From positions 1 through 61,059 of the forward strand of contig CAYLMH010000006.1 of NCBI GenBank assembly GCA_964385055.1: DNA of 61,059 nucleotides. Direction: 5' to 3'. A program made the translations under genes and the position numbers. Shown piece after piece: positions 1 through 61,059 of the stretch. How positions within the stretch are numbered: position 1 is the first letter of the stretch; each line of letters begins with the position of its first letter. Origin of the DNA: an uncultured Methanosarcinales archaeon (lineage in GTDB: Archaea; Nanobdellota; Nanobdellia; Woesearchaeales; DSVV01). The notes below the pieces were generated by a model. That model was not told the origin of the DNA, did no database searches, and saw nothing but the letters and a program-made list of their open reading frames with translations.

Positions 1-95
1 AAACTTCGTTATTAGCGATTATCTCCCGCAGAAATTGAAGAATCAGAAGACGTGGTTGCCGTAAAGTTTATATAATTTTATTCTCTTCTTCTTTT

Positions 96-323
96 ATGAG
101 CGAAATCAAAAAAGGAAAGTATCTGCATTTCAAAGGAATGATGGTTGAAGTTCTTGGCGTTGCTTTTCACAGCGAAACAATGGAAGAAATGGTCGTTTAT
201 ACACATGACGATCCAGTCAGAGGAAAAGACGCGAATACGTTGTGGGTACGCCCAAAGAAGATGTTTCTGGAAAATGTCATTGTTGATGGAAAAGAAGTGC
301 CAAGATTTAGGTTTGTGAGGTAA
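96..323 (+). CDS. DUF1653 domain protein
   Basis: KGKYLHFKG...VLGVAFHSETMEEMVVY...LWVRPKKMF...VPRF matches the DUF1653 pattern. Confidence 0.85.
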   Translation: MSEIKKGKYLHFKGMMVEVLGVAFHSETMEEMVVYTHDDPVRGKDANTLWVRPKKMFLENVIVDGKEVPRFRFVR

Positions 324-366
324 GGCAAGAATAAGTATTTTAAAGGAGGAATACACTCTATAAAGA

Positions 367-840
367 ATGTATTATTTAATTATCTCCTTAATTGTATTAA
401 CAGGAATAATTGGTTTTCTTTTAGAAAATAGAGAGATAAGAGAAAAAATTAACAACATTCTCTTTAGAAAAGAAAGAGAAACAGAAAAATGGGTACTCTT
501 GTGTCCAGAATGTGGGAGTGTAGATTGGAAGTTTCCTGAGCCACTCAAAGTAGCAAACCATTTTTTTAACTTACCATCCATGGTAAATAATTTCTATGAA
601 TGTAAAGACTGCGGTAATATAGGAATGTTTATAGAAGTAAGCCAGAGAAAATATGAAAAAGAGAAAAAAGAGATAATAGTTAAAGAAAAAGTAAAGAAAG
701 AAGAGAAAATCCCTTTTTTTCTTGCAGTTACGATATTTTTAATAGGATATTTCCTTGTGGGGCTTTTGTCAACAACCTTAGCAATTATGTTTTGTTTAGG
801 ATTATACAAGTATCTAAGGAATAAGAGAAAAAATAAATAG
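367..840 (+). CDS. Hypothetical membrane protein with Zn ribbon
   Basis: N-terminal TM, CPECG...CKDCG, two C-terminal hydrophobic helices. Confidence 0.7.
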   Translation: MYYLIISLIVLTGIIGFLLENREIREKINNILFRKERETEKWVLLCPECGSVDWKFPEPLKVANHFFNLPSMVNNFYECKDCGNIGMFIEVSQRKYEKEKKEIIVKEKVKKEEKIPFFLAVTIFLIGYFLVGLLSTTLAIMFCLGLYKYLRNKRKNK

Positions 841-843
841 CTA

Positions 844-2460
844 CTAACCCCCTTCCACCTTCTCCTTCTTCCCTTCCCTGAACTTCTTCCTCATTTCTTT
901 CTGCTCATCAGTCAAATGCGCACGCATCCCTTTCACACCTTTTTCTTCAGACTCTTCCTTCTGTAAATTTGCCAAAAAAGCACGCCTCTTCGCGTACTGG
1001 ACAGGATTCTTAATCCGTCCACATAAACCATCAGGCTGACAAATCTGCATGTCTTTGTAGTAGCCAGTATTATCGCAGTTTGGAGGCATGACTTTCTTGC
1101 GCGTCTGTTGCGCGTACCGCACCTGCCCTTTCAACAATACTTCGCGGAGCGGTTCTGGATTGCGCTTGTTCCATTCCTCAAGCACCGCGTCAATCGCCGC
1201 ATAATCATAGCCAGTAGAAAGGAGAAAATTGACGAGCATGAACAGAAATCTTTTCTTTCCATCTTTCATTCCTCGTAATCCTATTTTCATACAAGGAGGG
1301 AAAAATTCAGCAGGAATCGCGTGTTGCAGGGTCTCTTCTTCAAACACAGTGCCAAACTTTTTGACAATTTTTTCTTTTTCATCAGCAGCGTTGTGGTCAT
1401 CTGGAAGCGCGTCAAATGCTTCTAAAATAAGTCGCGTTGCTTCACCAGCAACAACATCCTCTGAAGAAAGAAACGGAAGCGAGACAGTCACCAACTCAGG
1501 CTTTGCCTGAGAACGGTCAAACTGTAAAAGAGCGTCAGGATCGAGAGGAATAGAACAAAGCCCAGATTTTTCGTGCAATGAATACGGCATTCGATACAAG
1601 TGTCTGCTAGAAATCAATACAGTATCAACCTGCAAAAGCGGGCCAAGATCAAGTTCTTCCACAAATGTGGTATTTTTACAATACACACAGCGAACAACAG
1701 AAGAAACATCAAGCTTCTCCATAATTTTACCACACTTGCCACAAACTTTGAATTTATCAGCAGATGTCCCCTCTTCTTTGTTCTCGCAATGAAGACAATG
1801 GAATTCTACTTTATCTTGTTCTTGTTTTTGTGCTTTTTTACAATTGCTACATATTTTCTTAGAAAAGTCATCTTCTCGTAAGCCAAGATCACGTGCAACG
1901 TTTGCAAGAGAATCATGCGCTTTGATATGCTCAAGCAATTTTGGTTTAATCCGAACAGTCAAATATTCCGCAATGCGCCGCACTCCTTCAGGAAAAAGAA
2001 GATGAATAGGTTCTCCATGCACTTCTTTGGGAAATGCTTCAAAAGGAACAGCGATGTGAAATCCTTTATTGCCGCTAAATTTCGCAGTAATACTTTTAAT
2101 GCCATGTAAACGCAATTCCTGCACCATAAGATGGCCGATAAGTTTTGAATAATCCCAGAGTTTGCAGTCAATGTCAAGTACAAGATCCCATCCTTTTCGT
2201 GCAGAATCAAGCTCTTGTTTCTTCATACCTGTCGAAATCTGCATCACGTTGCGCCAGCGCTCTTCGCTGACGTGAAATGATGTTGCTCCTTTTTTCGCGA
2301 ACTCGAGAACATCGTTTGGATAAGAGAGAATGTCTGGTCGTTTACCAAAGCCACCATCACCAAATCGGACAGAAACTTCTCTGTCTTGTGCAGCAAGAAC
2401 CATCGCTTCCTGAATATCACGACGTTTGTAATGTTTGAGAATAGTGCTAAGGTGGAGCAT
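844..2460 (-). CDS. priS: Fused DNA primase PriS-PriL (DPANN type)
   Basis: AEP motifs WDLVLDID and FSGNKGFH; C-terminal PriL Fe-S domain FPPCM...PPNC...C; internal Cys-rich insertion. Confidence 0.9.
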   Translation of the reverse strand: MLHLSTILKHYKRRDIQEAMVLAAQDREVSVRFGDGGFGKRPDILSYPNDVLEFAKKGATSFHVSEERWRNVMQISTGMKKQELDSARKGWDLVLDIDCKLWDYSKLIGHLMVQELRLHGIKSITAKFSGNKGFHIAVPFEAFPKEVHGEPIHLLFPEGVRRIAEYLTVRIKPKLLEHIKAHDSLANVARDLGLREDDFSKKICSNCKKAQKQEQDKVEFHCLHCENKEEGTSADKFKVCGKCGKIMEKLDVSSVVRCVYCKNTTFVEELDLGPLLQVDTVLISSRHLYRMPYSLHEKSGLCSIPLDPDALLQFDRSQAKPELVTVSLPFLSSEDVVAGEATRLILEAFDALPDDHNAADEKEKIVKKFGTVFEEETLQHAIPAEFFPPCMKIGLRGMKDGKKRFLFMLVNFLLSTGYDYAAIDAVLEEWNKRNPEPLREVLLKGQVRYAQQTRKKVMPPNCDNTGYYKDMQICQPDGLCGRIKNPVQYAKRRAFLANLQKEESEEKGVKGMRAHLTDEQKEMRKKFREGKKEKVEGG

Positions 2461-2482
2461 AAAAAGAGGATGTTTTCACAAT

Positions 2483-3595
2483 TTAAATGGTTTTAGATGC
2501 TTCTTTCTCGCAAATCAACGCAGCATCAAAGAAAAATAAGTGAAATGCTTTAGTTCCTTTCAACTGTTTTTCAAAATAGGTCCGCTCTTTCCAATATTGC
2601 TCAGGAGCAATCGTATAGCGAAGCAATACTTTTTCTGCAGCCAAGGATTGAAGTGCCTGCAAGGTCTTCTGTCTGTCAAGAGCACCTGCACGAGCAGCAA
2701 CGCGCTCCACAATTTTGTAAGAGACAAAAAAGGGAGAATCGCAAAGAACAGTGCTCAAAAAAAATATTTTTCGTCCAACAACAAGCCGGACAAGTTCTTT
2801 GCTCGAAACAAGTTGAGCAAGCTGTTGTTCAGAAAAACAAGAGCCAAACGCTTCTGCGTCCATTCCTGTTAAGGTAAGCGCAGGGTTTGGTTCAAGAAGA
2901 TGCGTATAACGAGAAGTATCATCATGTTCCTGAAGTTGTGCAAAAGATAACGACACATCACCAGCCGAAGTTTCCGATTGAACAATATGAACATGTTCTG
3001 GCAACAAAACAAGCTTTTTCCGCGCTTGTTGCAAAGCACCAAAATAGAGTGTCAAACGATTCAGCGCACCATCGACAGAAAGATACTCATATTCTGCGTC
3101 AAACGCAGTATTTGAAATATGCGGAGGTAGTTCAAGCGCGATGTTTGGAGTAAGTTTCCCATACAGTTCAAGAAGTTCTTTAATGTTCGGCTGAATTGTT
3201 TCAAGGGTTCGTTCTTTTTCAGCAGGAGCGCGTTCTGGATCGCAGAAAATGACATTCGGCGCATGCGCTAAAAGCGCAATTTTACGATAGATCTCTGAAG
3301 AGAGAACATCGCCGCAAATAAAAGTAATGTTCTTTATGCCCAGCTTTTCTGCGTATTTTCGCGCAAGCCCAACAGCGTCAGCGTTTTTCTCAATAGCAAT
3401 AACCTGTTTGCATGTTTTTGCGAATGCAAAAGACTGAAACCCAAATCCAGAGCAAAGATCAAGAAGAGTATCGCATGCTAATCGTTCTGCGCGATAGTGG
3501 GCAACAATTTCAGGAGTTGAAAATCGTTTTTGTTCAGGAGAAATAGCAAGAACATCTTCTCCAATAAGTTGTTTTGTTGTTTTAATGCGAGACAT
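2483..3595 (-). CDS. Class I SAM-dependent methyltransferase (Tgs1-like N-terminus, THUMP-like C-terminus)
   Basis: RFSTPEIVAHYRAERL, DLCSGFG motif I, IFCDPER. Start moved to MSRIK (3595) because the track's extension runs through a palindromic element. Confidence 0.75.
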   Translation of the reverse strand: MSRIKTTKQLIGEDVLAISPEQKRFSTPEIVAHYRAERLACDTLLDLCSGFGFQSFAFAKTCKQVIAIEKNADAVGLARKYAEKLGIKNITFICGDVLSSEIYRKIALLAHAPNVIFCDPERAPAEKERTLETIQPNIKELLELYGKLTPNIALELPPHISNTAFDAEYEYLSVDGALNRLTLYFGALQQARKKLVLLPEHVHIVQSETSAGDVSLSFAQLQEHDDTSRYTHLLEPNPALTLTGMDAEAFGSCFSEQQLAQLVSSKELVRLVVGRKIFFLSTVLCDSPFFVSYKIVERVAARAGALDRQKTLQALQSLAAEKVLLRYTIAPEQYWKERTYFEKQLKGTKAFHLFFFDAALICEKEASKTI

Positions 3596-3691
3596 GCAAT
3601 GGAAAAATATAAGAGTCTTTAAAAAGAATATGTTCTTTAAAGAAAGAAAAGTAAGAACAAGTGAGTTACATTTTGAGATTAAGAAAATAAT

Positions 3692-3773
3692 AAAACACGC
3701 ACCCACTGCATGAACGCAGTGGGGACCCAACACGCCACGTCCTTTTTTGACGTGGCGTGTTGGGGTATTTATT
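3692..3773. repeat. Structured intergenic element, family B copy 1
   Basis: AAAACACGCACC...GGGGACCC-[CCCAACACGCCACGTC/GACGTGGCGTGTTGGG]-GGGGTATTTATT; flanks shared with 41461-41533. Confidence 0.75.
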
Positions 3774-3811
3774 TTGAACTTACTCTAAAAATATCTTAAA
3801 AAAAATAAAAA

Positions 3812-4270
3812 GTGGATATGATGAAAGAAGAAACAAAAGAATACACTTGGAAAGATCTCTTTGCACAAAGAATTGCGCCACTTATTACAGTCGATATTAT
3901 CATCCGCCATAAAGGAGGAATAGTGTTAGTCAACAGAGCAAAAGAACCGTTTGGCTGGAGTATTCCAGGAGGTTTTGTGGATTTCGGAGAAACAGTGGAA
4001 CAAGCCGCGATCAGAGAAGCAAAAGAAGAAACAAATCTTGACATTGATATTGATCGACAGTTTCATGTGTATTCTGACCCCAAGCGAGATCCGCGAGGAA
4101 CGCATTCGGTAACAGTCGCGATTATAGCAAATGGCAAAGGCACGCTAAAAGCAGGAGACGATGCGAAAGACGCAGAAGTATTCTCTTTAGATCAACCATT
4201 GCCAAAACTCGCATTTGACCATAATAAAATTCTACAGGATTATATGAATGAAGATGCAAACGAGAATTAA
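3812..4270 (+). CDS. NUDIX hydrolase (ADP-ribose pyrophosphatase-like)
   Basis: Nudix box [22 protein letters not shown]; RDPR; LAFDH. Confidence 0.92.
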
Positions 4271-4285
4271 AATGTTTCATGGTCT

Positions 4286-4406
4286 AAAAAATAACAACAT
4301 TGGCCAGATGGAGCAAACAAGGTCCCCATACGAAGTGTGGGGTTCTTGTTTGCGAAATAGGGCGTGCGTAAGCACGACCGTCTGTGCCAATGATGTTGTT
4401 ATTTTT
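4286..4406. repeat. Structured intergenic element, family A copy 1
   Basis: Terminal inverted repeat AAAAAATAACAACATTGGC / GCCAATGATGTTGTTATTTTT enclosing two hairpins; similar to 29392-29507 and 31725-31880. Confidence 0.8.
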
Positions 4407-4422
4407 TATTAAATTTAAGAAG

Positions 4423-4806
4423 ATGGTTTTCGCAACAAAACAGGAAATTGAAGAAATTATCGAAAAGATAAAAGAAGAGATTGAAGAAGGAAAACTCATC
4501 ATTCTTGTGGAGGGAAAGAAAGACAAAGCAGCGCTTCTCCATTTAGGTATAAAGGAACAAGTATTCATTCTCAACGGCAAAGACATCTGGAATCGCTTAG
4601 AAGAAATCACGAACAAGAACCCAAAAAAACACATGTTAATTCTCACTGACTTTGATAAAGAAGGAAAAAAGTTGTATGGAAACATCATAAAAGATTGTGA
4701 ACGACTCGGGATGAAAATCAACAAAAAGTACAGAGAATTCTTTCAAAAAAGAACAAAAGTAAGTCAGATAGAAGGATTGGATACATATATAGAGAATGTC
4801 GCATAA
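4423..4806 (+). CDS. Small TOPRIM-domain protein
   Basis: IILVEGKKD and ILTDFDKEG TOPRIM motifs; start moved to MVFATK. Confidence 0.88.
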   Translation: MVFATKQEIEEIIEKIKEEIEEGKLIILVEGKKDKAALLHLGIKEQVFILNGKDIWNRLEEITNKNPKKHMLILTDFDKEGKKLYGNIIKDCERLGMKINKKYREFFQKRTKVSQIEGLDTYIENVA

Positions 4807-4895
4807 GGAGATAAATAGATAATCAAAAATGAACAAATAAAAAATAAGAAAAAATAAATTAAAAATAATAGAAAATACTGCTTCTTCAGTTAAAA

Positions 4896-5090
4896 CTAAA
4901 ATTCTCTTTTAGGTCTTTTCTTAGAATAGCATTCTTTGCAAAAAACAGGTCGTCCTTCTTTTGGTTGGAAAGGAACTTCGCATTCCTGTCCGCACTCAGA
5001 ACATGTTGCTTTGTGCATTTCTCGCGGTCCGCCGAAATCTCGTCTTTGGAAATTTCCACCGTTTCCGCCGCCTCTGTTAAAATCTCTCAT
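4896..5090 (-). CDS. CxxC-x17-CxxC domain protein
   Basis: REMHKATCSECGQECEVPFQPKEGRPVFCKECY. Confidence 0.9.
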   Translation of the reverse strand: MRDFNRGGGNGGNFQRRDFGGPREMHKATCSECGQECEVPFQPKEGRPVFCKECYSKKRPKREF

Positions 5091-5237
5091 TTTCTTTTTC
5101 CTCTGAGCATAGACCTTGTGTCTACGCTACAAGTTCTATGAATAAGCAGGGGTTTAAAAAGGTTCTCATGGAATAGAGGTTTTTGGACTGCTCTCGAGAA
5201 CGAAAGACTAATAAAGACACAGAAAGCCTGAGATTAC

Positions 5238-5687
5238 ATGTACATCCCCAAGCGATACGGTGAATCAAAGACAAACAAATGTCCATTCTGTGAAAAGGAT
5301 GCGTTTTCGCAAAATAAGCAGAAAATTTCTACTTGCAAAGACCATAAAGACACCTTACTGCAGGAAGTAAAATGTGTTTGCGGTTCCTGGCTTGATATGC
5401 GGGAAGGAAAATTTGGTGTTTTCTTTACCTGCATCAATTGCGGCGCGTTAAATCTGCGAAAAGTGCTGGAAATGAACAATATCCAAAGACAAAAAGCAGC
5501 AGCAAAAGAAACAACAACGCCGCAGTACAAGGTACAGACAAAACAAGGAACAAAGAATGAAACCCCGCAACCAATACAGAAGAAACAACAAGTCTACATT
5601 CGCCCAAAAACATTGCAGGAAGTAGAAAGAGAGATGGGCAAAGGCAAAGAAACAATCGTTCGTTCTGATGAATTGGATTTTATTTAA
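5238..5687 (+). CDS. Hypothetical Zn-binding protein (topoisomerase Zn-ribbon-like segment)
   Basis: CPFC...C..H and CVCGSWLDMREGKFGVFFTCINCG; low-complexity basic C-terminus. Confidence 0.7.
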   Translation: MYIPKRYGESKTNKCPFCEKDAFSQNKQKISTCKDHKDTLLQEVKCVCGSWLDMREGKFGVFFTCINCGALNLRKVLEMNNIQRQKAAAKETTTPQYKVQTKQGTKNETPQPIQKKQQVYIRPKTLQEVEREMGKGKETIVRSDELDFI

Positions 5688-5731
5688 TTTGGTTAACATT
5701 TCTTAAATAAGAAGAGAGATCCTAACAAGCA

Positions 5732-6823
5732 TCAAAACAACGCGTACCAAACCAAATACCCAAAATAAAGAAGATACAAAAGCAATAAAATAAACCCTTC
5801 TCGTCGTGTCACAGTCTTGTCTGTCGTAATAAACACTTGGAAAATTGCTGCAAACACAATAAGTACAATCATATCTATAAACAGAATGTGAGGATCAATA
5901 TGGAGAGGAGTAAAAAGAGAGATCACTCCAGGAATAAGTAAAAGTGTAATGATGTTTGCGCCCAAAATATTTCCCACAACAAGATCATATTCTTTTTTCA
6001 TGAGTCCAACAAGAGAAACGACAAATTCAGGCAGTGCAGTGCCAACAGAAACAAGTGTTAAACCAATAATAGCATCGCTGACACCAAAGGCGTGAGCAAG
6101 AGCACTACTTGAGCTCACCACAAATTTTGCGCCAAAAAGGATTGCAACGAACCCCACAAGAAAAACAACACACGTTCTAAAAAAAGTATATCCTATAGTA
6201 AATTCCTGAGAAAATTCCTCAGAAACTTTTTTTGATTCTTGAAGCACAGTATGCCTCCAAGTATAACCAAGAAACAAAAGAAAAAACAAAATCAGCAAAA
6301 CACCATCAATAGACCCAATCACATAGTCTGCGCTCCCAAAGTCAAAGAGACGGAAGGAGAGAACAAAAAGCACAACTGCTGCAAGAAGCAAAAATGGCGC
6401 TTCAAGAAGCACAGTAAAGGATTCCACCACAAGTGGAGAGAACAAAGCAGAAGTTCCCAGAACAAGGCCTAATGTAACGATAACACTGCCAATGAGATTT
6501 CCAAAGAGAAGATCTTCATTGCCAGTATACGCAGCGTAACCACTGACCGCAAATTCAGGAATGCTGGTGAAAAAAGAGACGACAAAAAGCCCAATCAAAA
6601 GCGGAGGAATGCCGAGACTTCTTGCAAGAAAACCCGCAGTAGAAACAACCCAATCTGCTCCTTCAACAAGGAGTACGACTCCTAAAATAAAGAGGGAAAT
6701 CTGTAAGGGAAGCTGCAAATCAAGGAATAGAAAGACAATAATGAGAAAAACTAAAAGACCAAGAAGCGGCAATGCGTTGCGAAAAATACTTCTTTTTTTA
6801 CGCTCAAGATCAGGAACATCCAT
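5732..6823 (-). CDS. Ca2+/Na+ antiporter (CaCA/YrbG family)
   Basis: Two alpha repeats FFTSIPEFAVS...GNLIGS and VGTALPEFVVS...GNILGAN; many TMs. Confidence 0.92.
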   Translation of the reverse strand: MDVPDLERKKRSIFRNALPLLGLLVFLIIVFLFLDLQLPLQISLFILGVVLLVEGADWVVSTAGFLARSLGIPPLLIGLFVVSFFTSIPEFAVSGYAAYTGNEDLLFGNLIGSVIVTLGLVLGTSALFSPLVVESFTVLLEAPFLLLAAVVLFVLSFRLFDFGSADYVIGSIDGVLLILFFLLFLGYTWRHTVLQESKKVSEEFSQEFTIGYTFFRTCVVFLVGFVAILFGAKFVVSSSSALAHAFGVSDAIIGLTLVSVGTALPEFVVSLVGLMKKEYDLVVGNILGANIITLLLIPGVISLFTPLHIDPHILFIDMIVLIVFAAIFQVFITTDKTVTRREGFILLLLYLLYFGYLVWYALF

Positions 6824-6892
6824 GAAAAGAGTAATGCATTCAGAAGTTATATAGTTTGTTGTCTCAAAATGAAACCTTGCTCATCAAAATAC

Positions 6893-7429
6893 TTAAGAGC
6901 GAGGAAAAAACTTTTGATAACTCTTGATTCCACGAAGAATAATGCTCTGTGCTTTTGCTTTGCCAAACTGCCCGCTAATGTGCACTTTTTTGCCTTCAAG
7001 ATTTTTATAGACACGGAAGAATTCCTGAATTTCCTGCTGCGTGTTTTTAGGAAGTTGTTTGAGCTCTGTAATGTCACGAAATTTTGGATCTCCTATGGGG
7101 ACACAAATAATTTTGTCATCGACATCATGGCCATCAAGCATATGGACGCCTCCAATAGGCACTGCTTCAAGAAAAATGCCGGGATGAAATGCGATTTGAG
7201 AAACAACAAGAACATCAAGAGGATCTCCATCCTCACCTAATGTCTGCGGAAGAAAGCCATAATTACCTGGATAATACACTGCGCTTGCGATAACACGATC
7301 AAGCTTAACAATTCCTGTTTTCTTATCAAGTTCGTATTTACAGCGAGAACCCATCGGAATTTCAATAACAGCATTAAGTTCTTTTGGAGCTTTTTTACCA
7401 AGCGGAAGATCATGCCAGAGATGAACCAT
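6893..7429 (-). CDS. ppa: Inorganic pyrophosphatase, family I
   Basis: YPGNYGFLPQTLGEDGDPLDVLV; DDKIICVP. Confidence 0.97.
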   Translation of the reverse strand: MVHLWHDLPLGKKAPKELNAVIEIPMGSRCKYELDKKTGIVKLDRVIASAVYYPGNYGFLPQTLGEDGDPLDVLVVSQIAFHPGIFLEAVPIGGVHMLDGHDVDDKIICVPIGDPKFRDITELKQLPKNTQQEIQEFFRVYKNLEGKKVHISGQFGKAKAQSIILRGIKSYQKFFPRS

Positions 7430-7497
7430 AACTATTTCTAGGAAAAGGAGTTATATAAACATATCGAAGTTGAAAAAAAGAAAAAAGAAAAGAAAAA

Positions 7498-8757
7498 TCA
7501 AGTGCTTATACAAGCACCATTGCTACAAGTTGTTCCCTGTGGACATTTAATCGTTGTGTAGTACGCAGTGTTATCTGATCTACAATATGCTTCGTAGATA
7601 TAATCCGTACTTTTACAATTGTCCTTATACGTCTTCAGCACTTTATCCGTGTACCAGTTTCCTGAAACTTCGCCATAAACTGTTGTGGTGAATGTTTTTC
7701 CACCATAATCTCCATCAGTGTCTTGACAAGTATAACCTGCAAGAGATTGATCTGCACCAGAAGCTGTTCCCTGCTGAGCTGTTGTAGTTTGACCTGTCTG
7801 CTGTCCACTCTGTTGTGTTGTTCCTGCTTGCTGACCACTTGCGGTTCCAGTTTGTTGCCCATTTGTCTGTCCAGCACCAGAAGTAGAGCCAGTGGTCTGA
7901 CCAGAAGTTCCTGTCTGTCCAGTCTGTGTATTTTGAGTAGTCGCAGCAGCTTTTTTCTCATCTATACATTTTTTATATCCTGCTTCGTATCCTTTTTTGT
8001 ATTCTTCTTCAGCTTTTTTCTTTTCTTCTTCAGAAACTTGTGTATTTTGGTTTGTTTGCTGAGAACCAGAAGCTGTTCCTTGCTGAGCTGTTGTAGTTTG
8101 ACCTGTCTGCTGTCCACTCTGTTGTGTTGTTCCTGTTTGCTGACCGCTTGCAGTTCCAGTCTGTCCTGTAGTTTGATCTCCACCAGAAGCTGTTCCAGTT
8201 TGCTGTCCAGAAGTCTGTCCAATAGTGTCAGTCGCGACACAAGTTGCGTCTTTACACATAGTTCCTGTTGGACAGGTTAATGGGTAAGAAGCTGCTTTTC
8301 CATCCGCTGTACAATAATATTCTGTAATAATGGATTTATCTTTGCAAAGATCATACATTGTTTTACCATCTGCAGTAACAGACCCTTTGACAGGAACAGT
8401 AGTTCCTCCTTGAACATCCATATCAGTATCTGTACAGGAAGGAGTAGTGGTATCTCCAACAGCAAGACCTGTCAGAAGCGCAACCTGCTTGTTCATTGCA
8501 GAAGTGTCCATCTTCTTCACTGCTTGCTTTTCAGTATATTTGCCATCGTCTTTGAGACACTGCGTATATCCAGCTTCCAAACCCGCGTCGTACGGAGTCT
8601 TTTCACCAGCAGCAATTGCCTGCCCAGAAAGATCATATCCTCCTAGAGAAAAAGAAAATCCATTTGCAAAAACCATCATGAGGAGCATGCCAATAATACC
8701 TGCTGCGCCTATTGTAGAAGTTGCGTATAACTCTGATTTCTGTTTTGCCATCATCAC
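7498..8757 (-). CDS. Secreted/membrane-anchored surface protein with Cys-rich modules and Q/T/G-rich linkers
   Basis: N-terminal TM; two CxDTD...DxC...E(Y/A)YC...CPxGT.C modules; QQTGT-type repeats. Confidence 0.8.
   Translation of the reverse strand: MMMAKQKSELYATSTIGAAGIIGMLLMMVFANGFSFSLGGYDLSGQAIAAGEKTPYDAGLEAGYTQCLKDDGKYTEKQAVKKMDTSAMNKQVALLTGLAVGDTTTPSCTDTDMDVQGGTTVPVKGSVTADGKTMYDLCKDKSIITEYYCTADGKAASYPLTCPTGTMCKDATCVATDTIGQTSGQQTGTASGGDQTTGQTGTASGQQTGTTQQSGQQTGQTTTAQQGTASGSQQTNQNTQVSEEEKKKAEEEYKKGYEAGYKKCIDEKKAAATTQNTQTGQTGTSGQTTGSTSGAGQTNGQQTGTASGQQAGTTQQSGQQTGQTTTAQQGTASGADQSLAGYTCQDTDGDYGGKTFTTTVYGEVSGNWYTDKVLKTYKDNCKSTDYIYEAYCRSDNTAYYTTIKCPQGTTCSNGACIST
7756..8160. repeat. In-frame 96-bp direct repeat (7756-7851 / 8065-8160)
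   Basis: Near-identical copies 309 bp (103 codons) apart, encoding TGTASGQQxGTTQQSGQQTGQTTTAQQGTASG. Confidence 0.9.
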
Positions 8758-8844
8758 ACCTCTTTTTTTATAAAAAATAAAGTAAAATCAAATAATTACA
8801 TGATTTTTGCAAAAACGAATATATAAACCTATCGAAGAAATCAA

Positions 8845-11217
8845 CTAAAATTCTTTCCATTCACCATCGAGAACATCTTTAATTTGTTTTGCTTTCTTTT
8901 CCCCAAGCTGCGGAACTTTTCGTAACGCTTCTTCTGATGCGTTGACAAAATTCTTGACACTTTTAAATTCTTTAAGAATAGGTTTTGCGAGTGTCGGTCC
9001 AACGCCTGGAAATGCAGTGACCACATATTCCTGCTGATCTTTAAGAGAGATCGGTTTTCGGTCTCCGTGTAAACTAAATCCTTTGTTTTCATCATCTTGT
9101 TCTCGTTTTGCGATTTGCGCGAGCAGCGCAGCGGTTTCTTTAGAAGATTTGGTTTGCAGAACAGGAATCCCAAAATCAACAGTAAGCGCGGCAAGCATGC
9201 CCCGAATCGCGTTTGCGTGAATGTTACGAACAGAATACATATCTTCCATCCCTTCGATAATGTACAAAGGTCGCCCATATGTTTTTTTGAGCTCTTTTGC
9301 CTGCTGAAGAAGTCGTCCATCAATTAAACTATTGACAAAATCAGAAACAGTTTTGTATTCAATCGCGCATCTGCTGCTGAGTAGATAATCGCCTACTTCA
9401 AGCTGTTGCAAATCAATAGAAATTCCTAAATTTAAGAGTTCTTTGATCACATAACTTCCTTTCTCCCGATGATCCACAAAAATAGTGTATTTCTTATCTT
9501 GCTGAACTGGAACAGAAGAGGACAAAAGATTGGAAGGTGAAGAGTTTGAAGAACCAAGGGAAGCAGAGCCAGAAAAGGATGACAAAGAAACAGAGGAAGA
9601 AGCTGATGATCCATAAGCCTGAAGCGGCATTTCTTTTCGCTGGACAGGAGTCTTCGCAAAAATAATATTTTTTTTCAACTGCGCGAGATTTCGGTACATT
9701 CTTTTTTCTTTGTGATGCGCGCTCCAGCGATATCCTTCATCGCGAGTTCCTTTCGTGACCAGAATAAGAACCTCGCCTTCACCATGTCTGCCAGTTCTTC
9801 CTTTTCGTTGAATATGACGAATAGCGCTTGGGATGGGTTCAAAAAAGAAAACAGCGTCAACTTGCGGAATGTCAAGTCCTTCTTCGCCAACAGAACTGGA
9901 AACAAGAACATTAAATGCGCCGTTGCGGAATTCATCAAGCATGCCAAGCTGCTCTTTTTGTGATAATCCAGAACCACGCTTTTTTGCCTGACCAACGAAA
10001 AGTTTTGCGGTGATAGGAATTTCTGGACTGATTTTCAACCCATTGATAATCTCCACAAGTTTTGCGCCAGTATCGCGATATTGCGTAAAGAGAATCAGTT
10101 TGTAATCAGCATATCCTTTTTCATGCGCTGCAATAAAACGCTGAGTCAAAATCTCGCGCAACCGAGGGATTTTCGGATGTTCTACTTTTTTTTCAAGGAG
10201 CCCTTGCAGCTTCATGTATGCAGATTTAAAATTGACATCTGCAACAAGATTTTGGACTGCTTTGACTTTTGAAGTCGCTGCTTGTTTCATAATGTCTTCC
10301 ATGTAGATAAAAAGTGGATCAAGACCTTGTGTTTCCAGAAGTTCAATTGCGTGTTGTACTTTCATTGCTTCTGCGGCAAGAGAAAGTGCGCGAAGCACGC
10401 CAAAATCACGATTGCCGGATGCAATCTCTCCCTGTAAATGTCCCTGCAATTTCAAAAGATCTGTTTTACTATCGCTCAGCTGCATGTTCTGTTCAAGAAC
10501 TCCTTGCTTTTTGATTTCCTCAATTTTGCTTGCAAAACAATCTTTCAGATATTTTTGCACAGTCGCAAATTCAGCAGGAAAATCAACATACTCCCAATGG
10601 AGCGCAACATCCTGTACATACGGAGCAACATCAGGATCAGTGTCTGTGCGCACTTCAATTTGTTCAATCCCTAAATTCGTGATGACTTCTTGAATTTGAT
10701 CAAGATCGCTTCCTGGAGACGCAGTGAGCGCGAGAAGTCGTGGAGAGCGTGCGCGCTGGTGATATTGTTGGCTGATCCACACATAACTGTAATCTCCTGT
10801 TGCGCGGTGTGCTTCATCCACAACAAGGCAAGAAACATTAGACAAATCCACTTTATTTCCAATGATGTCATTCTCCAGACCTTGCGGTGTGGTCACAATA
10901 ATTTGCGCAGTAGTCCAGAGTTGTGCGCGTTTTTCAGGAGAAACATTTCCAGTAAAAACAACAATGTTGTCTGCAAGCGCCGGAAGATGAGTACGAAGCG
11001 TGGTCGCGTGTTGATCAACAAGCGGTTTTGTGGGAGCAAGAATAAGACATTTACTAGTTGGATATTGCGTTAATCGATGCGCGACAAGCATCAGCGCAAG
11101 CGCGGTCTTTCCCATTCCTGTTGGCAGGACAACAAGCGTATTATGCTGAGACACTGTTGCGAAAATAGTTTCCTGATAAAGACGAGGGGTAAAGTTCTGG
11201 ATAAGCGCATTGGACAT
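8845..11217 (-). CDS. hef: Hef helicase/nuclease (SF2 helicase + ERCC4/XPF domain)
   Basis: LPTGMGKT, DEAH, TASPG, EEGLD, QRKGRTGR; C-terminal VDHRE...GDY...IEYK ERCC4 domain and HhH. Confidence 0.96.
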   Translation of the reverse strand: MSNALIQNFTPRLYQETIFATVSQHNTLVVLPTGMGKTALALMLVAHRLTQYPTSKCLILAPTKPLVDQHATTLRTHLPALADNIVVFTGNVSPEKRAQLWTTAQIIVTTPQGLENDIIGNKVDLSNVSCLVVDEAHRATGDYSYVWISQQYHQRARSPRLLALTASPGSDLDQIQEVITNLGIEQIEVRTDTDPDVAPYVQDVALHWEYVDFPAEFATVQKYLKDCFASKIEEIKKQGVLEQNMQLSDSKTDLLKLQGHLQGEIASGNRDFGVLRALSLAAEAMKVQHAIELLETQGLDPLFIYMEDIMKQAATSKVKAVQNLVADVNFKSAYMKLQGLLEKKVEHPKIPRLREILTQRFIAAHEKGYADYKLILFTQYRDTGAKLVEIINGLKISPEIPITAKLFVGQAKKRGSGLSQKEQLGMLDEFRNGAFNVLVSSSVGEEGLDIPQVDAVFFFEPIPSAIRHIQRKGRTGRHGEGEVLILVTKGTRDEGYRWSAHHKEKRMYRNLAQLKKNIIFAKTPVQRKEMPLQAYGSSASSSVSLSSFSGSASLGSSNSSPSNLLSSSVPVQQDKKYTIFVDHREKGSYVIKELLNLGISIDLQQLEVGDYLLSSRCAIEYKTVSDFVNSLIDGRLLQQAKELKKTYGRPLYIIEGMEDMYSVRNIHANAIRGMLAALTVDFGIPVLQTKSSKETAALLAQIAKREQDDENKGFSLHGDRKPISLKDQQEYVVTAFPGVGPTLAKPILKEFKSVKNFVNASEEALRKVPQLGEKKAKQIKDVLDGEWKEF

Positions 11218-11294
11218 GGGAAATGTGAACAGGGTGGTGTTTATTAATGTATTCTCTATAAAGATTTAAAAATTAAGTAGCATTTATTGGAGAA

Positions 11295-11993
11295 ATGAGA
11301 AGAAAAAATCTAATCCTCTTCGATGTAGGCGCAGTCCTCATCAAACTTTCATATGGTGATTTTTACAGAGAAGCAGCAAAGCACTCTGTCCTCAATGAAA
11401 AAGAAATTGAAAAAGCATTTTTAGAAAGTTCTTTGGATGATCGAACGAATAGAGGAGAAATAAATGCAGCACAATTCTTCAGCGAACTACGAAGTTGTTT
11501 ACAACTATCAAAAGATCTTACTAAAGAACAATTAGAGGAGATTGTTGGACATAAATTTCCTGGAGAGATTGCTGAAATGATTAATCTAAAAAGAGCGCTT
11601 CATAAAGCAGGGTATGCAGTAGGGGTATTGTCGAATATTGGAGAAGAAGCGCATAGGATATTAGAATGGAGATATCCTGAGATATTTGCAGTGTATGACC
11701 ACAGAAATCCAGCTATTTTATCATACCAAATGAAAGCAATGAAGCCTGATCCAAGAGTATATGACGCAATAACCGGATTTGAAAGAATCATTTTTATTGA
11801 TGATAAAGATAAATATCTTCACGTTGGTCTTGAAAGAGGATGGAAAGGAATTCATTTTATGCAATACCCTGATGAAACAGAACCACAGAGAAAGAGCCAT
11901 AGTGATACAGGATATAGAAATGAGAACATAAGAAGAGCGAATTCTCTTGCAGAAGTAAAAAAAGCGTTAGAGGATTTTGGGGTAGAAATATAA
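11295..11993 (+). CDS. HAD-superfamily hydrolase
   Basis: LFDVGAVL, VLSN, MKPDPRVY, FIDDK. Confidence 0.88.
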   Translation: MRRKNLILFDVGAVLIKLSYGDFYREAAKHSVLNEKEIEKAFLESSLDDRTNRGEINAAQFFSELRSCLQLSKDLTKEQLEEIVGHKFPGEIAEMINLKRALHKAGYAVGVLSNIGEEAHRILEWRYPEIFAVYDHRNPAILSYQMKAMKPDPRVYDAITGFERIIFIDDKDKYLHVGLERGWKGIHFMQYPDETEPQRKSHSDTGYRNENIRRANSLAEVKKALEDFGVEI

Positions 11994-12379
11994 TGGTAAT
12001 CACTGGAGTTCTATTTGCATCAAAAGGTGTTGAACATGAAGACCAAAGAAGAACACTCTTGACTGCGTTTAATGGAGATTTAGGGGATTTTGTCGCAAGA
12101 CAAGTAAAGTTTGCAATTATGAAGCAAGATGCAATTCTTGGTGGTCATTATCATGATTATGACGAACTATTTTATCTGCTAGATGGAGCAGGAACATTTA
12201 CTGTGAAAGATCGTGCAGCAGAGATCATAGAAGAATATGATATGGTCAAAGGAGACAGGTTGTTCATACCACGAGGAATTGCGCATAAAGCATTGATCAG
12301 AACAGGATCAATTTTGGTAGGGTGTACCACAGAACCATATATCTCCCCAGAACATAATGACCATAAGTATGATTTTTAG
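11993..12379 (+). CDS. Cupin protein (WxcM/FdtA-like sugar isomerase fold)
   Basis: LGGHYH..DELFYLLDG...IPRGIAH; start overlaps the HAD stop. Confidence 0.8.
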   Translation: MVITGVLFASKGVEHEDQRRTLLTAFNGDLGDFVARQVKFAIMKQDAILGGHYHDYDELFYLLDGAGTFTVKDRAAEIIEEYDMVKGDRLFIPRGIAHKALIRTGSILVGCTTEPYISPEHNDHKYDF

Positions 12380-12399
12380 GAAGGAACAGAAAGAAGGGC

Positions 12400-12966
12400 T
12401 CAATACTCATGCCCAGAACACAAAATTTTGTAATCCACTTTCTTCAATTTCAACAACGAACGCATCATTTCTTTAGGAACAGACGTAGGTAAATCAACCC
12501 TGCCATGTGCATTGTGAAACAGCGTATCGCCGCTGAACAAAATCTTTTCTTTTTCGTAATAGAGACAAATGCTTCCAATCGTGTGCCCAGGTGTCGCGAT
12601 GACAGATAATCCAAAGACAGAAAGATCAAGAGACTCAATGGGCAAGACAGCAATGGTAAACTGATCAACAACTTCGAGGTTCAAGATTGCGCCGAAGGGA
12701 TCTTTTTGCCGTGCAGCAATTTCTGCTTGCGACGCGTAAAATGTTGCGTGAGGAAATAAATGAAAATTACCAATATGATCATAATGAAAGTGCGTAAAAA
12801 GAACAAGATCAATGTTCGCAGGATCAATTTTTTTAGAAAGCTCTTTGAGAACAAGATCTTTGTTTCGCGGTCTTCCCGTGTCAATAATAATTTTCTTCGT
12901 AAAATCAAGAAAATAGACATTACTGTCTGCTGCGATTTTGTATACTTTTTCTGCAATCTTTTCCAT
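12400..12966 (-). CDS. MBL-fold metallo-hydrolase
   Basis: IIDTG, THFHYDHIG, TPGHTIGS, FSGDTLF, GHEY. Confidence 0.95.
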   Translation of the reverse strand: MEKIAEKVYKIAADSNVYFLDFTKKIIIDTGRPRNKDLVLKELSKKIDPANIDLVLFTHFHYDHIGNFHLFPHATFYASQAEIAARQKDPFGAILNLEVVDQFTIAVLPIESLDLSVFGLSVIATPGHTIGSICLYYEKEKILFSGDTLFHNAHGRVDLPTSVPKEMMRSLLKLKKVDYKILCSGHEY

Positions 12967-13042
12967 AGAAGAGACGAAGATGAAGACGCTAATAAATGTT
13001 GTGCAGCATAAATATTATAAAGAAAATTGTTTTCCTCCAATC

Positions 13043-13522
13043 ATGCCAGAAAAACCAATCCCCATTGCAGTTGGTGTAATTATCCACGAGAACAAAGTAC
13101 TTCTCATCAAGCGAATAAAAGATCCATACGCAGGGTATTGGTCATTTCCAGGAGGAAAAATAGAGTTCGGAGAAGAAGTCCACAACACTGCGATAAGAGA
13201 AATAGAAGAAGAAACAGGAGTGACAAGTTCATTTATTGAGCATTATGGCATGGTCTCAGAAAGAGTCATAGAAACAGAAAAAGTAACGCATCACTTTTTA
13301 ATCCATCTCTGCAAATTGCATCCAAAAACAACAGAAATAAAGCAAGGCTCTGAAGGAGAAGTCGCATGGATTAATTTTGAAGATGTGAAAGCGGGAAAAG
13401 AAAAACTAGTCCCAAGCGATACATTCATGTTAGAGAAAATGATTCTCACAAAACAAAAAGCACAGTTTGAATGTCTGATGGAAAAGAAAGGAAATCTCTA
13501 TATTGTAAAAAAGTTTGAGTAA
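13043..13522 (+). CDS. NUDIX hydrolase (MutT-like)
   Basis: FPGGKIEFGEEVHNTAIREIEEETG; start taken at MPEKP. Confidence 0.9.
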   Translation: MPEKPIPIAVGVIIHENKVLLIKRIKDPYAGYWSFPGGKIEFGEEVHNTAIREIEEETGVTSSFIEHYGMVSERVIETEKVTHHFLIHLCKLHPKTTEIKQGSEGEVAWINFEDVKAGKEKLVPSDTFMLEKMILTKQKAQFECLMEKKGNLYIVKKFE

Positions 13523-13539
13523 GAAGAGATAATAAAAAA

Positions 13540-14157
13540 TTATGATGACGCTCCTTTAACATCAAGAGGAATACCTTTTACCTGAAGAAGACCTGCATAT
13601 CGTTGATCCCCTGTGCGAAGATATCTCTCATAATAATCTAAAAGAACTCGTTCATCATCAAGTCGTTTAAGATGAAGATCACCAACAACTGCAGCAAGAC
13701 CATCAAAAGAATCTGCAAGTTCTGTAAAAAGAGGATCTGCACGACCTGAATGAGCTAAGCGATCTTGATATTGCGCAACAACGTGTGCATAATGACCATA
13801 TGCAGTTCTTCCAATATCGCGATGGAACTTCACTTGAGATACCCCTGTCTTTCTCACTGCATCATAAGCAAAACCAAGAACAAAGAGACAGCGGTCTCCA
13901 ACCTCTTTGAAAAGGTAAGGTTTGTCAGCAGCCTCCTGAAGTTGGAAAGTAAATGGTTTTATGTAACGACCGGTGTCTCCAGTAGCAGAGGGCTTTTCTC
14001 TTCCTGTAAAAACATCATCTGCAAGAATGAGAGAGCAAATAACGCCTGCAACATACGCTTGCGCTTCTGGAGAAACAGAAAGATGACGGCGTTCAACACC
14101 TTCTGAAACCATGTGAGAGAGTTCTTCAGTAGGATCTTCAATGAGAGTCAAACCCAT
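13540..14157 (-). CDS. Conserved hypothetical protein
   Basis: Long ORF; GDRCLFVLGF...GRTAY...LFTELADSF...LLDYYERYLRTG resembles an uncharacterised bacterial family (recall). Confidence 0.7.
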   Translation of the reverse strand: MGLTLIEDPTEELSHMVSEGVERRHLSVSPEAQAYVAGVICSLILADDVFTGREKPSATGDTGRYIKPFTFQLQEAADKPYLFKEVGDRCLFVLGFAYDAVRKTGVSQVKFHRDIGRTAYGHYAHVVAQYQDRLAHSGRADPLFTELADSFDGLAAVVGDLHLKRLDDERVLLDYYERYLRTGDQRYAGLLQVKGIPLDVKGASS

Positions 14158-14226
14158 AACCTACCAATAAACATCCAGAATTAATAAATGCTCCGACACA
14201 AATGAGGGAACAATTAAAAAAACAAA

Positions 14227-14574
14227 TCAATCCAAAACATGCTGTTTTTTCAACCAATATCCAATATATGTCCCGATAACAAAGGTCACAAGAACAGCTT
14301 TGTAAGATAAATATCGCGCGCCAAAAATCATGCCAATTAAAAATGCGCCAGCCATAAACCAAAAGCGCATTTGATGTTTATATTTACGAATATACAGTGC
14401 GCGACCAATAATCAGACTAGAGAGGAACACAATCAAGACAGAAAGAACTTTGCTTCCTGCGATAAATGTCATGATTGCGCCAAGAATCAAAAAAAGAAAC
14501 GAAACATATTCTACCCAATTATCAATAAGATTCATTGCCGCTTTTTTTGTAGAAAGAATATCCATGCGAGTCAC
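14227..14574 (-). CDS. Small membrane protein
   Basis: About four hydrophobic segments; start overlaps the M50 gene stop. Confidence 0.7.
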   Translation of the reverse strand: MTRMDILSTKKAAMNLIDNWVEYVSFLFLILGAIMTFIAGSKVLSVLIVFLSSLIIGRALYIRKYKHQMRFWFMAGAFLIGMIFGARYLSYKAVLVTFVIGTYIGYWLKKQHVLD

Positions 14575-15308
14575 CGGAGATCTCGTTCAATATAATACCA
14601 ATAGACTCCCCACATGACGCCAGCAAGCAAGAGCGCCCAGATTAAGGAGTAGACACCAAGAACAAAGAGAACAATGTAACAAAGCAGAATGCTAAAAAAG
14701 AACACATAGTTCATGCGAGACGCAAACAACAAACTAATACCATCAAGGTTAGGCAATGGAAGCATCGAGAACACCGCGTAATACAAATTGATGAAAGTCA
14801 TTTGATGGAAAAGGTCTGGAAAGATTCCGTTGATAGCGAGCGTTTCCCAAAACGTTGCCATGACAAGGTTCGCGAGTGGTCCTGCTGCACCGATGAGCCC
14901 ACAGGAGAGCAAGTTTAAGCCGTAACGGAAGTGCCCAAGACGTTGAACAGTCATGTGATAAAACGTCACTCCCCCTGTAATGAGAACAGGGAACTGACCT
15001 TGAAACAAAAATGTGCATAATAAGGTGATATACGTCCCAAGCGTCCAGAGCTTGTATTCTGTACGAATACCAAGAGAAAGACCATAAATTTTATGCGCAG
15101 ACTCATGAAAAAAGAAGGCAATGAAAACTATAATGAAAACCTTGATGTAATTAAAGATCCAATGGGCAAGTTGAAAGGACTCTGTTCCATCATCGTAGGC
15201 AAAAGCAAAGGTTACCACAGCCATTGCGAGAAAAAGATCGCGTAATTCTCGGGGAGAAAAGACGAAGAAATCACGGATTCTATATTTCATTTCAGCGTAA
15301 TCAACCAT
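14571..15308 (-). CDS. Site-2 protease family (M50) membrane metalloprotease
   Basis: FHESAHK (HExxH), AAGPLANL, MLPLPNLDG; start moved to MVDYAE. Confidence 0.88.
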   Translation of the reverse strand: MVDYAEMKYRIRDFFVFSPRELRDLFLAMAVVTFAFAYDDGTESFQLAHWIFNYIKVFIIVFIAFFFHESAHKIYGLSLGIRTEYKLWTLGTYITLLCTFLFQGQFPVLITGGVTFYHMTVQRLGHFRYGLNLLSCGLIGAAGPLANLVMATFWETLAINGIFPDLFHQMTFINLYYAVFSMLPLPNLDGISLLFASRMNYVFFFSILLCYIVLFVLGVYSLIWALLLAGVMWGVYWYYIERDLR

Positions 15309-15380
15309 AGATGTGATTTTTGAGAAAATGAGATATATAAAGATTTGCAAAACTTTTTATTAACAGGAGAAACGGGAAAG

Positions 15381-16208
15381 ATGATGACAGTGTTGACTGA
15401 AATAAGGAAAGACCTTCTTGAGCTCGAACAAACACTCAGAGAACTAAATCAAGATGTTACAATAAAAGCATACATCCATGAGGAAAAAATAGAAAAAAAG
15501 CTTCTTGAAGAAATAGAAAAGGTAACAAAACTACTCAAAAAGCAAGAAAAAAAACAGGACGAGATCATAGTAGAACAGCTTGTGAGATTATATGAGATAA
15601 TAAGAGATGCAAAGAAGCAGCGAGAGAGTAAAAGTTTCAAAGACAAGCTTTCTGAGATCGCTGAGAAACTAGAACTGCTTTTGAAACCCATAAGAACAAC
15701 AGATATTCATGAAGAGATGATACTAGATGTAGAGATGGGAAAGTACGCTATTCTTTTCCCAAACAGCAAGGAGCGTTTTTTACGAACATATGGGGTCACA
15801 ACATGCACTGTTTGTGCACTTGCATTTCCAAGAATTCATTGTATTGTGCTTGGACATCTTGCGCCAAACATTGGAATAAGATTTACAGAATTTCTCATCA
15901 GAGTGAAAGAAGAAGTTAGAACAGTAGATCCAGATATTGAGAAAGAAAGATGTCTATTTTACCTAAAGGTACATCCACACAAAACACTGCTCAACCCAAG
16001 TGAATGGTTAAAAAGTGAAGAGAGAAAAAGCAGAACTCCTAAAACTATACAGAAAGTATTTCCAAACCTTGCGCAAATGGAAGTAAAGCAAACAAAAGTC
16101 ATTGAAGGATGCGCGATTGATGTAATTGTAGATAAGAACAGTGGAAAAGTAAACATCTACAACAGCTCCTTTGTCGATGCAGAATTCCCAAAACAAAGGG
16201 ATTTTTAG
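15381..16208 (+). CDS. Hypothetical protein: coiled-coil N-terminus + CheD/CNF1-like deamidase-type C-terminus
   Basis: E/K/L-rich N-half; DVEMGKY...LRTYGVTTCT...VLGHL resembles the CheD Cys...His pattern. Confidence 0.55.
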   Translation: MMTVLTEIRKDLLELEQTLRELNQDVTIKAYIHEEKIEKKLLEEIEKVTKLLKKQEKKQDEIIVEQLVRLYEIIRDAKKQRESKSFKDKLSEIAEKLELLLKPIRTTDIHEEMILDVEMGKYAILFPNSKERFLRTYGVTTCTVCALAFPRIHCIVLGHLAPNIGIRFTEFLIRVKEEVRTVDPDIEKERCLFYLKVHPHKTLLNPSEWLKSEERKSRTPKTIQKVFPNLAQMEVKQTKVIEGCAIDVIVDKNSGKVNIYNSSFVDAEFPKQRDF

Positions 16209-16211
16209 AAA

Positions 16212-16934
16212 TTATCCCTTGATGAGCAAATCTTTAATCCCATCTTCATGCCCTGCACCAATCACGACAATGATGATGTGATTAGGATACTTCTCTTGAA
16301 ATTGTCGAATCTTGCGAGCCATAAAGGCATTCCGCTCTGTAATCAAGACGCGATAAATGTTCGGATACCGCTGTTCTACCCCAAGCAATAATTTCTTGAT
16401 GAGTGTTTCAGGAGGAACTTTAGACAAATCAAAGGACGCAAGTCCATATTTCTTCATTTCGCGTTTAGGAAAAAAGAGCCCAAAGAAAATGTCAACAATA
16501 AAATGCCACTTTTCTTTCCAAGTCAGCGTCTGTGAAAATCTGCGAAGCGTGATATGAATCGGCTGATCAACGAGTGCAATAAGAAAGTCATGCTTTTTTG
16601 CAGCCCTGATAGCACTGAGCATGTCATCACCTGGTTTTGCGCCGACCATTTTCGCAAGCCGCTCAGTGACTGTCGAAGCAATCACTGCAAAAATAAACCC
16701 TTTAAATCCAAAGCGACGAATGTTCTCAAAAGAAAAGGAAGAGGTCTTTTTCTGCTCATGAACTAATGAATAAAATCGTTGTTTATCCAGTTCAACACCC
16801 ACGACGCAAGGTCCAACGAGGGCAAAATGATCAATCACTGCAGCAACATTCTTGACACTTTCCGAAGCAATGTGCGATGTTCCCACAAGAACAACGTTGC
16901 CAACCTGTGTAAATTTCAGTTTCATCCAAATCAA
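16212..16934 (-). CDS. traB: TraB/PrgY family protein
   Basis: VGTSHIASES, VGVELD..R, KPGDDM, LITERNAFMA, VIGAGHEDGI. Confidence 0.92.
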   Translation of the reverse strand: MIWMKLKFTQVGNVVLVGTSHIASESVKNVAAVIDHFALVGPCVVGVELDKQRFYSLVHEQKKTSSFSFENIRRFGFKGFIFAVIASTVTERLAKMVGAKPGDDMLSAIRAAKKHDFLIALVDQPIHITLRRFSQTLTWKEKWHFIVDIFFGLFFPKREMKKYGLASFDLSKVPPETLIKKLLLGVEQRYPNIYRVLITERNAFMARKIRQFQEKYPNHIIIVVIGAGHEDGIKDLLIKG

Positions 16935-17055
16935 AAAACTTTATATACTTATATAGTTTGTAGTTTGATAAGATTTACCATTAGAGAAGAGTGATCAAAA
17001 GAATAAATTCACTATCTCAGCAGTAAAGAAAAGAGAGAAAAAGGAGGGAACAGCC

Positions 17056-17337
17056 ATGTTAAAAATGAAGCGAATAACAGATACCTACGAGATGAAAGTG
17101 TTTACCGATATGGGAGAATATTTTGGTGACGTTGAAGAATCCATTCTGACCAATAACAAGATTTTTGGCTGGCGAATCCGCAGTACAAAAAATTCCTTCC
17201 TCAACAAAATTCTTGGAAACGCAAAAGGAGTTATTGTCCCGCATGCGCTCGTTAAAAATATGGGCGACATTATGATTGTCAGCAAAGCAGCAGTGCCAAA
17301 CTACAATCCAGAAGATGTTCATGAAGGTGGAGAATAA
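17056..17337 (+). CDS. PRC-barrel domain protein
   Basis: KVFTDMGEYFGDVEE...IVPHALVKNMGDIMIV. Confidence 0.85.
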   Translation: MLKMKRITDTYEMKVFTDMGEYFGDVEESILTNNKIFGWRIRSTKNSFLNKILGNAKGVIVPHALVKNMGDIMIVSKAAVPNYNPEDVHEGGE

Positions 17338-17401
17338 GTTTTTTATTTTTTCTTAGTTTCTTTATTTATTTTTTCTAATGTGCAAAAGAAATGCGAACCA
17401 A

Positions 17402-17761
17402 TTACTCTTCATCATTTTTACTTAATTCCAAAATCGCTGCAGCTAAATCACCGCTAGCAGCATCAATTGCGCCACGAGCAGCTTCTGCGTCAGCGCCAGT
17501 CTGTTCCATCACCACACGAACATCATCGTCAGAAATAGAAGGCTTTGTGTCAAGAGCTCGTTCTGTTGCTTTTCCCTGCACTTGCCAGCTGACATTACCC
17601 ATTGCGCTGATTTGAGAAACTGCAACAGGGGAAACAACAATTTCTTTGTCAGAAAAGCGAATAATAACTTCTTGAACACCAGCAAGTTCTTTTTCCTCAA
17701 TGCCCATCTTACGCATTGCTTGTTTCATCATGCGTGGATCAATTTTACCGCCAGGAAACAT
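17402..17761 (-). CDS. nac: Nascent polypeptide-associated complex protein (aNAC)
   Basis: DPRMMKQAMRKMGI...VQEVII; UBA-like DVRVVMEQTGA...GDLAAAIL; AGGTGA RBS before ATG 17761. Confidence 0.95.
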   Translation of the reverse strand: MFPGGKIDPRMMKQAMRKMGIEEKELAGVQEVIIRFSDKEIVVSPVAVSQISAMGNVSWQVQGKATERALDTKPSISDDDVRVVMEQTGADAEAARGAIDAASGDLAAAILELSKNDEE

Positions 17762-17770
17762 AGAAATCAC

Positions 17771-17944
17771 CTAAAAACCAAGTAATGTTGCGCCGAAAAT
17801 GTGGAGCAAAATAATAACAAGGATCAAGAGAACAACAAGAACAACAACGTGAATAGGTTGAATGCTGATTTTACTTCTATAATCGTCAAAATAACGAACA
17901 AGTCCTCCTGTTCCAGAAGGAAGGTTGATTCTGTTTTGTGCCAT
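17771..17944 (-). CDS. secG: Preprotein translocase subunit Sec61beta/SecG (57 aa, absent from the ORF track)
   Basis: Manual translation MAQNRINLPSGTGGLVRYFDDYRSKISIQPIHVVVLVVLLILVIILLHIFGATLLGF; GGLVRYF + single TM. Confidence 0.92.
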   Translation of the reverse strand: MAQNRINLPSGTGGLVRYFDDYRSKISIQPIHVVVLVVLLILVIILLHIFGATLLGF

Positions 17945-18028
17945 AGCATCTTGGCGGAGAAGGAGGTTTATAAATTTTATGAGTAGAGAAAGGAAAAGTA
18001 TGTAAAGAAAAGAGAGATAAAAGCAAGC

Positions 18029-18526
18029 ATGAAAAGACTCCTCTTGCTCTGTATATTATTTTTCTTTATTTCAAGTTGTACAGAAGTATACTGTCCAACG
18101 CAAATTCGTTATAACGAGTTTTTTGAACCATATGCAGAAGATATATTCCAATACGATTATTTCGTCCCAGTCATGGATGAAAATAATAATCTTCGGGTCA
18201 TCATCATGCAAGATACCTGCACCTCGTGTTCTGATTTAGGCATGGCGATAGGAGCAGAAAAAGAAGCAGACACCCTTGTGGCGACGGAAGAAGTGCTTGA
18301 AGAACTAAGAAATAATCTTGAAATTCCATTTGAAATAACAGACTACCATTATATTGGTGAGGAAGCAGAAGATGGAACGCATGACATCACGGTCTGGTCT
18401 ATTGATGGTGTCAAGAGAGCAACAACATTTTCTGAATGCTGTACAGAAAAAACAATAAACGCAACAATGAATGCGTGCTGGTGGAAAGAAGGAGCAGTAA
18501 CTGTTTCTAATTTTAGAAAAGAATAG
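18029..18526 (+). CDS. Hypothetical lipoprotein/secreted protein
   Basis: MKRLLLLCILFFFISSC signal with lipobox-like Cys; acidic, Cys pairs. Confidence 0.7.
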   Translation: MKRLLLLCILFFFISSCTEVYCPTQIRYNEFFEPYAEDIFQYDYFVPVMDENNNLRVIIMQDTCTSCSDLGMAIGAEKEADTLVATEEVLEELRNNLEIPFEITDYHYIGEEAEDGTHDITVWSIDGVKRATTFSECCTEKTINATMNACWWKEGAVTVSNFRKE

Positions 18527-18533
18527 AAAAAAA

Positions 18534-18855
18534 GTAGGGTGCCGTAAGCCGTCTTCTGTGCACTTTCACGAAACATGAACAAGTGGTCAGTGTATTCTAC
18601 TCAGCGTTCAAAACGAACTTGCATCAGCAAGGGCTCACCGTTTCATCTTCACTTTGCGAGACGTCAGCAGCTCACTTGGTGCTGTTGCCAGCGACTGTCG
18701 CATGCATCATTCCCTATTCGCAAAGGAGTGCGTTTCTGTGTGGTTGCCATCTTTTTCAAGATCCTACTTCCATAGGTCGCCTTTTTGTGATGGACGGACT
18801 TTCCTCAGGAACAACCCGTTTCAGAGTTGTTTCCGATAACACCGTGACACCCTAC
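18534..18855 (-). ncRNA. rnpB: RNase P RNA
   Basis: Minus strand has GAGGAAAGUCC (CR-I), ACAGAAAC, UGAAACGG, GAUGCAAG and ACAGAAGACGGCUUA (CR-V); P1 GUAGGGUG/CACCCUAC closes the ends. Confidence 0.95.
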
Positions 18856-18899
18856 AAAAGAGAGAAAAAGAGCTGTTTGTTTTAATATTTTGTGCCAGA

Positions 18900-19739
18900 T
18901 TACTGTACTTGCCGAGCATACCGGACAACGTCACTAGGGGTGGCAAGAACAACACCGCGAGTATATGAAGTAACTGCGTTTCTTTCATACGCAGGAGTTC
19001 TCTCACGAGGAAGCAATGCAATATGCATACCGAGTTGCTGTGGAAGAAGAAGATCTAACTCATAAATGTCTCCTGCAACAAGCACCTGTTCTGGAGCAAC
19101 GCCTTTTTCTTTCATAACGCGAGAAAGAATGTCCGCGTAATTTCTTCGACGAAGATAAAGAGGTCGTCCAAAGCCTAATTCTTCCAAAGATTCAGGAAGA
19201 TCAACCCACGCATCATCAAGGACGTATTTCTTTGCGCCACCAAGAACAGTGATTCGAGAAACATCTGTGCCAAGCAGGTTAATTTTTCCCTGAACAGCGT
19301 CTGTTTCTGAGTTGGTGACCACATACGTTGGGGCAAACTCTTGTGAAGCCATAAATGCTGCTGCCGCATCTTCTTTAAACACAATCGAACATTTAGGATA
19401 ATTTTCTTTAAAGAGTCTGTAAAGAAGCTCATCTCTTTTTTTAGAATCATGTTGATACTCTCCATGTTCAAGAAGAAGAAGATCTCCAATAGTTCTGCAT
19501 TCCACTAAAGGATCTGCATACGCAGGAGCAACGATTTTGCCGTTAACTGTCCAACCATGTTGTGTGGGATTTTCACGAACACGTCTCTCCATAATATTCC
19601 AAAAAGAATTCAAAGCACGCAGAGAAACGTTTAATGCTTTCGCAAAGCCTTCTTTATACCCAACAACAAAACTAACAGCTTCCTCGTCAACCTTTGTTGC
19701 TGTTCCATCAAAATCCCAAACAATAACTTCAATACTCAT
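18900..19739 (-). CDS. HAD-superfamily hydrolase
   Basis: VWDFDGT, VVTNS, GGAKK, VAGDIYELD; start moved to MSIEV. Confidence 0.88.
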   Translation of the reverse strand: MSIEVIVWDFDGTATKVDEEAVSFVVGYKEGFAKALNVSLRALNSFWNIMERRVRENPTQHGWTVNGKIVAPAYADPLVECRTIGDLLLLEHGEYQHDSKKRDELLYRLFKENYPKCSIVFKEDAAAAFMASQEFAPTYVVTNSETDAVQGKINLLGTDVSRITVLGGAKKYVLDDAWVDLPESLEELGFGRPLYLRRRNYADILSRVMKEKGVAPEQVLVAGDIYELDLLLPQQLGMHIALLPRERTPAYERNAVTSYTRGVVLATPSDVVRYARQVQ

Positions 19740-19784
19740 AAACCAAAGAAAAGAAGCATGATTTAAAAAAGTAATCAAGAAATC

Positions 19785-20111
19785 TTATCGTTTTCTCTTA
19801 ATGCAATCCTTCAATAAAACAGTTTCCTGCCGTAATAATTTCGTCTCTGCAATGTGTTCTTTAATGACCACAGAAAGTTCTTCCTTGACATTTTCAAGAA
19901 TCGCAGCAATAATGATGATCACAATCAAAATAAGCCAGAGAAAAACACCTTGAAGTAAACCCCACGAAAAATACCCATCTAAACTATATTGTTTGTAAAG
20001 AAGAAAGAAACCAACAAAGATTACCGCAATCCCCGCAAAGAATAAACCAATCTCAAAGAGATTTAATTTACGATAGAGAATCTGACTTTTTTCTTCAATC
20101 TGAACGCCCAT
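19785..20111 (-). CDS. Hypothetical membrane protein
   Basis: Two TMs followed by a coiled C-terminus. Confidence 0.7.
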   Translation of the reverse strand: MGVQIEEKSQILYRKLNLFEIGLFFAGIAVIFVGFFLLYKQYSLDGYFSWGLLQGVFLWLILIVIIIIAAILENVKEELSVVIKEHIAETKLLRQETVLLKDCIKRKR

Positions 20112-20147
20112 GATAAATTCCTAGAAAGAGAGGTATATATACTTTTC

Positions 20148-21311
20148 TTATTTCTTCACTTTCTTCAATGTGACAAGAATAAACTGCTGTTCACCTTGCC
20201 AAGCAGTATGCTCTTGGACAATCGCAAAATACTCGAGAGCATTTTTCAAAACACCGGTTTTCTGGCAAAGCAAAACCATAATGCCAGTATCCTTCATAAC
20301 AAACTCAAGCTGATAAAAAAACTCTTTATAGAGTTTAAGCATATCTTTTTCAGAAACAGCGCGACCCTCAACAGGCATTTGCGCGACAACAATATCTTGT
20401 GATTTCTCATCGACTTTCGTGTCAATCCATTCAATATCTCCTCGAGCAAAAGTGATATGCTTCGCAACGCCAGCAAGTTTCGCGTGTTTTTTAGACGCTT
20501 CAAGATTACGAAGATGGACATCATAACCGCGAAGAGAAATCGTGTCAAGAACTTTTTTTGGAAGTTCTTTGTCAAACATACCGAGGTCAATCTTCAAGAA
20601 GCGATGGAACAAAAAATTTTGTTTCTGATAAAAGCGTGGAGACATGTGCGTCGCAAAGAGCGCTGCTTCAAGCGGAAGCAAGCCAACACCACAGAGCGGA
20701 TCAACAAGCGCTTGTTTTCCAGTATACCCTGTGTAACGAACCGCGCAATACGCAAACGCCGCGTTGAGCATGTGGGTCTGCGCGTAAATTTTATACTCTC
20801 GTTTGGAGAGGTCAAATCCTGCAAAGTCAATGCCAAGAATGCAAAGATCGTCACGAATAAAACAATAAATAATAATGTCTGGATCGTCAAGACCAACAGA
20901 CGTCTGTGGTTGCTCTCTGAGAAAAACACCACCAAGTGCTGCGGCTGTTTCTTGACTAGTAAAAGAGTGATTACCATAGCGTTCGCATTCCACGCGAAAT
21001 GTTTTTCCAGAAAGAAGCGAGAGATCTGCTTTTTCAAGAAGCGCAGTTGTCGAAGCAACAAGAGAATCAAATGTTGAAAAAGAAAATGTGCCAAAGAGCC
21101 GCAAAACCCTTCGTGCTGCTTGTGTTTTATAGCAGAGTTCCGCAAGTTCCGTATCTGTTGCAGGAAAAGTAATGTATTCTGTTGCGCAAGTAGCCTTTTT
21201 CCCAAGAATTTCTTTCACTTCAAGAGCAGCAATAGCTTCAAACCCACGAAACGTGAGTGTAAGAGCTGGAGAAGCGAGTGTTTTCGAAGCTTTTGCAACT
21301 GTTTTTTTCAT
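20148..21311 (-). CDS. THUMP-domain RNA methyltransferase (Trm14/RlmL-like)
   Basis: TFRGFE..AALEV, THUMP FRVECERYGNHSFTSQE...VGLDDPD, DLSKREY, VDPLCGVG; NPPY motif replaced by QMPV. Confidence 0.88.
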   Translation of the reverse strand: MKKTVAKASKTLASPALTLTFRGFEAIAALEVKEILGKKATCATEYITFPATDTELAELCYKTQAARRVLRLFGTFSFSTFDSLVASTTALLEKADLSLLSGKTFRVECERYGNHSFTSQETAAALGGVFLREQPQTSVGLDDPDIIIYCFIRDDLCILGIDFAGFDLSKREYKIYAQTHMLNAAFAYCAVRYTGYTGKQALVDPLCGVGLLPLEAALFATHMSPRFYQKQNFLFHRFLKIDLGMFDKELPKKVLDTISLRGYDVHLRNLEASKKHAKLAGVAKHITFARGDIEWIDTKVDEKSQDIVVAQMPVEGRAVSEKDMLKLYKEFFYQLEFVMKDTGIMVLLCQKTGVLKNALEYFAIVQEHTAWQGEQQFILVTLKKVKK

Positions 21312-21377
21312 ATAAAGTAAAAAACAAGAACATGCTTTTAAAACTTCTGAAAGAAAAGAAAAAAAGAAACAACAAAA

Positions 21378-21560
21378 TCAAGAAAACTGATCTGTTGTAT
21401 ATTTCTGCTTGTTGACAGTCGTTGTTGATTTGGAAGAAGTGTCTTTAGTAACACTTCGACTAAGTCCTGTCGCTTTCCCTGCGCGCTGTCGTGACTGCCA
21501 TAAACCTGCTGGCTCGTTCTCACGAGCAGTTCGTCCTGTGCTTTTTCCTTTGATTGCCAT
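21378..21560 (-). CDS. Small basic G/S/T/K-rich peptide 5 (60 aa)
   Basis: MAIKGKSTGRTARENEPAGLWQSRQRAGKATGLSRS...; starts 5 nt after the stop of peptide 4. Confidence 0.65.
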   Translation of the reverse strand: MAIKGKSTGRTARENEPAGLWQSRQRAGKATGLSRSVTKDTSSKSTTTVNKQKYTTDQFS

Positions 21561-21565
21561 AAAAA

Positions 21566-21732
21566 TTATTTGCGAGATACTTTTCCTAGACCTCTCTTTG
21601 CAGCAAGCCCTGATGCACCATATGACTGTCCAGAACCTGTTGTGGTAAATGTATGACCCGCTTTAAGACCTGTTTTATCTGCACTAACTCCTTTTTGTCC
21701 TTTTCTTCCTTGTCCTTCTGTATTACTCCCAT
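21566..21732 (-). pseudogene. Small basic peptide 4 with apparent 1-nt frameshift after the ATG
   Basis: AGGAGG RBS + ATG, but the family-like frame GSNTEGQGRKGQKGVSADKTGLKAGHTFTTTGSGQSYGASGLAAKRGLGKVSRK* is offset by 1 nt. Confidence 0.6.
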
Positions 21733-21759
21733 TAAAATCATCCTCCTTTTTTTATCAAA

Positions 21760-21930
21760 TTATGAACGTTTTTTCAATCCAAGACCACGTGAAGCAGCAA
21801 ACCCTCCTGATTCATTAGCCCCTTTCTGACCAGAACCAGACTGTGCTTTAACAGTTCTTGCTATATTTTTTTCAGAGGTGTCAGTAAATCCCTTCCGTGC
21901 TTGCGTCAGTGTATGTCCTCGAACAACCAT
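21760..21930 (-). CDS. Small basic peptide 3 (56 aa, absent from the ORF track)
   Basis: MVVRGHTLTQARKGFTDTSEKNIARTVKAQSGSGQKGANESGGFAASRGLGLKKRS; GAGAGG upstream. Confidence 0.75.
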   Translation of the reverse strand: MVVRGHTLTQARKGFTDTSEKNIARTVKAQSGSGQKGANESGGFAASRGLGLKKRS

Positions 21931-21945
21931 GATATTCGCCTCTCG

Positions 21946-22116
21946 TTAATTTCTTTTTACTTTACCGCCAAATTGACGTTTTGAAGTAAATTTGCTGTCT
22001 GCTTGACCTTGTACAAAGTCATTTTCGTGTTTTTTTCCGCCAGAAGATTTAGCGCCTGAAGCACTTACAGACATACTTCCACTTTTTTTGTTTGTATAGC
22101 TTTTATCAACCATCAT
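21946..22116 (-). CDS. Small basic peptide 2 (56 aa, absent from the ORF track)
   Basis: MMVDKSYTNKKSGSMSVSASGAKSSGGKKHENDFVQGQADSKFTSKRQFGGKVKRN; AGGTGAG RBS. Confidence 0.75.
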   Translation of the reverse strand: MMVDKSYTNKKSGSMSVSASGAKSSGGKKHENDFVQGQADSKFTSKRQFGGKVKRN

Positions 22117-22161
22117 CTCACCTTTTTTGTTAATAATCTTTTAATAAATAAAATAATCAAA

Positions 22162-22326
22162 TTAATTTTTACGTTTCAAACCAGTTCCTTTGAAACCAAG
22201 TTGTGTTCCCTCAGAACCCATAGTTCCACCAGGAGAATTCCCTGTTTTGTTTCGAGCTCCTGCACTTGCAGTTGCTTTTACTCCTCCTGATTTTTTACTT
22301 GTTGCAGTTGTTTTTGCATCTCCCAT
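22162..22326 (-). CDS. Small basic peptide 1 (54 aa)
   Basis: MGDAKTTATSKKSGGVKATASAGARNKTGNSPGGTMGSEGTQLGFKGTGLKRKN; GAGGTG RBS. Confidence 0.75.
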   Translation of the reverse strand: MGDAKTTATSKKSGGVKATASAGARNKTGNSPGGTMGSEGTQLGFKGTGLKRKN

Positions 22327-22370
22327 GTAATACACCTCTTTTATGTAACAGTATTCTCGGAAAAGAATAG

Positions 22371-22384
22371 TATATAAACTTTGC
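22371..22384 (-). promoter_or_regulatory. Putative archaeal BRE/TATA promoter of the peptide array
   Basis: Minus strand CAAAGTTTATATA about 45 nt upstream of ATG 22326. Confidence 0.5.
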
Positions 22385-22540
22385 GAAAATGAGAGAACAG
22401 AAAAATGAGAAAAGGAGTATCTCTCGGTAACAAAGAATGAAAAGCAAAAAACAGAAAAGACACACAAACCTTATAAAGACAGTTATATAATCATTATAAA
22501 ATTCAGCTCACAAAGAGAAGAGAAGGAAATATAAAGAAGT

Positions 22541-23011
22541 GTGTATCAGAGAGTGTGTGAAAACATGAGAGATCAACTGGAAGAAGCATACGAAGAATTG
22601 AAACGCGTCGATCACTTGATCTATGTCAGCTTAAAATATACCAGGACAACAGACGTGCTCAAGAATGTTGTTGACAGAATGATTGCAACATGCGAATGCA
22701 TGATGAACGCGCTTGGCGAGCATGCGAAAAGCACAGGAAAAGTAAAAAGCTTAACTCCGCATCCAATGATGAAATGCAAAGAGTTAAAGCGCCTTTATCC
22801 AGAAGACAAAACATTAATGAATTTCTTGGAATTTTACATTCTCATAAAAACATTAAGCAAAGCAGAGTATAACAGCATTAACGAATACAGGAGACATGTC
22901 ACGCTTATCGCGCAACTTGATGAAGGAGAATATCATGTGCACATTGATAAAGTAACAGAGTTTTACAAGAATATGAAGGAATATTTTGATTATATCAAAG
23001 CATTGATGTAA
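22541..23011 (+). CDS. Conserved hypothetical helical protein
   Basis: EELKRVDHLIYVSLKYTRTTDV...EYRRHVT; likely start MRDQLE; co-oriented with minD. Confidence 0.75.
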   Translation: MYQRVCENMRDQLEEAYEELKRVDHLIYVSLKYTRTTDVLKNVVDRMIATCECMMNALGEHAKSTGKVKSLTPHPMMKCKELKRLYPEDKTLMNFLEFYILIKTLSKAEYNSINEYRRHVTLIAQLDEGEYHVHIDKVTEFYKNMKEYFDYIKALM

Positions 23012-23026
23012 AAGAAGTGACCTGTA

Positions 23027-23815
23027 ATGACAAAATACTTTGCAGTAATTAGTGCAAAAGGGGGCGTGGGAAAAACAACCACCTCAATCAATCTTGCAAG
23101 CGCGCTGTCATTTTTTGGCAGAAATGTCATTGCGATTGACGCGGATCTTACTGCGCCAAATATGTCTATTCATCTTGGCGTTCCAACACTCCCTTCTTCT
23201 ATCCATGACGCCCTCGACGGAAAAGTACCATTGAGTTCTTGTTTGTATTATCATCCCTGTGGACTTCGCATTATTCCGGGAAACATCGCGTATGAAAGTT
23301 CAAAAGCAATTAATCTTGCAGGGTTCAAAACAATAATTCATGAACTCGACGGAAAAGCAGAGCTTGTTATTGTTGATGGAGCGCCAGGCGTGAGCCCAGA
23401 AGCGCAGACGATTATCGACGCAGTGGATTTTGTTCTTCCAATCACTACGCCGGATTTGGCGGCGATGAGTGACGCGCGAAAAACAATCAAGATGGCGCGA
23501 GAACTGAATAAACAAGTGGTGGGAATTATTGTCAACAGAGTTCGTGGAGAAGAGCATGAAATTGATATTCAAAATATTGAAGCGTTTCTTGAAGTGCCTG
23601 TGATTGGTGTTATTCCTGAAGAGAGCAGTGTCCGTGCTGCGTATCAGTTGAAGGGTCCTGTTCTTTATACGCATCCTGATGGTGAAGTTGCGCTTGCGTA
23701 CAAAAAACTTGCGGCAAAAGTAATTGGCGAAGAATTTCAGGATGGACTTGAACCAAGAAAAATGCCTTCAGTAGCGCATGATTTTCTTGCGGGATGGAAT
23801 ATAATTAAGAGATAA
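23027..23815 (+). CDS. minD: MinD/ParA-family ATPase
   Basis: SAKGGVGKTT, IDADL..PN, IVDGAPG, IIVNRV, IPEE. Confidence 0.92.
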   Translation: MTKYFAVISAKGGVGKTTTSINLASALSFFGRNVIAIDADLTAPNMSIHLGVPTLPSSIHDALDGKVPLSSCLYYHPCGLRIIPGNIAYESSKAINLAGFKTIIHELDGKAELVIVDGAPGVSPEAQTIIDAVDFVLPITTPDLAAMSDARKTIKMARELNKQVVGIIVNRVRGEEHEIDIQNIEAFLEVPVIGVIPEESSVRAAYQLKGPVLYTHPDGEVALAYKKLAAKVIGEEFQDGLEPRKMPSVAHDFLAGWNIIKR

Positions 23816-23827
23816 AAAGAAAAAAAA

Positions 23828-24319
23828 TTATTCTTTATCTATTTTTGTGACATACTTATTTAAGGATAGAGAGCCATTATACTCAGGAGTAAGTGTGTAT
23901 TTAACATCTCCTTTTGTATGAGTTAAACTCCCAAATGTATCACTTACAAGACGGAGTTCTAACACAGCCGAAGAACCTTGGCAAGAAATTACTCCCACTG
24001 TATTGTTATTTCTATCATATTCCTGTGCATAACGCAAACAACCTTTTTCAGGAAGAACAAGACCTGCTGCCTTTAAGTCAGCTTGTTTTTGATCGTATGC
24101 TGCGGAAGTTTCTCGTAATGTCGTATTTCTTCCATCACTAACTCCTGCTTGGTAAAGTGCATTTCCGCCAAAATATAATCCTGTCCCAAGAGCACCTAAT
24201 CCTACTGCCCATGCTGTTGCTTTTCCAAACATTTCCCAACCTTCATTTCTTTCACTCATTTTCATTTCACCTTTTGTCATCTCTTTTTTGTTGTTTCTGT
24301 AATCTATGACTTTCGTCAC
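23828..24319 (-). CDS. Hypothetical membrane-anchored protein (likely start MSERNE, 24259)
   Basis: Single TM AWAVGLGALGTGLYFGG; GGTGA RBS. Confidence 0.65.
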   Translation of the reverse strand: MTKVIDYRNNKKEMTKGEMKMSERNEGWEMFGKATAWAVGLGALGTGLYFGGNALYQAGVSDGRNTTLRETSAAYDQKQADLKAAGLVLPEKGCLRYAQEYDRNNNTVGVISCQGSSAVLELRLVSDTFGSLTHTKGDVKYTLTPEYNGSLSLNKYVTKIDKE

Positions 24320-24422
24320 GATAAGATAGTCACAGAAACAGTTATTTATATTTTTCTTATATTATTAATATGAATAATATAAAAAGCAAAAGTATAAAAG
24401 AAACAGCATCTTTCCAAGAAGA

Positions 24423-25286
24423 ATGAAGCGAAAACTGATCAAACAAGGCGCAGGAGGATTTACGATCACCCTTCCTGTAGAATGGGTAAGGGCCCACAAT
24501 CTTTCAGGAGAGGAAGAAGTGACAATTGAAGAGAGTCATGGAAATCTTCTTATTGCAGCAGAATATCAAAAGCAGGAGAGAGCAAAGACGTTTGAAATAA
24601 AGAATCACAATGATTCACGAATAAGAACAATTCTTGCTTCTGCGTATAGAAGAGGGTATACAACAATAACATTGAGAAGCACTAAAGACTTTTCTTACGC
24701 ATCAATGCAACGCATTGTCGATACCTTACTCGGATTAGTCATTGTAAAGCAAAGTAAAAGAGAAGTAATTATCAAAAATATACTGGAGATTGACACAGCA
24801 ACGCTTGCAACAGTGTTACAGAAGTTTTTTACGTCAATTACAGTGCTTCAAGAAGAAGTTTTAGAAAACATCAAGGAAAAGAAAACTGCAAAAGAAGCAG
24901 AAGATTTGAGAATATCTATCCTAAAACTAAGAGATTACTGTCAACTTATAATCAATAAAACTGCGTTCCAAAATGATAAATGCTATGAATATTATACCCT
25001 TGTTTTTCTTGCAGAGAAAATTGCAGGGTGTTATGTAGACATTGGAAGAACAAAAAAAGTATGGTCAAACCATGAATATGGACTTCTTAAGGAAAAAACT
25101 GATGCTTTTGCTGCGCTGCAATCCGCACTCTTTGCAAACAAACTCGAAGAAGCAATGCACATAAACACAATGCTTTCTGATGTGCGAAAAAAAGAACTGA
25201 AAGGTGTTCCTATGTCTCTTTCTATGCACACCATTTCAGAATATTTATTTGCGCTTTCATCGCATGTAGTGGCGCTCCTTATTTAA
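24423..25286 (+). CDS. AbrB/SpoVT + PhoU-like transcriptional regulator
   Basis: MKRKLIKQG...TITLPVEWV N-terminal AbrB fold; RTILASAYRRGY; PhoU-like helical C-terminus. Confidence 0.82.
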   Translation: MKRKLIKQGAGGFTITLPVEWVRAHNLSGEEEVTIEESHGNLLIAAEYQKQERAKTFEIKNHNDSRIRTILASAYRRGYTTITLRSTKDFSYASMQRIVDTLLGLVIVKQSKREVIIKNILEIDTATLATVLQKFFTSITVLQEEVLENIKEKKTAKEAEDLRISILKLRDYCQLIINKTAFQNDKCYEYYTLVFLAEKIAGCYVDIGRTKKVWSNHEYGLLKEKTDAFAALQSALFANKLEEAMHINTMLSDVRKKELKGVPMSLSMHTISEYLFALSSHVVALLI

Positions 25287-26584
25287 GAATCTGCCAAACG
25301 AATATCGGCATAGGAGTTATGCAGGGAGAAAATAGAGAATGGACTCTCCGGACCATACGTTCGATAATTATCGCGCATAAACGCAAAATGAGCAAAAACT
25401 TGAGCAAGAACTGTAGGCTCCATCAACCCTAATTTTGTCATCATCTGTCTGACCACATGATCAACTGCTAAATTATAAGGCTGATACTGCTGAACTAAAT
25501 CAGAAACAGCATCAGGTTGTTGTTGAGTGAGCGTGTTTAACGTTGTTGTAACCCCGGAGTTCTGCATTTCTTGATGTGCAAAAATCATAGACGCATACAT
25601 CAACAAACGAGCACCCTGAGGAACAGGATCATCAGCAATATTTTCTTTTGTTTTGCATGCATCATTATAACAATAAGCAAGTTCCAGAAGGTTTCTATAT
25701 ACACGAGAAATTTGATATGCAAATAAAGCACAGGTAGGATCTCGTCCTTCGTTCACTGCACTTTCCATAACAATGTCATTTTTTGCTTTTTCAACTGCAG
25801 TATAGCGCGGTAAGAAGAAGTCTGCCTCTGCTTTTCTGCGAAGCCAATATGTATTGGAAAAGAGATAAGGAGTGTCAAGTAAAAACGAATCGGGATGTCC
25901 TTCAAAAACGCCACCAAGATCAAGACGAACATCTTCTACCCAATTACGACCATTTGCTTCAATAAACCAACGTTTTTCAGATTGTAAAAGAGGTGCAAAG
26001 CGTTGTTCAAGAGTTGCAAGAAAATCAAAGAGTGTCGATGGCACATCGATACCTTCTAAATGAGTATACCTCCCTTTAACTTTTGCGGTGTAAGGAGTAT
26101 TGTTTATAGCAAAAGGAGTTGCTCCAAGCGCTTTGATTTTTTCTTCTTCTTTCAAGAGAAGTCGAGCTTTCTGTTCTTTAGGTAATATCTCTGGTAAGAC
26201 ACCATCCATAACAGAAGCAACTGCATATTTCTCTCGTAAAAGCGCAATATAATGAGGAACATCCAACGCAGGATCAAAAAAGATCTTTTCAAAAAAGGTT
26301 GTGCCAGGAACATAATCCATAACAAAGCCCTCTTCGTCTTCAGAGCGAATATGAGGAACAGAAAATCCTCGTTGAGCATACTCGCGAAGTAAAAAAGTCT
26401 CTAAAGTTCGATCAGGACCAGTAACAAATTTACGGATCGAACCACCAACAACGCGAAAGTCCCCAGGTGGACCAGAAATAACACGAAACACTTCCTCCTC
26501 TGCTCCAGGAATAAATGCATATTCTGCTTGAGCGATAGTTCTTCCATTTCTTCCGCTAAGATCTTTGCATAACAGATAAGTCAT
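25283..26584 (-). CDS. Hypothetical protein with APH/kinase-like region
   Basis: GFSVPHI...FVMDYVPGTT; FIEANGRNW...RLDLG...GHP aligns loosely with the Brenner/DFG regions. Confidence 0.5.
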   Translation of the reverse strand: MTYLLCKDLSGRNGRTIAQAEYAFIPGAEEEVFRVISGPPGDFRVVGGSIRKFVTGPDRTLETFLLREYAQRGFSVPHIRSEDEEGFVMDYVPGTTFFEKIFFDPALDVPHYIALLREKYAVASVMDGVLPEILPKEQKARLLLKEEEKIKALGATPFAINNTPYTAKVKGRYTHLEGIDVPSTLFDFLATLEQRFAPLLQSEKRWFIEANGRNWVEDVRLDLGGVFEGHPDSFLLDTPYLFSNTYWLRRKAEADFFLPRYTAVEKAKNDIVMESAVNEGRDPTCALFAYQISRVYRNLLELAYCYNDACKTKENIADDPVPQGARLLMYASMIFAHQEMQNSGVTTTLNTLTQQQPDAVSDLVQQYQPYNLAVDHVVRQMMTKLGLMEPTVLAQVFAHFAFMRDNYRTYGPESPFSIFSLHNSYADIRLADS

Positions 26585-26713
26585 TTATTTCTCCTCAGTA
26601 ACCTCCTAACACCGCCCCTTTATATATTTTCCCATCATTAACCACTAAACAGTAACGAATTAAGAAAAACAAGCGAAACATTTAAATATAAAATATAGTT
26701 TATAATATATAAA

Positions 26714-26908
26714 ATGACCACCACTGTAGCAGTCAAGGAAGAAACGTTTCATATGTTGCAAGAAGTAAAAGCAGAGCAGGAAGCAGAAAGCTTTGATGAA
26801 GTCATCAAAAAATTAATTTTAGCAGCGAAAAAACCAAAGAAATCCTATTTTGGCGCATTTCCAAAACTAGGAACGTTCAAGAGGGAAGAACTTGACCGTC
26901 TTAATTGA
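26714..26908 (+). CDS. vapB: VapB-type antitoxin
   Basis: MTTTVAVKEET...ESFDEVIKKLI...SYFGA; overlaps the downstream PIN gene. Confidence 0.85.
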   Translation: MTTTVAVKEETFHMLQEVKAEQEAESFDEVIKKLILAAKKPKKSYFGAFPKLGTFKREELDRLN

Positions 26909-27266
26909 TTCTAATTTATGGATAGAATATTTTTCTGGAGCAATGCTTGGGAAAAAAGTGCAAGCACTTATTGAAGGAGAAGAAAAGATCGTGATAAGCG
27001 CAATAAACATTGCAGAAATATATCGACATGTGCTGAGCAAGAGAAATAAAGCAGATGCAGAAAGAGCGAATGAAATTCTCCTGCAATATAGTTTTAGTAT
27101 TCCTGTAACAAATGAGATCGCAAAAGCAGCTGCAATTCTAAAGCATGAAAAAAAAATAGGACTTGCAGATGCAATTATTTACGCAACAGCAACACAGGAA
27201 AATGCGCAAGTAATAACAGCAGACAATGATTTCAGAGGATTTGAAAATACACAAATAATTTCGTAA
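26892..27266 (+). CDS. vapC: VapC PIN-domain toxin
   Basis: VLIDSNLWIEY, NIAEI, LADAIIYATA, ITADNDF. Confidence 0.93.
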   Translation: MTVLIDSNLWIEYFSGAMLGKKVQALIEGEEKIVISAINIAEIYRHVLSKRNKADAERANEILLQYSFSIPVTNEIAKAAAILKHEKKIGLADAIIYATATQENAQVITADNDFRGFENTQIIS

Positions 27267-27308
27267 TAAACGCAAAACTATAATAACCCCTTCTCCCATA
27301 AAAGCGCT

Positions 27309-27827
27309 ATGTCCAAGAAGAAGCAAACAAAGGAAGCAAAAAAATCAAACAGCGCACCGCATCCGCAAATCATGAAGAGTGAAATAGCAATCATGCAGAG
27401 CATTGCGCAGAAGAAGAGTGGCGTCGAACAAAAAATGGAACATTTTGTCGCGATGACTGCAATGCTTCTCTTAATTTTCACAAACATTCTCGGTGCAGTC
27501 TTGCTCATTCCATTTTTATTATTCTTTGAAGGATTTGCGCAATATGTGATTGTTGGAATGTTCGCAGTGGGGTTTGGTCTTATTTTCAACTTCATGATTC
27601 ATTCCATCGAACATTTAGGTGACAAACATCATCTTATCGCAGGCATTGTCGTCCCGACATTCGCATTATTAGATCTTATTATTCTCTTTACACTACTCGA
27701 AAAAATAAAAGAAGTCTTGAAGGTACAAACAGAGTACAATTATGCGTTGATCATTGTACTGTTTGTCATCGCGTTCCTTGTCCCGTATGTCATTGATATT
27801 ATCCGAGGAAAGCATAAGTTTCAATAA
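27309..27827 (+). CDS. Hypothetical membrane protein
   Basis: About four TMs. Confidence 0.75.
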   Translation: MSKKKQTKEAKKSNSAPHPQIMKSEIAIMQSIAQKKSGVEQKMEHFVAMTAMLLLIFTNILGAVLLIPFLLFFEGFAQYVIVGMFAVGFGLIFNFMIHSIEHLGDKHHLIAGIVVPTFALLDLIILFTLLEKIKEVLKVQTEYNYALIIVLFVIAFLVPYVIDIIRGKHKFQ

Positions 27828-27839
27828 AGAGGATTCTTC

Positions 27840-28772
27840 ATGAACAAACTCAAGGAAATGCATTTTTCATTACTTTTAACAGGAATAACTTCCCTCTGTT
27901 TTGCGTTTCCAGCGATATTTGTCAAACTGCTGATGGGCGAACTCTCTCCTATTGGTACATTGACCATTCGTTTCTTGATCGCGGCAGCGTTGTTTCCAGT
28001 TGTGGTGATGATGGTCAAGAAGAATAAGCTCAAAGCAATAGCACATGCAAAAGGAGACGAGCTCAAAGAGTTTTGTATTTTAGGATTTTTATTGTTTGCG
28101 AGCATTGCATCATTATTCAGTTCATTTCTCTATATTCATGCAAACAAAGCAATGTTGATCTATATGATGTATCCCTTGTTTGATGGCATTCTCGCGTGGA
28201 TTGTTCTAAAAGAAAAGATAACAAAAGCAGATACTGCCGCGATGGTCTGCACAATCATTGGCGCATATTTTATTTTTGGTATGAACAGTACAGAAGAAGG
28301 AAGCATGCTGGGGTATGCGCTTGCAACAACAGGAACGCTGCTTTTTGCAGTGTACTCAATTTTCAGCAGAGAAGTAGGGCGCTGTTATGAATATTATAAG
28401 AGAACTGCATGGCTGTTTATTTTCTGTTTTTTTTTCTTTATGATAGCGTTTTTTATAACAGGAAATCCAAAGACAATTTTGCTGCTCACACCAATAAGCT
28501 GGCTATGGCTCCTCTTATTTGGAGTAATTAGTACGCTTATTCCTTATATGTGTTTGAGTTACGCAACTGTCTACTTGAAGTCATCAGTCATAAGCGTCAT
28601 GTTGATTTTAGGAAATGTTATAGGGATTGGATTAATTTCATGGATATTCAATGAGCCAATGACTATTCCCATGTATGTTGGCGCAGGGTTCATCATCTTT
28701 GGTTTTGTGATTACGACAGTTGCAGAGTGGGAAGAAGAAGAGAGAAAGTACCATCATGTTTGTCATCATTAG
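27840..28772 (+). CDS. EamA/DMT family transporter
   Basis: About 10 TMs in two repeats; LTIRFLIAA; AWIVLKEKIT; WIFNEP. Confidence 0.9.
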   Translation: MNKLKEMHFSLLLTGITSLCFAFPAIFVKLLMGELSPIGTLTIRFLIAAALFPVVVMMVKKNKLKAIAHAKGDELKEFCILGFLLFASIASLFSSFLYIHANKAMLIYMMYPLFDGILAWIVLKEKITKADTAAMVCTIIGAYFIFGMNSTEEGSMLGYALATTGTLLFAVYSIFSREVGRCYEYYKRTAWLFIFCFFFFMIAFFITGNPKTILLLTPISWLWLLLFGVISTLIPYMCLSYATVYLKSSVISVMLILGNVIGIGLISWIFNEPMTIPMYVGAGFIIFGFVITTVAEWEEEERKYHHVCHH

Positions 28773-28872
28773 CAATATCTAAGTGTATGGTCGAACAAAG
28801 TGAGTACCATACACGATCTCGCTTCCAATTGGCGAAAGAATTGGAAAATATCATCATGTTTGTCATCACTAA
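28744..28872. repeat. 29-bp imperfect direct repeat of the EamA 3' end
   Basis: GAAAGTACCATCATGTTTGTCATCATTAG (28744) vs GAAAATATCATCATGTTTGTCATCACTAA (28844). Confidence 0.75.
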
Positions 28873-28890
28873 AGAAACAGCGTAATTAGC

Positions 28891-29169
28891 ATGCTCGAAT
28901 ACAGGCAATATAAAATAAAAGAACTACTTGAATTAGAGCCGTGGTCAGCCTATAAACTCGCCAACTATTTCAAAGTAGAAGCAGCAGATATAATGAAAGA
29001 TTTAGAACTGATCAAGCGAGCAATTCGACCAAAGAAAATAGAGATGATTCCTGCAACTTGTGATGGTTGTGGATTTCAGTTGAAAGATCGAACAAAGCTC
29101 AAAGCGCCGACAAAGTGTCCGAAGTGTAAAATCGAGGCAGTGCAGGATCCATTACTCTTCATTAAATAA
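28891..29169 (+). CDS. HTH + Zn-ribbon putative transcriptional regulator
   Basis: IKELLE...SAYKLA...DLELIKR; PATCDGCGF...PTKCPKCK. Confidence 0.88.
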   Translation: MLEYRQYKIKELLELEPWSAYKLANYFKVEAADIMKDLELIKRAIRPKKIEMIPATCDGCGFQLKDRTKLKAPTKCPKCKIEAVQDPLLFIK

Positions 29170-29176
29170 AACAAAA

Positions 29177-29335
29177 CTAATTCTTCGCAAAGAGCAAGCG
29201 CCATGCTAAGACAAGCAACGCAGCGCAGAGAAAGAAGATTGCAATTTTGATGATCACCACATAACGAATAAATTTCTGCTGCACTGTCGTCATTTCAGAA
29301 TATTTTTTCTGTAATGCGCTCAGTTTTTTCTTCAT
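29177..29335 (-). CDS. Small membrane protein (52 aa from MKKKLS)
   Basis: Basic N-terminus + single TM; the longer track ORF runs through element A2. Confidence 0.5.
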   Translation of the reverse strand: MKKKLSALQKKYSEMTTVQQKFIRYVVIIKIAIFFLCAALLVLAWRLLFAKN

Positions 29336-29391
29336 GAAGGAAGATAGAACGAGACTGAATATAAAGATTATCTTATGAAATAATAAGAAGA

Positions 29392-29507
29392 AGCAAAAAC
29401 AACAACATGGCGCCGACGCGACGGGGGTTGGCCCCTTCGGGGTGTCGCGTAGGGCAAAATTCGCAGAATTTTGTCCGTAGGCCGCCATCGTTGTTGTTGT
29501 TTTTGCT
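29392..29507. repeat. Structured intergenic element, family A copy 2
   Basis: AGCAAAAACAACAACATGGCG / CGCCATCGTTGTTGTTGTTTTTGCT ends; internal ACGCGAC/GTCGCGT, GCCCC-TTCG-GGGT and GGGCAAAATT/AATTTTGTCC stems. Confidence 0.8.
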
Positions 29508-29568
29508 GTTCAATAAGTCCCCAATAAAATCATTCTTCGAAAACATTATATACAACAAAGAGAGGAAC

Positions 29569-30864
29569 ATGAGCATGGCAGACACCTTCACCAAAGTCAC
29601 GCAAGAAATTCTGAAGAAATATAAAACATCAAGGAAAGAACACGATATAATCTTAAAGAAAATAGACGGATTTCTCCATGAAATCAGAATTGCGTTAGAT
29701 CACACAGGAGTTGAAGCGTATGTCATGCTTGGAGGCAGCGCAGCAAAAGGAACATTCCTCAAACACGATTTTGACTGTGACATTTTCGTGCGATTTCAAT
29801 ACGATAAATACAAAGAAAAAGACCTTTCAAGTATGTTAGAAAATGCGCTAAAGAAAATAAAGAATCTAAAATACGAAAAAGTCCATGGCTCAAGAGATTA
29901 TTTCACAGGCAAATGGAAAGATCTGCACTACGAAGTAATTCCTGTTCTTTATATCACCAACAAAAATATGGCAAAGAATATTACAGACATGAGCCCGCTC
30001 CATGTCGAATGGTTAAATCAACATATTAATGAAGAAATCAGAGACCAAATCCTGCTCACAAAATTATTCTTCAAAGCGCAAAAAGTCTATGGCGCAGAAA
30101 GTTACATGAACGGTTTTTCTGGTCATGTGGTGGATCTTTTAACAGTGTACTATGGGTCGTTCAAAGCATTGCTCGAAAATATCGAAAAGTGGCAGGAGAA
30201 AGAACTTATCAACATGACGCCGCATCCAGTAAATATGAACGCATTGAATCCTGACAAACTCCAATCTGCAATTATTATCATTGATCCCGTACAGCCAGAA
30301 AGAAACGCCGCAGCCGCAGTGAGTTTTGAACAATTCTACACCATCAAAAATCAAGCGACAGCGTTGCTCGCAAAACCGAGCATAGATTTTTTCAAAAGAA
30401 AGAGTATCACAAAAACAGACATTGCGAAAATAAAGAAGGACGCAACAAAAAAAGACGCAGCATGTATCATCATGAAAGCATTGCCAACACACGGAAAACT
30501 CGACACCATCGGTACAAAGATTTTCAAAAGTTTTGAGTTTATGAAAGAAGAACTAGAAAGAAATGAGTTTCATACAGAAGAATCGGGCTGGGATTGGGAA
30601 GAAGAGCAGGAAAAGCCTGCACTTCTGTGGTTAGTGATAAAAGAAAAGAAACTCTCTGCGATAACAGAGCAGCAGGGACCGCCATTAAAGTTGCAGCAAG
30701 ATGTCAAGGCGTTCCGCGCAAAGCATAAGGACACGTTCTTCAAAGGAGAACGACTGTACGCAAAAATAAAACGAAAATACCAAAAACCTGAAGAACTGAT
30801 CAAAGCAATTCTGAAAGATAAAAGAATTAAAGAAAAAGCAAGAAAGTGGACAATCATAAAGTAA
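29569..30864 (+). CDS. cca: CCA-adding enzyme (archaeal class I)
   Basis: GGSAAKGTFLKHDFDCDIF, DMSPLH, YGAESYMNGFSGH, IIDPVQPERNAAAA; start moved to MSMADT. Confidence 0.96.
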   Translation: MSMADTFTKVTQEILKKYKTSRKEHDIILKKIDGFLHEIRIALDHTGVEAYVMLGGSAAKGTFLKHDFDCDIFVRFQYDKYKEKDLSSMLENALKKIKNLKYEKVHGSRDYFTGKWKDLHYEVIPVLYITNKNMAKNITDMSPLHVEWLNQHINEEIRDQILLTKLFFKAQKVYGAESYMNGFSGHVVDLLTVYYGSFKALLENIEKWQEKELINMTPHPVNMNALNPDKLQSAIIIIDPVQPERNAAAAVSFEQFYTIKNQATALLAKPSIDFFKRKSITKTDIAKIKKDATKKDAACIIMKALPTHGKLDTIGTKIFKSFEFMKEELERNEFHTEESGWDWEEEQEKPALLWLVIKEKKLSAITEQQGPPLKLQQDVKAFRAKHKDTFFKGERLYAKIKRKYQKPEELIKAILKDKRIKEKARKWTIIK

Positions 30865-30931
30865 AAAGAATAGGATAACAAGAGAGAATAGAATAATAAA
30901 AGAGAAAAAATAAAGGAAGCAAAGAAAGAGA

Positions 30932-31528
30932 ATGAAAGAAATAAACCCACAGAAAATTCTGGAACTCAAGCGACAAGCATTTCATGCAGGAATTGGAATC
31001 TTGCTAGTCCTCCTCCTGTACTTTGAAATACTTCCATTGTGGCTTTTCTTCATCATCAATATTACAGGCACAGTAATTTACTTCACTTGGGAAAAAGGAG
31101 CGAGCAAAATATTCACGTGGTTTTTTCATCATTTTGAACGAGAGCATGCGAAAGAAGGTCATGGCGCATTATCGTATGCGTGGGGATGTTTTTTTACCGT
31201 TTTATTTTTCAACACAGAAACAGCATATGCAGCTATCCTCATGCTCGCGTTAGGAGACAGTGTTTCGCATTGGGTAGGACGATTTTATGGGAAAATAAAA
31301 CATCCGTTAAACAAGAAAAAGAAAGCAGAAGGAATAATCGCAGGAATTATGGCAGCGTTTGCAGGCGCAGTGATTTTCATCCCAGCAGCAACAGCGTTTG
31401 GCGCAGCGTTAGTCATAATGAACGCGGAAGCAATCGAATGGAAGCTGGGGAAATACAAGATAGACGATAATTTGTGGATCCCGCTTGCAGGCGCAGTGGT
31501 TATAACGATAATTTCATACATTTTCTAG
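30932..31528 (+). CDS. Dolichol/phytol kinase-like membrane protein (CTP-dependent kinase family)
   Basis: RQAFH, FERE...G, LALGDSVSHWVG, KKAEG..AG, IDDNLWIP. Confidence 0.88.
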   Translation: MKEINPQKILELKRQAFHAGIGILLVLLLYFEILPLWLFFIINITGTVIYFTWEKGASKIFTWFFHHFEREHAKEGHGALSYAWGCFFTVLFFNTETAYAAILMLALGDSVSHWVGRFYGKIKHPLNKKKKAEGIIAGIMAAFAGAVIFIPAATAFGAALVIMNAEAIEWKLGKYKIDDNLWIPLAGAVVITIISYIF

Positions 31529-31724
31529 AAAAGTAATCCTTTAGTATCGTAACAGAACAATATTTCTGTTAACTCCTTAAGAATATTCTTTTTGATTCTC
31601 ATAAAAATAGATTAGGGATTCAAAAGCAATAGGGCGATTCTAAACAAGCACTTCATAATCTTTTTCGTACAAACATTTCGGAGCAAGCTCCGTAATGCAT
31701 TATAAACGCTTTGCGTTTAAAATG

Positions 31725-31880
31725 AACAACAACATGGCCAGACGAAGCAAACGAGGTTCCTATGCCTGAACGAAGTGAGGGCTAGGGTTCTCGTTTGCGA
31801 AGTAGGACAAGCTTTTTGGCTTGTGATATGGAGAAGAGCCAAAAAGTTGGCCGTCTGTGCCATTGTTGTTGTTGTTTTTG
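31725..31880. repeat. Structured intergenic element, family A copy 3
   Basis: AACAACAACATGGCCAGACG ... CCGTCTGTGCCATTGTTGTTGTTG; GCAAACGAG/CTCGTTTGC-GAAGTAGG junction as in copy 1. Confidence 0.8.
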
Positions 31881-31939
31881 CGCAAATAAATAATTAAAAA
31901 AAGCAAAGCAATTTATACCACAAAAAGAACAAGAAATTC

Positions 31940-32866
31940 ATGAACGCACTCCACATAGAAAATGTCAGCAAAATATTTCCAGGAGCAAAGAAGCAAACAC
32001 TAAACAATGTTTCATTCAGCATAAAAGAAGGAGAGATTTACGGGCTTCTTGGACCAAATGGCGCAGGAAAAACAACATTAATCAGCCTTATCGCGGGATT
32101 GCTCGCAAAAGATACAGGAACAATTACCGTCTTCGATTACAGCATTGACAAAGAGTCACAAAAGATAAAACAAATACTCAATGTTGTTCCTGGGTTTAGT
32201 CACGTGAATAGTTCTTTATCTGTTGATGAATTTCTCCAAGTATATGCGCATCTTTACAATGTCAAAGACTGGCAAAAAGAAAGAGAAAGTGTGCTCAAGC
32301 GAGTAGAGCTCAAAGACAAAAGAAGCACACAACTCAACGAACTTTCTTCTGGCTATAAGCAGCGGGCATTACTCGCGAAAGCACTGCTCTCAAAACCAAA
32401 GTTACTCTTAATGGACGAACCAACAGTAGGGCTTGACATTGAAATAGCAATTAAAATCAGAGCACTCATCAAAGAATTACGAACACAAGGATATACCATT
32501 CTTTTGACGACCCACAATATGATGGAAGTAGAAGAACTTTGTGATAGAATTGGGCTTATCAATAACGGAAAACTCGTTGCAGAAGGAACAATCAAAGAGA
32601 TTAAGAAATTAGTGATCGAAAGAAATGGAATTGAAATAGAATGTGAAGATCCAAAGACAATAAAAAATGTCTTCGAAAAAGAGCAGTACACCCTTGAAGT
32701 AAAAATCATGAGTAATAGTTGCATTATTTATGTCAAGGAGTACAAACACATAAAGCATATAATGAACAAACTTGCAGAAAGAAAAGAGAAAGTATACAGT
32801 ATTTCCATTATGGAACCAACATTAGAAGAAACATTTATCAAATTAACAGAGAGAAAGAGAAAATGA
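31940..32866 (+). CDS. ABC transporter ATP-binding protein (DrrA-like)
   Basis: GPNGAGKTT, LSSGYKQR, LLMDEPT, TTH. Confidence 0.95.
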   Translation: MNALHIENVSKIFPGAKKQTLNNVSFSIKEGEIYGLLGPNGAGKTTLISLIAGLLAKDTGTITVFDYSIDKESQKIKQILNVVPGFSHVNSSLSVDEFLQVYAHLYNVKDWQKERESVLKRVELKDKRSTQLNELSSGYKQRALLAKALLSKPKLLLMDEPTVGLDIEIAIKIRALIKELRTQGYTILLTTHNMMEVEELCDRIGLINNGKLVAEGTIKEIKKLVIERNGIEIECEDPKTIKNVFEKEQYTLEVKIMSNSCIIYVKEYKHIKHIMNKLAERKEKVYSISIMEPTLEETFIKLTERKRK

Positions 32867-33627
32867 ACGCACGACGAATCTGGGGAATGATGTATCAGAG
32901 CACCATCATCATGAAAAGAAATCTCTTTCGCTTCTTTGATATTACATTGTGGCCGCTTATTTTATTCCTTTCACTCACGCTGTTTGTCAAATATCTAGAT
33001 CAAGGAGAAGTCATTTTAGGGACAGTCATTCTTGGCGTCACCGGCTGGAGAGCAGTGTATCATGCGCAGATAGAATTTTCACAAAATTACATGGACCAAT
33101 ATTGGTCTGGAATGAGTGGGCATTACCTTATTTCCCCAATAACGTTAGGAGAATCCATTGTCGCAAATATCATCGTCAGCACGCTGAAGTTTACGTTTGT
33201 CGCTGGACTGTATTTTCTGCTTGCAAAATTTTTGTTCCATCACACATTTGTGAATTGGCCGTTAATTTTTGTTGGATTATTGGTGCTTGGCATATTTGGA
33301 GTCATTCTTGGATTAATCACATTGGGAATCTGTTTTATGTATCATGAAAATGCGTTTGCAGTGTCGTTTATTCTTCCAGATCTCATTGTCCTGTGGTCAG
33401 GAGTGTATTATCCTATTGATGTGTTTCCTGAAGTAATGCAAGCGATTGCGCATTTCTTTCCAACATATTATGGCTTTGAAATTTTGAAAGCATCAGTCGG
33501 CGCAGGAACAATAAATATTCCCTGGCTAATTGGCACAATGCTCTTTTGGTTAGTGGGCGCAGTATTGTTTTTAGCATGGGCAAAGAAGTATACCATGAAG
33601 AAAGGATTGTTTGCGAAACTAAACTAA
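32863..33627 (+). CDS. ABC-2 type permease
   Basis: Six TMs, WSGVYYPI, PTYY; ATGA overlap with the ATPase stop. Confidence 0.9.
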   Translation: MNARRIWGMMYQSTIIMKRNLFRFFDITLWPLILFLSLTLFVKYLDQGEVILGTVILGVTGWRAVYHAQIEFSQNYMDQYWSGMSGHYLISPITLGESIVANIIVSTLKFTFVAGLYFLLAKFLFHHTFVNWPLIFVGLLVLGIFGVILGLITLGICFMYHENAFAVSFILPDLIVLWSGVYYPIDVFPEVMQAIAHFFPTYYGFEILKASVGAGTINIPWLIGTMLFWLVGAVLFLAWAKKYTMKKGLFAKLN

Positions 33628-34586
33628 ATTTTCGGGAGATATTCATATTTGTAAATTCTTTGTGCGCGATAATAGTGATATGTTCTAATCATATGGGGAA
33701 ATTTTTCTTTAAGCTGATTAAGAAAGGTATAAAATGCTTCTTGATTTTGTAACTCCACATCAAACTCAACATCAGAACCGCCAAATGTTTTATCCACATA
33801 GACGACATTCGGATGCGCTGCAAGGAATTCAAGAATTTTAGAGCATGATTTTAAATCATTAATGTCCAAATCAATTTTATAATAATTATAGCCAAGCTTT
33901 GAAATATCAATAAAAGCACTATAACCTAAAATAATTTTTCTTTTTTCTAACATTTTGAGACGATAATGGACTGCCATAGGAGTCAGTTTCAATTCCTTTG
34001 CAAGCGAAAGGAGCGAGAAATGGGCGTCTTTTGCAATAAGGCGGAGGAGAGAAGCATCAATTTTGTTTAGAGAAAGAGCAGTTGCTTTTCCAATAGAAAG
34101 AGAGTGATGCGCATAGAGTTCCTTTTTGACCAGATAATTTTTTGGATAATGAATATATTCAAGAAAAAGAGCTTTATTATCTCTAAATATGTACGGTTTA
34201 TATTTGAGAAGAAACGTCGTATACCATGAAGTAAAGGACTCCAAGTCAGAAGCAAGAAAACCAATAACAATGTCCCAATCACCTTCTGTTTTATAGACAG
34301 TGAGCATAGAATGTTCAGAAACAAGAGCGTTTATTATTTCAGTTTCCAAAGCAGGAGTAGTGCTTTGCAGTTTGAGATAAAGGCGAACAAGAGAATACCC
34401 TAGTTGAGCATAATCAATAACAGTAAAATACCCCGAAATAACTCCTGCTTTTTCAAGCTGTTTTATCCTATATGCAACAGTATCCTGTTTCATTTTAAGA
34501 CGACGTGCTATCTGTTTTACGCTTTGTCTAGAATTAAGACTCAACATAAAGAGGATATTCTTATCCAATTGATCTATTTGCTGCAT
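33624..34586 (-). CDS. Tandem Lrp/AsnC-family regulator (two HTH+RAM units)
   Basis: DQLDKNIL...NSRQSVKQIA...RIKQLEKAGVI and NKIDASLL...DAHFSLLSLA...RLKMLEKRKII. Confidence 0.9.
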   Translation of the reverse strand: MQQIDQLDKNILFMLSLNSRQSVKQIARRLKMKQDTVAYRIKQLEKAGVISGYFTVIDYAQLGYSLVRLYLKLQSTTPALETEIINALVSEHSMLTVYKTEGDWDIVIGFLASDLESFTSWYTTFLLKYKPYIFRDNKALFLEYIHYPKNYLVKKELYAHHSLSIGKATALSLNKIDASLLRLIAKDAHFSLLSLAKELKLTPMAVHYRLKMLEKRKIILGYSAFIDISKLGYNYYKIDLDINDLKSCSKILEFLAAHPNVVYVDKTFGGSDVEFDVELQNQEAFYTFLNQLKEKFPHMIRTYHYYRAQRIYKYEYLPKI

Positions 34587-34720
34587 ATTTTCAATAAAAG
34601 TATAACAAATTTATATATTTTTCTTATTTTTTTTAATAATGAGCTAAAAAAGATAATAAAGGAAAGAATATGACGTGTTCACAATGGGATAAGAGAATTG
34701 GAGAAGAAAAGTAATGACAG

Positions 34721-35074
34721 GTGAGAAGCGTGAAAGAAAATCAAAGATATTGGTACGAGAGAAATATTTTTTATGGGGGATTTGAAAGGTATCCATATAG
34801 TGAAGGAAGAACGTTTTTAGAAACAATAGAAGAGATAAATGGAGATTTACGAGAAAGGGGAATCCCCATTCGATATGGGCCATGTTTGGAAACAGAAGCC
34901 CCAACATCGTGGGCATTTACTAACGCAGGCATCCACTTCGATCCTATAACACGAACAAGAAGGGGCGTTGGATTATACACGGCAGGAGAGAAAACAACAC
35001 AAGATGGAACACATATGACGCTTGATGATGCGCTAAGTGAATTTGAAGTCAGACAGATGGAGCGAGAAGAATGA
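34721..35074 (+). CDS. Hypothetical protein
   Basis: ORF overlapping (ATGA) the AlaE-like gene. Confidence 0.55.
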   Translation: MRSVKENQRYWYERNIFYGGFERYPYSEGRTFLETIEEINGDLRERGIPIRYGPCLETEAPTSWAFTNAGIHFDPITRTRRGVGLYTAGEKTTQDGTHMTLDDALSEFEVRQMEREE

Positions 35075-35565
35075 CAGAGTCACTTGAAACAATTGCAGAA
35101 AAAAATGCAGCGAGAAAAGAGACAATAGTCGATACCATTGGAAATGTAAGTTACTCAGTAGTAATTGGCACTGCACTCGATTGGTCTGCAGGTTTAGATT
35201 TTGCAGGAATTATTGCATCACGAACATCTGCAACAGTAATGAATAGTGTAACTGGAGGACCATATGGAAAATGGAGAAATGCAGTGTATAGGTTTACAGG
35301 AACAAATAATGAAAGCACAGAGGGAAGAAAATACTTGACAGAACTTTTAGCGTTTAACACGTTCCAACCCTATTTCTATGCCATAGGAGTTGCCATAGGA
35401 AGTGTAATAGACAATGGAAGTATAGACGGTTTGGAAGTGCATCAAGGAATAGAGAATATTGTTATGATGAGTCCTCTTGTTGCACCAACATTAGGAGCAT
35501 ATATGAATTGGTTAAGAAAAAGAACAGGATTATATAGTGCAGCAGAAAGAGCAGCAAAGTACTAA
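35071..35565 (+). CDS. alaE: L-alanine exporter AlaE-like membrane protein
   Basis: VDT...S..IG..AGL...SR...N..TGGPYGKWR...ELLAFNTFQPYFY matches the AlaE/YgaW pattern. Confidence 0.7.
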   Translation: MTESLETIAEKNAARKETIVDTIGNVSYSVVIGTALDWSAGLDFAGIIASRTSATVMNSVTGGPYGKWRNAVYRFTGTNNESTEGRKYLTELLAFNTFQPYFYAIGVAIGSVIDNGSIDGLEVHQGIENIVMMSPLVAPTLGAYMNWLRKRTGLYSAAERAAKY

Positions 35566-35569
35566 AGAG

Positions 35570-36145
35570 CTATGGTATCCTATACAAATGTTTAACCATG
35601 TAATTCTCTTCTCCTTTATCAATAATTTCTTTAGGAGCATCTTTTGCAACAGGAGCTTCTTGAGGAACAGCAACAGGCTGCTGTTGTGGCGCTTGCTGAG
35701 GAGCAGGAGCTTCTTTCTTTGCGCCTTTGTAATTGATAAAATCCGCTTTATCTTTTATTTTCTTCAATGAATCTTCAAAATCAGGAGGAGGAAGTTGTTT
35801 GGGCTGCCACGTCAAAGAAATACCATCGTTTTCAAAGCGAGGAATAATATGAAGAGAAAGATGTCCTTTTGCGCCAGCGCCTGCGCCATTGTTACAAATA
35901 ATATTTGTCCCGTGTGATGCGAGTCCTTCATAGATCGCGCTTGCTGCGTAGCTTGCGACATAAAAGAGTTGGCTCGCGAGAGGATCAGGAAGTTGTTCCA
36001 GAGTCTCAACGTGATCTTTAGGAATAACATGAATATGCCCTACTGCAGCAGCGTCACTAGGAAGATACGCAAGACAAACTGCGTCTTCATAAACTATTTG
36101 TGCAGCAACATGTTTCTGGCTAATGGAGCAAAGAGGGCAGGTCAT
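35570..36145 (-). CDS. HIT-family protein (degenerate triad)
   Basis: CPLC, IVYED, GHIHVIPKDH, NNG..AG..HLSLHIIPR. Confidence 0.88.
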   Translation of the reverse strand: MTCPLCSISQKHVAAQIVYEDAVCLAYLPSDAAAVGHIHVIPKDHVETLEQLPDPLASQLFYVASYAASAIYEGLASHGTNIICNNGAGAGAKGHLSLHIIPRFENDGISLTWQPKQLPPPDFEDSLKKIKDKADFINYKGAKKEAPAPQQAPQQQPVAVPQEAPVAKDAPKEIIDKGEENYMVKHLYRIP

Positions 36146-37539
36146 CGTCGTTGTAACATTTCCCGATGAAGTCGAGAAATCAGATCAAGATCTGCTCCTT
36201 CTTGTTGTTCCTTTGGTTCTTCCTGTTCTTGCTGTTTCTTTGAAAGTGATTTTTTTGCAGATTTTTCCTGCTGTTCTTCAGCTTCTTCTTGTTGATCTTC
36301 CTGTTGTTCTTCAGAATGCTGTTCTTCACCCTCAGAAGATGATTCTTGTTCATTAGAAGCATGAAGCTTTTGAATGGATTCATCTTCTCCCTGAATTTGC
36401 GCAGGATTTTCTGCGTCAGGGATCTCGAGGTGTGGCGCAAGGTTTTTGAGCATCTCAGAATCAACAAGACTGCTTGCGAACTGTGTCGCAGAAGCAGTCT
36501 TTTCTTTAAATGGAGCAAGAATTTCCTGCACATCCTGTTCTTGATGAACATCGCGAGCAATCACAGCACGCTCTAACGCTTCAACATCAACGCCTTCAAA
36601 GATTTCCTTGAGTTCAGAAACTTGCTGAATTTTTTCTGTAAAAAGGAAGGTCTGTTTCAAAAGTAACTCTTTAAGTCTTGGATTATCGTTGACCAGATCA
36701 ACAAGTTCATCCATAGAGTACTTGGATTCTACTTTCTTTGCAGGAGCAAAATGCGCGATAATAGCATCAACATCAATGTTCGCGAACACCGATTTCAAGC
36801 GACTGCTTTGCTGCACTTGTTTCTTGAATTCTTCAGGATATTGAATAACAAATTGTTTGAGTTGATCATTGGATTCAACCAGTTTGATGACTGTTTCTTT
36901 GGTGTATCCTGCAGGTGAGCGAGCTGATGACGAAGGTTGTTGCAGTACTGATGGTTGTGGAGCAGAGGAGTATTCTTGTTCAACAGACGAAACTGGAGGA
37001 CGTACTTGTGTTTGCTGTGCTTCAACACGCGATTGTTCCTGTCCAGGAATGGGATAAAGCGAAGAACGCTGGCGGAGCATGATCGGAAGATTGTGCTTCA
37101 AGAGATTGAATGTTTCCTGCAATTTTGCTTTATCGATAATTCCTTTTTTAGGTTGGAAAAATTCAAGCCCATCTGGGGTTTCCCGAGGAATAAGATGCAG
37201 CATAAAGTGACTGCTCTGTTGTCCCGCAGCGTAGCCGTTTGCGATGAAAAGCGTGTTGCCAAAAAGGAGCATTCCTTCTTTCATCGCAGCAGAAAGCTGT
37301 TTTGTTCGCGTAAAAAGATGTTCAAAAAGAGGAGGAGGAATTAATGGCATGATAGGATAATGTTCTTTAGGCATAATGAGAAGATGTCCTTTCGCGGCGG
37401 GGTTGATATCAAGAATTGCGAGGAGTTGGTCATCTTCGTAGACTTTTTTGCTGGGAATTTCTCCTTTGACAATTTTGCAAAAAGGACATTGTGCTTTTTG
37501 GCTGTCAATTGCCTTTTGTTGTTCTGGAGAGAGCTGCAT
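36142..37539 (-). CDS. HIT-family protein (degenerate triad) with long C-terminal extension
   Basis: CPFCKIVKGEIPSKKVYED, GHLLIMPKEH, GQQSSHFMLHLIPR; two helical repeats + acidic tail; start moved to MQLSPE. Confidence 0.88.
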   Translation of the reverse strand: MQLSPEQQKAIDSQKAQCPFCKIVKGEIPSKKVYEDDQLLAILDINPAAKGHLLIMPKEHYPIMPLIPPPLFEHLFTRTKQLSAAMKEGMLLFGNTLFIANGYAAGQQSSHFMLHLIPRETPDGLEFFQPKKGIIDKAKLQETFNLLKHNLPIMLRQRSSLYPIPGQEQSRVEAQQTQVRPPVSSVEQEYSSAPQPSVLQQPSSSARSPAGYTKETVIKLVESNDQLKQFVIQYPEEFKKQVQQSSRLKSVFANIDVDAIIAHFAPAKKVESKYSMDELVDLVNDNPRLKELLLKQTFLFTEKIQQVSELKEIFEGVDVEALERAVIARDVHQEQDVQEILAPFKEKTASATQFASSLVDSEMLKNLAPHLEIPDAENPAQIQGEDESIQKLHASNEQESSSEGEEQHSEEQQEDQQEEAEEQQEKSAKKSLSKKQQEQEEPKEQQEGADLDLISRLHREMLQRR

Positions 37540-37623
37540 GGATGGATTTTGGAAAGAGCAATATTTAATGGTTTTGGTGCGATAAAGGAAAAGTATTAAA
37601 GAAATGAGAAGATAACAATACCC

Positions 37624-38685
37624 ATGAAATGGCTCTATAAAGTACAGAGGGAATTTCCAGCACATATTGTCTTTGTTCTAAAAGATGCGTATACCGCAGG
37701 GATGGAAAAAGTTTTGGGATGGGGAGACAAAGAATTTCTTTATGTTTTGAAAGACACTATTTTCATTTCGTATAGATCAAAAGAAAATGACCAAGAGTTA
37801 TATAATTTTTTCAGAGAAAAGGTGAAAAACAAAAGATTTCTTCAGAGTTTAAAAGAAAAGACAGAACAAGGAAGAGAACAATATGAAACAATGGTAACAG
37901 AGATCACAAAACAATGTAAAAAACAATGCACAGGGAAGGAGCTGGAACAGCTGTATGAAAAAGCATATGCCGCAGAGTATGTGTTATTGTCAATAATGAA
38001 TTTCACCTTATATTTTGAACAGGCTGGTCCTGTTCCAGAAGAAGCAAAGACTATGTTTGAAGAAATTGCAAAGATTCGAAATAAAATGGCAGAAACACTG
38101 TATGCTTTTTATCATCAAGAATATGGTGGACTTTTTACGAAGATAGGAAAGACACTAAACATTGCCCCTGCTCTTGTTTCTTTTATGTTTCCTGAAGAAA
38201 TAAAGGAATCGCTAAAGAAAGAAAAAGCAACAGTAGATGAAAAGACATTGAAAGAAAGAAAAAAACTCAGCGTGCTTATTGTAGAAAACAAAAAAGCAAG
38301 ATATATTGTCGGCAAAGACGCAGAGAAAATCTATGAAACATTGCAACCAAACACAAAAGAACTGAGAGAGATCAAAGGTCAAACAGCATATCCTGGAAAA
38401 GTTCAGGGGATTGTTTGTAAAGTAGAAACCCATGCAGAGCTCAAGAAAATAAAGCAAGGAGCTATTTTAATCACACCAATGACCTCTGTCACGTATGTTT
38501 CTTATTTAGAGAAAGTCGCAGCAATAGTCACGGATGAAGGAGGCATTATTTGTCATGCAGCATCCATTGCAAGAGAGATGAAAATCCCCACTATCATCGG
38601 CACAAAGATCGCAACAAAGATTCTCAAAGATGGAGATCTCGTAGAAGTGGATGCTGAAAAAGGGATTGTGAGGAAGATACAATGA
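37624..38685 (+). CDS. PEP-utilizing enzyme mobile (His-swivel) domain protein
   Basis: IKGQTAYPG...ILITPMT...VTDEGGIICHAASIAREMKIPTIIG; helical N-terminus, no ATP-grasp domain. Confidence 0.9.
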   Translation: MKWLYKVQREFPAHIVFVLKDAYTAGMEKVLGWGDKEFLYVLKDTIFISYRSKENDQELYNFFREKVKNKRFLQSLKEKTEQGREQYETMVTEITKQCKKQCTGKELEQLYEKAYAAEYVLLSIMNFTLYFEQAGPVPEEAKTMFEEIAKIRNKMAETLYAFYHQEYGGLFTKIGKTLNIAPALVSFMFPEEIKESLKKEKATVDEKTLKERKKLSVLIVENKKARYIVGKDAEKIYETLQPNTKELREIKGQTAYPGKVQGIVCKVETHAELKKIKQGAILITPMTSVTYVSYLEKVAAIVTDEGGIICHAASIAREMKIPTIIGTKIATKILKDGDLVEVDAEKGIVRKIQ

Positions 38686-40046
38686 CGTGGCAAAAGCTTT
38701 TAGCAAGAGAAGGCGTGGATATCACAACGATCTCTGGCTTAGACATTGTCTTTTACGATGCGGTCTGGCAATTTGCACAGAAAAAAGAAGAGTTATTTTT
38801 CACATATTTCCAGAGCAAGAATTTCACGCATTATATTGGAGTAGATCAAAAAGAAGTAGGAAGATTTCTGTACAAAAAATACTTCAATAGTCCAGAACAG
38901 ATTCAGAAATACGAGAAAGAAGGACAAATCCTCCTGAAAAATATACAGAAAACAACAGAGAAGTTGAAAAAAGAGAAGAGAGCGGAGACGCAGGAAGCGT
39001 TTCGTGAGTTCAGAGAACAGTTCATGCAAATCAACTATGTGTATAGTATTTTCTCTTGGCTTGCAATTGAAGCATGGCAGGCAGACTTTGAACAGCTTTT
39101 GAATGGGATGATCAAGAGAAATAAAGGAGAAAACAGGCAAGATGAAATTCTCACCGCAGCGTACAAACCGTGGAAAAACACTGCGCTTCATGAGATACAA
39201 GAAAAGATAAGCAAAGGTATTTCTCCAAAAAAGATAGCAGAAGAATATCAATTCCTGAGAAGCTGGTCTGTAGTGTGGTATAGATCTCTTGATGAATCGT
39301 GGGTAAGAAATATCACCGCTCAAGATCACAACAATACAAAAGCACTCACTCAAAAACAACTATTTGCTCTCCTTAATCCAACTCCTGAAGAAAAAAAGTT
39401 CTTAGAACTTGCGCCATACATTATTTTCTTCAAAGACTGGAGAGATGATCTAAGAAGAACGCATTGCTATTCATGGACCTTTTTGTTTGAAGAAATAGCG
39501 AAAGCATGGAAAGTAAAATATGAAGAAGTGGGATATCTCACATTAGATGAGATAGAAGCTGCATTAAAAAAAGAAAACAATCCAAGCAAAATAATTGCTG
39601 CAAGAAAAGAAAAGCCATGCATTATTACGTGTTTGGGAGAAGAGCTGAAAATAACAGTTATAGACAAAAACATACCTGAAAAGTATCGCAAAATAATAGA
39701 GGAGATAGAAAATAAAGGAAAAAATGAAATTGTAAAAGGTCTTGTTGCGTTTAAAGGAAAAATAACAGGCAAAGTCAAAATTGTGCGATCGTACCATGAT
39801 GTCAAAAATGTAGAGATTGGCGATATTTTGGTCGCAAACACCACACATCCTACATATCTTCCTGCCATGCAGAAAGCTGCAGCGTTTGTCACCAATGAAG
39901 GAGGCATCATCAGCCATGCAGCGATCGTTTCGCGAGAGATGAAGAAGCCATGTATTGTTGGCACAAAAATCGCAACCAAGATTCTGAAAGATGGAGATAT
40001 GGTTGAAGTAGACGCAGAAAAAGGAATCGTGAGGAAGATACAATGA
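38682..40046 (+). CDS. PEP-utilizing enzyme mobile (His-swivel) domain protein
   Basis: ILVANTTHP...VTNEGGIISHAAIVSREMKKPCIVG; FKDWRDDLR in the N-terminal helical domain. Confidence 0.9.
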   Translation: MTWQKLLAREGVDITTISGLDIVFYDAVWQFAQKKEELFFTYFQSKNFTHYIGVDQKEVGRFLYKKYFNSPEQIQKYEKEGQILLKNIQKTTEKLKKEKRAETQEAFREFREQFMQINYVYSIFSWLAIEAWQADFEQLLNGMIKRNKGENRQDEILTAAYKPWKNTALHEIQEKISKGISPKKIAEEYQFLRSWSVVWYRSLDESWVRNITAQDHNNTKALTQKQLFALLNPTPEEKKFLELAPYIIFFKDWRDDLRRTHCYSWTFLFEEIAKAWKVKYEEVGYLTLDEIEAALKKENNPSKIIAARKEKPCIITCLGEELKITVIDKNIPEKYRKIIEEIENKGKNEIVKGLVAFKGKITGKVKIVRSYHDVKNVEIGDILVANTTHPTYLPAMQKAAAFVTNEGGIISHAAIVSREMKKPCIVGTKIATKILKDGDMVEVDAEKGIVRKIQ

Positions 40047-40228
40047 CATTCACGCATTGGGACGATATGGATAAAAGAGCTTTTGGAATAGAGCAAGACT
40101 AGAAAGAATAGGAGAAAGAAAAAAGCTAATCACTAATTTTACATAGAACTCAAAGAACTGTTGATATGTTTATACTTCTCACTCCAACTTCCACAACCTT
40201 TAAAATACCAGAGACTCATCAATTCTTC

Positions 40229-41422
40229 ATGAAACTCTACGAATTCGAGGGAAAACAACTTCTCAAAGAAGCAGGAATCACTGTTCCAAGCGGATACGTA
40301 ATTGAAAATGCAGGAGAAATCCAAGAACCTGTAGGCGAAGTAGTGATCAAAGCGCAGACATTAGAAGGCAAACGAGGAAAAGCAGGACTTATCAAATCCG
40401 CAAAAACAAAAGAAGAGATTCAAACAACAACAAAACAACTCCTGAACAAACACCATGGCTTTGAAACAGTAAAAAAACTCCTCATCGAAACAAAGTGCAA
40501 AATAAAAAACGAGTTCTATCTCGCAATAACCTATGACACAAAAACAAGAAATCCGGTGATTATCGCAAGCAGCCATGGAGGAGTAGATATTGAAGAAACA
40601 AAAAATATCCATCCAAGCAAAGTGATTGTGGAACAAATAAACATCCTCAATGGCATCACAGAACATGAAGCAAAGCACATCCTTCACAAAGCAGGAATAA
40701 CCAATATCAACATGATCCAGCTCCTCGAAAAAATCTACCTGACATTCATAAACAGAGACATGAAACTACTTGAAATAAATCCACTCATTGAAACAGAGAG
40801 CCATGAGCTGATCGCGGCAGACGCAAAAATAATTCTTGACGACGATGCGTTGTTCAGACAAAATATTCAATTCCCTCAACGAGTGGGAATAGGCAGAGAA
40901 AAAACAGAAGCAGAAATCGCGGCAAACAAGGTCAACGAACTCGACCACAGAGGAATTGCGGGAAAAACATACATTGAACTAGAAGGAGACGTTGGCATTC
41001 TCGCGTCAGGTGGCGGCGCAAGTATTACTGCCGTAGATGCATTGATCAGCTACAATCAAAAGCCAGCGAATTATACAGAATACAGCGGAAATCCAAGTCC
41101 AGAAAAAGTTGAAGCATTAACAAGAGTTGTGATGAGTAATCCAAATCTCAAGGGATTATTTGTCGTCGGAGCAAAAGCAAACTTTACACAAATTCATGAG
41201 ACAATTGCAGCAATAATCAAAGTCATCAAAGAAATAAAACCTGAATATCCTATTGTCTTCAGACGCGCAGGCCCAGGAGATAAAGAAGCAAAAGAATTAG
41301 TAGAACAAACAGCAAAAGAACTCTGTTTAGACATGGAATGGTATGGGGATGAAACACCTATCACTGTTGCAGCGAAACGAATGGCTGAGAAAATAAAAGA
41401 AAGAAGACGCTGTGCTTGCTAG
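40229..41422 (+). CDS. ATP-citrate lyase beta-like / citryl-CoA synthetase large subunit (ATP-grasp)
   Basis: MKLYEFEGK, GKRGKAG, GGVDIE, LEINPL, DAK; GGGAS...PANYTEYSGNP is ACL-type rather than the SucC ANFLDVGG. Confidence 0.85.
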   Translation: MKLYEFEGKQLLKEAGITVPSGYVIENAGEIQEPVGEVVIKAQTLEGKRGKAGLIKSAKTKEEIQTTTKQLLNKHHGFETVKKLLIETKCKIKNEFYLAITYDTKTRNPVIIASSHGGVDIEETKNIHPSKVIVEQINILNGITEHEAKHILHKAGITNINMIQLLEKIYLTFINRDMKLLEINPLIETESHELIAADAKIILDDDALFRQNIQFPQRVGIGREKTEAEIAANKVNELDHRGIAGKTYIELEGDVGILASGGGASITAVDALISYNQKPANYTEYSGNPSPEKVEALTRVVMSNPNLKGLFVVGAKANFTQIHETIAAIIKVIKEIKPEYPIVFRRAGPGDKEAKELVEQTAKELCLDMEWYGDETPITVAAKRMAEKIKERRRCAC

Positions 41423-41460
41423 AAAAAAGATAGAAAAATAAAAAAACGCAAAGTAAAGAA

Positions 41461-41533
41461 AAAACACGCACCTGCAAAGGCAAAAATGTCAGGGGGACCC
41501 ATTCCCACATTAAGTGGGAATGGGGTATTTATT
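41461..41533. repeat. Structured intergenic element, family B copy 2
   Basis: AAAACACGCACC...GGGGACCC-[CCCATTCCCAC/GTGGGAATGGG]-GGGGTATTTATT. Confidence 0.75.
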
Positions 41534-41577
41534 AGTAAAAAAATAAAATACATACTAAAAAACAAAGAGGAAAAAAA

Positions 41578-42468
41578 ATGAGTATACTAATCAACGAAAA
41601 AACAAAAGTCCTTGTGCAGGGAATAACTGGAAAAGAAGGAATTCGAGCAACGCAGTTTATGCAATCCTACAAAACAAATGTCGTTGCAGGAGTCCGTCCA
41701 GGAAAAGGAGGAGAAATAGTAGAAGGAGTTCCTGTCTACAATAGTTGCAAAGAAGCAATGCAGGCACATCCAGACATCACCATCTCCATAATTATCGTCC
41801 CCGCAAAAGGAGCGAAAGACGCAGTGATTGAAGCGCTCGAAGCAAACATCAAGCTCATTAATGTCATTACAGAAAATATTCCTATCAAAGATACAGCATA
41901 TTGTGTCGCGCTAGCAAAAAAATACCATGCAACAATTATTGGTCCAACATCCATTGGAATAATCAGTCCTGGAATTGCAAAAGTCGGAATGATTGGTGGA
42001 TTAACAAGTGAACAGTTCAGTAAAGGAAATGTAGGAATCATTTCAAAGAGCGGCGGCATGTCTTCAGAAACAGCGTCTATTTTGACAAAAGCAGGAATTG
42101 GACAATCAACAGTCGTCGGCTGTGGCGCAGATGTTATCATGGGCACCAATTACGTGGAACTATTGGAAATGTTCAAAAGCGATGAAGAAACAAGAGTGAT
42201 TGTTCTATTTGGAGAAATTGGTGGAACAGCAGAAGAAGACGCTGCAGAATATATCAAACAAACAAACTATTCAAAACCAGTGGTTGCGTTTATTTCTGGA
42301 AAGTTTGCAGAGATGCTCCCTTCAACAACATTGGGGCATGCAGGGGCGATCATTGAAGAAGGCAAAGGAACGCGAGCGGCAAAAGTCGCTGCATTAAGTT
42401 CCGCAGGCGTTCATGTCGTTGAAGTGCATCATGAGATTGTGGAGAAAGTGAAAGAACTTCTTAGATAA
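41578..42468 (+). CDS. CoA-ligase alpha subunit (SucD-like; citryl-CoA synthetase small subunit)
   Basis: VLVQGITG, IIGPTSIG, SKSGG, FGEIGG, phospho-His motif LGHAGA. Confidence 0.92.
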   Translation: MSILINEKTKVLVQGITGKEGIRATQFMQSYKTNVVAGVRPGKGGEIVEGVPVYNSCKEAMQAHPDITISIIIVPAKGAKDAVIEALEANIKLINVITENIPIKDTAYCVALAKKYHATIIGPTSIGIISPGIAKVGMIGGLTSEQFSKGNVGIISKSGGMSSETASILTKAGIGQSTVVGCGADVIMGTNYVELLEMFKSDEETRVIVLFGEIGGTAEEDAAEYIKQTNYSKPVVAFISGKFAEMLPSTTLGHAGAIIEEGKGTRAAKVAALSSAGVHVVEVHHEIVEKVKELLR

Positions 42469-42513
42469 CATTCTTCCACAAGCAATATAAACAACCAATT
42501 CTTAACAAATACA

Positions 42514-43287
42514 ATGGAACAAGGCTGGAAAACATCTATCAGTGTTGCGACAGAGGAAAAAACACTCATCAGAGGCTATAATGTTGAAGACCTGATGACC
42601 AAATGCAATTTCACTCAGGCAATCTGGTTGCTTTGGAAAGGAGAATTTCCAAATAAAAAAGAAGAAGCATTGTTCAACACAATTCTTATCAGCGCAATGG
42701 AGCACGGCATCACCCCTCCATCAATTACCGCAGCGCGAATCGCATATTCTGGTTCAGGGCAAATGAACAGCGCAGTTGCAGCAGGCATTCTCGCGATTGG
42801 TCAGCATCATGGCGGCGCGATGGAACAATGCGCGCAACTCCTTCATTCGCATATCGATGAAGAAATGAAAAACAAATCAGCAGAAGAGATCGCGAAGCAT
42901 ATTGTGGACAATATGATGGAAAGAAAGCAACGTATTCCAGGGTTTGGCCACAAAATCTACACAGACCATGATCCACGAGCGCAAGCGATTTTTCAACAAG
43001 CAAAGAAAGCAGGCTATGCAGGAAAATATATTGAAACAGTGCAAAAAGTAGAATCATATTTAGAAAAGAAGAAAGGGAAAAAACTCTGCATCAACATTGA
43101 TGGCGCGATTGCGGCAGTGATGCTCGAAATGGGTTTTGACTGGAAGATTGGAAGAGGATTTTTCATTTTACCAAGAACCGCAAGTATTATTGCGCATGTT
43201 CATGAAGAAGCGTGCAAAGAGAAACCGTTTAGAAGATTAGAAGATAAAGAAACAGCATATTCTGGTGTGAAAGAAAGAAAACTGTAG
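42514..43287 (+). CDS. Citryl-CoA lyase (citrate-synthase-like fold)
   Basis: IRGY, MEHG..PS, HGGA, IPGFGHKIY..DPR, NIDGAIAA; 257 aa, shorter than citrate synthase. Confidence 0.88.
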   Translation: MEQGWKTSISVATEEKTLIRGYNVEDLMTKCNFTQAIWLLWKGEFPNKKEEALFNTILISAMEHGITPPSITAARIAYSGSGQMNSAVAAGILAIGQHHGGAMEQCAQLLHSHIDEEMKNKSAEEIAKHIVDNMMERKQRIPGFGHKIYTDHDPRAQAIFQQAKKAGYAGKYIETVQKVESYLEKKKGKKLCINIDGAIAAVMLEMGFDWKIGRGFFILPRTASIIAHVHEEACKEKPFRRLEDKETAYSGVKERKL

Positions 43288-43357
43288 TTCTATTCTTCTC
43301 TTAATGGAGAGAAAATTCCAGATTACCTTTAAAAAACAACACTCCTTTCTTTAAGAA

Positions 43358-44083
43358 ATGACAATAACGCCTGTTGATAGAAGAGACAAAAAAGGAATAA
43401 TACAAATGTATTTAGAATTGGGGTTTATAGTACTAGAGGATGCAGTTGATCCAAGAATAGGAAAAATAATTAGGGACAGAATTCCAGAGTATGTCAGACA
43501 AAGAACAAACAACTTTGCGCACCCTTTTGAAAGAATAACAGAAGATTTTCACACAAGAAGCCTTGACTTAGAACAAGAAGTAGAAGATCAGAAAGTAAAA
43601 AGATGGCAAGTGTGTTGGGGTTATCGTGAACAAGCAAGACCAAACGAGTTAGAGCTAGAAAGAATTTTAAGAGAGCTGATGCTACAATATATTGTTGGAC
43701 CTTCTCAAACGATAAAAGCAATAGCAGAACATCATGGAATACCGCGCCCCAAAAGATATCTTCCAACACTTGATATGTATTTTTATAGAAATTTATCTCA
43801 ACAAAGAAAAGAATGGAAGCTCCCTTGGCACACAGATACCACAGCGGTACTGGCAATGAGAAATGGAGAAGAAGGAGTTATAGAAGTGGAATCACCAATT
43901 ACCCGGGAGAAGTATGTAATTGCTACAAAGCCAAACGTAGAAGTCATTGGTTTTGGGGAGAAAATGATTGGATATCTAAGAAAGAATAGTATTGAACCAA
44001 AAATAGCTGAAACATCCCATCGCGTTGTGATCCCTGCGGGATATGAAACAAGAACTTCTTTTACGTTCGGATTACAGATTTAA
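43358..44083 (+). CDS. Putative 2OG-Fe(II) oxygenase
   Basis: LPWHTD (HxD) ... SHRV ... RTS at canonical relative positions. Confidence 0.6.
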   Translation: MTITPVDRRDKKGIIQMYLELGFIVLEDAVDPRIGKIIRDRIPEYVRQRTNNFAHPFERITEDFHTRSLDLEQEVEDQKVKRWQVCWGYREQARPNELELERILRELMLQYIVGPSQTIKAIAEHHGIPRPKRYLPTLDMYFYRNLSQQRKEWKLPWHTDTTAVLAMRNGEEGVIEVESPITREKYVIATKPNVEVIGFGEKMIGYLRKNSIEPKIAETSHRVVIPAGYETRTSFTFGLQI

Positions 44084-44160
44084 GATTCATTTAGAAGCAA
44101 AAATCCATAAGCTTTAAAGCTTAGAATATGCTACACACTAAAATCAACAGGTGATCAACA

Positions 44161-44709
44161 ATGGTATGGCTTATCGTAGGAATTGTCGCAGCAGTGCTGC
44201 TCATTATAGGAATTGTCATGTACAATGGTCTTGTAAGACTACAAAACCAAATTGACAACGCATGGGCGCAAATTGACGTTCAGTTAAAACGAAGATTTGA
44301 CTTAATCCCAAATCTCATTGAAACAGTCAAAGGCTATGCAAAGCATGAAAAAGGAGTGCTTGAAGAATGTACAAAAGCGCGAACAGCGTTTATGGGCGCA
44401 AGTTCTGTCAAAGACAAAGCAAAAGCAGAAAACATGCTTGAAGGCACACTCAAAACACTCTTTGCAGTTTCTGAAAATTATCCAAAATTGCAGGCAAATG
44501 AGAATTTCCTTCAATTACAGGAAGAATTATCAGGCACAGAAAGCAAGATTGCGTATGCACGACAGCATTACAATGACATGGTTTTGGAATACAATAACAA
44601 AGTGGAAACTGTTCCGACAAACATGATTGCAAAATCATTTGGATTCAAGGAAAAAGAGATGTATCCTGTTCCAGAAGAAGAACGCAAGAATATCAAAGTA
44701 CAATTTTAA
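44161..44709 (+). CDS. lemA: LemA family protein
   Basis: YNGLV...[35 protein letters not shown]. Confidence 0.96.
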
Positions 44710-44778
44710 TTTTTTCTTTTTTTATGTTTTATAATCATAATCGCTCAGCAGCAAAATTACACAAATAAAGGAAATAAA

Positions 44779-45687
44779 ATGGAAACCAAACGTAATATTC
44801 ATGAAGAAGTACGATGGAATAAAATAAAGACATACCTTATTATGTCCATCTTCATTTTCATCATCGCGATACTAGGATATTTCTTAGGAATTCTCTATGG
44901 CACACCAATCTTTGGGTTTGGTGCCGCAGTGTTTGGTGCAATTTTCTACACCATCATCATGTACGCGCAAGGCAGCAATATTATCCTCAAAACAACAGGA
45001 GCAAGAGAAGTCACCAAACGAGAATTTCCTCATCTCTTCCACACAGTAGAAGGCTTATCTATTGCGGCAGGCATTCCTACGCCAAAATGTTATGTCATTG
45101 ATGACACCGCATTAAACGCATTTGCGACAGGAACAGACCCAAAAAACGCGTCAATTACAGTCACCACAGGATTACTCAATAAACTCAACAGACTAGAGTT
45201 AGAAGGAGTTATTGGGCATGAAATGTCGCATATCAAAAATTATGATATTCGCGTCATGCTGATCACCGCAGTCCTCGTAGGAATCACCATTCTTCTCAGC
45301 GACTTTATTTTCAGAACCTTTTTGTGGGGCGGCGGAAGCAATGAGCGAAGAGAAGGAAACCAATTAGTAATTATTTTCATTGTTGTTGCGTTTGTGCTTG
45401 CAATTCTCGCTCCAATTATTGGAGAGATGATTAAGTTAGCAGTAAGCAGAAGACGAGAGTATCTTGCAGACGCGAATGGCGCGTTACTCACAAGAAATCC
45501 CGAAGGACTTGCAAGCGCGCTCGAAAAGATCAAAGGAGATCCAGATCCGCTTGTGGATAAAGCGAATAAAGCTACAGCACATTTATTTATTTCGAGTCCA
45601 TTTAGAAAAACAAAAGGACTGGTCACAGGATTGTTTGCAACACATCCTGATATTAATGATAGGATTAGTAGATTGAGGAGTATGTGA
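44779..45687 (+). CDS. htpX: Zinc metalloprotease HtpX (M48)
   Basis: NAFATG, GHEMSHI, SRRREYLAD, LFATHP. Confidence 0.95.
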   Translation: METKRNIHEEVRWNKIKTYLIMSIFIFIIAILGYFLGILYGTPIFGFGAAVFGAIFYTIIMYAQGSNIILKTTGAREVTKREFPHLFHTVEGLSIAAGIPTPKCYVIDDTALNAFATGTDPKNASITVTTGLLNKLNRLELEGVIGHEMSHIKNYDIRVMLITAVLVGITILLSDFIFRTFLWGGGSNERREGNQLVIIFIVVAFVLAILAPIIGEMIKLAVSRRREYLADANGALLTRNPEGLASALEKIKGDPDPLVDKANKATAHLFISSPFRKTKGLVTGLFATHPDINDRISRLRSM

Positions 45688-46085
45688 TGATGCGAAGGGA
45701 CGTTGCGCTCATAGTATTGTTTGACAAAGAAAAAAGAATCCTATTACAGTACAGATCAGAAACTGCAAAAAGACTTCCTAATTATTGGGCATTTTTTGGA
45801 GGAGGCATAGAAGCAGGAGAGACTCCAGAAGAGGCAGTAAAAAGAGAAGCAGGAGAAGAGTTAGAATATATTCTAGAAGGTCCAAAACTTGTTTTCATAC
45901 AAGAGTTTCAAGGATCTGATACTCATGGGAGAAAATATGTTTTTGTAGAAGAATATAACTCAAAGAAGCAACTTATTCTTCGAGAAGGAAAAGCAATGGG
46001 ATGGAAAACAGTTGCAGAAACAAAAGAGCTCAAAATAGTGGATCATGATAGAGAAGTGTTAGAGAAAATAAAAGACCTTATCTAA
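45684..46085 (+). CDS. NUDIX hydrolase
   Basis: FFGGGIEAGETPEEAVKREAGEEL. Confidence 0.92.
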   Translation: MMMRRDVALIVLFDKEKRILLQYRSETAKRLPNYWAFFGGGIEAGETPEEAVKREAGEELEYILEGPKLVFIQEFQGSDTHGRKYVFVEEYNSKKQLILREGKAMGWKTVAETKELKIVDHDREVLEKIKDLI

Positions 46086-46131
46086 AGAATATGTCAAAGA
46101 GTATATATAAATAAATACTTCTTCTCAAAGA

Positions 46132-47140
46132 ATGACCTTAGAAAAAATACTCTGCCTAAGCATCGTAGCTGGATGTATGGACTATAATCCAAGTCCCGTA
46201 AAGAGAGAATCAGGAGAACCAACATATACTGAAGAAGAAACACAGCCAGAAATTGAAGAACCCTGCGTCTACAGAGACCATTTTACAATAAATCACGTTC
46301 CTGAAACGTGTATAGATATTCTTGCAGTTGTTGATACATCAGGCTCAATGATGAATGATCCAGAAAATAATGAAATAGAAGGAGTGCAAACGTATCTGAC
46401 AACATTCACACAGAATAGACTGGAATTATATCCAAATCCAACAATGATGGTTATTTCTACAGCAGGTGGAGCGTATACAAACACACCTGTAACAGAAACA
46501 ACAGCAGCAACAGCAACATGGAATCTTGAAGCAGCCGCAGGAACAGTAGAAGCACCACTCGAAGCACTACTGACCTACATAAAAAGTGAACATGCAGCAG
46601 CATGGATGCGAGAGCAATGCGCAATCTCCATGATGATGTTTAGTGATGAAGATGATCAAAGTTATAGTACATTTTCTTTTGACACAGAAGGAGATAACGC
46701 AGCAGTAGACCAATTTATTGAGGATATAGAAAGCGTATACAACCCAGAAACAAAAGAAATGTATTGGACAGCAGCAATAAATCCTTCTACAGAATATCTC
46801 TGCGACCTTATGGTAGAAGCAAATCAGTTAGGATATAGAGCAGAGCAACTTGCGGCATATTATGACGGCAGCAAATGATCTTTGCAGTTCTTATGATGTA
46901 TGGAAAGATCCAGAAGTTCCAACAATTCCTGAACCTGAAGAAATGGGATGGAGATTGACGTATGTTCCAGAACCAGACGCAATAACAGTATACATTGGTG
47001 AGGAATTAGCAACAAGTGCATGCACCTACAGTGATGGAGTAGTTTCCTATCCATATCAAGAAAATCTAGCGAATGGAACAGAGATTACCATTACTTATGA
47101 AATTGACAAAACAATGTATAATAATGAATGCCCACTCTAA
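46132..47140 (+). pseudogene. vWA-domain lipoprotein split by a frameshift (46132-46878 + 46850-47140)
   Basis: LSIVAGC lipobox; DILAVVDTSGSM MIDAS, MFSDEDDQS; sequence continues in the adjacent frame as NDLCSSYD...ITITYE. Confidence 0.6.
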
Positions 47141-47185
47141 AAAACACAACCCATTTAAAACCTGAATTCCTCTCCTTCTTTTTTA

Positions 47186-48121
47186 ATGACGAACCTGAAA
47201 ACAACCATTGGAGGAATTCCACTGGAAACCTATTTCTTCAACGCGTCTGGTCCAAAATGCACAACAATCGAACATTTGGAAGCACTAGGCGCGTCAAAAA
47301 GCGCAGTCATTCTCTCAAAATCTTGCACATATGAACCACGAGAAGGAAATCCCGAACCCCGATACAAAGAACTCAATCTCGGCTCAATAAACTCCATGGG
47401 TTTGCCGAATCTCGGCTACATAACATATGGAGAATTCGCTCCAATTCTAAAAAACAAATTCAAGAAGCCATACTTTGTCAGTGTGTCTGGATTAAAGCTA
47501 GAAGACAATATAAAAATCATCAATCACTTCAACACCATTCCAGAAATTGATGCGTATGAATTAAATCTCTCATGCCCAAATATTGTAGGAAAACCACAAG
47601 TATGTTATGATTTCGAACAAACAGAAGTAGTGCTGCGGGAAATCACAAAGATCAGCAAAAAGCCGCTTGGCGTCAAACTATCTCCATATTTTGATTTTGT
47701 GCACTTTGAACAAATGGCAGCAATACTAAATAAGCACAACATCAAATTCGTTGTCTGCATTAATTCCGTCGGTAACGCATTATTTATCGATCCAGAAACA
47801 GAAACAGTCGTGATCAAGCCAAAAGGAGGTTTCGGCGGTCTTGGAGGACAATACATCAAACCAATTGCACTCGCAAATGTGAAAAAATTTAGAGAGCTCC
47901 TCAGAGCAGACATAGACATCATTGGTGTTGGAGGAATTCAAACAGGAATTGACGCGTTTGAATTCTTGTTGGCAGGAGCAAGTGCAGTGCAAATCGGCAC
48001 AACACTGCAAAAAGAAGGTCCAGCATGTTTTGAGCGATTGGATAATGAATTAAGAGTATGTTTAGAGAAGAAAGGATACGCGAGTATTGATGACGCGAAA
48101 GGAAAATTAAAGATTTTGTAA
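47186..48121 (+). CDS. pyrD: Dihydroorotate dehydrogenase, class 1A
   Basis: FNASG, PREGNPEPRY, INSMGLPN, ELNLSCPN, KPKGGFGGLGG. Confidence 0.95.
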   Translation: MTNLKTTIGGIPLETYFFNASGPKCTTIEHLEALGASKSAVILSKSCTYEPREGNPEPRYKELNLGSINSMGLPNLGYITYGEFAPILKNKFKKPYFVSVSGLKLEDNIKIINHFNTIPEIDAYELNLSCPNIVGKPQVCYDFEQTEVVLREITKISKKPLGVKLSPYFDFVHFEQMAAILNKHNIKFVVCINSVGNALFIDPETETVVIKPKGGFGGLGGQYIKPIALANVKKFRELLRADIDIIGVGGIQTGIDAFEFLLAGASAVQIGTTLQKEGPACFERLDNELRVCLEKKGYASIDDAKGKLKIL

Positions 48122-48133
48122 GAAGGTGAAACA

Positions 48134-48784
48134 ATGGTAGGAACAACAGAAGCATACATAGCACAAGTATTGTTAGAAACAGAAGCAGTGATGATAAGAC
48201 CATCACAACCATTTACATACGCATCTGGGTTAAAGAGCCCAATTTATTGTGACAATCGCCGAGTGCTCTCATTTCCAGATAAAAGACAGATAGTTGTACA
48301 CAGATTTCTCGAAACAATTGAAAGAGAAGGAATTACATATGATGTAATTGCAGGTGTTGCAACTGCAGGAATTCCTTGGGGAAGCATAATTGCAGATAAG
48401 CTTGATGCACCATTCATCTATATAAGAGACAAAGCAAAAGGACATGGAAAGGAAAACCAAATAGAAGGAAAATTGGAGCCAGGACAACGTGCATTAGTTA
48501 TTGAAGACCATATTAGTACTGGAGGAAGCAGCATTAAAGCAATTGAAGCAGTACGAAATGCTGGAGGGATTGTAGAATATTGTCTAGCAATCACCACATA
48601 TGAAATGTTAAGTGCGCAAGAAGCATTCGAAGCAGCAAAATGCAAGCTTTACACACAAACACGATTACAAGATTTAGTGAAAGAAGCGATTAGACTTGAG
48701 AGAATGAGCGAGAATCAAAGAGCAATTATTGATGACTGGAAACAAGATCAAGCAGGATGGGCAGCAAGACACGGCTTTGAATAA
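48134..48784 (+). CDS. pyrE: Orotate phosphoribosyltransferase
   Basis: FTYASGLKSPIYCDNR, RDKAKGHG, VIEDHISTGGS. Confidence 0.96.
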   Translation: MVGTTEAYIAQVLLETEAVMIRPSQPFTYASGLKSPIYCDNRRVLSFPDKRQIVVHRFLETIEREGITYDVIAGVATAGIPWGSIIADKLDAPFIYIRDKAKGHGKENQIEGKLEPGQRALVIEDHISTGGSSIKAIEAVRNAGGIVEYCLAITTYEMLSAQEAFEAAKCKLYTQTRLQDLVKEAIRLERMSENQRAIIDDWKQDQAGWAARHGFE

Positions 48785-48795
48785 AAGGTGAAACA

Positions 48796-49674
48796 ATGAC
48801 AATGAACTACCTTGACCAGCTGAAACAGCGTGCAGATGAAACAGGATCCATCATCTGCATGGGCATTGATCCACAACTGGACAAGATAGCAAAAGTGCAG
48901 CCAAATCAAAAATTAGAAGACAAAGATGTGCAAAAAGCAGTAACAGAATTTTATATCAACATTTTACAAGAATGTGAAAGACAAGGAATTTTCCCTGCGG
49001 CAGTAAAACCAAATCTCGCCTATTTTGAAAGAGGAAGAAAGCGATACAGATTATTGGAAGCATTGGATGCAATCAATGCAGAGTGCAGAAGACTAAATAT
49101 TCCCATTATCGGAGACGCGAAACGAGGAGACATCGGCGCGTCAAGTGAAGCGTATGCAGAAGCGCTGTTCCATCCAGAGGAATGGAACTTTAACGCAATT
49201 ACTATTGCGCCATACATGGGAGAAGACTCCATAATGCCTTTTGTAAACTACTGTGACACCGGAAAAGGAGTCTATATTCTTTTGCGAACGTCAAATCCTG
49301 GAAGAAAAGATATCCAAGATATCAATGGCACATACAGACATGTCGCAGAACTCATAGGGAAGCCATGGTACAAAAAAGGCATAGGCGCAGTGTTTGGCGG
49401 TACAGGCGGCACAGAAGAATTAGAAGAAGTAAGTAGATTTTATGTGAGTTGCGGAGTAGAAATTCCTTTCCTTATTCCAGGAATCGGAAAACAGGGAGGA
49501 AGCTTAGAAGAAGTTGTTGCTGCGTTAAGAAGAAGCGGTACAGATCTAAGAATTCACCGAATAAATGCGTCCTCAGACATTAATTGGGCATACGAAAAAG
49601 AGGGAAACCCTAACGACTACGCAGGAGCAGCTGTCCGTGCATTACAGAGAATGAATGAGAAAGTCCAACTGTAA
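48796..49674 (+). CDS. pyrF: Orotidine-5'-phosphate decarboxylase (type 2)
   Basis: MGIDP, KPNLAYFE, DAKRGDIG, TSNPG, LIPGIGKQGG. Confidence 0.95.
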   Translation: MTMNYLDQLKQRADETGSIICMGIDPQLDKIAKVQPNQKLEDKDVQKAVTEFYINILQECERQGIFPAAVKPNLAYFERGRKRYRLLEALDAINAECRRLNIPIIGDAKRGDIGASSEAYAEALFHPEEWNFNAITIAPYMGEDSIMPFVNYCDTGKGVYILLRTSNPGRKDIQDINGTYRHVAELIGKPWYKKGIGAVFGGTGGTEELEEVSRFYVSCGVEIPFLIPGIGKQGGSLEEVVAALRRSGTDLRIHRINASSDINWAYEKEGNPNDYAGAAVRALQRMNEKVQL

Positions 49675-49746
49675 ACACACTTTTGATTTTTTTTCTCTTT
49701 TTCAAAACATTAATATAGAATCCTTCTAAAAAACAGCAGAACCGCA

Positions 49747-50277
49747 ATGAAAATAAGAACAAAAAACCTAGAACTTGTTCCCGTCCATCCAAAATACGTG
49801 AATGCAGTGTACAAGATCATTAAAGAAGAAAATAAAGAACTCTCGAGTTGGACAACAATTCCATTTCCCATAACAAAAAAGAAGATAAGAGAATATTATC
49901 AAGAAGGAAAGAGAAATGATGATAGTATTTTCATCATAAAAAACAAAACAGGAGAGGTTATGGGATCCATTAATTTTCTGTACAGAAAAAGAAGTAATAG
50001 CGGAGCAATAGGATATTGGCTAGGGAGAGACTATCGAAATAAAGGATATATGACTGAAGCAGTAAAAAAGATGATGGAGTATGGCTTCAGAAGAAAGGGC
50101 GTCGTGCGCATAGACATAACTGCATTAGAGCAAAACATCCCATCGCAAACAGTAATTAAAAAATGCGGATTTATCTACGAAGGAACACAACGAATGGCAG
50201 CGTTAAATGGCCTCAACCAATACGGAAATCTGAGGATGTACAGTATTCTCAAAAACGAATTTGAAAAAAAAGAATAG
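49747..50277 (+). CDS. GNAT N-acetyltransferase (RimJ/RimL-like)
   Basis: AIGYWLGRDYRNKGYMTEA, NIPSQTVIKKCGFIYEG. Confidence 0.92.
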   Translation: MKIRTKNLELVPVHPKYVNAVYKIIKEENKELSSWTTIPFPITKKKIREYYQEGKRNDDSIFIIKNKTGEVMGSINFLYRKRSNSGAIGYWLGRDYRNKGYMTEAVKKMMEYGFRRKGVVRIDITALEQNIPSQTVIKKCGFIYEGTQRMAALNGLNQYGNLRMYSILKNEFEKKE

Positions 50278-50330
50278 GATAGAAAAGAGGAAAGAATAGC
50301 TTTATAATTCCTAAAAAAACACCAAAAAAG

Positions 50331-51713
50331 ATGGTAAATAATATTGTCATTGAAGGGCAAATAGTAGGACATGACAACGTATTCTCTGGACAAATTGCAA
50401 TTGATCAAGAAACAGGACTTATTACAAGAGTAGAGAAAGGCGCAGGACTCTTCAAAAAAAGATCAATCGGAAATCCTAACTATATATTTCCCGAAAGCGT
50501 TCTTATATTTCCTGGATTTGGAGACATCCATATTCACGCGCGAGAAGATGAAACAGGAAAGCAATGCTACAAAGAAGACTACGCAACTGTCAACGCAGCA
50601 GCACTTCATGGAGGTGTCGTTCATACAAGTGACATGCCAAACACCCCTGCGCCACTGATCACTTCTCCGCAATTTCGCTGGCATCAGCACCGCTGCAATG
50701 GGTACGAAGTCACCATGTTCCATTATGTAGGAATTGGTCCAGAGACAAGACCATTAGAAGAAGAAGCCGCGTACAAAGTGTTTACAGGCCCATCTGTGGG
50801 AACGCTTTTTTTTAGAAACAAAGAAGAATTAAGAAATAGACTCCAATATTATAGAAGAAAAAGAGTCAGCGTTCATGTAGAAGATTTTGATATTCTAGAA
50901 GCAAACAAAACACAACCAACACACGCAGCAAGAAGACCAGTAGAGTGCGTAGAAAAAGCACTAGAATATGTTCTACAAATTATCGAAGAGTATGAGCTTG
51001 ACGCAAAACTCTGTCATTGGCCTGTTGGTGGAAAAAGTTTTGACATGATTGCAAAACATCGAGCAAGAGGATACAACACTTCGTTAGAAGTTTCTCCACT
51101 TCATCTCTTCTATGACGCAGATATGCTGAAAGAAAAACCAGAACTCTGGCCGTATGTACAAATGAACCCCGCATTGCAAGGAAGAGAACACAGACTTGCG
51201 TTGATTGAGGCACTCAAAAGTGGATTCATACAGTATCTTGCGACAGATCACGCGCCACACACATTAGAAGAAAAGTTTAAGCAGTTCAAAACAGAAGAGC
51301 AAGAACAATTGGGAATGACTCCTGAACAATATTACAAGCATCTGAAAGAGACTAATGTAGAACGATGTAGAGAACTTGCATGTAAAGACAGTACATCAGG
51401 AACACCGCAATTAGACACTTATGGTCTTATCGCTACATGGCTCATGAAAGAGCATGGATTTATGCCACAAGACATTGCGCGAGTTTGCGCAGAAAATCCA
51501 GGTAATTTTGTCAACCAACTGCATGTAGGACCAGGGAAGTTTGGAAGAATAGAAGTAGGATATTATGGATCACTGACGCTTCTCGATACAACAAAACCAA
51601 CAACAGTGCGACGAGAAGACCTAAAAACAAAAGCAGGATGGTCTCCATTTGAAGGAGTGACCTTCCCCGGCAGTGTTGCTGGAACATTCATAAAGGGCAT
51701 TCGGTATAACTGA
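50331..51713 (+). CDS. pyrC: Dihydroorotase (amidohydrolase family)
   Basis: DIHIHARE, DMPNT, HVED, MNPALQ, ATDHAPH, KAGWSPFEG. Confidence 0.9.
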   Translation: MVNNIVIEGQIVGHDNVFSGQIAIDQETGLITRVEKGAGLFKKRSIGNPNYIFPESVLIFPGFGDIHIHAREDETGKQCYKEDYATVNAAALHGGVVHTSDMPNTPAPLITSPQFRWHQHRCNGYEVTMFHYVGIGPETRPLEEEAAYKVFTGPSVGTLFFRNKEELRNRLQYYRRKRVSVHVEDFDILEANKTQPTHAARRPVECVEKALEYVLQIIEEYELDAKLCHWPVGGKSFDMIAKHRARGYNTSLEVSPLHLFYDADMLKEKPELWPYVQMNPALQGREHRLALIEALKSGFIQYLATDHAPHTLEEKFKQFKTEEQEQLGMTPEQYYKHLKETNVERCRELACKDSTSGTPQLDTYGLIATWLMKEHGFMPQDIARVCAENPGNFVNQLHVGPGKFGRIEVGYYGSLTLLDTTKPTTVRREDLKTKAGWSPFEGVTFPGSVAGTFIKGIRYN

Positions 51714-51841
51714 AAGATTTTCGGAAAAAAACAATTTTGCCGAAAAAATTCCCAGAAATTCTAGGTTTTTTTCGGATAGTCCGAAAGATATTCGGAAAAA
51801 CAGAAGATAGAGATTTATTAACTAAAGTTCTAAGAAAAGCA

Positions 51842-53044
51842 ATGGAACTTTTCATAGAACTTATCATTGCAATAACAGCAGGAATTATCTGTGGCATTGG
51901 AACAGGTCTTGCTCCAGGAATCCACGTCAATCTAGTCGTCACGCTTCTCGTTACCATAGCAGCAACACTTCTACAATACGCAGAACCAATAACGCTCTGC
52001 GTTTTCATTGTCGCACTCTCTGTCACCCATATATTTTTAGAAATTCTCCCAAGCATTTTCTTAGGTTGTCCAAATCCAGAAACAGCATTAAGCGTACTTC
52101 CAGGGCATCGCTATCTTATTGCAGGAAACGGATTAATGGCAGTAAAACTCAGTATTATCGGCTGTTTCTTTGGGATCATAGGAGGAGTGCTCTGTATGTA
52201 TCCCTTAATCTACATTCTTCCAAAAATATACAACCTCATCAAAGAATACATGGCATTTTTACTGATACTCATTATCATTGCAATGCTCCTGCAAAATAAA
52301 AAAAGAATATGGGCAGCAGTTGTTTTTCTTCTTGCAGGAATAACAGGACTTTTGGTTTTTGCATTGCCAATAAAAGATCCGCTGTTTCCGCTGCTCAGCG
52401 GCCTTTTTGGAATCGCGACATTGATTATGAGTTTGTTTGAAAAAGAAAATATTCCCAAGCAATATGACACAGAAATGATTGACGTAGACAAAAGAGCAGC
52501 AGGGAAAGCAATCGTTGCAGGGCAGCTCAGCGCAGCATTTATTTCGTTGTTTCCTGGGTTAAGCCCAAACATCGGTGCGTTGTTTGGCATGCAGTTCGCA
52601 AAAAATATAGGAGATCATGGATATATGATTCTGCAAGGATGTATCAACGCAACAGGCTTCTTAATGAGTATTATTACCCTCTACACAATCCAAAAAGCGA
52701 GAAATGGCGCGATTGTGGGAATAGAAGAACTTCTTGGCACAATAGGAATAAGAGAAGTGCTTCTATTCACCGCAGCGATTCTCATTACTGCAGCAATCGC
52801 AGCAATGATCACGCTCAAAACAGGAAAGATGTTTTGCAAAATAGTGACGAGAATAAACTACAAAATCTTGACAGGAATAATTATCACAGTGATCATTCTT
52901 TTAACAATCATCCTTTCAGGCTGGCTTGGATTACTTGTACTCCTCACGACAACAGCGATAGGAATTATTCCAGGGATTGTGAAAGTGACAAGAACGCAGG
53001 CAATGGGGTGTTTGTTGGTGCCGACATTGGGGTATTACTTATGA
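51842..53044 (+). CDS. Tripartite tricarboxylate transporter TctA-family permease (archaeal DUF112-like)
   Basis: GLAPGIHVN, EILPSIFLGCP..ETALSVLPGHR, FPGLSP; start moved to MELFIE. Confidence 0.9.
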   Translation: MELFIELIIAITAGIICGIGTGLAPGIHVNLVVTLLVTIAATLLQYAEPITLCVFIVALSVTHIFLEILPSIFLGCPNPETALSVLPGHRYLIAGNGLMAVKLSIIGCFFGIIGGVLCMYPLIYILPKIYNLIKEYMAFLLILIIIAMLLQNKKRIWAAVVFLLAGITGLLVFALPIKDPLFPLLSGLFGIATLIMSLFEKENIPKQYDTEMIDVDKRAAGKAIVAGQLSAAFISLFPGLSPNIGALFGMQFAKNIGDHGYMILQGCINATGFLMSIITLYTIQKARNGAIVGIEELLGTIGIREVLLFTAAILITAAIAAMITLKTGKMFCKIVTRINYKILTGIIITVIILLTIILSGWLGLLVLLTTTAIGIIPGIVKVTRTQAMGCLLVPTLGYYL

Positions 53045-53481
53045 GAGGATGGATAAGACCGAAAAGAGCAAGAATAGTAGTAGATGCAAACATTATAATC
53101 GCAGCACTCTTCGGATCAAGAGCAACACTAATAATTCTAACAGCACAAAACTACTCTTTTTATGCACCGCAATATATTATAAAAGAGATAAGAAAACATG
53201 AAGAAGATATTTGTAAAGAAGCAAAAAAGATGCCTGAAGAATTTGAGAATGAAATACGTGCATTGCTAAGATATATTACCATAGTAAATGAAAGTGATTA
53301 CAGCAACTGCATGAACAAAGCAGAAGAGATAATGAAAAAGAGAGATATAAAAGATGCTACGTATATTGCAACTGCGCTCAGAATAAATGCAGATTTTATC
53401 TGGACAAATGATAAAGATTTTAGAGAACAAAAGATAGTAAAAACAAAGAACACAAATGAGTTCATTGAAGACAATAAATAA
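53041..53481 (+). CDS. PIN-domain protein (VapC-like)
   Basis: IVVDANIIIAAL, DIKDATYIATAL, IWTNDKDF; true start 53041 overlaps the tctA stop. Confidence 0.9.
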   Translation: MRGWIRPKRARIVVDANIIIAALFGSRATLIILTAQNYSFYAPQYIIKEIRKHEEDICKEAKKMPEEFENEIRALLRYITIVNESDYSNCMNKAEEIMKKRDIKDATYIATALRINADFIWTNDKDFREQKIVKTKNTNEFIEDNK

Positions 53482-53482
53482 G

Positions 53483-53701
53483 TTATTTTCTTCCAGTTAT
53501 CTTTTTTCCAAGCTTTACTGAAATCTCCTCAATTTCTTTTTCAGTAAACGATGATTTCGCAGCAAGTCTTTGAAGGATGAAAAGTGCTTTTAATTTTTCT
53601 CGAGCTGCTTCTTTCATAACAGTACCCCATCTAATTTCAGGATATCGTTGCATTTCATCCCATAAATTGTCTTCAACAGTAACAGTCATATTATGAGCCA
53701 T
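53483..53701 (-). CDS. RHH-type antitoxin-like protein
   Basis: MAHNMTVTVEDNLWDEMQRYPEIRWGTVMKEAAREKL; GAGGTG RBS. Confidence 0.75.
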   Translation of the reverse strand: MAHNMTVTVEDNLWDEMQRYPEIRWGTVMKEAAREKLKALFILQRLAAKSSFTEKEIEEISVKLGKKITGRK

Positions 53702-53720
53702 AGTCAACACCTCACGTAAT

Positions 53721-53738
53721 CCACGTGTTAACACGTGG
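53721..53738. promoter_or_regulatory. Perfect 18-bp palindrome, candidate operator
   Basis: CCACGTGTTAACACGTGG between a TTTAAATA box (53742-53749, minus) and the RHH gene start. Confidence 0.65.
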
Positions 53739-53825
53739 AAGTATTTAAATCTTTCGAAATTGAAATAGAAAATAAGAATTTAGGAAATAAGAAATCATTT
53801 AAATTGAAATCTATTTCTTAAAAGA

Positions 53826-54239
53826 ATGACAAACAGAGCAGAGAACATAGGTTTAATAGTATTAGGAGCAGTGACACTTCTTGGCGGCGGAAGCATGGCT
53901 AGATATCAAATGTCTGAGATAAGAGAAATTTATCGAGAACATCCTGAAATACAGGAGATAGAAAAATTGGAAACCATTGCACGAAGTAGTACATATCAAT
54001 ATTTGGTTGCACAAGGGAATACTCAAGCATATGCTTCTATTGAAGGAAGATTACAAGAGCTTAATCCTAAACGACCGGAAATAAGAGAAACAAGAGAAGA
54101 AATAGCTTATGAAGAGTTTTGGGGAAAATTAGGTTTAATTATTGCGTTTGCGGGGATAACAGTAAGTTTAGGTAACCTATTAGGGGGTTATTTACACAAC
54201 GCAAGAACCAGAAGAGAGGAAAACAAAGCACTCTTTTAG
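53826..54239 (+). CDS. Hypothetical membrane protein
   Basis: Two TMs flanking a helical loop. Confidence 0.65.
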   Translation: MTNRAENIGLIVLGAVTLLGGGSMARYQMSEIREIYREHPEIQEIEKLETIARSSTYQYLVAQGNTQAYASIEGRLQELNPKRPEIRETREEIAYEEFWGKLGLIIAFAGITVSLGNLLGGYLHNARTRREENKALF

Positions 54240-54255
54240 ATGCTAAAGAAACAAT

Positions 54256-55353
54256 CTATCTCATATGCAGTTCAACAACATCTTTATCATGCAATGTATG
54301 CTTTAATTTCAGAATAGGCTGCGCGTTAAATTTCACAGACGTTCCCCAAATCTTTGCGAAACGAAATTTCTCCACAAAATCTTTGTGCAATTTCTGACAC
54401 ATATCATGAAGCGTCGTTCCTCTGCTCATGATCAAAGGAACATCCATGTCTGCCTTTTTCCCAATTTGTTTACAATACAAACGAATTAAATCAAGTCTGT
54501 CAAAGATCATATCCTTCAGTAATTCGGTATTTATTTTCTGATTCGCGCTAATGCAAATATCTGCTTGAATATTCTTGCGAATAATATCAAGATCATCAGG
54601 GGCAACCATGTCCATTTTGTTCAAAACAACAATCCCTGGAAGATAATGTTTATTGCCTTCAATAACGTCAATCAATTGATCTGGCCCAATAGGAGTTCGA
54701 ATAACAACATCCACATTATTCAAACGCATTTCTTTGAAAATCGCTTCAATAGTCTTATTATCTAAATCTGGACACTGCACTGTCTTACCAATACTCACAC
54801 CGCCTCGTGTTTTTCGAACAATTTTGACATCAGGTTTTCGTTGATTCACGCGAATGTTTGCGTCATATACTTCCTGCTGAAGAACAGCAAGTGCTTCTGG
54901 TCTATTCACGTCAACAACAAAGAGCACGGCGTCTGCGTTTTGCATGACTGCAAGAACTTCTTTTCCACGACCGCGACCCATTGCAGCGCCGCGAACAATT
55001 CCAGGAACGTCAAGAACTTGAATTTTTGCGTGTTTGTGTTCAAGCAACCCTGGAATAACGTCGAGTGTGGTAAACTCGTATGCGCCAACAGGAGAGTTTG
55101 CGTTAGTAATCGCGTTGAGAAGCGTGGATTTTCCTGCAGAAGGAAAGCCAATCATAATAACAGAAGCGTCACCTGTTTTACGAACAGAAAAACCTTGCCC
55201 TTTTGCGCCGCCACTGGAACGAGCGCGCTCTTTTTCTTTAAGCATGGCAAGTTTTGCTTTCACAAGCCCAACGTGTCCTTGTGTTCTTTTGTTATATTTT
55301 GTAGTAGAAAGTTCTTTTTCAAGATCTGCAATTTGCGTCGAATAATCAGCCAT
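54256..55353 (-). CDS. drg: DRG/Rbg-family GTPase (OBG superfamily, TGS domain)
   Basis: YNKRTQGHVGLVKAKLA, GFPSAGKST, YEFTTL, DVPG, NKMD, LHDKDVVELH. Confidence 0.96.
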   Translation of the reverse strand: MADYSTQIADLEKELSTTKYNKRTQGHVGLVKAKLAMLKEKERARSSGGAKGQGFSVRKTGDASVIMIGFPSAGKSTLLNAITNANSPVGAYEFTTLDVIPGLLEHKHAKIQVLDVPGIVRGAAMGRGRGKEVLAVMQNADAVLFVVDVNRPEALAVLQQEVYDANIRVNQRKPDVKIVRKTRGGVSIGKTVQCPDLDNKTIEAIFKEMRLNNVDVVIRTPIGPDQLIDVIEGNKHYLPGIVVLNKMDMVAPDDLDIIRKNIQADICISANQKINTELLKDMIFDRLDLIRLYCKQIGKKADMDVPLIMSRGTTLHDMCQKLHKDFVEKFRFAKIWGTSVKFNAQPILKLKHTLHDKDVVELHMR

Positions 55354-55431
55354 AATAAGACAAAAGGAAGGGTGTTTTATATGGTTTGTGGCAGTCTTTA
55401 TGGGATCTAATGGTGTATCTGAATTTGAACC

Positions 55432-56880
55432 TTAAGAAAGAACGATAATAACTCCTGTATTTGCATTCAATTCAACAAAGTCTCCAGTTTTTATAACAAA
55501 AGATGCGCCTTTTGTTCCAACAATACAGGGAATATTAAATTCACGGGAAATAACAGATGCATGAGAACAAATTCCCCCTTCATCTGTAATAATTCCTACT
55601 GCTTTTTCAATAAGAGGAACCATGAGTGGGGACGTCATTGTGGTCACAAGAATTTCTCCATTCTGAAATACTGCACAATCTTGAATAAAAGAGTGAAGAT
55701 CTTTGACATTAATAACTCGTGCTTTAGCCCGCACTAAACCTTTGTTCGCAATAACTCCTTTCAAATTCTGTGCTCTTATTTCTTTCTGCTCTTGAATAAG
55801 TTTCTCTTTGTAAGCAAGAGCTTCCTCCCCTGAGTAACGATAAACCGTTGGAGAAATATAATGCAACACCATGCACTTCCTTCTTTTCTGAATTTCTCCT
55901 AAAGAGAGTCGTTGATTTGTATCTAAAAAAGCCATAATATCTAAAAAGAAGTATGCTACAATAAAGTCATTGAATGGAATATCAATCCTTTTTTGAAGTT
56001 CATATAACAGATTCAGACACAAATATTCTGCACCACTCCAGACATGCTTTAACCGATATCTGTATAAACCACTTTTTTGTAAAATAATGCTATAATCAAT
56101 AAGTGTTTCATTTTGTATTTCAGAATAGATCTGGCTATGTTTCTTCTTTATTTTGTTTAGATGCGTATTGATTCTTTCAAACTCTTCAGAAAAAGGTTTA
56201 TTTTTTTCTTGCTGCAATTTATGGTGAAGAAATTCAGTTACTTCTTTTTTTGAGTATGTATTGAAAAAAAGTGCAGGATATTTCTTTGAATATATTTCTA
56301 ACTCTTTTTCTGAAACCTTTCTTTTCTCTGCGAGTTTAAGAAAATCAAGTCGCTCTTTCATTGTATCATCCATATCTGATGGAGTACTGAGAGAAATGAA
56401 ATAGTCATTGACAATTTCTTCATCATCAACTTTCTCTTTAAGGATTCGCCTTATTTCTTCTTCTATCATAAAAGTTCCTTGTGGGCTTGATGTTCCAAAA
56501 TAGATAAAAGTCCTGTTTAAGAAATCCTGATATTTGAGGAGAAGCTGCTTAAGTTCTGCATTTGATAAGGAGTGCAGATTTTTCTTTTGAAGATCTTCGC
56601 AAAACACAAAAAAATCATCAATGAAATTATCCATCTCTCTAAATAATTGTTGAGAAACATCTTTGTTACAATATCTTTTTCCGCTCTTTCGCCAGTTCTG
56701 AATAGCCGTATCAGGCATATAATTTGCATATGTTCCATCAATAATAATGTTTAAACATTCGTTAATTGTAGAGGAAACAAATTTTCCATCTTGTGTGATG
56801 GAATGCATCATTTCAAAAAGCATTGCCTCAGCAATCATGGCAGATTGTTTCTGCCCCCACATAAAGTTATATTTTGCCAT
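55432..56880 (-). CDS. PEP-utilizing enzyme mobile (His-swivel) domain protein
   Basis: LKGVIANKG...ILVTTMTSP...ITDEGGICSHASVISREFNIPCIVG. Confidence 0.9.
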   Translation of the reverse strand: MAKYNFMWGQKQSAMIAEAMLFEMMHSITQDGKFVSSTINECLNIIIDGTYANYMPDTAIQNWRKSGKRYCNKDVSQQLFREMDNFIDDFFVFCEDLQKKNLHSLSNAELKQLLLKYQDFLNRTFIYFGTSSPQGTFMIEEEIRRILKEKVDDEEIVNDYFISLSTPSDMDDTMKERLDFLKLAEKRKVSEKELEIYSKKYPALFFNTYSKKEVTEFLHHKLQQEKNKPFSEEFERINTHLNKIKKKHSQIYSEIQNETLIDYSIILQKSGLYRYRLKHVWSGAEYLCLNLLYELQKRIDIPFNDFIVAYFFLDIMAFLDTNQRLSLGEIQKRRKCMVLHYISPTVYRYSGEEALAYKEKLIQEQKEIRAQNLKGVIANKGLVRAKARVINVKDLHSFIQDCAVFQNGEILVTTMTSPLMVPLIEKAVGIITDEGGICSHASVISREFNIPCIVGTKGASFVIKTGDFVELNANTGVIIVLS

Positions 56881-56895
56881 TTCATTTATCCATCT

Positions 56896-57516
56896 TTATT
56901 GTAGTAATTTATCAAGAGCTTTTGGAACTTGCTCTACAAGACACTCGAATCCATGAAGATAATCTCTTTTAGTAAGACCAAACGCATTTGGAATCTCTGC
57001 TTCTGGATTTCCTGTTGCATACGCACTCAAAACAGCCATTAAAGGACTATGACTCCTTCTTACATAAATAGCCTGAACTTGTGCATTGTTATACTTTGCC
57101 ATAGAAAAGATTGCAATTCCTTCTGGTTGTACGATTGTTTGCTCTTGTGTTTCTTTTACACCTTTTATTCCAAAATGAAGTAATAGTTCTGTTCTGTATG
57201 TCTGTTCTTCTGCAACAAACCTTTCTTCTGCTTTTCTATAACATAGATTAATCGCAGACAGAGCAGCTTCATCTTTTACTTGAAGCGCTCCATCAATTGC
57301 TTGACGTTCTACAGGACTATAAATATCTCCCCTCTCACAAGCAAGAGTTATGAGTCGCAGTTTAAAATCTGAGGGAATAACTCCTTCTTTTATTGCAGAA
57401 ACTAATGTACCACTTGAAATAGCATCATACTCTCCCAATACTCCGTGACGTCTGAGGTAGTTTCTTGCGATAACCTCTGCAACAGGTGACCTTCCTCGAT
57501 TTCCTGTACAGACCAT
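56896..57516 (-). CDS. Low-molecular-weight PTP / arsenate-reductase-fold protein
   Basis: P-loop CTGNRGRSPVAE; SSGT; IPNAF in place of the usual DP(Y). Confidence 0.85.
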   Translation of the reverse strand: MVCTGNRGRSPVAEVIARNYLRRHGVLGEYDAISSGTLVSAIKEGVIPSDFKLRLITLACERGDIYSPVERQAIDGALQVKDEAALSAINLCYRKAEERFVAEEQTYRTELLLHFGIKGVKETQEQTIVQPEGIAIFSMAKYNNAQVQAIYVRRSHSPLMAVLSAYATGNPEAEIPNAFGLTKRDYLHGFECLVEQVPKALDKLLQ

Positions 57517-57654
57517 TTCAATACGCTTTACTATTTTCTTCAGCCCCCTGACTTACTTAGGAGTGAGTATGTGTCCCCATTATATTAATACTAGTGCCCC
57601 CTTACGGTGGAACTATAAGAAAAGTTTATAAACAATGATTACAGAGCAATACAT

Positions 57655-58398
57655 ATGAACACAAACATTCTTCAGGAAATCGGATTGACAGATTCTGAGA
57701 TTAAAGTCTACTTGGCTTTACTAAAGTTAGGAAGTTCCAAAAAAGGACCTATTGTTAAAAAAGCTGGAATTACTTCTTCAAAAATTTATGAAGTGATAGA
57801 TAAATTAATCGAAAAAGGGCTTGCAAGTTCCGTAATCAAAGATAAGGTAAGATACTTCAATGCAGCTCCTCCTACAACAATCCGATATTATCTTAAAGAA
57901 AAAGAAGAAAAATTGAAAAAACAAGAACAGGAATTCGAGAATATTCTTCCTGCATTACAGTTAAGACAAGAATCGGTCACAAAAAAAACAGATGCAGAGA
58001 TTTATCGTGGATGGAAAGGGATGAATACGGTATACAACAATGTTCTTGAATCGCTCAAGCCAGGTGAAACCTACTACGTTTTTGGGGCAGGCAAGGGAGA
58101 AGATGAAGAAAAAGTTCGCAGTTTTTATACGAGATTTAATGAAAGGGTGCTCCAGAAAAGGATCAAAGTCAATATTATTTTTAATGAAAGTGCCAGGGAA
58201 AATATCCCTAATATTGAGAAGGCTGGAAAAGTAAGATATATTAATCAAACAACTCCTGCCGAGATTTTGATTTATCATACTAATGTTGCAATCGTTTTAC
58301 TAGAAAAAGAGCCGCTTATCACTTTAATTAAAGGAGAAAAGATTGCAGAATCATTCAAACAATATTTCAAGACCATGTGGCTTCTTGCAAAAAAATGA
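57655..58398 (+). CDS. TrmB-family transcriptional regulator
   Basis: LQEIGLTDSEIKVYLALL, SKIYEVIDKLIEKGL, EIYRGWKG. Confidence 0.92.
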   Translation: MNTNILQEIGLTDSEIKVYLALLKLGSSKKGPIVKKAGITSSKIYEVIDKLIEKGLASSVIKDKVRYFNAAPPTTIRYYLKEKEEKLKKQEQEFENILPALQLRQESVTKKTDAEIYRGWKGMNTVYNNVLESLKPGETYYVFGAGKGEDEEKVRSFYTRFNERVLQKRIKVNIIFNESARENIPNIEKAGKVRYINQTTPAEILIYHTNVAIVLLEKEPLITLIKGEKIAESFKQYFKTMWLLAKK

Positions 58399-58445
58399 CT
58401 AGCAGTTGTGCAAAGAATAAGTCCATACTTTGTATACAAAAGAAA

Positions 58446-59063
58446 CTATTTCTCATCATTTGGCGTGTCAAATCCCATTTCAACATTGCCAAACACAAAA
58501 CTGAACTTATTATTTTTTTTGTAGTCGTCAGATTTTGTCGAATAATAATACAACTCTTGTTTAATGTCAAGATCAGAAGTTTCAAAGCCTAACATACTTT
58601 TAAGTTCATACAAAATATTTGCTTCAAACGGTTTATTTTTTTCATGCATAATAATGCTCACATCACTCACATCAGCGTCACGAACGTATACCACGTTTTC
58701 ATACGCGTCATCATTGACTGCAAAGTTCCATTTTTCAACATTGTAATCTTTAAACTGTCGTTTAACCTTGAGAGCAACTTTTTTTGCCTGCACAAGCTTG
58801 AGATCATGCAATTCTATTTTTGACAAAACCTTCTCATTCTGGAGAGAAGCAATTATTTTTTGCGCTTCATCACGGGATGGCGCGCGGTATTCCTGTGTAT
58901 AAGTAAATGAAGCGTCATCATGATATGTTTTGAAAATAGTCCACATATTCTCGTCAGTCTGGCGTGCTTCAATACGAACACGAAGATCCTTTGAAATAAG
59001 TTCGTAAGAAATAAGCTCAGGGTTATCAAGAATAAGTTTCCACGATTTTTTGAAGGTCCACAT
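58446..59063 (-). CDS. Hypothetical protein
   Basis: 205-aa ORF with plausible composition; no motif recognised. Confidence 0.7.
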   Translation of the reverse strand: MWTFKKSWKLILDNPELISYELISKDLRVRIEARQTDENMWTIFKTYHDDASFTYTQEYRAPSRDEAQKIIASLQNEKVLSKIELHDLKLVQAKKVALKVKRQFKDYNVEKWNFAVNDDAYENVVYVRDADVSDVSIIMHEKNKPFEANILYELKSMLGFETSDLDIKQELYYYSTKSDDYKKNNKFSFVFGNVEMGFDTPNDEK

Positions 59064-59148
59064 GGTATGAAGTATGTCATTGAACTATAAATAGTTTTTG
59101 AAATAAAATCAAAATGAAGTAAAAAAGAGAAAGAAAAAAATCAAAACC

Positions 59149-59748
59149 TTATCTGCTGCTATCTGCTTGTCGTTCAAGTTCGTTTTTCTTGGAAACTGCA
59201 AGAGAGTTGCTGCTGCATTGGTATGCTGCAATAAGTTCATCTGCAAGATATTGAACATACGGTTTTTTTGTATTGAACGCTTTTTGATAGCTGCTTTGCG
59301 TAAAGTATCGAAGTGCAATGTCAATGCGTCGCTGTGGAGCGCACTCAACTGCTTTAGGATAACGAGCGCCACCATATTCGATAGTGATAATTTCTTCACG
59401 AGGAGCTGCGTTTTCAATTGCTTTCACAAACACTTCTACTGGATTTTTCTTCAAGCGCTGTTCGATAATGTTGAAACATTCTTCAACAAGTGTGTACGCG
59501 TGAGAAGCTTTTCCTGTAATGTGTCCGCTGGACTTAAAGTGTTTTCGCGCTTTATGACCGGGAATCAAAATCTTGTTAATGAGTCGTTCAACAACGTTAA
59601 TCTTGGATTTGTGAAATTTGTTGCCAGCGTAGCGTGCACCGGTCTTTGGTGCGAAAACTGGACGCAGACTAATGTAAGACTGCAATCCTGGATCCTGTGC
59701 TGTAATTCCTTGAACAGACCATTTGTTAAAAACTTTGATTTCTGCCAT
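59149..59748 (-). CDS. rps7: 30S ribosomal protein S7 (uS7)
   Basis: IKVFNKW, IVERLIN-like VVERLIN, NPVEVFVKAIENAAPREE, KKNELERQADSSR. Confidence 0.98.
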   Translation of the reverse strand: MAEIKVFNKWSVQGITAQDPGLQSYISLRPVFAPKTGARYAGNKFHKSKINVVERLINKILIPGHKARKHFKSSGHITGKASHAYTLVEECFNIIEQRLKKNPVEVFVKAIENAAPREEIITIEYGGARYPKAVECAPQRRIDIALRYFTQSSYQKAFNTKKPYVQYLADELIAAYQCSSNSLAVSKKNELERQADSSR

Positions 59749-59769
59749 TGTCGATACCTTTTTTTACGT

Positions 59770-60189
59770 TTATTTACGAGCTTTCTCAAGCTTACCGCGT
59801 CGTAGTGCGTTAAGAGACTGATCATTGACTTTGATAACCTGCCATCGAACACCGGGAATGTCTCCTTTTGCTCGGCCAGATTTTCCACCAATACATTCAA
59901 TGAGTACTTCATCGTGTTCGTCAACAAGCTTTGTTGCACCGTCTCCTGGAAGGAAAGCAGTAACTTGTTTTCCATTTTTGATGAGCTGAACGCGAGCGCA
60001 CTTTCTCATTGCTGAGTTTGGCTGTTTTGCTTCAAGCTGAAGCTTTTCAAGAACAATTGCCTTTGCTTGATGAGATCCTCCTAAAGGATCAGAGCGAAGT
60101 CGAAGAACTGTTCTACTGATTTTTTTGAATGTGTGTCGTCTTTTTTTCAACTTTTTTCCTGCATTAATTCCGCGTGCTTTTTTTCCCAT
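59770..60189 (-). CDS. rps12: 30S ribosomal protein S12 (uS12)
   Basis: [30 protein letters not shown]. Confidence 0.99.
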
Positions 60190-60253
60190 GTTTGTTCACT
60201 TTTATCTTGTTTTTTTATTTATTTTTTATCAGTTTTAACAATTATTATCACAA

Positions 60254-60682
60254 TCAAACAACCTTCACTTCGACGATATTTGGAAAATATCGCTGAATAA
60301 TAGATTCTGTATTGCGTAGGTTCTGGGCGTTTCTGCCTATTAATAAACTTTTTGTTTTTCTGTCCTCATTTTTGAGGATGAGAACAGTGTCTTCCTGCTC
60401 GACAATTGCTTGAAGAGGATGAATAACATATTTCACAAATTCCAAAAGATCTTGATGAAATCCTATAACCCGAATGCGCCGTTTCAGGAGCTGTTCTAAT
60501 CGTCGGACACAAACAGCGCCTTTGCCGATTGCTTTTCCAAGATCCTGCGCATCAACAACAAACGTCAACAAGCCATGCTTGTCTTCAAAACAGTCTTTGA
60601 GCGAGACGTGCGTAATCTTATCAAAAAGAGCCATGGTTCCCATGAGTTCCTGCGTGTAGGTTATTTTTACCATGGCGTTCAC
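60254..60682 (-). CDS. nusA: Archaeal NusA (KH domain)
   Basis: LGKAIGKGA, LLIGRNAQNL; position between L30e and S12. Confidence 0.95.
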   Translation of the reverse strand: MNAMVKITYTQELMGTMALFDKITHVSLKDCFEDKHGLLTFVVDAQDLGKAIGKGAVCVRRLEQLLKRRIRVIGFHQDLLEFVKYVIHPLQAIVEQEDTVLILKNEDRKTKSLLIGRNAQNLRNTESIIQRYFPNIVEVKVV

Positions 60683-60688
60683 AAAAAA

Positions 60689-60970
60689 TTATTGGGTCAC
60701 GCTGAGGACAGAAACCGGATATGGTTTTTTACAAAGAATACCCAACTCATCATTTGGTTGTTTCAGATGGATTAATGGAACATTGGAAAGCTTTGCGTAA
60801 TACTCGATATCCTTTTTGACTTCTTCAGGACAATTGCTGGAGAGAAAAACGCGGTCTGCTGTTCCAAGCTTCAAGAGTTTGAGCGTGCGGTCTGTTCCAA
60901 GAATAATCTTGTCTGTTTTGAGTAGTTTCTTTAATTCACTAATGTTTGCGTCCATTTCTTTTACTGCCAT
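60689..60970 (-). CDS. rpl30e: 50S ribosomal protein L30e
   Basis: IILGTDRTLK, SSNCP, ELGILCKKPY. Confidence 0.96.
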   Translation of the reverse strand: MAVKEMDANISELKKLLKTDKIILGTDRTLKLLKLGTADRVFLSSNCPEEVKKDIEYYAKLSNVPLIHLKQPNDELGILCKKPYPVSVLSVTQ

Positions 60971-60976
60971 ACATAA

Positions 60977-61059
60977 TCAACTCCGTATCGTGATGCTCTT
61001 TTTTTCAGCTTTTGCTACTTTCTTGACTTCTTTGGTCACAAGGCGCAGGAGCCCTGTTC
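60977..61059 (-). CDS. rpoA2: RNA polymerase subunit A'' (3' end, partial)
   Basis: (G)TGLLRLVTKEVKKVAKAEKKSITIRS*; GTG..L C-terminal motif and synteny upstream of L30e. Confidence 0.75.
   Translation of the reverse strand, partial: TGLLRLVTKEVKKVAKAEKKSITIRS

Follow-up and report, generated by a model that had tools for sequence, protein, structure and literature searches.

Several described systems resemble, in part, the repeat family reported here. The bacterial REP/BIME and REPIN elements, associated with RAYT transposases, are likewise short, intergenic, high-copy, strand-specific hairpins that cause no target duplications, combine with other modules into mosaics and vary among strains. 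MITEs, such as the Correia and ERIC-type elements, share with the family their small size, lack of an ORF, inverted-repeat ends, many copies and presence or absence from strain to strain. Y RNAs and nematode stem-bulge RNAs are also small and multi-copy, hold their 5' and 3' ends in a long bulged stem, and combine a variable interior with an oligo-U 3' tail. Further features recur in the type I hammerhead (three helices, an open end at stem I and GA-[stem]-GA tandem pairs beside the second helix) and in integron attC sites (imperfect 60-140 nt hairpins that have AAC...GTT at the foot, a tip that varies, and extrahelical bases confined to one strand), which have been reported in archaea too.

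Few cellular genomes are as small and streamlined as those of DPANN archaea, whose non-coding RNAs are, to our knowledge, almost wholly undescribed. Here we report that three sequences (C1, C2 and C3) in a Woesearchaeota window, the whole 61,059-nt stretch of DNA that was analysed, are copies of an uncatalogued repeat family that, within the reach of our scans, occurs in Woesearchaeota (DPANN). Its units of 85-240 nt are strand-specific, adopt a covarying three-way-junction fold, are independent of the neighbouring genes, and are present in some strains and absent from others. The conserved bulges and an extra junction pair make this a specific architecture, not a plain palindrome. Our preferred reading, held tentatively, is that the family may well consist of proliferating small structured RNA genes; the fold and its covariation support this option of the earlier note, an undescribed structured non-coding RNA, and we infer the transcription, the partner and the spreading route.

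Unlike REP and REPIN, the family is archaeal and branched at a three-way junction, with an invariant core, fixed bulges and, in many copies, promoter-like sequence that travels with them, and no RAYT-like gene was found among 933 ORFs. The simple palindromic unit of REP/REPIN, with a conserved GTAG at its 5' end, does not describe the family, whose unit is branched and has GUAG in the junction linker. In contrast to MITEs, it lacks target duplications, its extreme ends covary, its interior is under structural selection, and no autonomous element with family ends was found in 467 kb. The likeness to Y and stem-bulge RNAs would be architectural only, since the family has no sequence or Rfam similarity to Y RNAs, no recognised Ro-binding motif, and a junction core without counterpart. 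The U-A subclass, CAGAUGA ... GAA ... GUC, approaches the hammerhead CUGAUGA ... GAAA ... GUC, whereas most copies read CAGACGGA / GGAGUAGG; a hammerhead ribozyme was dismissed because the invariant U4, A14 and A15.1-U16.1 are missing from the alignment columns, and hammerhead models gave no match at E up to 10 in C1, C2 or a marine copy. Integron attC sites were set aside because copies form no same-orientation arrays (at L158 they run +,-,-,+) and have housekeeping neighbours; no integrase lies alongside family copies, and the conserved junction core is a feature of the family, not of attC. A box C/D sRNA, which needs a C box RUGAUGA and a D box CUGA forming a K-turn, was also rejected, since CAGRYGA on the 5' strand and CUGU on the 3' strand are both paired in a regular helix.

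Copies in the window

The window holds exactly three copies, all on the + strand, placed as the earlier note had them, with real stems whose ends lie a few bases further out (4286-4407, 29392-29507 and 31724-31880). A covariance model trained solely on ten marine copies of other genomes recovers C1 (E 1.8e-13) and C2 (E 7e-13), C3 scores 43.3 bits, and the model gives no convincing fourth copy in the window, the next match being coding DNA at 36117-36219 (19.5 bits). None of 200 shuffled sequences folds as stably as C1, C2 or C3, and the fold of all three is 8-12 kcal/mol more stable on the + strand than on the - strand. The copies and their parts are as follows.

4286..4407, + strand: C1, whole element (sequence; model match 4283-4410, 53.1 bits; MFE -63.9 kcal/mol, z -10.3)
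4286..4310, + strand: C1, P1 5' strand, AAAAAAU AACAACA UUGGC CAGAUG (fold; aligned to model positions)
4311-4312, + strand: C1, dinucleotide GA ahead of P2
4313..4353, + strand: C1, 'type a' arm P2; triloop cap C(GAA)G (fold; arm-type covariation)
4354..4359, + strand: C1, junction strand GAAAUA (junction-pair covariation)
4360..4379, + strand: C1, arm P3, GGGCGUGC GUAA GCACGACC (fold; P3 helix counts)
4380..4407, + strand: C1, P1 3' strand, GUCUG U GCCA AUG AUGUUGUU AUUUUUU, with U-run end (sequence, model, fold)
29392..29507, + strand: C2, whole element, divergent subtype (model match 29391-29508, 51.2 bits; MFE -60.2 kcal/mol, z -6.7)
29393..29417, + strand: C2, P1 5' strand, GCAAAAAC AACAACAU GGCG CCGAC (model; fold)
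29418..29448, + strand: C2, arm P2, GCGAC GGGGGUUGGCCCCUUCGGGGU GUCGC (fold)
29449..29476, + strand: C2, junction GUA, then arm P3, GGGCAAAAUUC GCA GAAUUUUGUCC (model; fold)
29477..29506, + strand: C2, P1 3' strand, GUAGG CCGCCAU C GUUGUUGUUGUUUUUGC (read from sequence)
31724..31880, + strand: C3, whole element (model match 31718-31883, 43.3 bits; MFE -73.1 kcal/mol, z -8.8)
31724..31744, + strand: C3, P1 5' strand, GAACAACAACAU GGC CAGACG (model; fold)
31745-31746, + strand: C3, dinucleotide AA ahead of P2
31747..31798, + strand: C3, arm P2 'type a', tip extended (fold; arm-type covariation)
31799..31804, + strand: C3, junction strand GAAGUA (junction-pair covariation)
31805..31852, + strand: C3, arm P3, GGACAAGCUUUUUGGC ... 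GCCAAAAAGUUGGCC (fold)
31853..31880, + strand: C3, P1 3' strand, GUCUG U GCCAU U GUUGUUGUUGUUUUUG, with U-run end (sequence; model)

The layout proposed earlier (outer stem, first arm, GCG(AAR)UAGG junction, second arm) is borne out. The CAGAYG/CGUCUG inner stem ascribed to every copy is absent from C2, which has CCGAC/GUAGG, and the description of the copies as GC-rich stands as a modest enrichment (0.43 in C1, 0.55 in C2 and 0.46 in C3 against ~0.39 in the window). The covarying junction pair joins A4356, the third A of GAAAUA, to U4309 in C1 and G31802 to C31743 in C3. In C2, GUAGG occurs in both the junction and the P1 3' strand, so that CCGAC of the 5' strand can pair with either. The C2 type of P2 arm is also present in the L154 copy, and the long P3 arm type of C3 is common to many groundwater copies. 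C2 contains a false start codon. A small protein-coding ORF, such as one for a type I toxin, was rejected, since no conserved reading frame runs through the element: translation begun at the AUG of AUGGCC reaches the 3' strand in frame 0, 1 or 2 and meets a stop after 11-49 codons, and marine copies lack this AUG.

The family is absent from Rfam, no Rfam 15 family reaching its gathering threshold. The sole Rfam 15 match in the window is an archaeal RNase P outside the copies, and at E up to 10 nothing beyond chance matches below threshold was obtained with C1, C2 and a marine copy (lactis-plasmid, 28 bits against a threshold of 70; mir-194, 18.7 bits against 52).

Conserved fold and covariation

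Each unit is closed by a terminal clamp, P1, of ~25 bp, in which an A/C-rich 5' end pairs with a G/U-rich 3' end around a near-invariant junction core, CAGRYG(G)A-P2-GA(R)RUAGG-P3-CCGUCUGUGCC. Neither the length nor the sequence of arms P2 and P3 is fixed, but their pairing is kept. Across the alignment 92.5% of cells are paired and both partners are changed in 34 of 35 pairs. The covariation score is 0.421, a value reached by none of 500 shuffles, and slid controls score 0.05-0.09; the covariation check over more copies that the earlier note called for thus gave strong support to the three-way-junction fold. Arm P2 likewise covaries (compensatory changes in 6 of 15 pairs of 'type a'), and all eight P1a pairs of the outermost stem are doubly changed, their sequence differing between copies while the pairing stays. 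The extra junction pair is C-G in 40, U-A in nine and U-G in one of 50 copies, and unpaired in none.

In a long inverted repeat the two arms may become homogenised, an effect that looks like compensatory change. The copies could on this account be functionless DNA palindromes kept complementary by template-switching during replication, with no selection on the fold, and the arms do seem to grow through palindromic extension. We consider this very improbable. Homogenisation would erase bulges, yet a 3-nt GUU bulge is kept in 44 and a single-U bulge in 43 of 51 copies, both fixed on the 3' strand of the clamp; it would also erase G.T pairs, yet G.U pairs number 67 against 10 A.C mismatches, and three P2 positions are mostly G.U or U.G (14/14, 13/14 and 7/14). 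Non-Watson-Crick G.A positions are invariant, and the two segments joined by the covarying junction pair do not form the arms of a single palindrome. The large excess of G.U over A.C indicates that one strand is under selection.

Neighbouring genes and flanking sequence

The three window copies all lie 15-60 nt upstream of + strand genes, for a TOPRIM protein, a CCA-adding enzyme and an ABC ATPase, as the earlier note had observed, and the junction offers two alternative pairings, like an expression platform. Both points would suit a 5' leader or riboswitch acting on the downstream gene. This placement is not a property of the family: the neighbours of 38 copies occur in all four orientation combinations, in 13 of 33 copies the gene downstream runs the other way, downstream genes are functionally unrelated (those three, lumazine synthase and others), and orthologous genes in relatives do without the element. 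Since neighbours lie in every orientation, and fixed placement upstream of related genes was not found, the leader offered as an option in the earlier note is not supported, and we regard a leader or riboswitch as the least probable of the alternatives. The one gene seen to lie between inverted copies resembles riboflavin synthase by our reading of its sequence.

All copies are intergenic, and a U-run of at least five follows P1b in 37 of 51; this U-run forms part of the A/T-rich outer stem. The A-run at the 5' end is a T-run on the opposite strand, so the hairpin-plus-U-run layout is alike on both strands. These features would fit a cis-acting transcript-boundary element, a stable hairpin between an A-run and a U-run that stops or insulates transcription both ways, or protects mRNA 3' ends, in a compact genome. 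However, of 30 copies with both neighbours called, 11 sit between genes that diverge, a place that calls for no terminator; termination requires no junction core, fixed bulges or junction covariation; the strong strand asymmetry speaks against a two-way device; and relatives do without the element, with spacers of ~10-35 nt at the same sites. We judge a boundary element improbable.

Promoter-like parts accompany both marine and groundwater copies. Seven marine copies have in common a ~75-nt block that reads TAGTGAG - small hairpin - AGTGTT, then AAGAG and TTTTTTAATT, ~20 nt before the stem. Common to ten groundwater copies are an upstream A/T-rich box together with the GAGACGC-N13-GCGTCTC palindrome and a hairpin that covaries.

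Possible readings: proliferating RNA genes or a mobile DNA repeat

Among 185,579 species genomes, exact matches to a 20-mer of the core number 18; Woesearchaeota MAGs, of marine as well as groundwater origin, account for 16 of them. A metagenome scan gave 49 loci, and the covariance model 74 matches, corresponding to 51 distinct copies in public genomes and metagenomes. Copies are spaced at about one per 3-20 kb. C1, C2 and C3 are each absent from the matching site in related strains, so that the comparison of orthologous loci proposed in the earlier note did reveal presence and absence. Some copies are nested. Absence at orthologous sites together with truncated and nested copies resembles a mobile repeat more than a housekeeping RNA gene. 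A published census flags one Woesearchaeota genome as dense in MITEs, at 105 per Mb (PMC11602168), and these may be copies of the family.

The main rival to RNA genes, possible but less likely, is a non-autonomous mobile repeat whose active form would be folded single-stranded DNA, as with REP/REPIN or IS200/IS605-derived palindromic elements. An enzyme encoded elsewhere would then recognise the hairpin or junction on a single strand and either move the unit or copy it, and transcripts of the unit, if any, would be incidental. Copies are many and dense (up to four in 11 kb), four metagenomes cover the elements 10-20 times as deeply as their flanks, and besides the strain differences there are truncated copies (L155, L190), a copy with a 100-nt insertion (L175) and copies with insertions into stems and loops (L150, L160). 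Tolerance of G.T but not A.C also fits a one-strand DNA substrate. C(GAA)G and related C-GNA-G triloops, better known in stable DNA hairpins than in functional RNAs, predominate among terminal loops (24 of 76, with a single GNRA). No target-site duplication was found at family copies (adjacent direct repeats of 0 nt in 24, 1 nt in 21, 2 nt in five and 6 nt in one), as with IS200/IS605-type elements.

Against a single-stranded DNA repeat, a motif scan of 933 ORFs in 467 kb, with partial coverage per genome, found no HUH/Y1 (RAYT) gene, and neither an autonomous element or transposase with family ends nor a long composite with these ends was found in these partial genomes. Copy orientation shows no bias between neighbours that run the same way (7 versus 8), the unit often takes in unpaired promoter-like sequence beyond the hairpin, its outer ends differ from copy to copy, and viral contigs, phages and plasmids have no family match. 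The core 20-mer is identical between marine and groundwater lineages, and the CCA-adding enzymes of two groundwater genomes are just 76% identical; an identical core in very divergent hosts would need strong selection or repeated transfer.

Terminal inverted repeats, as in MITEs, are present in P1 (~25 bp), of which the outer 8 bp differ and covary, whereas transposase-bound ends do not vary while staying complementary. With no target duplication and an outermost stem that is variable yet paired, the family is not a classical MITE, and the claim of a non-autonomous mobile element with terminal inverted repeats does not hold in its strict form, given also that no autonomous partner or transposase was found in the 467 kb covered.

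If the family instead consists of RNA genes, its working form would be a small non-coding RNA from the given strand, with transcription driven by the promoter-proximal elements that accompany many of the copies, and with its end at the U-run made by the 3' strand of the clamp. P1 would hold and protect both RNA ends, the junction core and bulges would form a docking site for a conserved partner, most likely a protein, and P2 and P3 would serve as spacers. Two alternative partners are available to the 5' junction strand, the 3' strand and the P2-P3 linker, which would give a refined or switchable junction. Multiple copies and fast turnover by gain and loss, truncation, nesting and arm exchange point to a proliferating, partly selfish gene family. 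Counting against RNA genes, marine metatranscriptome contigs gave no family signal, no sharp TATA peak stands at a fixed distance across all copies, the U-run is an integral part of the A/T-rich outer stem, and the triloops recall stable DNA hairpins. More speculatively, and with considerable doubt, the family might be a new class of archaeal small RNA, regulated and multi-copy, with clamped ends and a bistable three-way junction, that acts as a lineage-specific ribonucleoprotein or as a self-spreading element whose spread would depend on the RNA, or on the hairpin with no known enzyme.

The covariance model is ready for annotating Woesearchaeota genomes, and the family explains assembly breaks in Woesearchaeota bins and alerts gene callers to false start codons such as that inside C2. 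Its fold, as RNA or single-stranded DNA, and its possible two-state junction offer a well-defined target for structural and biochemical study. The family has dozens of copies and a core as conserved as those of universal RNAs, yet its copies are gained and lost between strains; this combination points either to an important lineage-specific RNA or ribonucleoprotein or to a successful selfish element of a kind so far undescribed in archaea. As a new small-RNA class, if that proves true, it would be the first family-wide structured repeat system described in DPANN archaea.

Copies in the window and distribution of the family

All three same-orientation copies claimed in the earlier note were found in the window, and folding of each gave the three-way junction it had described, closed by a long terminal stem (P1) and carrying two arms (P2 and P3). 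The copies, with their folding energies and z scores against dinucleotide shuffles, and the one Rfam-assigned RNA bearing on the host are as follows:

4286-4407, + strand: copy C1, -63.9 kcal/mol, z -10.3
29392-29507, + strand: copy C2, -60.2 kcal/mol, z -6.7
31724-31880, + strand: copy C3, -73.1 kcal/mol, z -8.8
18534-18855, - strand: archaeal RNase P RNA (RF00373), 137 bits, full length

The + strand of the copies is more stable than its complement by 8-12 kcal/mol. No Rfam 15 family matches the copies at gathering thresholds, and a search of Rfam 15 up to E 10 with C1, C2 and one marine relative gave no family match. The window is archaeal, as indicated by the RNase P RNA at 18534-18855, and its CCA-adding enzyme has its nearest relatives among Woesearchaeota MAGs, one from groundwater sharing 76% identity.

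A genome scan with a 15-mer proved too short, returning mostly unrelated bacterial matches and two useful loci. The 3' stem sequence common to C2 and C3 retrieved three more copies from a scan of one genome per species, all in Woesearchaeota MAGs. The 20-mer CGTCTGTGCCATTGTTGTTG gave 18 genomic matches. Woesearchaeota MAGs of marine (Saanich Inlet bins) and groundwater origin account for 16; the other two are bacterial and lack the other parts of the structure. In metagenomes the 20-mer found 49 loci. It was not found in viral contigs, and phage and plasmid records showed no meaningful similarity to the family, so that a viral, phage or plasmid origin was ruled out. With ten short marine copies as input, a covariance model recovered C1, C2 and C3 at 53, 51 and 43 bits, respectively, and yielded in total 74 matches (51 distinct) from 68 sources, including copies that lack the 20-mer search word. 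The highest density is four copies in 11 kb (locus L158); the window holds three in 61 kb. Four metagenomes contain the window's population, and in these the elements are covered by contigs to 10-20x the depth of their flanks, in keeping with a repeat.

A weak covariance-model match at 36117-36219 (+ strand; 19.5 bits, E about 0.005), located at the junction of two - strand ORFs, probably arose by chance, its stem-like ends alone matching. In one locus outside the window (L167), two family copies stand back to back, 7 nt apart. C2 contains an ATG (AACAUGGCG) from which the reading frame runs without a stop (29407-29568) into the CCA-adding enzyme gene; gene callers may therefore set the start of this gene 54 codons early, inside the element, its true start being likely at 29569. 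Elsewhere in the window, four or five tandem small ORFs (21378-22326, - strand) encode K/G/S-rich basic proteins of about 50-60 aa that resemble small stress-protein repeats.

Anatomy of the unit and support for its fold

The minimal unit is represented by short forms of about 85-95 nt, such as the marine copy L145, which reads ACAAAAAAUAACAACAAGGCCAGAUGA-GCC GAA GGC-GAAUAGG-ACUUUUAC GUAG GAAAAGUC-CGUCUGUGCCAUUGUUGUUGUUAUUUUUUG. Its terminal stem consists of four segments:

P1a: outer segment, A-rich:U-rich, variable in sequence
P1b: AACAAC : GUUGUU
P1c: (AU)GGC : GCC(AU)
P1d: CAGRYG : CGUCUG

Bulges in P1 are confined to the 3' strand, with GUU between P1a and P1b in 44 of 51 copies and a single U between P1c and P1d in 43 of 51. 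The junction has the sequence CAGRYG(G)A - P2 - GA(R)RUAGG - P3 - CCGUCUG. P2 can be as short as 3 bp or exceed 140 nt, P3 reaches about 60 nt and can be missing altogether, and several arm types recur across copies in differing combinations.

The proposal that the arms differ and nevertheless stay paired was borne out, as the fold covaries across the 51 distinct sequences. Standard pairs occupy 92.5% of cells, both-sided changes occur at 34 of 35 pairs, and the covariation score is 0.421 vs 0.05-0.09 with slid partners; none of 500 shuffles reached the observed pairing and covariation values. These figures come from an alignment that was fitted to the model and is thus biased toward the structure. 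When one arm type was analysed independently with MAFFT/RNAalifold, 6 of 15 pairs had compensatory changes, and the fold can be taken as secure on the strength of this result, the effect size and the variety of pair types seen in the outer stem. G.U pairs outnumber A.C mismatches by 67 to 10, and three wobble positions in P2 are kept as G.U in 14/14, G.U in 7/14 and U.G in 13/14 copies, both of which point to selection on one strand of a single-stranded form. Template switching could also keep a passive DNA palindrome complementary, but it would erase bulges and wobble pairs; both are retained, and we rejected this explanation.

Covariation also revealed a second set of pairings at the junction. 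The Y of CAGRYG and the R of GA-R-UAGG covary perfectly (C-G 40, U-A 9, U-G 1, unpaired 0), with the U-A cases scattered over unrelated subtypes, and the adjacent R of CAGRYG pairs with the next U of the linker (A-U 32, G-U 14, G-C 1). The alternative partners of this RY are an invariant G and U of the 3' strand, where variation is on the 5' side only. Both pairing options are retained in divergent copies; in C2, linker and 3' strand are both GUAGG. Nearest-neighbour calculations place a full switch of the junction 5' strand to the linker 7-13 kcal/mol above the minimum, and the full linker-paired fold is unlikely to be the resting state. A hybrid junction, in which P1d keeps three pairs and the two nucleotides that follow pair to the linker, stacked on G.A pairs and P2, would cost 2-6 kcal/mol. 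Judged from covariation, a hybrid or two-state junction appears to be the best description of the core.

Known structures with some likeness to the unit were compared and rejected. A tRNA-like, split or permuted tRNA is excluded by the absence of T and D arm motifs, and ARAGORN found no tRNA in the window. At the marine locus L153 (460-720, - strand), two adjacent tRNA genes carry apparent T-loop introns, of which ARAGORN misses one gene and probably mis-ends the other; such introns, rather than the family, are likely to explain the scarce tRNA calls in related loci and their absence in the window. 5S rRNA, which has the same three-helix layout, is ruled out by copy number, variability and the lack of an Rfam match, and a bulge-helix-bulge processing stem by the location of all bulges on one strand. 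The G.A pairs lack the preceding 3-nt bulge of a K-turn or C/D box RNA, a loop-E/sarcin-ricin motif (AGUA/GAA) is contradicted by the G to A change in the U-A subclass, and a hammerhead was rejected from the junction alignment columns. A small ORF through the element has no conserved reading frame, and an attC array was rejected on a comparison of features.

Genomic context, turnover and possible mobility

The suggestion of a leader element did not hold. Among the neighbour genes of 38 copies, 11 layouts are divergent, 15 co-directional and 4 convergent; the downstream gene lies on the opposite strand at 13 of 33 copies, and the genes downstream are unrelated. A plain terminator is ruled out, since one third of the copies sit between divergent genes.

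Comparison of orthologous loci showed that each of C1, C2 and C3 is missing in some relative. C2 is absent from the cca upstream region of the MAG with 76% protein identity, and a contig from run X8 joins 29396 to 29534. In another contig, 31528-31895 is replaced by 11 nt, and in contigs from runs X8 and X9 4255-4428 is replaced by 27-37 nt that contain nothing beyond a stop codon, the following start codon and a short spacer between them. The compared relatives are too divergent for filled and empty sites to give an ancestral state. Outside the window, L155/L186 keep a 3' fragment alone, the L190 copy is 5'-truncated, L175 has a 100-nt insertion after GGCCA, L150 has hairpins inserted into the 3' strand of P1, and the orthologous loci L129 and L202 keep the element with different arms.

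Of the proposed mobile element with inverted-repeat ends, the inverted-repeat stem stands, as P1. The copies show no target duplication, and their outer ends are variable yet covarying, which speaks against a classical MITE; a search of 467 kb of sequence likewise gave no composite and no transposase. At L146 (303-987, equal to L158 8945-9629), a gene is bracketed by two outward-pointing family copies in a composite-like layout. It was rejected as a transposase, since its sequence resembles an ordinary housekeeping gene, which we take to be riboflavin synthase, next to a presumed lumazine synthase. A 2024 census of prokaryotic MITEs lists a Woesearchaeota genome among the highest archaeal MITE densities, at 105 per Mb (PMC11602168), and the family may be the elements counted there.

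RNA gene or single-stranded DNA repeat

Many copies are preceded by conserved blocks. Seven marine copies (L145, L153, L150, L155, L087, L137, L186) share about 75 nt comprising TAGTGAG, a small covarying hairpin, AGTGTT, AAGAG and, some 20 nt ahead of the stem, TTTTTTAATT; the hairpin is flanked by two TAGTG(A/T)G-like boxes. This block may be a regulated promoter; the tRNA-Val promoter in a related marine MAG (L152, SI047_bin3) does not have it. About ten groundwater copies have, all upstream, an A/T-rich box, the palindrome GAGACGC-N13-GCGTCTC and a covarying hairpin:

L188 about 1005-1110 and 7065-7150, - strand: groundwater modules, also at L160, L166, L185, L193, L200 and L204

The palindrome directly follows the A/T-rich box, the place for an archaeal operator overlapping the start site, and shares AGACG/CGUCU with the family's inner stem. 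A 12-bp hairpin forms the second module; its loop (UCACAAGAAUUGUUC) is conserved and its stem covaries. Upstream of C3 (31560-31723) are the small hairpins CGGAGC AAG CUCCG and AAACGC UUU GCGUUU, and AUUUCGGAGCAAGCUCCGUAAUGCAUUA. This last sequence is seen again ahead of the L160 and L166 copies, there as part of the loop of a different hairpin module, and it resembles what is left of a second repeat module.

That unpaired promoter-like sequence travels with many copies, that most copies have a U-run after the stem, and that a 20-nt core is identical in far-apart hosts favour an RNA gene family, a reading we hold tentatively, at slightly under an even chance. A mobile repeat acting as single-stranded DNA, which we consider somewhat less likely, would account for the fast turnover and the nested and fragmentary copies, and fits the lack of a universal peak in a TATA search across copies. 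Tolerance of G.T on one strand fits it too. C(GAA)G and related C-GNA-G triloops close 24 of 76 terminal loops vs a single GNRA, and such triloops are a signature of very stable DNA mini-hairpins, atypical of functional RNAs. A marine copy drew no contigs from three marine metatranscriptome runs, and a search for RNA runs matching the window found none. The two readings are compatible, because both groups of features would be expected of an RNA gene that proliferates.

By behaviour the family is closest to bacterial REP/BIME/REPIN elements and MITEs, and by architecture to Y RNAs and stem-bulge RNAs, none of which is related to it by sequence or model. Neither the fold and core nor the family itself was found described in the literature. 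We conclude that this apparently undescribed family is a real and well-supported structured repeat family of DPANN archaea.

Follow-up and report, generated by a model that had tools for sequence, protein, structure and literature searches.

A syntenic array of small, basic, predicted disordered proteins at one locus in Woesearchaeota-type archaea

A minus-strand chromosomal array in the genome of an uncultured groundwater Woesearchaeales (DPANN) archaeon encodes new orphan protein families of a known general kind, namely small, cationic and predicted to be disordered. The window analysed here, a stretch of 61,059 nucleotides, contains four intact ORFs of this array (p1, p2, p3 and p5) and a frameshifted p4 in the fourth of its five slots. 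Thirteen other distinct contigs, every one from a Woesearchaeota/Nanoarchaeia-type metagenome, carry the same cassette next to a THUMP methyltransferase gene, with synteny and reading frame conserved. Synteny, frame conservation and purifying selection together indicate that the ORFs are more than chance. A sequence-only reading of this DNA had described an operon-like set of small, disordered cationic proteins as a candidate for an undescribed system; the analysis supports this as a prediction, and searches with 44 family members reveal no known family.

In the cassette the number of genes varies from three to five, while their order is fixed and the proteins are 50-65 aa long. The sequence-only reading had listed five ORFs of 54-60 aa, and this holds for four of them. 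The first, p1 (22162..22326, minus strand), encodes 54 aa (MGDAKT...QLGFKGTGLKRKN; pI 10.8, net charge +8) and has orthologues in L001, L002, L003, L007, L008, L041, L043, L045, L046 and L047. The second, p2 (21946..22116, minus strand; 56 aa, ...ENDF...KRQFGGKVKRN, pI 10.2), is missing from L007 and L043; relatives and Shine-Dalgarno spacing favour the second ATG, at 22113, as its probable start, which would give 55 aa. The p3 ORF (21760..21930, minus strand; 56 aa, pI 11.5) belongs to a family of ten members with 57-100% identity, whose N-terminus is invariant as M.VRGHTL.Q.R and whose C-terminus is invariant as GLK.R (GRGLKKRS in the relatives, GLGLKKRS in the source window). The last ORF, p5 (21378..21560, minus strand; 60 aa, MAIKGKSTGRTAR...VNKQKYTTDQFS), starts 5 nt past the p4 stop and is present in every complete array recovered; its family comprises 23 clusters at 90% identity, all of 57-64 aa. 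Each of p1, p2, p3 and p4 is absent from some arrays.

The p4 slot (21566..21732, minus strand) departs from the earlier description. Alignment to relatives places a 13-nt deletion directly after codon 4 from the ATG at 21732, with the junction near 21722/21721, and the family-like frame continues from 21721 to 21566 (TEGQGRKGQKG...GHTFTTTGSGQ...GKVSRK, then stop). The ATG at 21732 opens a different frame, MGVIQKDKEEKDKKELVQ..., of 48 aa with its stop at 21586; the ORF list gives this frame from the ATG at 21741 as 51 aa. The motifs that had been assigned to the ORF from 21732 (GHTF, GSGQSYGASGLAAKRGLG and GKVSRK) lie instead in the -1 frame, in which there is no ATG, GTG or TTG. Intact p4 orthologues of 56-57 aa exist in L001, L002, L003, L005, L041 and others. 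As a way to rescue p4, programmed -1 frameshifting was weighed and set aside: no canonical X XXY YYZ slippery heptamer was seen when the sequence of the overlap was read by eye, so that a simple deletion or an error in the assembly is the likelier cause.

The array looks like one operon, with a single invariant promoter, Shine-Dalgarno-like motifs before p1-p4, the short gap before p5 and a terminal T-rich tract; the TATA box, the ribosome-binding sites of four ORFs and the T-rich tract had been noted in the sequence-only reading and were recovered. The promoter (22371..22385, minus strand) is a consensus archaeal BRE/TATA element in which a BRE-like CGCAAAG is followed by the TATA box TTTATATA, about 45 nt upstream of the p1 ATG. 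Its core, TTTATATAC, does not vary in any of the 10 loci aligned, among them the distant L008, L047 and L049. Similar consensus BRE/TATA sites are carried by other gene starts in the window. Some 30-60 nt upstream of the TATA box, alignment shows an element, TTCTTTGTTAC-N6-ATACTCC (22414..22436, minus strand), that is kept in near and distant arrays and is possibly a regulator site; a search of the window for further copies that would define a regulon gave no close or convincing second site. The Shine-Dalgarno-like GAGGTG of p1 (22333..22338, minus strand) is kept in nine of ten aligned loci. Because such motifs precede only 11 of 68 larger genes of the window (16%), those of the array fit internal cistrons of a single transcript. 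The T-rich tract after p5 (21349..21377, minus strand) is kept in relatives and is likely an archaeal oligo-T terminator; past it lies a separate TATA-like sequence, TTTTAAAAG, for the THUMP gene. A 101-aa ORF with a TTG start, which would extend p1 in frame at its N-terminus, was rejected: frame-breaking indels separate the relatives, and the stretch holds the conserved promoter.

Substitution patterns show that purifying selection acts on all five genes. Pooled pN/pS ranges from 0.19 to 0.51 over the five genes, with upper 95% limits of at most 0.67 (p1, 0.42, CI 0.29-0.57; p2, 0.51, CI 0.37-0.66; p3, 0.19, CI 0.11-0.28; p5, 0.27, CI 0.17-0.39). These values bear on the explanation that the ORFs are spurious, or that what is conserved is a non-coding RNA or regulatory region. 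The ORFs are indeed short and of low complexity, there is no family or structure match, and an Rfam search over the array region found none either. However, the differences between relatives fall mainly at synonymous sites in the annotated frames and the pN/pS intervals exclude 1; ORF lengths and order are kept even where the proteins have diverged to ~40-50% identity, as are Shine-Dalgarno motifs and the spacing of starts and stops. We regard this explanation as highly improbable.

Constraint on the proteins acts at the level of motifs, beyond composition. In p3, 15 columns are invariant down to 57% identity, and p5 still retains its conserved ends at 44%. Where p1, p2 and p4 share only 38-91% identity, the flanking proteins reach 85-99%, a contrast that fits disordered proteins constrained through short binding motifs.

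The pairwise similarity that had been read from the five peptides is weak. Composition-preserving shuffles gave z=3.6 for p1-p3, z=2.6 for p1-p2 and z=2.2 for p3-p4, and nothing for the remaining seven pairs. Profile-profile comparison with hhalign supports p3-p4 only (95% probability, E 3e-8), with the nine other pairs below 5%, and HMM cross-hits occur solely between these two. The view of the array as one family of old duplicates is thus not sustained: by these comparisons only p3 and p4 are demonstrably paralogs, whereas p1, p2 and p5 are separate families that resemble one another in composition. The history of the locus is traceable and includes one duplication, mosaic alleles, and the gain and loss of genes.

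The distribution of the array is narrow. A composition filter found such ORFs only at the array in the window and, over 265 kb of other Woesearchaeota loci, only in L008. A THUMP-based scan yielded 33 loci, 32 of them in archaeal MAGs whose labels are mostly Woesearchaeota or Nanoarchaeia, and again the array was present only in L008. Samples of the source type include groundwater runs from Hainich, NC and NZ, among them those that gave L006, L041, L045 and L008. An exhaustive HMMER search recovered the p3 family in only three clusters among 1.84 billion representatives; longer matches of the p3 profile (726-1700 aa) proved internally repetitive on inspection and were discarded as artefacts. 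A pattern scan for p3 among GTDB species representatives gave no match. Viral contigs held no relatives of p3 or p5, and a viral or mobile origin of the array was rejected on that ground.

In composition the five proteins are alike: they have pI values of 10.2-11.5 and net charges of +7/+8, and are rich in Gly, Ser, Thr, Ala and Lys, with 19-21% Lys/Arg. As had been read from the sequence, they have no Cys and no hydrophobic core (hydrophobic residues 11-20% in p1, p2, p3 and p5), and the basic C-terminal tails agree with those given in that reading. The AlphaFold pLDDT is 55 for p3 and for p5, and the proteins are predicted to be disordered. Codon usage, compared with the S7, S12 and NAC genes of the window as a proxy for high expression, gives a mean z=0.8 for the array, which is no clear likeness to the ribosomal-protein genes. 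At E<=10, Pfam hmmscan with the five window peptides and the 44 family members found no match, nor did NCBIfam with the 44 members; PADLOC also gave none for these members, and PHROGs returned scattered weak hits (best E 0.019, at most two members per family). PDB searches with p1, p2, p4 and the p5 profile found nothing at E<=10, the p3 profile had a single match at E=0.24 to a chitooligosaccharide deacetylase, and no usable sequence relation to PDB chains emerged, solved archaeal ribosomes included. The proteins thus lie outside KGG/YciG, LEA and the known ribosomal proteins. Among the outcomes that the sequence-only reading had named as refuting it, a lack of frame-conserved homologues is contradicted by the relatives, and a match to a known family such as KGG/YciG did not appear in Pfam or NCBIfam.

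The surroundings of the array are conserved, and they are RNA- and translation-related: a gene for a THUMP RNA methyltransferase, RNase P RNA (18534-18855), NAC and, in relatives, Sec61-beta. The methyltransferase gene (20148..21311, minus strand; Pfam match to THUMP and an RMKL-type methyltransferase) adjoins the array wherever a locus extends far enough, with its orientation reversed in L045 and L049; it serves as a marker of the locus and stands outside the operon. As an argument for a role in RNA biology the neighbourhood is weak, given that the THUMP gene is served by a promoter of its own and is inverted in these two lineages. On the other side lies a divergent operon (22565..23815, plus strand) for a 148-aa protein of unknown function and a MinD/ParA-type ATPase, and the two operons have in common a highly conserved 238-bp intergenic region.

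We infer, tentatively and at somewhat less than even odds, that the target of the proteins is a polyanion, with RNA or the ribosome as the likeliest and DNA next. Each protein would act as a polycation that contacts its partner through short invariant motifs in which a single aromatic is flanked by Gly and Lys/Arg (QLGF-KG, RQFGGK, ESGGFAA, GHTF, KQKYTTDQF), and the C-terminal G-x-K-[KR]-[KR] tail would add to binding. They might become ordered only once bound, in the manner of ribosomal-protein extensions, RGG-type RNA binders and small ribosome-associated or hibernation proteins, and the several unrelated members could serve different sites or partners. No enzymes, transporters or signal peptides pointing to another role are linked to the array; homology to RNA-, DNA- or ribosome-binding families was sought in Pfam, NCBIfam and PDB and none was found. 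The variable gene content and the broken p4 suit factors that are redundant or can be lost, more than they suit core components of the ribosome. A more specific version, which we consider unlikely as a whole, is that the proteins form an unknown class of lineage-specific disordered polycationic microproteins that dock at several sites on the ribosome or on other structured RNA in a DPANN archaeon with a reduced genome, where they would serve as additional structural parts or act in dormancy/hibernation; the class would have originated in one Woesearchaeales clade at a single intergenic site, followed by duplication (p3/p4) and gene gain and loss.

It is also conceivable, though rather unlikely, that the proteins are hydrophilin- or LEA-like protectants, that is, abundant, disordered and hydrated 'molecular shields' in starvation, cold or dormancy that have no specific partner. 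Hydrophilins are defined operationally by Gly >6% and a hydrophilicity index >1 (GRAVY below -1). The Gly content of p1-p5 (8-25%) is above the first cut-off and disorder is predicted; GRAVY values run from -0.75 to -1.16, but only p2 (-1.13) and p5 (-1.16) reach the second cut-off, with p1 at -0.89, p3 at -0.75 and p4 at -0.94. A bulk function driven by dosage would be well served by several similarly composed genes in one operon, the variable gene number suggests redundancy, and DPANN cells in oligotrophic groundwater may plausibly be dormant for long periods. However, none of the 44 members matches KGG, LEA_5, CsbD or any other stress-protein model at E<=10, and invariant short motifs are unexpected for a purely compositional function. 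Typical hydrophilins are less extreme in net charge, and +7/+8 in ~55 residues would drive nucleic-acid binding anyway.

The same charge and the basic tails would suit nucleoid proteins that neutralise and compact DNA, as analogues of protamine-like proteins or Bacillus small acid-soluble spore proteins (SASPs), which are likewise encoded in clusters of several small genes, and the intergenic region shared with the ParA/MinD-type ATPase operon could be taken in the same sense. This linkage is positional, however, because the 148-aa/MinD pair is widespread near THUMP genes in other Woesearchaeota without the array. The Lys/Arg content is well below that of protamine-like proteins, and Pfam, NCBIfam and PDB gave no homology to SASPs, histones, Alba, Cren7/Sul7 or MC1; we think a nucleoid role improbable. 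A further scenario, which seems to us very improbable, is that the array encodes RiPP-type precursors, whose products would be modified or exported, or else peptides destined for the host cell of a presumed episymbiont. Small size, Ser/Thr richness, several variable copies and, in p1 and p2, fast-evolving centres between conserved ends are what such peptides might show, but Cys, a signal peptide and a hydrophobic segment are all absent. The only conserved neighbours of the array are the 148-aa/MinD operon and the THUMP methyltransferase gene; no modifying enzyme, protease or transporter is conserved beside it in any locus, and the scattered phage-family hits and the lack of PADLOC hits and viral-contig relatives point the same way. 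Among the functions that the sequence-only reading had offered, the evidence leans towards nucleic-acid or ribosome binding and, since neither a modifying enzyme nor an exporter accompanies the array, against modified-peptide precursors.

No part of archaeal genomes is annotated less well than the small proteins, and lineage-specific unknowns abound in those of DPANN archaea. The array is a clean case: an orphan microprotein operon of three to five genes with a consensus promoter, clear purifying selection and a history that can be followed at one locus. If the partners are the ribosome, RNA or the nucleoid, a reduced, host-dependent archaeon would be supplementing its core machinery with newly evolved disordered proteins, and five easily synthesised peptides of ~55 aa would form a compact test set; if the proteins are generic stress shields only, they would be a modest addition to hydrophilin-like proteins. 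For now the impact is limited, because the array is narrowly distributed and no cultured host exists.

Finally, we note how the array compares with known systems. The KGG-repeat stress proteins (E. coli YciG, B. subtilis GsiB; PF10685) and group 1 LEA proteins (PF00477) are likewise small, Gly-rich, hydrophilic, Cys-free and predicted to be disordered, and the string GGSGNFAED of YciG is distantly like ESGGFAA of the array. However, the 44 array members have no HMM match at E<=10 (LEA_5, PF00477, and CsbD-like, PF05532, included) and no KGG or 20-mer repeat, and they are archaeal, confined to one clade, much more positively charged and drawn from several unrelated families per operon. RGG/RG-type cationic disordered RNA-binding regions also combine Gly with Arg/Lys and isolated aromatics, as in GRG and GLKKR at the p3/p4 C-termini, whereas in the array Lys exceeds Arg, there are no repeated RGG triplets, and the proteins are free-standing microproteins rather than tails of folded domains. 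In the archaeal sriABCD operon, the Sri ribosome hibernation factors are several related small factors that sit side by side on the ribosome, and their gene number varies between lineages; Sri/Dri are folded proteins of four tandem CBS domains, and HibA has an HPF/RaiA-like domain (PMC13454478). Several small factors and a variable gene number recall the array, as an analogy of organisation only. Membership in Sri/Dri/HibA was rejected: there is no CBS or HPF Pfam hit, ~55 aa is too short, and the array proteins are predicted to be disordered. The Bacillus SASPs (alpha/beta-type and minor Ssp) are hydrophilic, Cys-free proteins of ~50-70 aa, partly clustered, some of which bind and protect DNA in dormant cells; the array proteins are similar in size, hydrophilicity, lack of Cys and clustering, but have no homology to them, belong to another domain of life and show no sporulation context. 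Sra/bS22, eL41, eL39 and the microsporidian lineage-specific ribosome fillers and dormancy factors are small and basic, disordered off the ribosome, marked by short conserved motifs and, in reduced genomes, lineage-specific. The array proteins, without sequence relation to any PDB chain, resemble these small ribosome-associated proteins in size, basicity, predicted disorder, motifs and lineage restriction.

Judged by their sequences, the ORFs of the array are real genes, well beyond chance. All seven close homologues of p3 are 56 aa long, and the cassette recurs in 13 additional, distinct contigs, recovered through these homologues and through more remote relatives of p3 and p5. In complete loci, the cassette lies between a divergent operon for a 148-aa protein and a MinD/ParA-type ATPase (22565-23815, plus strand) and the THUMP methyltransferase gene (20148..21311, minus strand); the exception among the related loci (numbered L001 to L049) is L046, where a different gene stands upstream of the array. 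Orthologues differ mainly at synonymous sites: pooled pN/pS (95% CI by bootstrap) is 0.42 (0.29-0.57) for p1, 0.51 (0.37-0.66) for p2, 0.19 (0.11-0.28) for p3, 0.48 (0.33-0.67) for p4 and 0.27 (0.17-0.39) for p5. A composition filter (small, lacking Cys, Gly/Ser/Thr/Lys-rich, net positive) selected the array ORFs alone across the window, and, when 265 kb from other loci of Woesearchaeota were filtered, their L008 orthologues alone.

The sequence-only reading had described five small ORFs of 54-60 aa. Four are intact on the minus strand: p1 (22326-22162, 54 aa), p2 (22116-21946, 56 aa from the first ATG), p3 (21930-21760, 56 aa) and p5 (21560-21378, 60 aa). The p2 ATG proposed at 22116 is present, but relatives and SD spacing indicate that translation probably begins at the next codon, the ATG at 22113, for a 55-aa product. 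The remaining gene, p4, is frameshifted. Its ATG at 21732, with GGAGGATGA ahead of it, is the start codon used by relatives; in the window, the ORF read from this codon is 48 aa long and unrelated in sequence, and the family-like sequence (…GHTFTTTGSGQSYGASGLAAKRGLGKVSRK), whose motifs had been attributed to the ORF from 21732, sits in the -1 frame and lacks a start codon. When the DNA is aligned with that of five related loci, the window is 13 nt short immediately after codon 4 (MGVI|); the deletion (21719-21741, minus strand) is seen relative to L002, L003, L005 and L041. Downstream, the family frame remains open, and its divergence from orthologues (dN/dS 0.39-0.68) still suggests selection, which points to either a recent pseudogenization or an assembly error. 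Two contigs with a p3 identical to that of the window represent another strain.

Five old duplicates had also been proposed. One paralogous pair was recovered, p3 and p4 (profile-profile comparison, 95% probability, E 3e-8), but all other pairs fell below 5% probability, and HMM cross-hits agree with this result. Against shuffled controls, p1-p2 (the TxKKSG…SASGA stretch) reached z=2.6 and p1-p3 z=3.6, no higher. As far as sequence comparison indicates, what unites p1-p5 is their composition and a G-x-K-[KR]-[KR] tail at the C-terminus, rather than an ancestry that can be demonstrated.

Gene order in the array is fixed and its content is variable. The full set p1-p2-p3-p4-p5 occurs in the window, L001, L002, L003, L041 (GCA_016214075.1) and L045; p1-p3-p4-p5 in L007; p1-p2-p4-p5 in L008 (p4 divergent) and L047; p1-p4-p5 in L043; p1-p2-p5 in L046; and p2-p4-p5 in L049. 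L005 and L006 are cut contigs, whose visible genes start at p2 and p3, respectively. In L045 and L049 the THUMP gene is inverted, which makes it a neighbour by position and not a partner in the operon. The pair of 148-aa and MinD genes is found near THUMP in many other Woesearchaeota that lack the array, so that the cassette seems to have arisen within a single clade, at a locus that is otherwise conserved. The pair, which is conserved across Woesearchaeota near THUMP, is also present in L008, L012, L016, L018, L019, L021, L024, L025, L029, L031-L033 and L038; its 148-aa protein matches no Pfam family and, in the closest relatives (L001, L002, L003, L041), shows 97-99% identity, far above its neighbours.

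The small proteins evolve much faster than the flanks: identity to the window copy is 50-91% for p1, 38-66% for p2 and 30-64% for p4, and at the same loci 78-99% for the 148-aa protein and 79-92% for THUMP. When the L041 array (JACRPI010000020.1, 2598-3564) is compared with that of the window (21378-22326), the p3 proteins are 100% identical, but p1, p2 and p4 only 52-64%; moreover, p1 has two distinct forms, MGDAKTTATSKKSGG... and MGDAKT[NS]YK.GGNQAKGNPKS.... The array is therefore mosaic, which suggests recombination or allele exchange inside the cassette.

The expression signals claimed earlier (TATA box, ribosome-binding sites, T-rich tract) are present and conserved. A BRE/TATA element, CGCAAAG-TTTATATA, lies ahead of the array at 22385-22371, and its core, TTTATATAC, is identical in 10 of 10 aligned loci, distant ones included. 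SD-like motifs stand ahead of p1 (GAGGTG), p2 (AGGTGA), p3 (GAGG) and p4 (GGAGGATGA), and 5 nt separate the p4 stop from the p5 start. A T-rich tract lies 3′ of p5, and beyond it the THUMP gene has a TATA-like box of its own. Because SD-like motifs occur in just 11 of the 68 larger genes of the window (16%), those of the array would fit internal cistrons of one predicted transcript; the same figure suggests that initiation in this organism is mostly leaderless or SD-independent. Codon usage in the array gives no clear sign of very high expression. The 238-bp region between the 148-aa gene and p1 (22327-22564) exceeds the small ORFs in conservation and contains several TATA-like boxes (TTATAATGATTATATAA, CTTTATAAGG) and an element TTCTTTGTTAC-N6-ATACTCC; it probably comprises two divergent promoters and a putative regulator site.

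The window is archaeal chromosome (GC ~38%). Relatives of the THUMP methyltransferase all come from MAGs labelled Candidatus Woesearchaeota or Nanoarchaeia, many groundwater-derived, and Hainich aquifer, NC_groundwater and New Zealand groundwater assemblies are among the sources of homologous contigs; the earlier guess of a DPANN archaeon was therefore right. An archaeal RNase P RNA (18534-18855, minus strand, 137 bits) lies ~2.5 kb away from the array; its surroundings, which are conserved, comprise the THUMP methyltransferase, a HAD hydrolase, NAC and a 108-aa ORF. The window also encodes NAC, ribosomal proteins S7 and S12, NusA, a CCA-adding enzyme and a Hef-type helicase-nuclease; no tRNA genes were found across its 61 kb. 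Three adjacent genes (40166-43287, plus strand; ATP-grasp_2 and citrate-binding, CoA-binding and CoA-ligase, and citrate synthase C-terminal domains) resemble an ATP-citrate lyase or citryl-CoA synthetase/lyase set, which is notable for a DPANN genome of reduced metabolism. Three proteins of 353-482 aa (37624-40046, plus strand, and 55432-56880, minus strand) match only a C-terminal PEP-utilising mobile domain, their N-terminal parts having no match; L047 has a gene of this kind close to its array. A 538-aa ORF (844-2460, minus strand) weakly matches both small and large archaeal/eukaryotic primase subunits and may be a fused PriS-PriL, and a 124-aa PIN-domain protein (26892-27266, plus strand) is likely a VapC-type toxin.

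The proteins p1-p5 are of 5.1-6.5 kDa, with pI 10.2-11.5, net charge +7/+8, 39-57% Gly+Ser+Thr+Ala and 19-21% Lys+Arg. All fall on the disordered side of a charge-hydropathy plot, and AlphaFold with family alignments gave a mean pLDDT of 55 for p3 and p5 alike, with secondary structure almost absent. The general reading as disordered cationic microproteins, not of KGG type, holds. Despite the predicted disorder, the conserved residues hold fixed positions: M.VRGHTL.Q.R and GLK.R of p3 do not vary down to 57% identity; p5 retains K..TGR at the N-terminus, GL.R in the centre and KY at the C-terminus down to 44%; p1 keeps QLG[FV] and the tail; and p2 keeps ENDF and KRQFGG.

Being so basic, p1-p5 would sit on a cellular polyanion, and their discrete invariant motifs, each with one aromatic residue amid Gly and Lys/Arg, suggest that they dock specifically and become ordered as they bind. 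We tentatively prefer such docking, with RNA or the ribosome as the favoured target and DNA as the next candidate, because the conserved surroundings are RNA- or translation-related (THUMP methyltransferase, RNase P RNA, NAC, Sec61-beta) and because reduced genomes elsewhere have gained lineage-specific small basic ribosome partners. Non-specific, hydrophilin-like shielding would suit disordered proteins, but motif conservation and extreme charge count against it and make it unlikely; nucleoid compaction is a slightly poorer prospect. Exported or modified peptides are very improbable, there being no linked processing or export genes, and non-coding or spurious ORFs, least probable of all, are excluded by selection. 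Variable content and the broken p4 suggest partial redundancy, in which p3 may cover for p4, and argue against an essential structural role.

None of 44 family members matched Pfam or NCBIfam even at E<=10, whether KGG/YciG, the family raised earlier as a possible match, or LEA_5, CsbD or ribosomal-protein families. PADLOC gave no match, PHROGs scattered weak ones only, and neither viral contigs nor, by profiles or sequences, 177,635 distinct PDB chains yielded a relative. An exhaustive HMMER search of 1.84 billion representatives with the p3 profile found three true clusters, its remaining matches being long repetitive proteins and not true relatives. The p5 family comprises 23 clusters at 90% identity, and where source names are given, they read only 'hypothetical protein' from Woesearchaeota or Nanoarchaeota. 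By these comparisons, the families are new orphans that occur only within one Woesearchaeales clade and belong to a kind of protein already known in broad terms. No novelty of mechanism is demonstrated; the array is of interest as a neat, testable case of small-protein innovation specific to DPANN. In organisation it is like the recently described archaeal Sri hibernation operon, although the Sri proteins, unlike p1-p5, consist of four CBS domains.

Follow-up and report, generated by a model that had tools for sequence, protein, structure and literature searches.

In H. thermophilus, citrate cleavage involves three separate polypeptides, the two subunits of citryl-CoA synthetase (CCS) and citryl-CoA lyase (CCL) (CcsA/CcsB and Ccl; PDB 6hxq, 6hxp; EC 6.2.1.18, 4.1.3.34; KEGG K15232/K15233 for the synthetase subunits), which are part of the reductive TCA (rTCA) cycle and among whose genes ccsA stands apart from its partners. 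In the Nitrospirota/Leptospirillum-type cluster (locus L089) the genes lie together on one strand in the order ccsA-ccsB-idh-ccl-acn, the interleaved idh and acn marking a carbon-fixation context; Nitrospirota CcsB carries a long lysine/alanine-rich N-terminal extension, and the cluster has Aquificae-type motifs. ATP-citrate lyase (ACL), represented by AclB/AclA of Chlorobium, Nitrospira and Methanothrix and by eukaryotic ACLY, fuses the alpha part of the synthetase with the CCL module, and for the human enzyme it is still disputed which part cleaves citryl-CoA, the synthetase (ASH) domain or the citrate-synthase-like (CSH) module (PMC10115795). The succinyl-CoA synthetase subunits SucC and SucD have a homologous fold and the same phosphohistidine mechanism, but differ in substrate-site motifs and indels, and citrate and 2-methylcitrate synthases (PF00285) have a C-terminal catalytic part and a His/His/Asp triad in common with the lyase. 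Homologues of CCS and CCL in DPANN and CPR genomes were already reported in 2021-2022, and the locus described here adds another member to them.

The stretch of DNA analyzed (61 kb, hereafter the window) belongs to a groundwater archaeon with DPANN (Woesearchaeota-like) relatives and contains three adjacent ORFs on one strand, which encode a beta subunit, an alpha subunit and a lyase (Table 1). Beta and alpha are separated by 155 bp, and alpha ends in a stop codon 45 bp before the separate ORF of the lyase. The window shares with the H. thermophilus system its three polypeptides and their domain architecture, its catalytic His, its His/His/Asp triad and the CcsB-type indels of alpha; the H. 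thermophilus proteins are nevertheless distant in sequence (phmmer, 196-226 bits) and, unlike theirs, the genes of the window are clustered. This clustering is shared with the Nitrospirota locus, which differs in its interleaved idh and acn.

Table 1. Features of the citrate-cleavage-like locus; nucleotide positions are those of the window and residues those of the respective protein.
Feature	Nucleotides	Strand	Residues	Remarks
TATA-box-like TTTAAAATA	40199..40207	+		22-30 nt upstream of beta ATG; read off sequence
Beta (CCS large, CcsA-like subunit)	40229..41422	+	397 aa	N-terminal ATP-grasp domain, C-terminal ACL-type citrate-binding domain
GGGAS, citrate-pocket motif of beta	41009-41023	+	261-265	Aligns with human ACLY G281-S285
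ANYTEYSG, citrate-pocket motif of beta	from 41066	+	280-287 (+NP to 289)	Aligns with human ACLY A302-G309
ANFT, citrate-pocket motif of beta	within 41009..41275	+	317-320	Aligns with human ACLY A345-T348
FRRAGP, citrate-pocket motif of beta	within 41009..41275	+	344-349	Aligns with human ACLY V377-P382
Perfect 11-bp hairpin CCCATTCCCAC-ATTAA-GTGGGAATGGG, then T-rich tail	41498..41524	+		Inside the 155-bp beta-alpha spacer
GAGG, Shine-Dalgarno-like	41567-41570	+		Upstream of alpha
Alpha (CCS small, CcsB-like subunit)	41578..42468	+	296 aa	
QGITGKEG, CoA-binding Rossmann domain of alpha		+	14-21	
IGG-xxx insertion of alpha			139-146	CcsB/ACL-type, SucD without it
Insertion before GHAGA in alpha			245-251	CcsB/ACL-type, SucD without it
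GHAGA, phosphohistidine loop of alpha	42334-42348	+	253-257	His254 at 42337-42339
Citryl-CoA lyase (Ccl)	42514..43287	+	257 aa	Citrate-synthase fold without N-terminal part
Catalytic residues of lyase	42808-42810, 42949-42951, 43099-43101	+	His99, His146, Asp196	Conserved across family
DPR motif of lyase		+	153-155	Conserved across family

The beta subunit matches the Pfam profiles PF08442 (ATP-grasp_2, E 1.5e-42) and PF16114 ("ATP citrate lyase citrate-binding", 85.5 bits for a cutoff of 26.8), scores 241 bits against the SucC models of NCBIfam, below their cutoff of 370, and has as its top solved structure the CcsA chain of H. thermophilus (6hxq_B, 196 bits). Its ATP-grasp half scores almost as high against SucC of T. 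thermophilus (168 bits) as against CcsA, while the C-terminal substrate domain is closer to CcsA (96 bits) than to Chlorobium AclB (77) or T. thermophilus SucC (54). The neighbour-joining phylogeny, which had been called for beforehand, separates the beta family together with CcsA and ACL from SucC with a bootstrap of 1.0 (0.97-1.0 in each alignment partition tried), and beta has insertions common to the CCS/ACL clade that SucC lacks. One beta homologue was tagged K15232 at its source and several JGI homologues were named "citryl-CoA synthetase large subunit".

The pocket motifs, compared in a table of SucC, CcsA, the window family and ACL, point in the same direction. All four motifs of beta (GGGAS, ANYTEYSG, ANFT and RRAGP) are of the ACL type, which confirms the GGGAS...ANYxEYSGxP signature noticed in the preliminary description, and the SucC substrate motifs GAGLx, ANFLDxGG and GGIxR were absent from beta in the comparison. 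CcsA proteins of the Aquificae type have GGGGS, ANFTDIGG and ANNT at the first three, and the ACL form of the fourth is RRGGP. The numbering of the motifs was checked on an alignment to human ACLY, in which, according to work by Sun and colleagues in 2010, the residues contacting citrate are reportedly G309, N346, T348 and R379. Phe319 of beta is the equivalent of ACLY F347, a residue whose role has been addressed (PMC10115795), and Aquificae CcsA has Asn at this position. A natural split system whose beta has the complete ACL-type pocket with this Phe would offer a direct way into the dispute on the ASH and CSH sites.

The alpha subunit comprises the CoA_binding (PF02629) and Ligase_CoA (PF00549) domains and, as described earlier, is SucD-like with a GHAG loop. 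Its score of 310 bits against the SucD models of NCBIfam is under their cutoff of 336, and its top PDB match is SucD of A. pernix (278 bits, vs 226 for CcsB). In the neighbour-joining tree alpha groups with CcsB and ACL-alpha apart from SucD (bootstrap 1.0), and it has in common with them two indels that SucD lacks, the first of which, after IGG, is longer in ACL-alpha than in the window protein. Glu99 and His254 are the equivalents of ACLY E599 and H760, and His254 is kept across the family.

Of the PF00285 profile (Citrate_synt), the lyase covers only the C-terminal part (E 1.4e-44, positions 162-353 of 357). The third protein is a separate lyase, as had been anticipated, of the truncated CCL type and not a full citrate synthase, and its 257 aa lie in the range of about 250-270 aa of CCL proteins (NCBIfam PRK06224 group, KEGG K15234). 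It scores 297 bits against the NCBIfam model NF004869 "citryl-CoA lyase" (cutoff 212), is also above cutoff for NF004866 and NF004868, and falls far under cutoff for all citrate synthase models of NCBIfam. The top PDB match is Ccl of H. thermophilus (6hxp_A, 220 bits), with citrate synthases at 80 bits or less, and the lyase, Ccl and the CCL module of ACL are separated from citrate synthase with a bootstrap of 0.985 (neighbour-joining). The motifs of H99, H146 and D196 correspond to those of H274, H320 and D375 of pig citrate synthase; at the position of N[VT][DE]FY in citrate synthases the lyase reads NIDG, and it retains the first catalytic His (HHGGA) that the lyase module of ACL has lost (PRFGGA).

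Judged from trees, motifs and indels together, all three proteins are assigned to the CCS/CCL/ACL clade and neither to succinyl-CoA synthetase nor to citrate synthase, and the proposal of a CCS beta, a CCS alpha and a citryl-CoA lyase, that is, a split ACL-like system, is supported by all the computational tests applied, among them domain structure, the best structure matches of beta and lyase, the three trees, the alpha indels and the intact catalytic residues. The Aquificae and Nitrospirota CcsA proteins are monophyletic (bootstrap 1.0) with the window family outside; the latter is thus placed in a clade distinct from the biochemically characterized CCS enzymes, either sister or related to them.

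The further suggestion that the trio is an evolutionary intermediate of ACL fared less uniformly. The window beta family groups with ACL with a bootstrap of 0.84-0.88 when all columns are used, but this value drops to 0.38 without the about 31 columns of the four citrate-pocket motifs and to 0.01 on the ATP-grasp half alone. Since the grouping depends on these motif columns, the intermediate position is only suggestive; beta indels conflict, and the alpha and Ccl trees do not settle the branching order with respect to ACL. The motifs themselves can be read as a gradient that runs from SucC through Aquificae CcsA and a GGGGS/ANNT subgroup to a GGGAS/ANFT subgroup identical to ACL, and the family may record steps from succinyl-CoA synthetase-like ancestors to ACL.

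GTDB contains 533 species with relatives of the beta subunit, most of them DPANN or CPR, and the clade of the window also extends to Chloroflexi, Acidobacteria and one Asgard MAG. Of the 80 best GTDB loci, 65 have the genes in the order beta-alpha-Ccl on a single strand, as do Woesearchaeota, Micrarchaeota and CPR contigs. The commonest recurrent neighbour is an archaeal-type GlmU (TIGR03992), present in 29 of 82 loci with full-length copies scoring 250-272 bits; in about 15 loci, of both CPR and DPANN, it lies immediately upstream of the trio in the same orientation. Genes for GlmS, UDP-sugar dehydrogenase and epimerase are also close to the trios of relatives. A GlmU-like gene is missing from the window, and the linkage is a property of relatives whose loci are phylogenetically non-independent. 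Many public records name the trio proteins succinyl-CoA ligase, acetate-CoA ligase or citrate synthase, names that can lead surveys of DPANN and CPR genomes to report a "partial TCA / rTCA" falsely.

The trio is read here as a two-step, ATP-dependent citrate cleavage of the CCS/CCL type that provides acetyl-CoA and oxaloacetate for biosynthesis from citrate of a partner or the environment, a reading to which a probability of about 0.65 is given; substrate, direction and physiological role are all inferred from sequence and gene context. By homology, ATP would be bound by the ATP-grasp domain of beta and citrate by its ACL-type pocket, CoA would be bound by alpha with the phosphoryl group carried on His254, and beta and alpha together would convert citrate, ATP and CoA into citryl-CoA, ADP and Pi via phosphohistidine and citryl-phosphate. 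The separate lyase would then split citryl-CoA, yielding acetyl-CoA and oxaloacetate; the overall chemistry would presumably be that of ACL. Among about 55 ORFs of the 61-kb window scanned against Pfam there was no aconitase, isocitrate dehydrogenase (IDH), 2-oxoacid:ferredoxin oxidoreductase, fumarase, fumarate reductase or malate dehydrogenase (MDH), in agreement with the earlier remark that rTCA genes are missing nearby, and no TCA gene family is among the recurrent neighbours of the 82 loci. Because of this lack of TCA genes, which sets the trio apart from the H. thermophilus system, together with the DPANN-like groundwater host and the spread of the trio in genome-reduced DPANN and CPR, its role would be biosynthetic rather than autotrophic, by analogy with cytosolic ACLY of eukaryotes. 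A supply of acetyl-CoA is also hinted at by GlmU, a user of acetyl-CoA, being the top neighbour in relatives, and the repeated operon link suggests that part of the acetyl-CoA of these organisms is probably spent on amino-sugar N-acetylation. If citrate is cleaved, genome-reduced symbionts would obtain both acetyl-CoA and oxaloacetate from one scavenged metabolite. A broader proposal, in which the clade would be at once the closest living unfused relative of ACL and the acetyl-CoA supply of genome-reduced symbionts, serving not carbon fixation but, often through operon coupling to archaeal-type GlmU, the synthesis of UDP-GlcNAc for the cell envelope, is put forward tentatively and with the balance of probability against it.

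The three proteins could also form a non-covalent ACL-like holoenzyme, in which a Ccl tetramer core bears the CCS modules and citryl-CoA is channelled, so that functionally the system would be a three-subunit ACL and not two free enzymes. This arrangement, which is considered unlikely, would fit the complete ACL-type pocket of beta with Phe at the F347 position as well as the tight linkage in several relatives, where the gap between alpha and Ccl is -11 to +13 bp, and the fusion of alpha and Ccl into one 564-aa ORF in relative L041, built as in the ACL large subunit. The fusion is, however, the sole case among the examined loci and could be an assembly error, the genes of the window are 155 and 45 bp apart, and a strict need for co-translation is argued against by close relatives in which unrelated genes sit between the members of the trio.

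A second alternative is that the pathway runs in reverse, as an ATP-conserving citrate synthase of an energy-limited anaerobe, with Ccl condensing acetyl-CoA and oxaloacetate to citryl-CoA and CCS converting citryl-CoA, ADP and Pi into citrate, CoA and ATP. The overall ACL reaction is near equilibrium, ACL of Desulfobacter is said, from work of Moller and colleagues in 1987, to operate oxidatively and to form ATP, and ORF scans of the window found no conventional citrate synthase; yet the citrate users aconitase and IDH are absent from the window and from the recurrent neighbours of the 82 loci, the recurrent GlmU (Arch_glmU) consumes acetyl-CoA, as fits its production, and the remainder of the TCA cycle is generally missing from CPR and DPANN genomes (PMC8091004), all of which makes this direction a quite unlikely one. 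Use of a related hydroxy-acid instead of citrate, for example cleavage of 2-methylcitrate to propionyl-CoA and oxaloacetate, would find some basis in the 2-methylcitrate synthases of the citrate-synthase fold, which give weak NCBIfam matches to the lyase, but it appears highly improbable with the residues aligned to the citrate site of human ACLY conserved and no propionate-metabolism genes in the window or around the 82 loci. A divergent SucCD beside a truncated or degenerate citrate synthase, as would be expected from source names such as "succinate--CoA ligase subunit beta", from SucC and SucD being the top NCBIfam models of beta and alpha and from the SucD structure matched by alpha, is hardly credible in view of scores that are all under the curated cutoffs, the splits in the trees, the motifs and insertions of beta and the lyase score on the citryl-CoA lyase model.

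Apart from the trio, a gene of the TctA family (tricarboxylate transporter) is located at 51737-53044, 8.5 kb away, and it is possible that it serves citrate import.

A longer beta of 418 aa, starting at an in-frame ATG at 40166 with a 21-codon N-terminal extension, was considered but is less likely. The start at 40229 is preferred because all beta homologues begin with M[KNR]L[YF]E[FY]E, and that at 40166 is further disfavoured because the TATA-like element falls within its extension. This element would fit an archaeal transcript that begins at 40229 and has a short leader or none, although in its AT-rich context it is weak evidence. The hairpin between beta and alpha is one of a kind across the window, with 0 expected by chance, and the spacer that contains it has a folding z of -6.06. 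It is lineage-specific, being missing from the 83% identical relative L001; terminator-like in form, it is possibly a terminator, an attenuator or a processing signal.

The three adjacent genes which a preliminary description had read as a split citrate-cleaving system are + strand ORFs (see table), and their identity as citryl-CoA synthetase (CCS) beta and alpha subunits followed by a citryl-CoA lyase (Ccl) was borne out by profiles, structure matches, trees and indels. The motifs quoted for them are likewise real (GGGAS at residues 261-265 and ANYTEYSGNP at 280-289 of beta, GHAGA at 253-257 of alpha). The beta protein combines the Pfam domain ATP-grasp_2 with PF16114 'ATP citrate lyase citrate-binding', which scores 85.5 bits against a cutoff of 26.8; alpha contains CoA_binding and Ligase_CoA, and the lyase matches the C-terminal part of the Citrate_synt profile only. 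Against the NCBIfam equivalogs of the succinyl-CoA synthetase subunits, both beta (SucC, 241 bits, cutoff 370) and alpha (SucD, 310 bits, cutoff 336) fall below cutoff; the lyase exceeds the cutoffs of three citryl-CoA lyase models (best NF004869, 297 bits vs 212). Among solved structures, the top match of beta is CcsA of Hydrogenobacter thermophilus (6hxq_B, 196 bits), followed by T. thermophilus SucC (168) and Chlorobium AclB (134); its C-terminal substrate domain alone scores 96 bits with CcsA, 77 with AclB, 56 with Methanothrix ATP-citrate lyase (ACL) and 54 with SucC. For the lyase, the score is 220 bits with H. thermophilus Ccl (6hxp_A), no more than 80 with citrate synthases and 65 with ACL lyase modules.

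Features of the window discussed in the text
Feature	Coordinates	Strand	Remarks
Archaeal RNase P RNA	18534-18855		137 bits
HIT-family protein	35570-36145	-	
Second HIT-family protein	36142-37665	-	507 aa
PEP-utilizers paralogue	37624-38685	+	
PEP-utilizers paralogue	38682-40046	+	
TATA-like site	40199-40207		TTTAAAATA
CCS beta (large subunit)	40229-41422	+	397 aa
Hairpin	41498-41524		perfect 11-bp inverted repeat, 5-nt loop, T-rich tail
CCS alpha (small subunit)	41578-42468	+	296 aa
Citryl-CoA lyase	42514-43287	+	257 aa
ORF directly after Ccl	43358-44083	+	241 aa
Pyrimidine gene block	47186-51713	+	DHO_dh, phosphoribosyltransferase, OMP decarboxylase, GNAT acetyltransferase, dihydroorotase-like amidohydrolase
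TctA-family membrane protein (tripartite tricarboxylate transporter large subunit)	51737-53044	+	PF01970, 160 bits
ORF overlapping TctA	52639-53481	+	PIN_2 domain from residue 145
Third PEP-utilizers paralogue	55432-56880	-	

A beta start at the in-frame ATG 40166, adding 21 residues, was rejected. Translation likely begins at 40229, because all beta homologues share that N-terminus, starting M[KNR]L[YF]E[FY]E, and because the TATA-like site lies within the extension; the beta mRNA is possibly leaderless.

Reference sequences for the trees were rebuilt from PDB alignments and supplemented with bona fide Aquificae and Nitrospirota CcsA families and with Chlorobi and Nitrospira ACLs and their adjoining genes, and trees were constructed by neighbour-joining with 200 bootstraps. 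The beta subunits of the clade of the window's proteins (W) grouped with CcsA and ACL against SucC (bootstrap 1.0), Aquificae/Nitrospirota CcsA and ACL each being monophyletic (1.0 in both cases). The same partition was recovered for alpha (W, CcsB and ACL vs SucD, 1.0) and for the lyase (W, Ccl and the ACL module vs citrate synthase, 0.985). Two alpha insertions, one (IGG-xxx) following the 'MIGG' position and one of 2-3 residues just ahead of GHAGA, are common to W, CcsB and ACL and missing in SucD; the beta insertions common to W, CcsA and ACL and missing in SucC include the 'AN' of the ANFT motif. The identification as CCS/CCL stands because beta does not group with SucC. The higher score of alpha with A. 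pernix SucD (278 bits) than with CcsB (226 bits) is a branch-length effect, as trees and indels put this subunit with CcsB and ACL.

In human ACLY numbering, confirmed on the alignment, the pocket motifs correspond to GGGAS 281-285, ANYGEYSG 302-309, ANFT 345-348 and VRRGGP 377-382. The ACLY contacts with citrate, reportedly described by Sun and co-workers in 2010, are G309, N346, T348 and R379, and all four are matched in the window beta subunit (G287, N318, T320 and R346). As judged from the alignment, the pocket motifs grade stepwise from SucC via CcsA and the W subgroups to ACL.

Pocket motifs of the beta subunit across families
Group	Motif 1	Motif 2	Motif 3	Motif 4
SucC	GAGLx	ANFLDxGG	I---xR	xRxxGx
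Aquificae/Nitrospirota CcsA	GGGGS	AN[FL]TDIGG	TA[NS]NTR	VRRxGP
W subgroup (Acidobacteria, Chloroflexi, Micrarchaeota)	GGGGS	ANYTEYGG	xANNTR	xR[RK]xGP
Window and most Woesearchaeota and CPR	GGGAS	ANYTEYSG	xANFTx	xRRxGP
ACL	GGGAS	ANY[AG]EYSG	IANFT[DN]	VRRGGP

The phosphohistidine residue of alpha is His254. Its Glu99 sits at the position of ACLY E599 and does not discriminate, because SucD has Glu there too. The lyase retains H99, H146, D196 and DPR, whereas the first catalytic His is replaced by Phe in ACL.

Citrate cleavage by a CCS/CCL system is thus the reading supported by these comparisons: beta and alpha would convert citrate, ATP and CoA into citryl-CoA, ADP and Pi via phospho-His254, and the lyase would split citryl-CoA into acetyl-CoA and oxaloacetate. 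A non-covalent three-subunit ACL with channelling is unlikely. Slightly less likely still is that these enzymes run backwards and serve as a citrate synthase that conserves ATP. No TCA enzyme was detected when about 55 window ORFs were scanned with Pfam, in agreement with the earlier remark that no reductive TCA genes lie nearby. Another hydroxy-acid in the place of citrate has very little probability next to the four matched contacts, and a plain succinyl-CoA synthetase accompanied by a degenerate citrate synthase, against which all three trees speak, hardly any.

The trio had also been proposed as an evolutionary intermediate of ACL. The pocket motifs, being ACL-type, favor this proposal, whereas the grouping of W with ACL loses most of its support without the motif columns. 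This sisterhood was examined by removing motif columns, splitting domains, applying other distance corrections and surveying indels. Its bootstrap was 0.77-0.88 with all beta columns (0.84 in the 200-bootstrap beta tree), dropped to 0.38 once the 31 columns that make up the four pocket motifs were taken out, and was 0.01 for the beta ATP-grasp half alone. The beta indels are in conflict, a 1-aa indel being common to W and ACL and a 4-5-aa insertion to CcsA and ACL, and the alpha and lyase trees do not settle the order of branching among W, CCS and ACL. A sister relationship of W and ACL, backed by nothing but the pocket motifs, was therefore not retained as fact, and the sequences mark W as an intermediate only suggestively. 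At one locus (L041:7171-8865, + strand) alpha and Ccl are fused into a 564-aa ORF (CoA_binding, Ligase_CoA and Citrate_synt) which resembles the ACL large subunit. In the loci closest to it the two genes are distinct, with 9-13 bp between them or an overlap of 11 bp, and the fusion, seen at this locus only, was rejected as a common feature. It is either natural or an assembly error; as a single case, it shows that an ACL-type fusion can arise easily.

The window trio belongs to a large CCS/CCL clade without biochemical characterisation. In a pattern scan, beta relatives were found encoded in 533 of 185,579 GTDB species genomes, the best 80 of which include DPANN (Woese-, Iain-, Micr-, Aenigmat- and Nanoarchaeia), CPR (Woyke-, Davies-, Kerfeld-, Staskawicz-, Ryan- and Doudnabacteria, Microgenomates), Blastocatellia/Chloracidobacterium, Actinomycetota MAGs, Anaerolineae/Caldilineae, one Heimdallarchaeote and one alphaproteobacterial MAG. 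Beta is followed by alpha and Ccl on the same strand in 65 of these best 80; about 8 further loci end at a contig edge, and in about 7, mainly Acidobacteria-type, Ccl was not found within 6 kb of beta. Among Actinomycetota, Chloracidobacterium and Blastocatellia MAGs, three loci (L013, L017, L021) carry a beta-alpha pair of the GGGGS/ANYTEYGG/ANNT subgroup with no Ccl within 5-6 kb and a fourth (L015) beta only, neither alpha nor Ccl being found; the lyase may be encoded elsewhere in these genomes or be absent.

The trio order is kept although the operon is interrupted repeatedly in relatives. ORF163 and RlaP are inserted between the genes in L001, an 83%-identical close relative (L001:10196-11749). 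In L092 (2369-2743, 3630-4739) the insertions are two small ORFs plus one gene each of the ACT_7 and NUDIX type, and L005:8201-9499 likewise has an insertion; taken together, the inserted genes are of ACT_7, NUDIX, RlaP and Fic type, alongside small ORFs. The spacers evidently tolerate insertions, since unrelated genes sit there in close relatives. The 155-bp beta-alpha spacer of the window (fold z = -6.1) holds a hairpin that occurs once in the window. It was rejected as a conserved element, being missing in L001 and with the ACT_7 gene filling this spacer in L092.

Upstream of the trio lie HIT proteins and two PEP-utilizers-domain proteins, and downstream an orphan ORF, LemA, an M48 peptidase, NUDIX, pyrD/E/F/C and a TctA-family transporter. 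The Nitrospirota locus L089, unlike the window, does include TCA genes, its order being ccsA-ccsB-idh-ccl-acn. Its CcsB (L089:7395-8666) bears a lysine/alanine-rich, histone H1-like N-terminal extension of ~100 residues (weak PF07382 HC2 match), seen in no other alpha subunit examined. When the flanking ORFs of 82 loci were clustered without prior assumptions, the sole strongly recurrent neighbour was a nucleotidyltransferase plus hexapeptide-acetyltransferase, whole or as two genes (29/82); other real neighbour families reached at most 8 of 82. This GlmU-like gene lies immediately upstream on the strand of the trio in ~15 loci of both CPR and DPANN, ending 0-800 bp before beta (L018, L025, L052, L069, L073, L065, L068, L082, L087, L036, L050, L022, L034, L037, L077). 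In NCBIfam it comes closest to TIGR03992 'Arch_glmU', the model of a bifunctional sugar-1-phosphate nucleotidylyltransferase/acetyltransferase, on which full-length copies score 250-272 bits, just under the cutoff of 292. The neighbourhood of the trio repeatedly includes genes for GlmS, a UDP-sugar dehydrogenase and an epimerase as well. GlmU-type enzymes use up acetyl-CoA, so citrate cleavage as a supply of acetyl-CoA for amino-sugar synthesis would fit; for the window, which has no GlmU-like gene, the argument is by family.

Other neighbours were rejected as partners. A pyrimidine connection (oxaloacetate to aspartate to pyrimidines) does not hold as a general association: pyrD and pyrC recur only in L001 and L002, the closest and nearly identical contigs, pyrD weakly in L003, and no pyrD/E/F/C was found near the trio in any of the 80 GTDB loci. 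The two upstream PEP-utilizers genes, close relatives apart, recur only in a single contig from Micrarchaeota (L007) and, with a third paralogue elsewhere in the window, probably represent an expanded family. In all three paralogues the C-terminal phosphohistidine swivel domain alone is recognisable; the N-terminal 280-400 residues have no Pfam match and the 454-aa protein no PDB match either. Genes of this type may lie behind 'phenylphosphate / PEP synthase' calls in MAG surveys. The TctA gene lies 8.5 kb past the trio on its strand. No TctB or TctC was seen, and none of the related loci has a TctA counterpart up to 6 kb from the trio; as a lead, its product is a possible citrate importer. 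The ORF overlapping its 3' end by ~400 bp probably starts well downstream of the listed position, because its PIN_2 domain is not reached until residue 145.

The split CCS/CCL of Aquificae is textbook (Aoshima et al., 2004, as recounted in bioRxiv 10.1101/2022.10.25.513756), and the same preprint already reports DPANN and CPR homologues mis-annotated as succinyl-CoA synthetase/citrate synthase, describes the transition from CCS to ACL as 'less clear' and treats CCS/SCS and ACL in separate trees. CCS, CCL and ACL are also listed in a few deep-sea vent DPANN MAGs (PMC8091004), and some homologues are already auto-named 'citryl-CoA synthetase large subunit' or K15232. In the literature consulted, no earlier description turned up of the ACL-type pocket of the W clade, of the motif gradient or of the GlmU neighbourhood. 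The clade constitutes a useful natural test case for the mechanism and evolution of ACL.

The window is archaeal, as its RNase P RNA is, with a GC content of ~38%; the nearest named beta homologues are from Woesearchaeota and other DPANN, and the sequence is present in groundwater metagenome runs (DNA runs only, no RNA runs). The ORF directly after Ccl gave a sub-threshold GIDE match (19.8 bits, cutoff 23.6), no significant Pfam match, no NCBIfam match and no homologue in L001-L087; in close relatives this position holds a PIN_2 gene or nothing. The two adjoining HIT-family genes are kept as a pair in L001 and L002, and the C-terminal half of the second protein is long, low-complexity and Q/E/S-rich.
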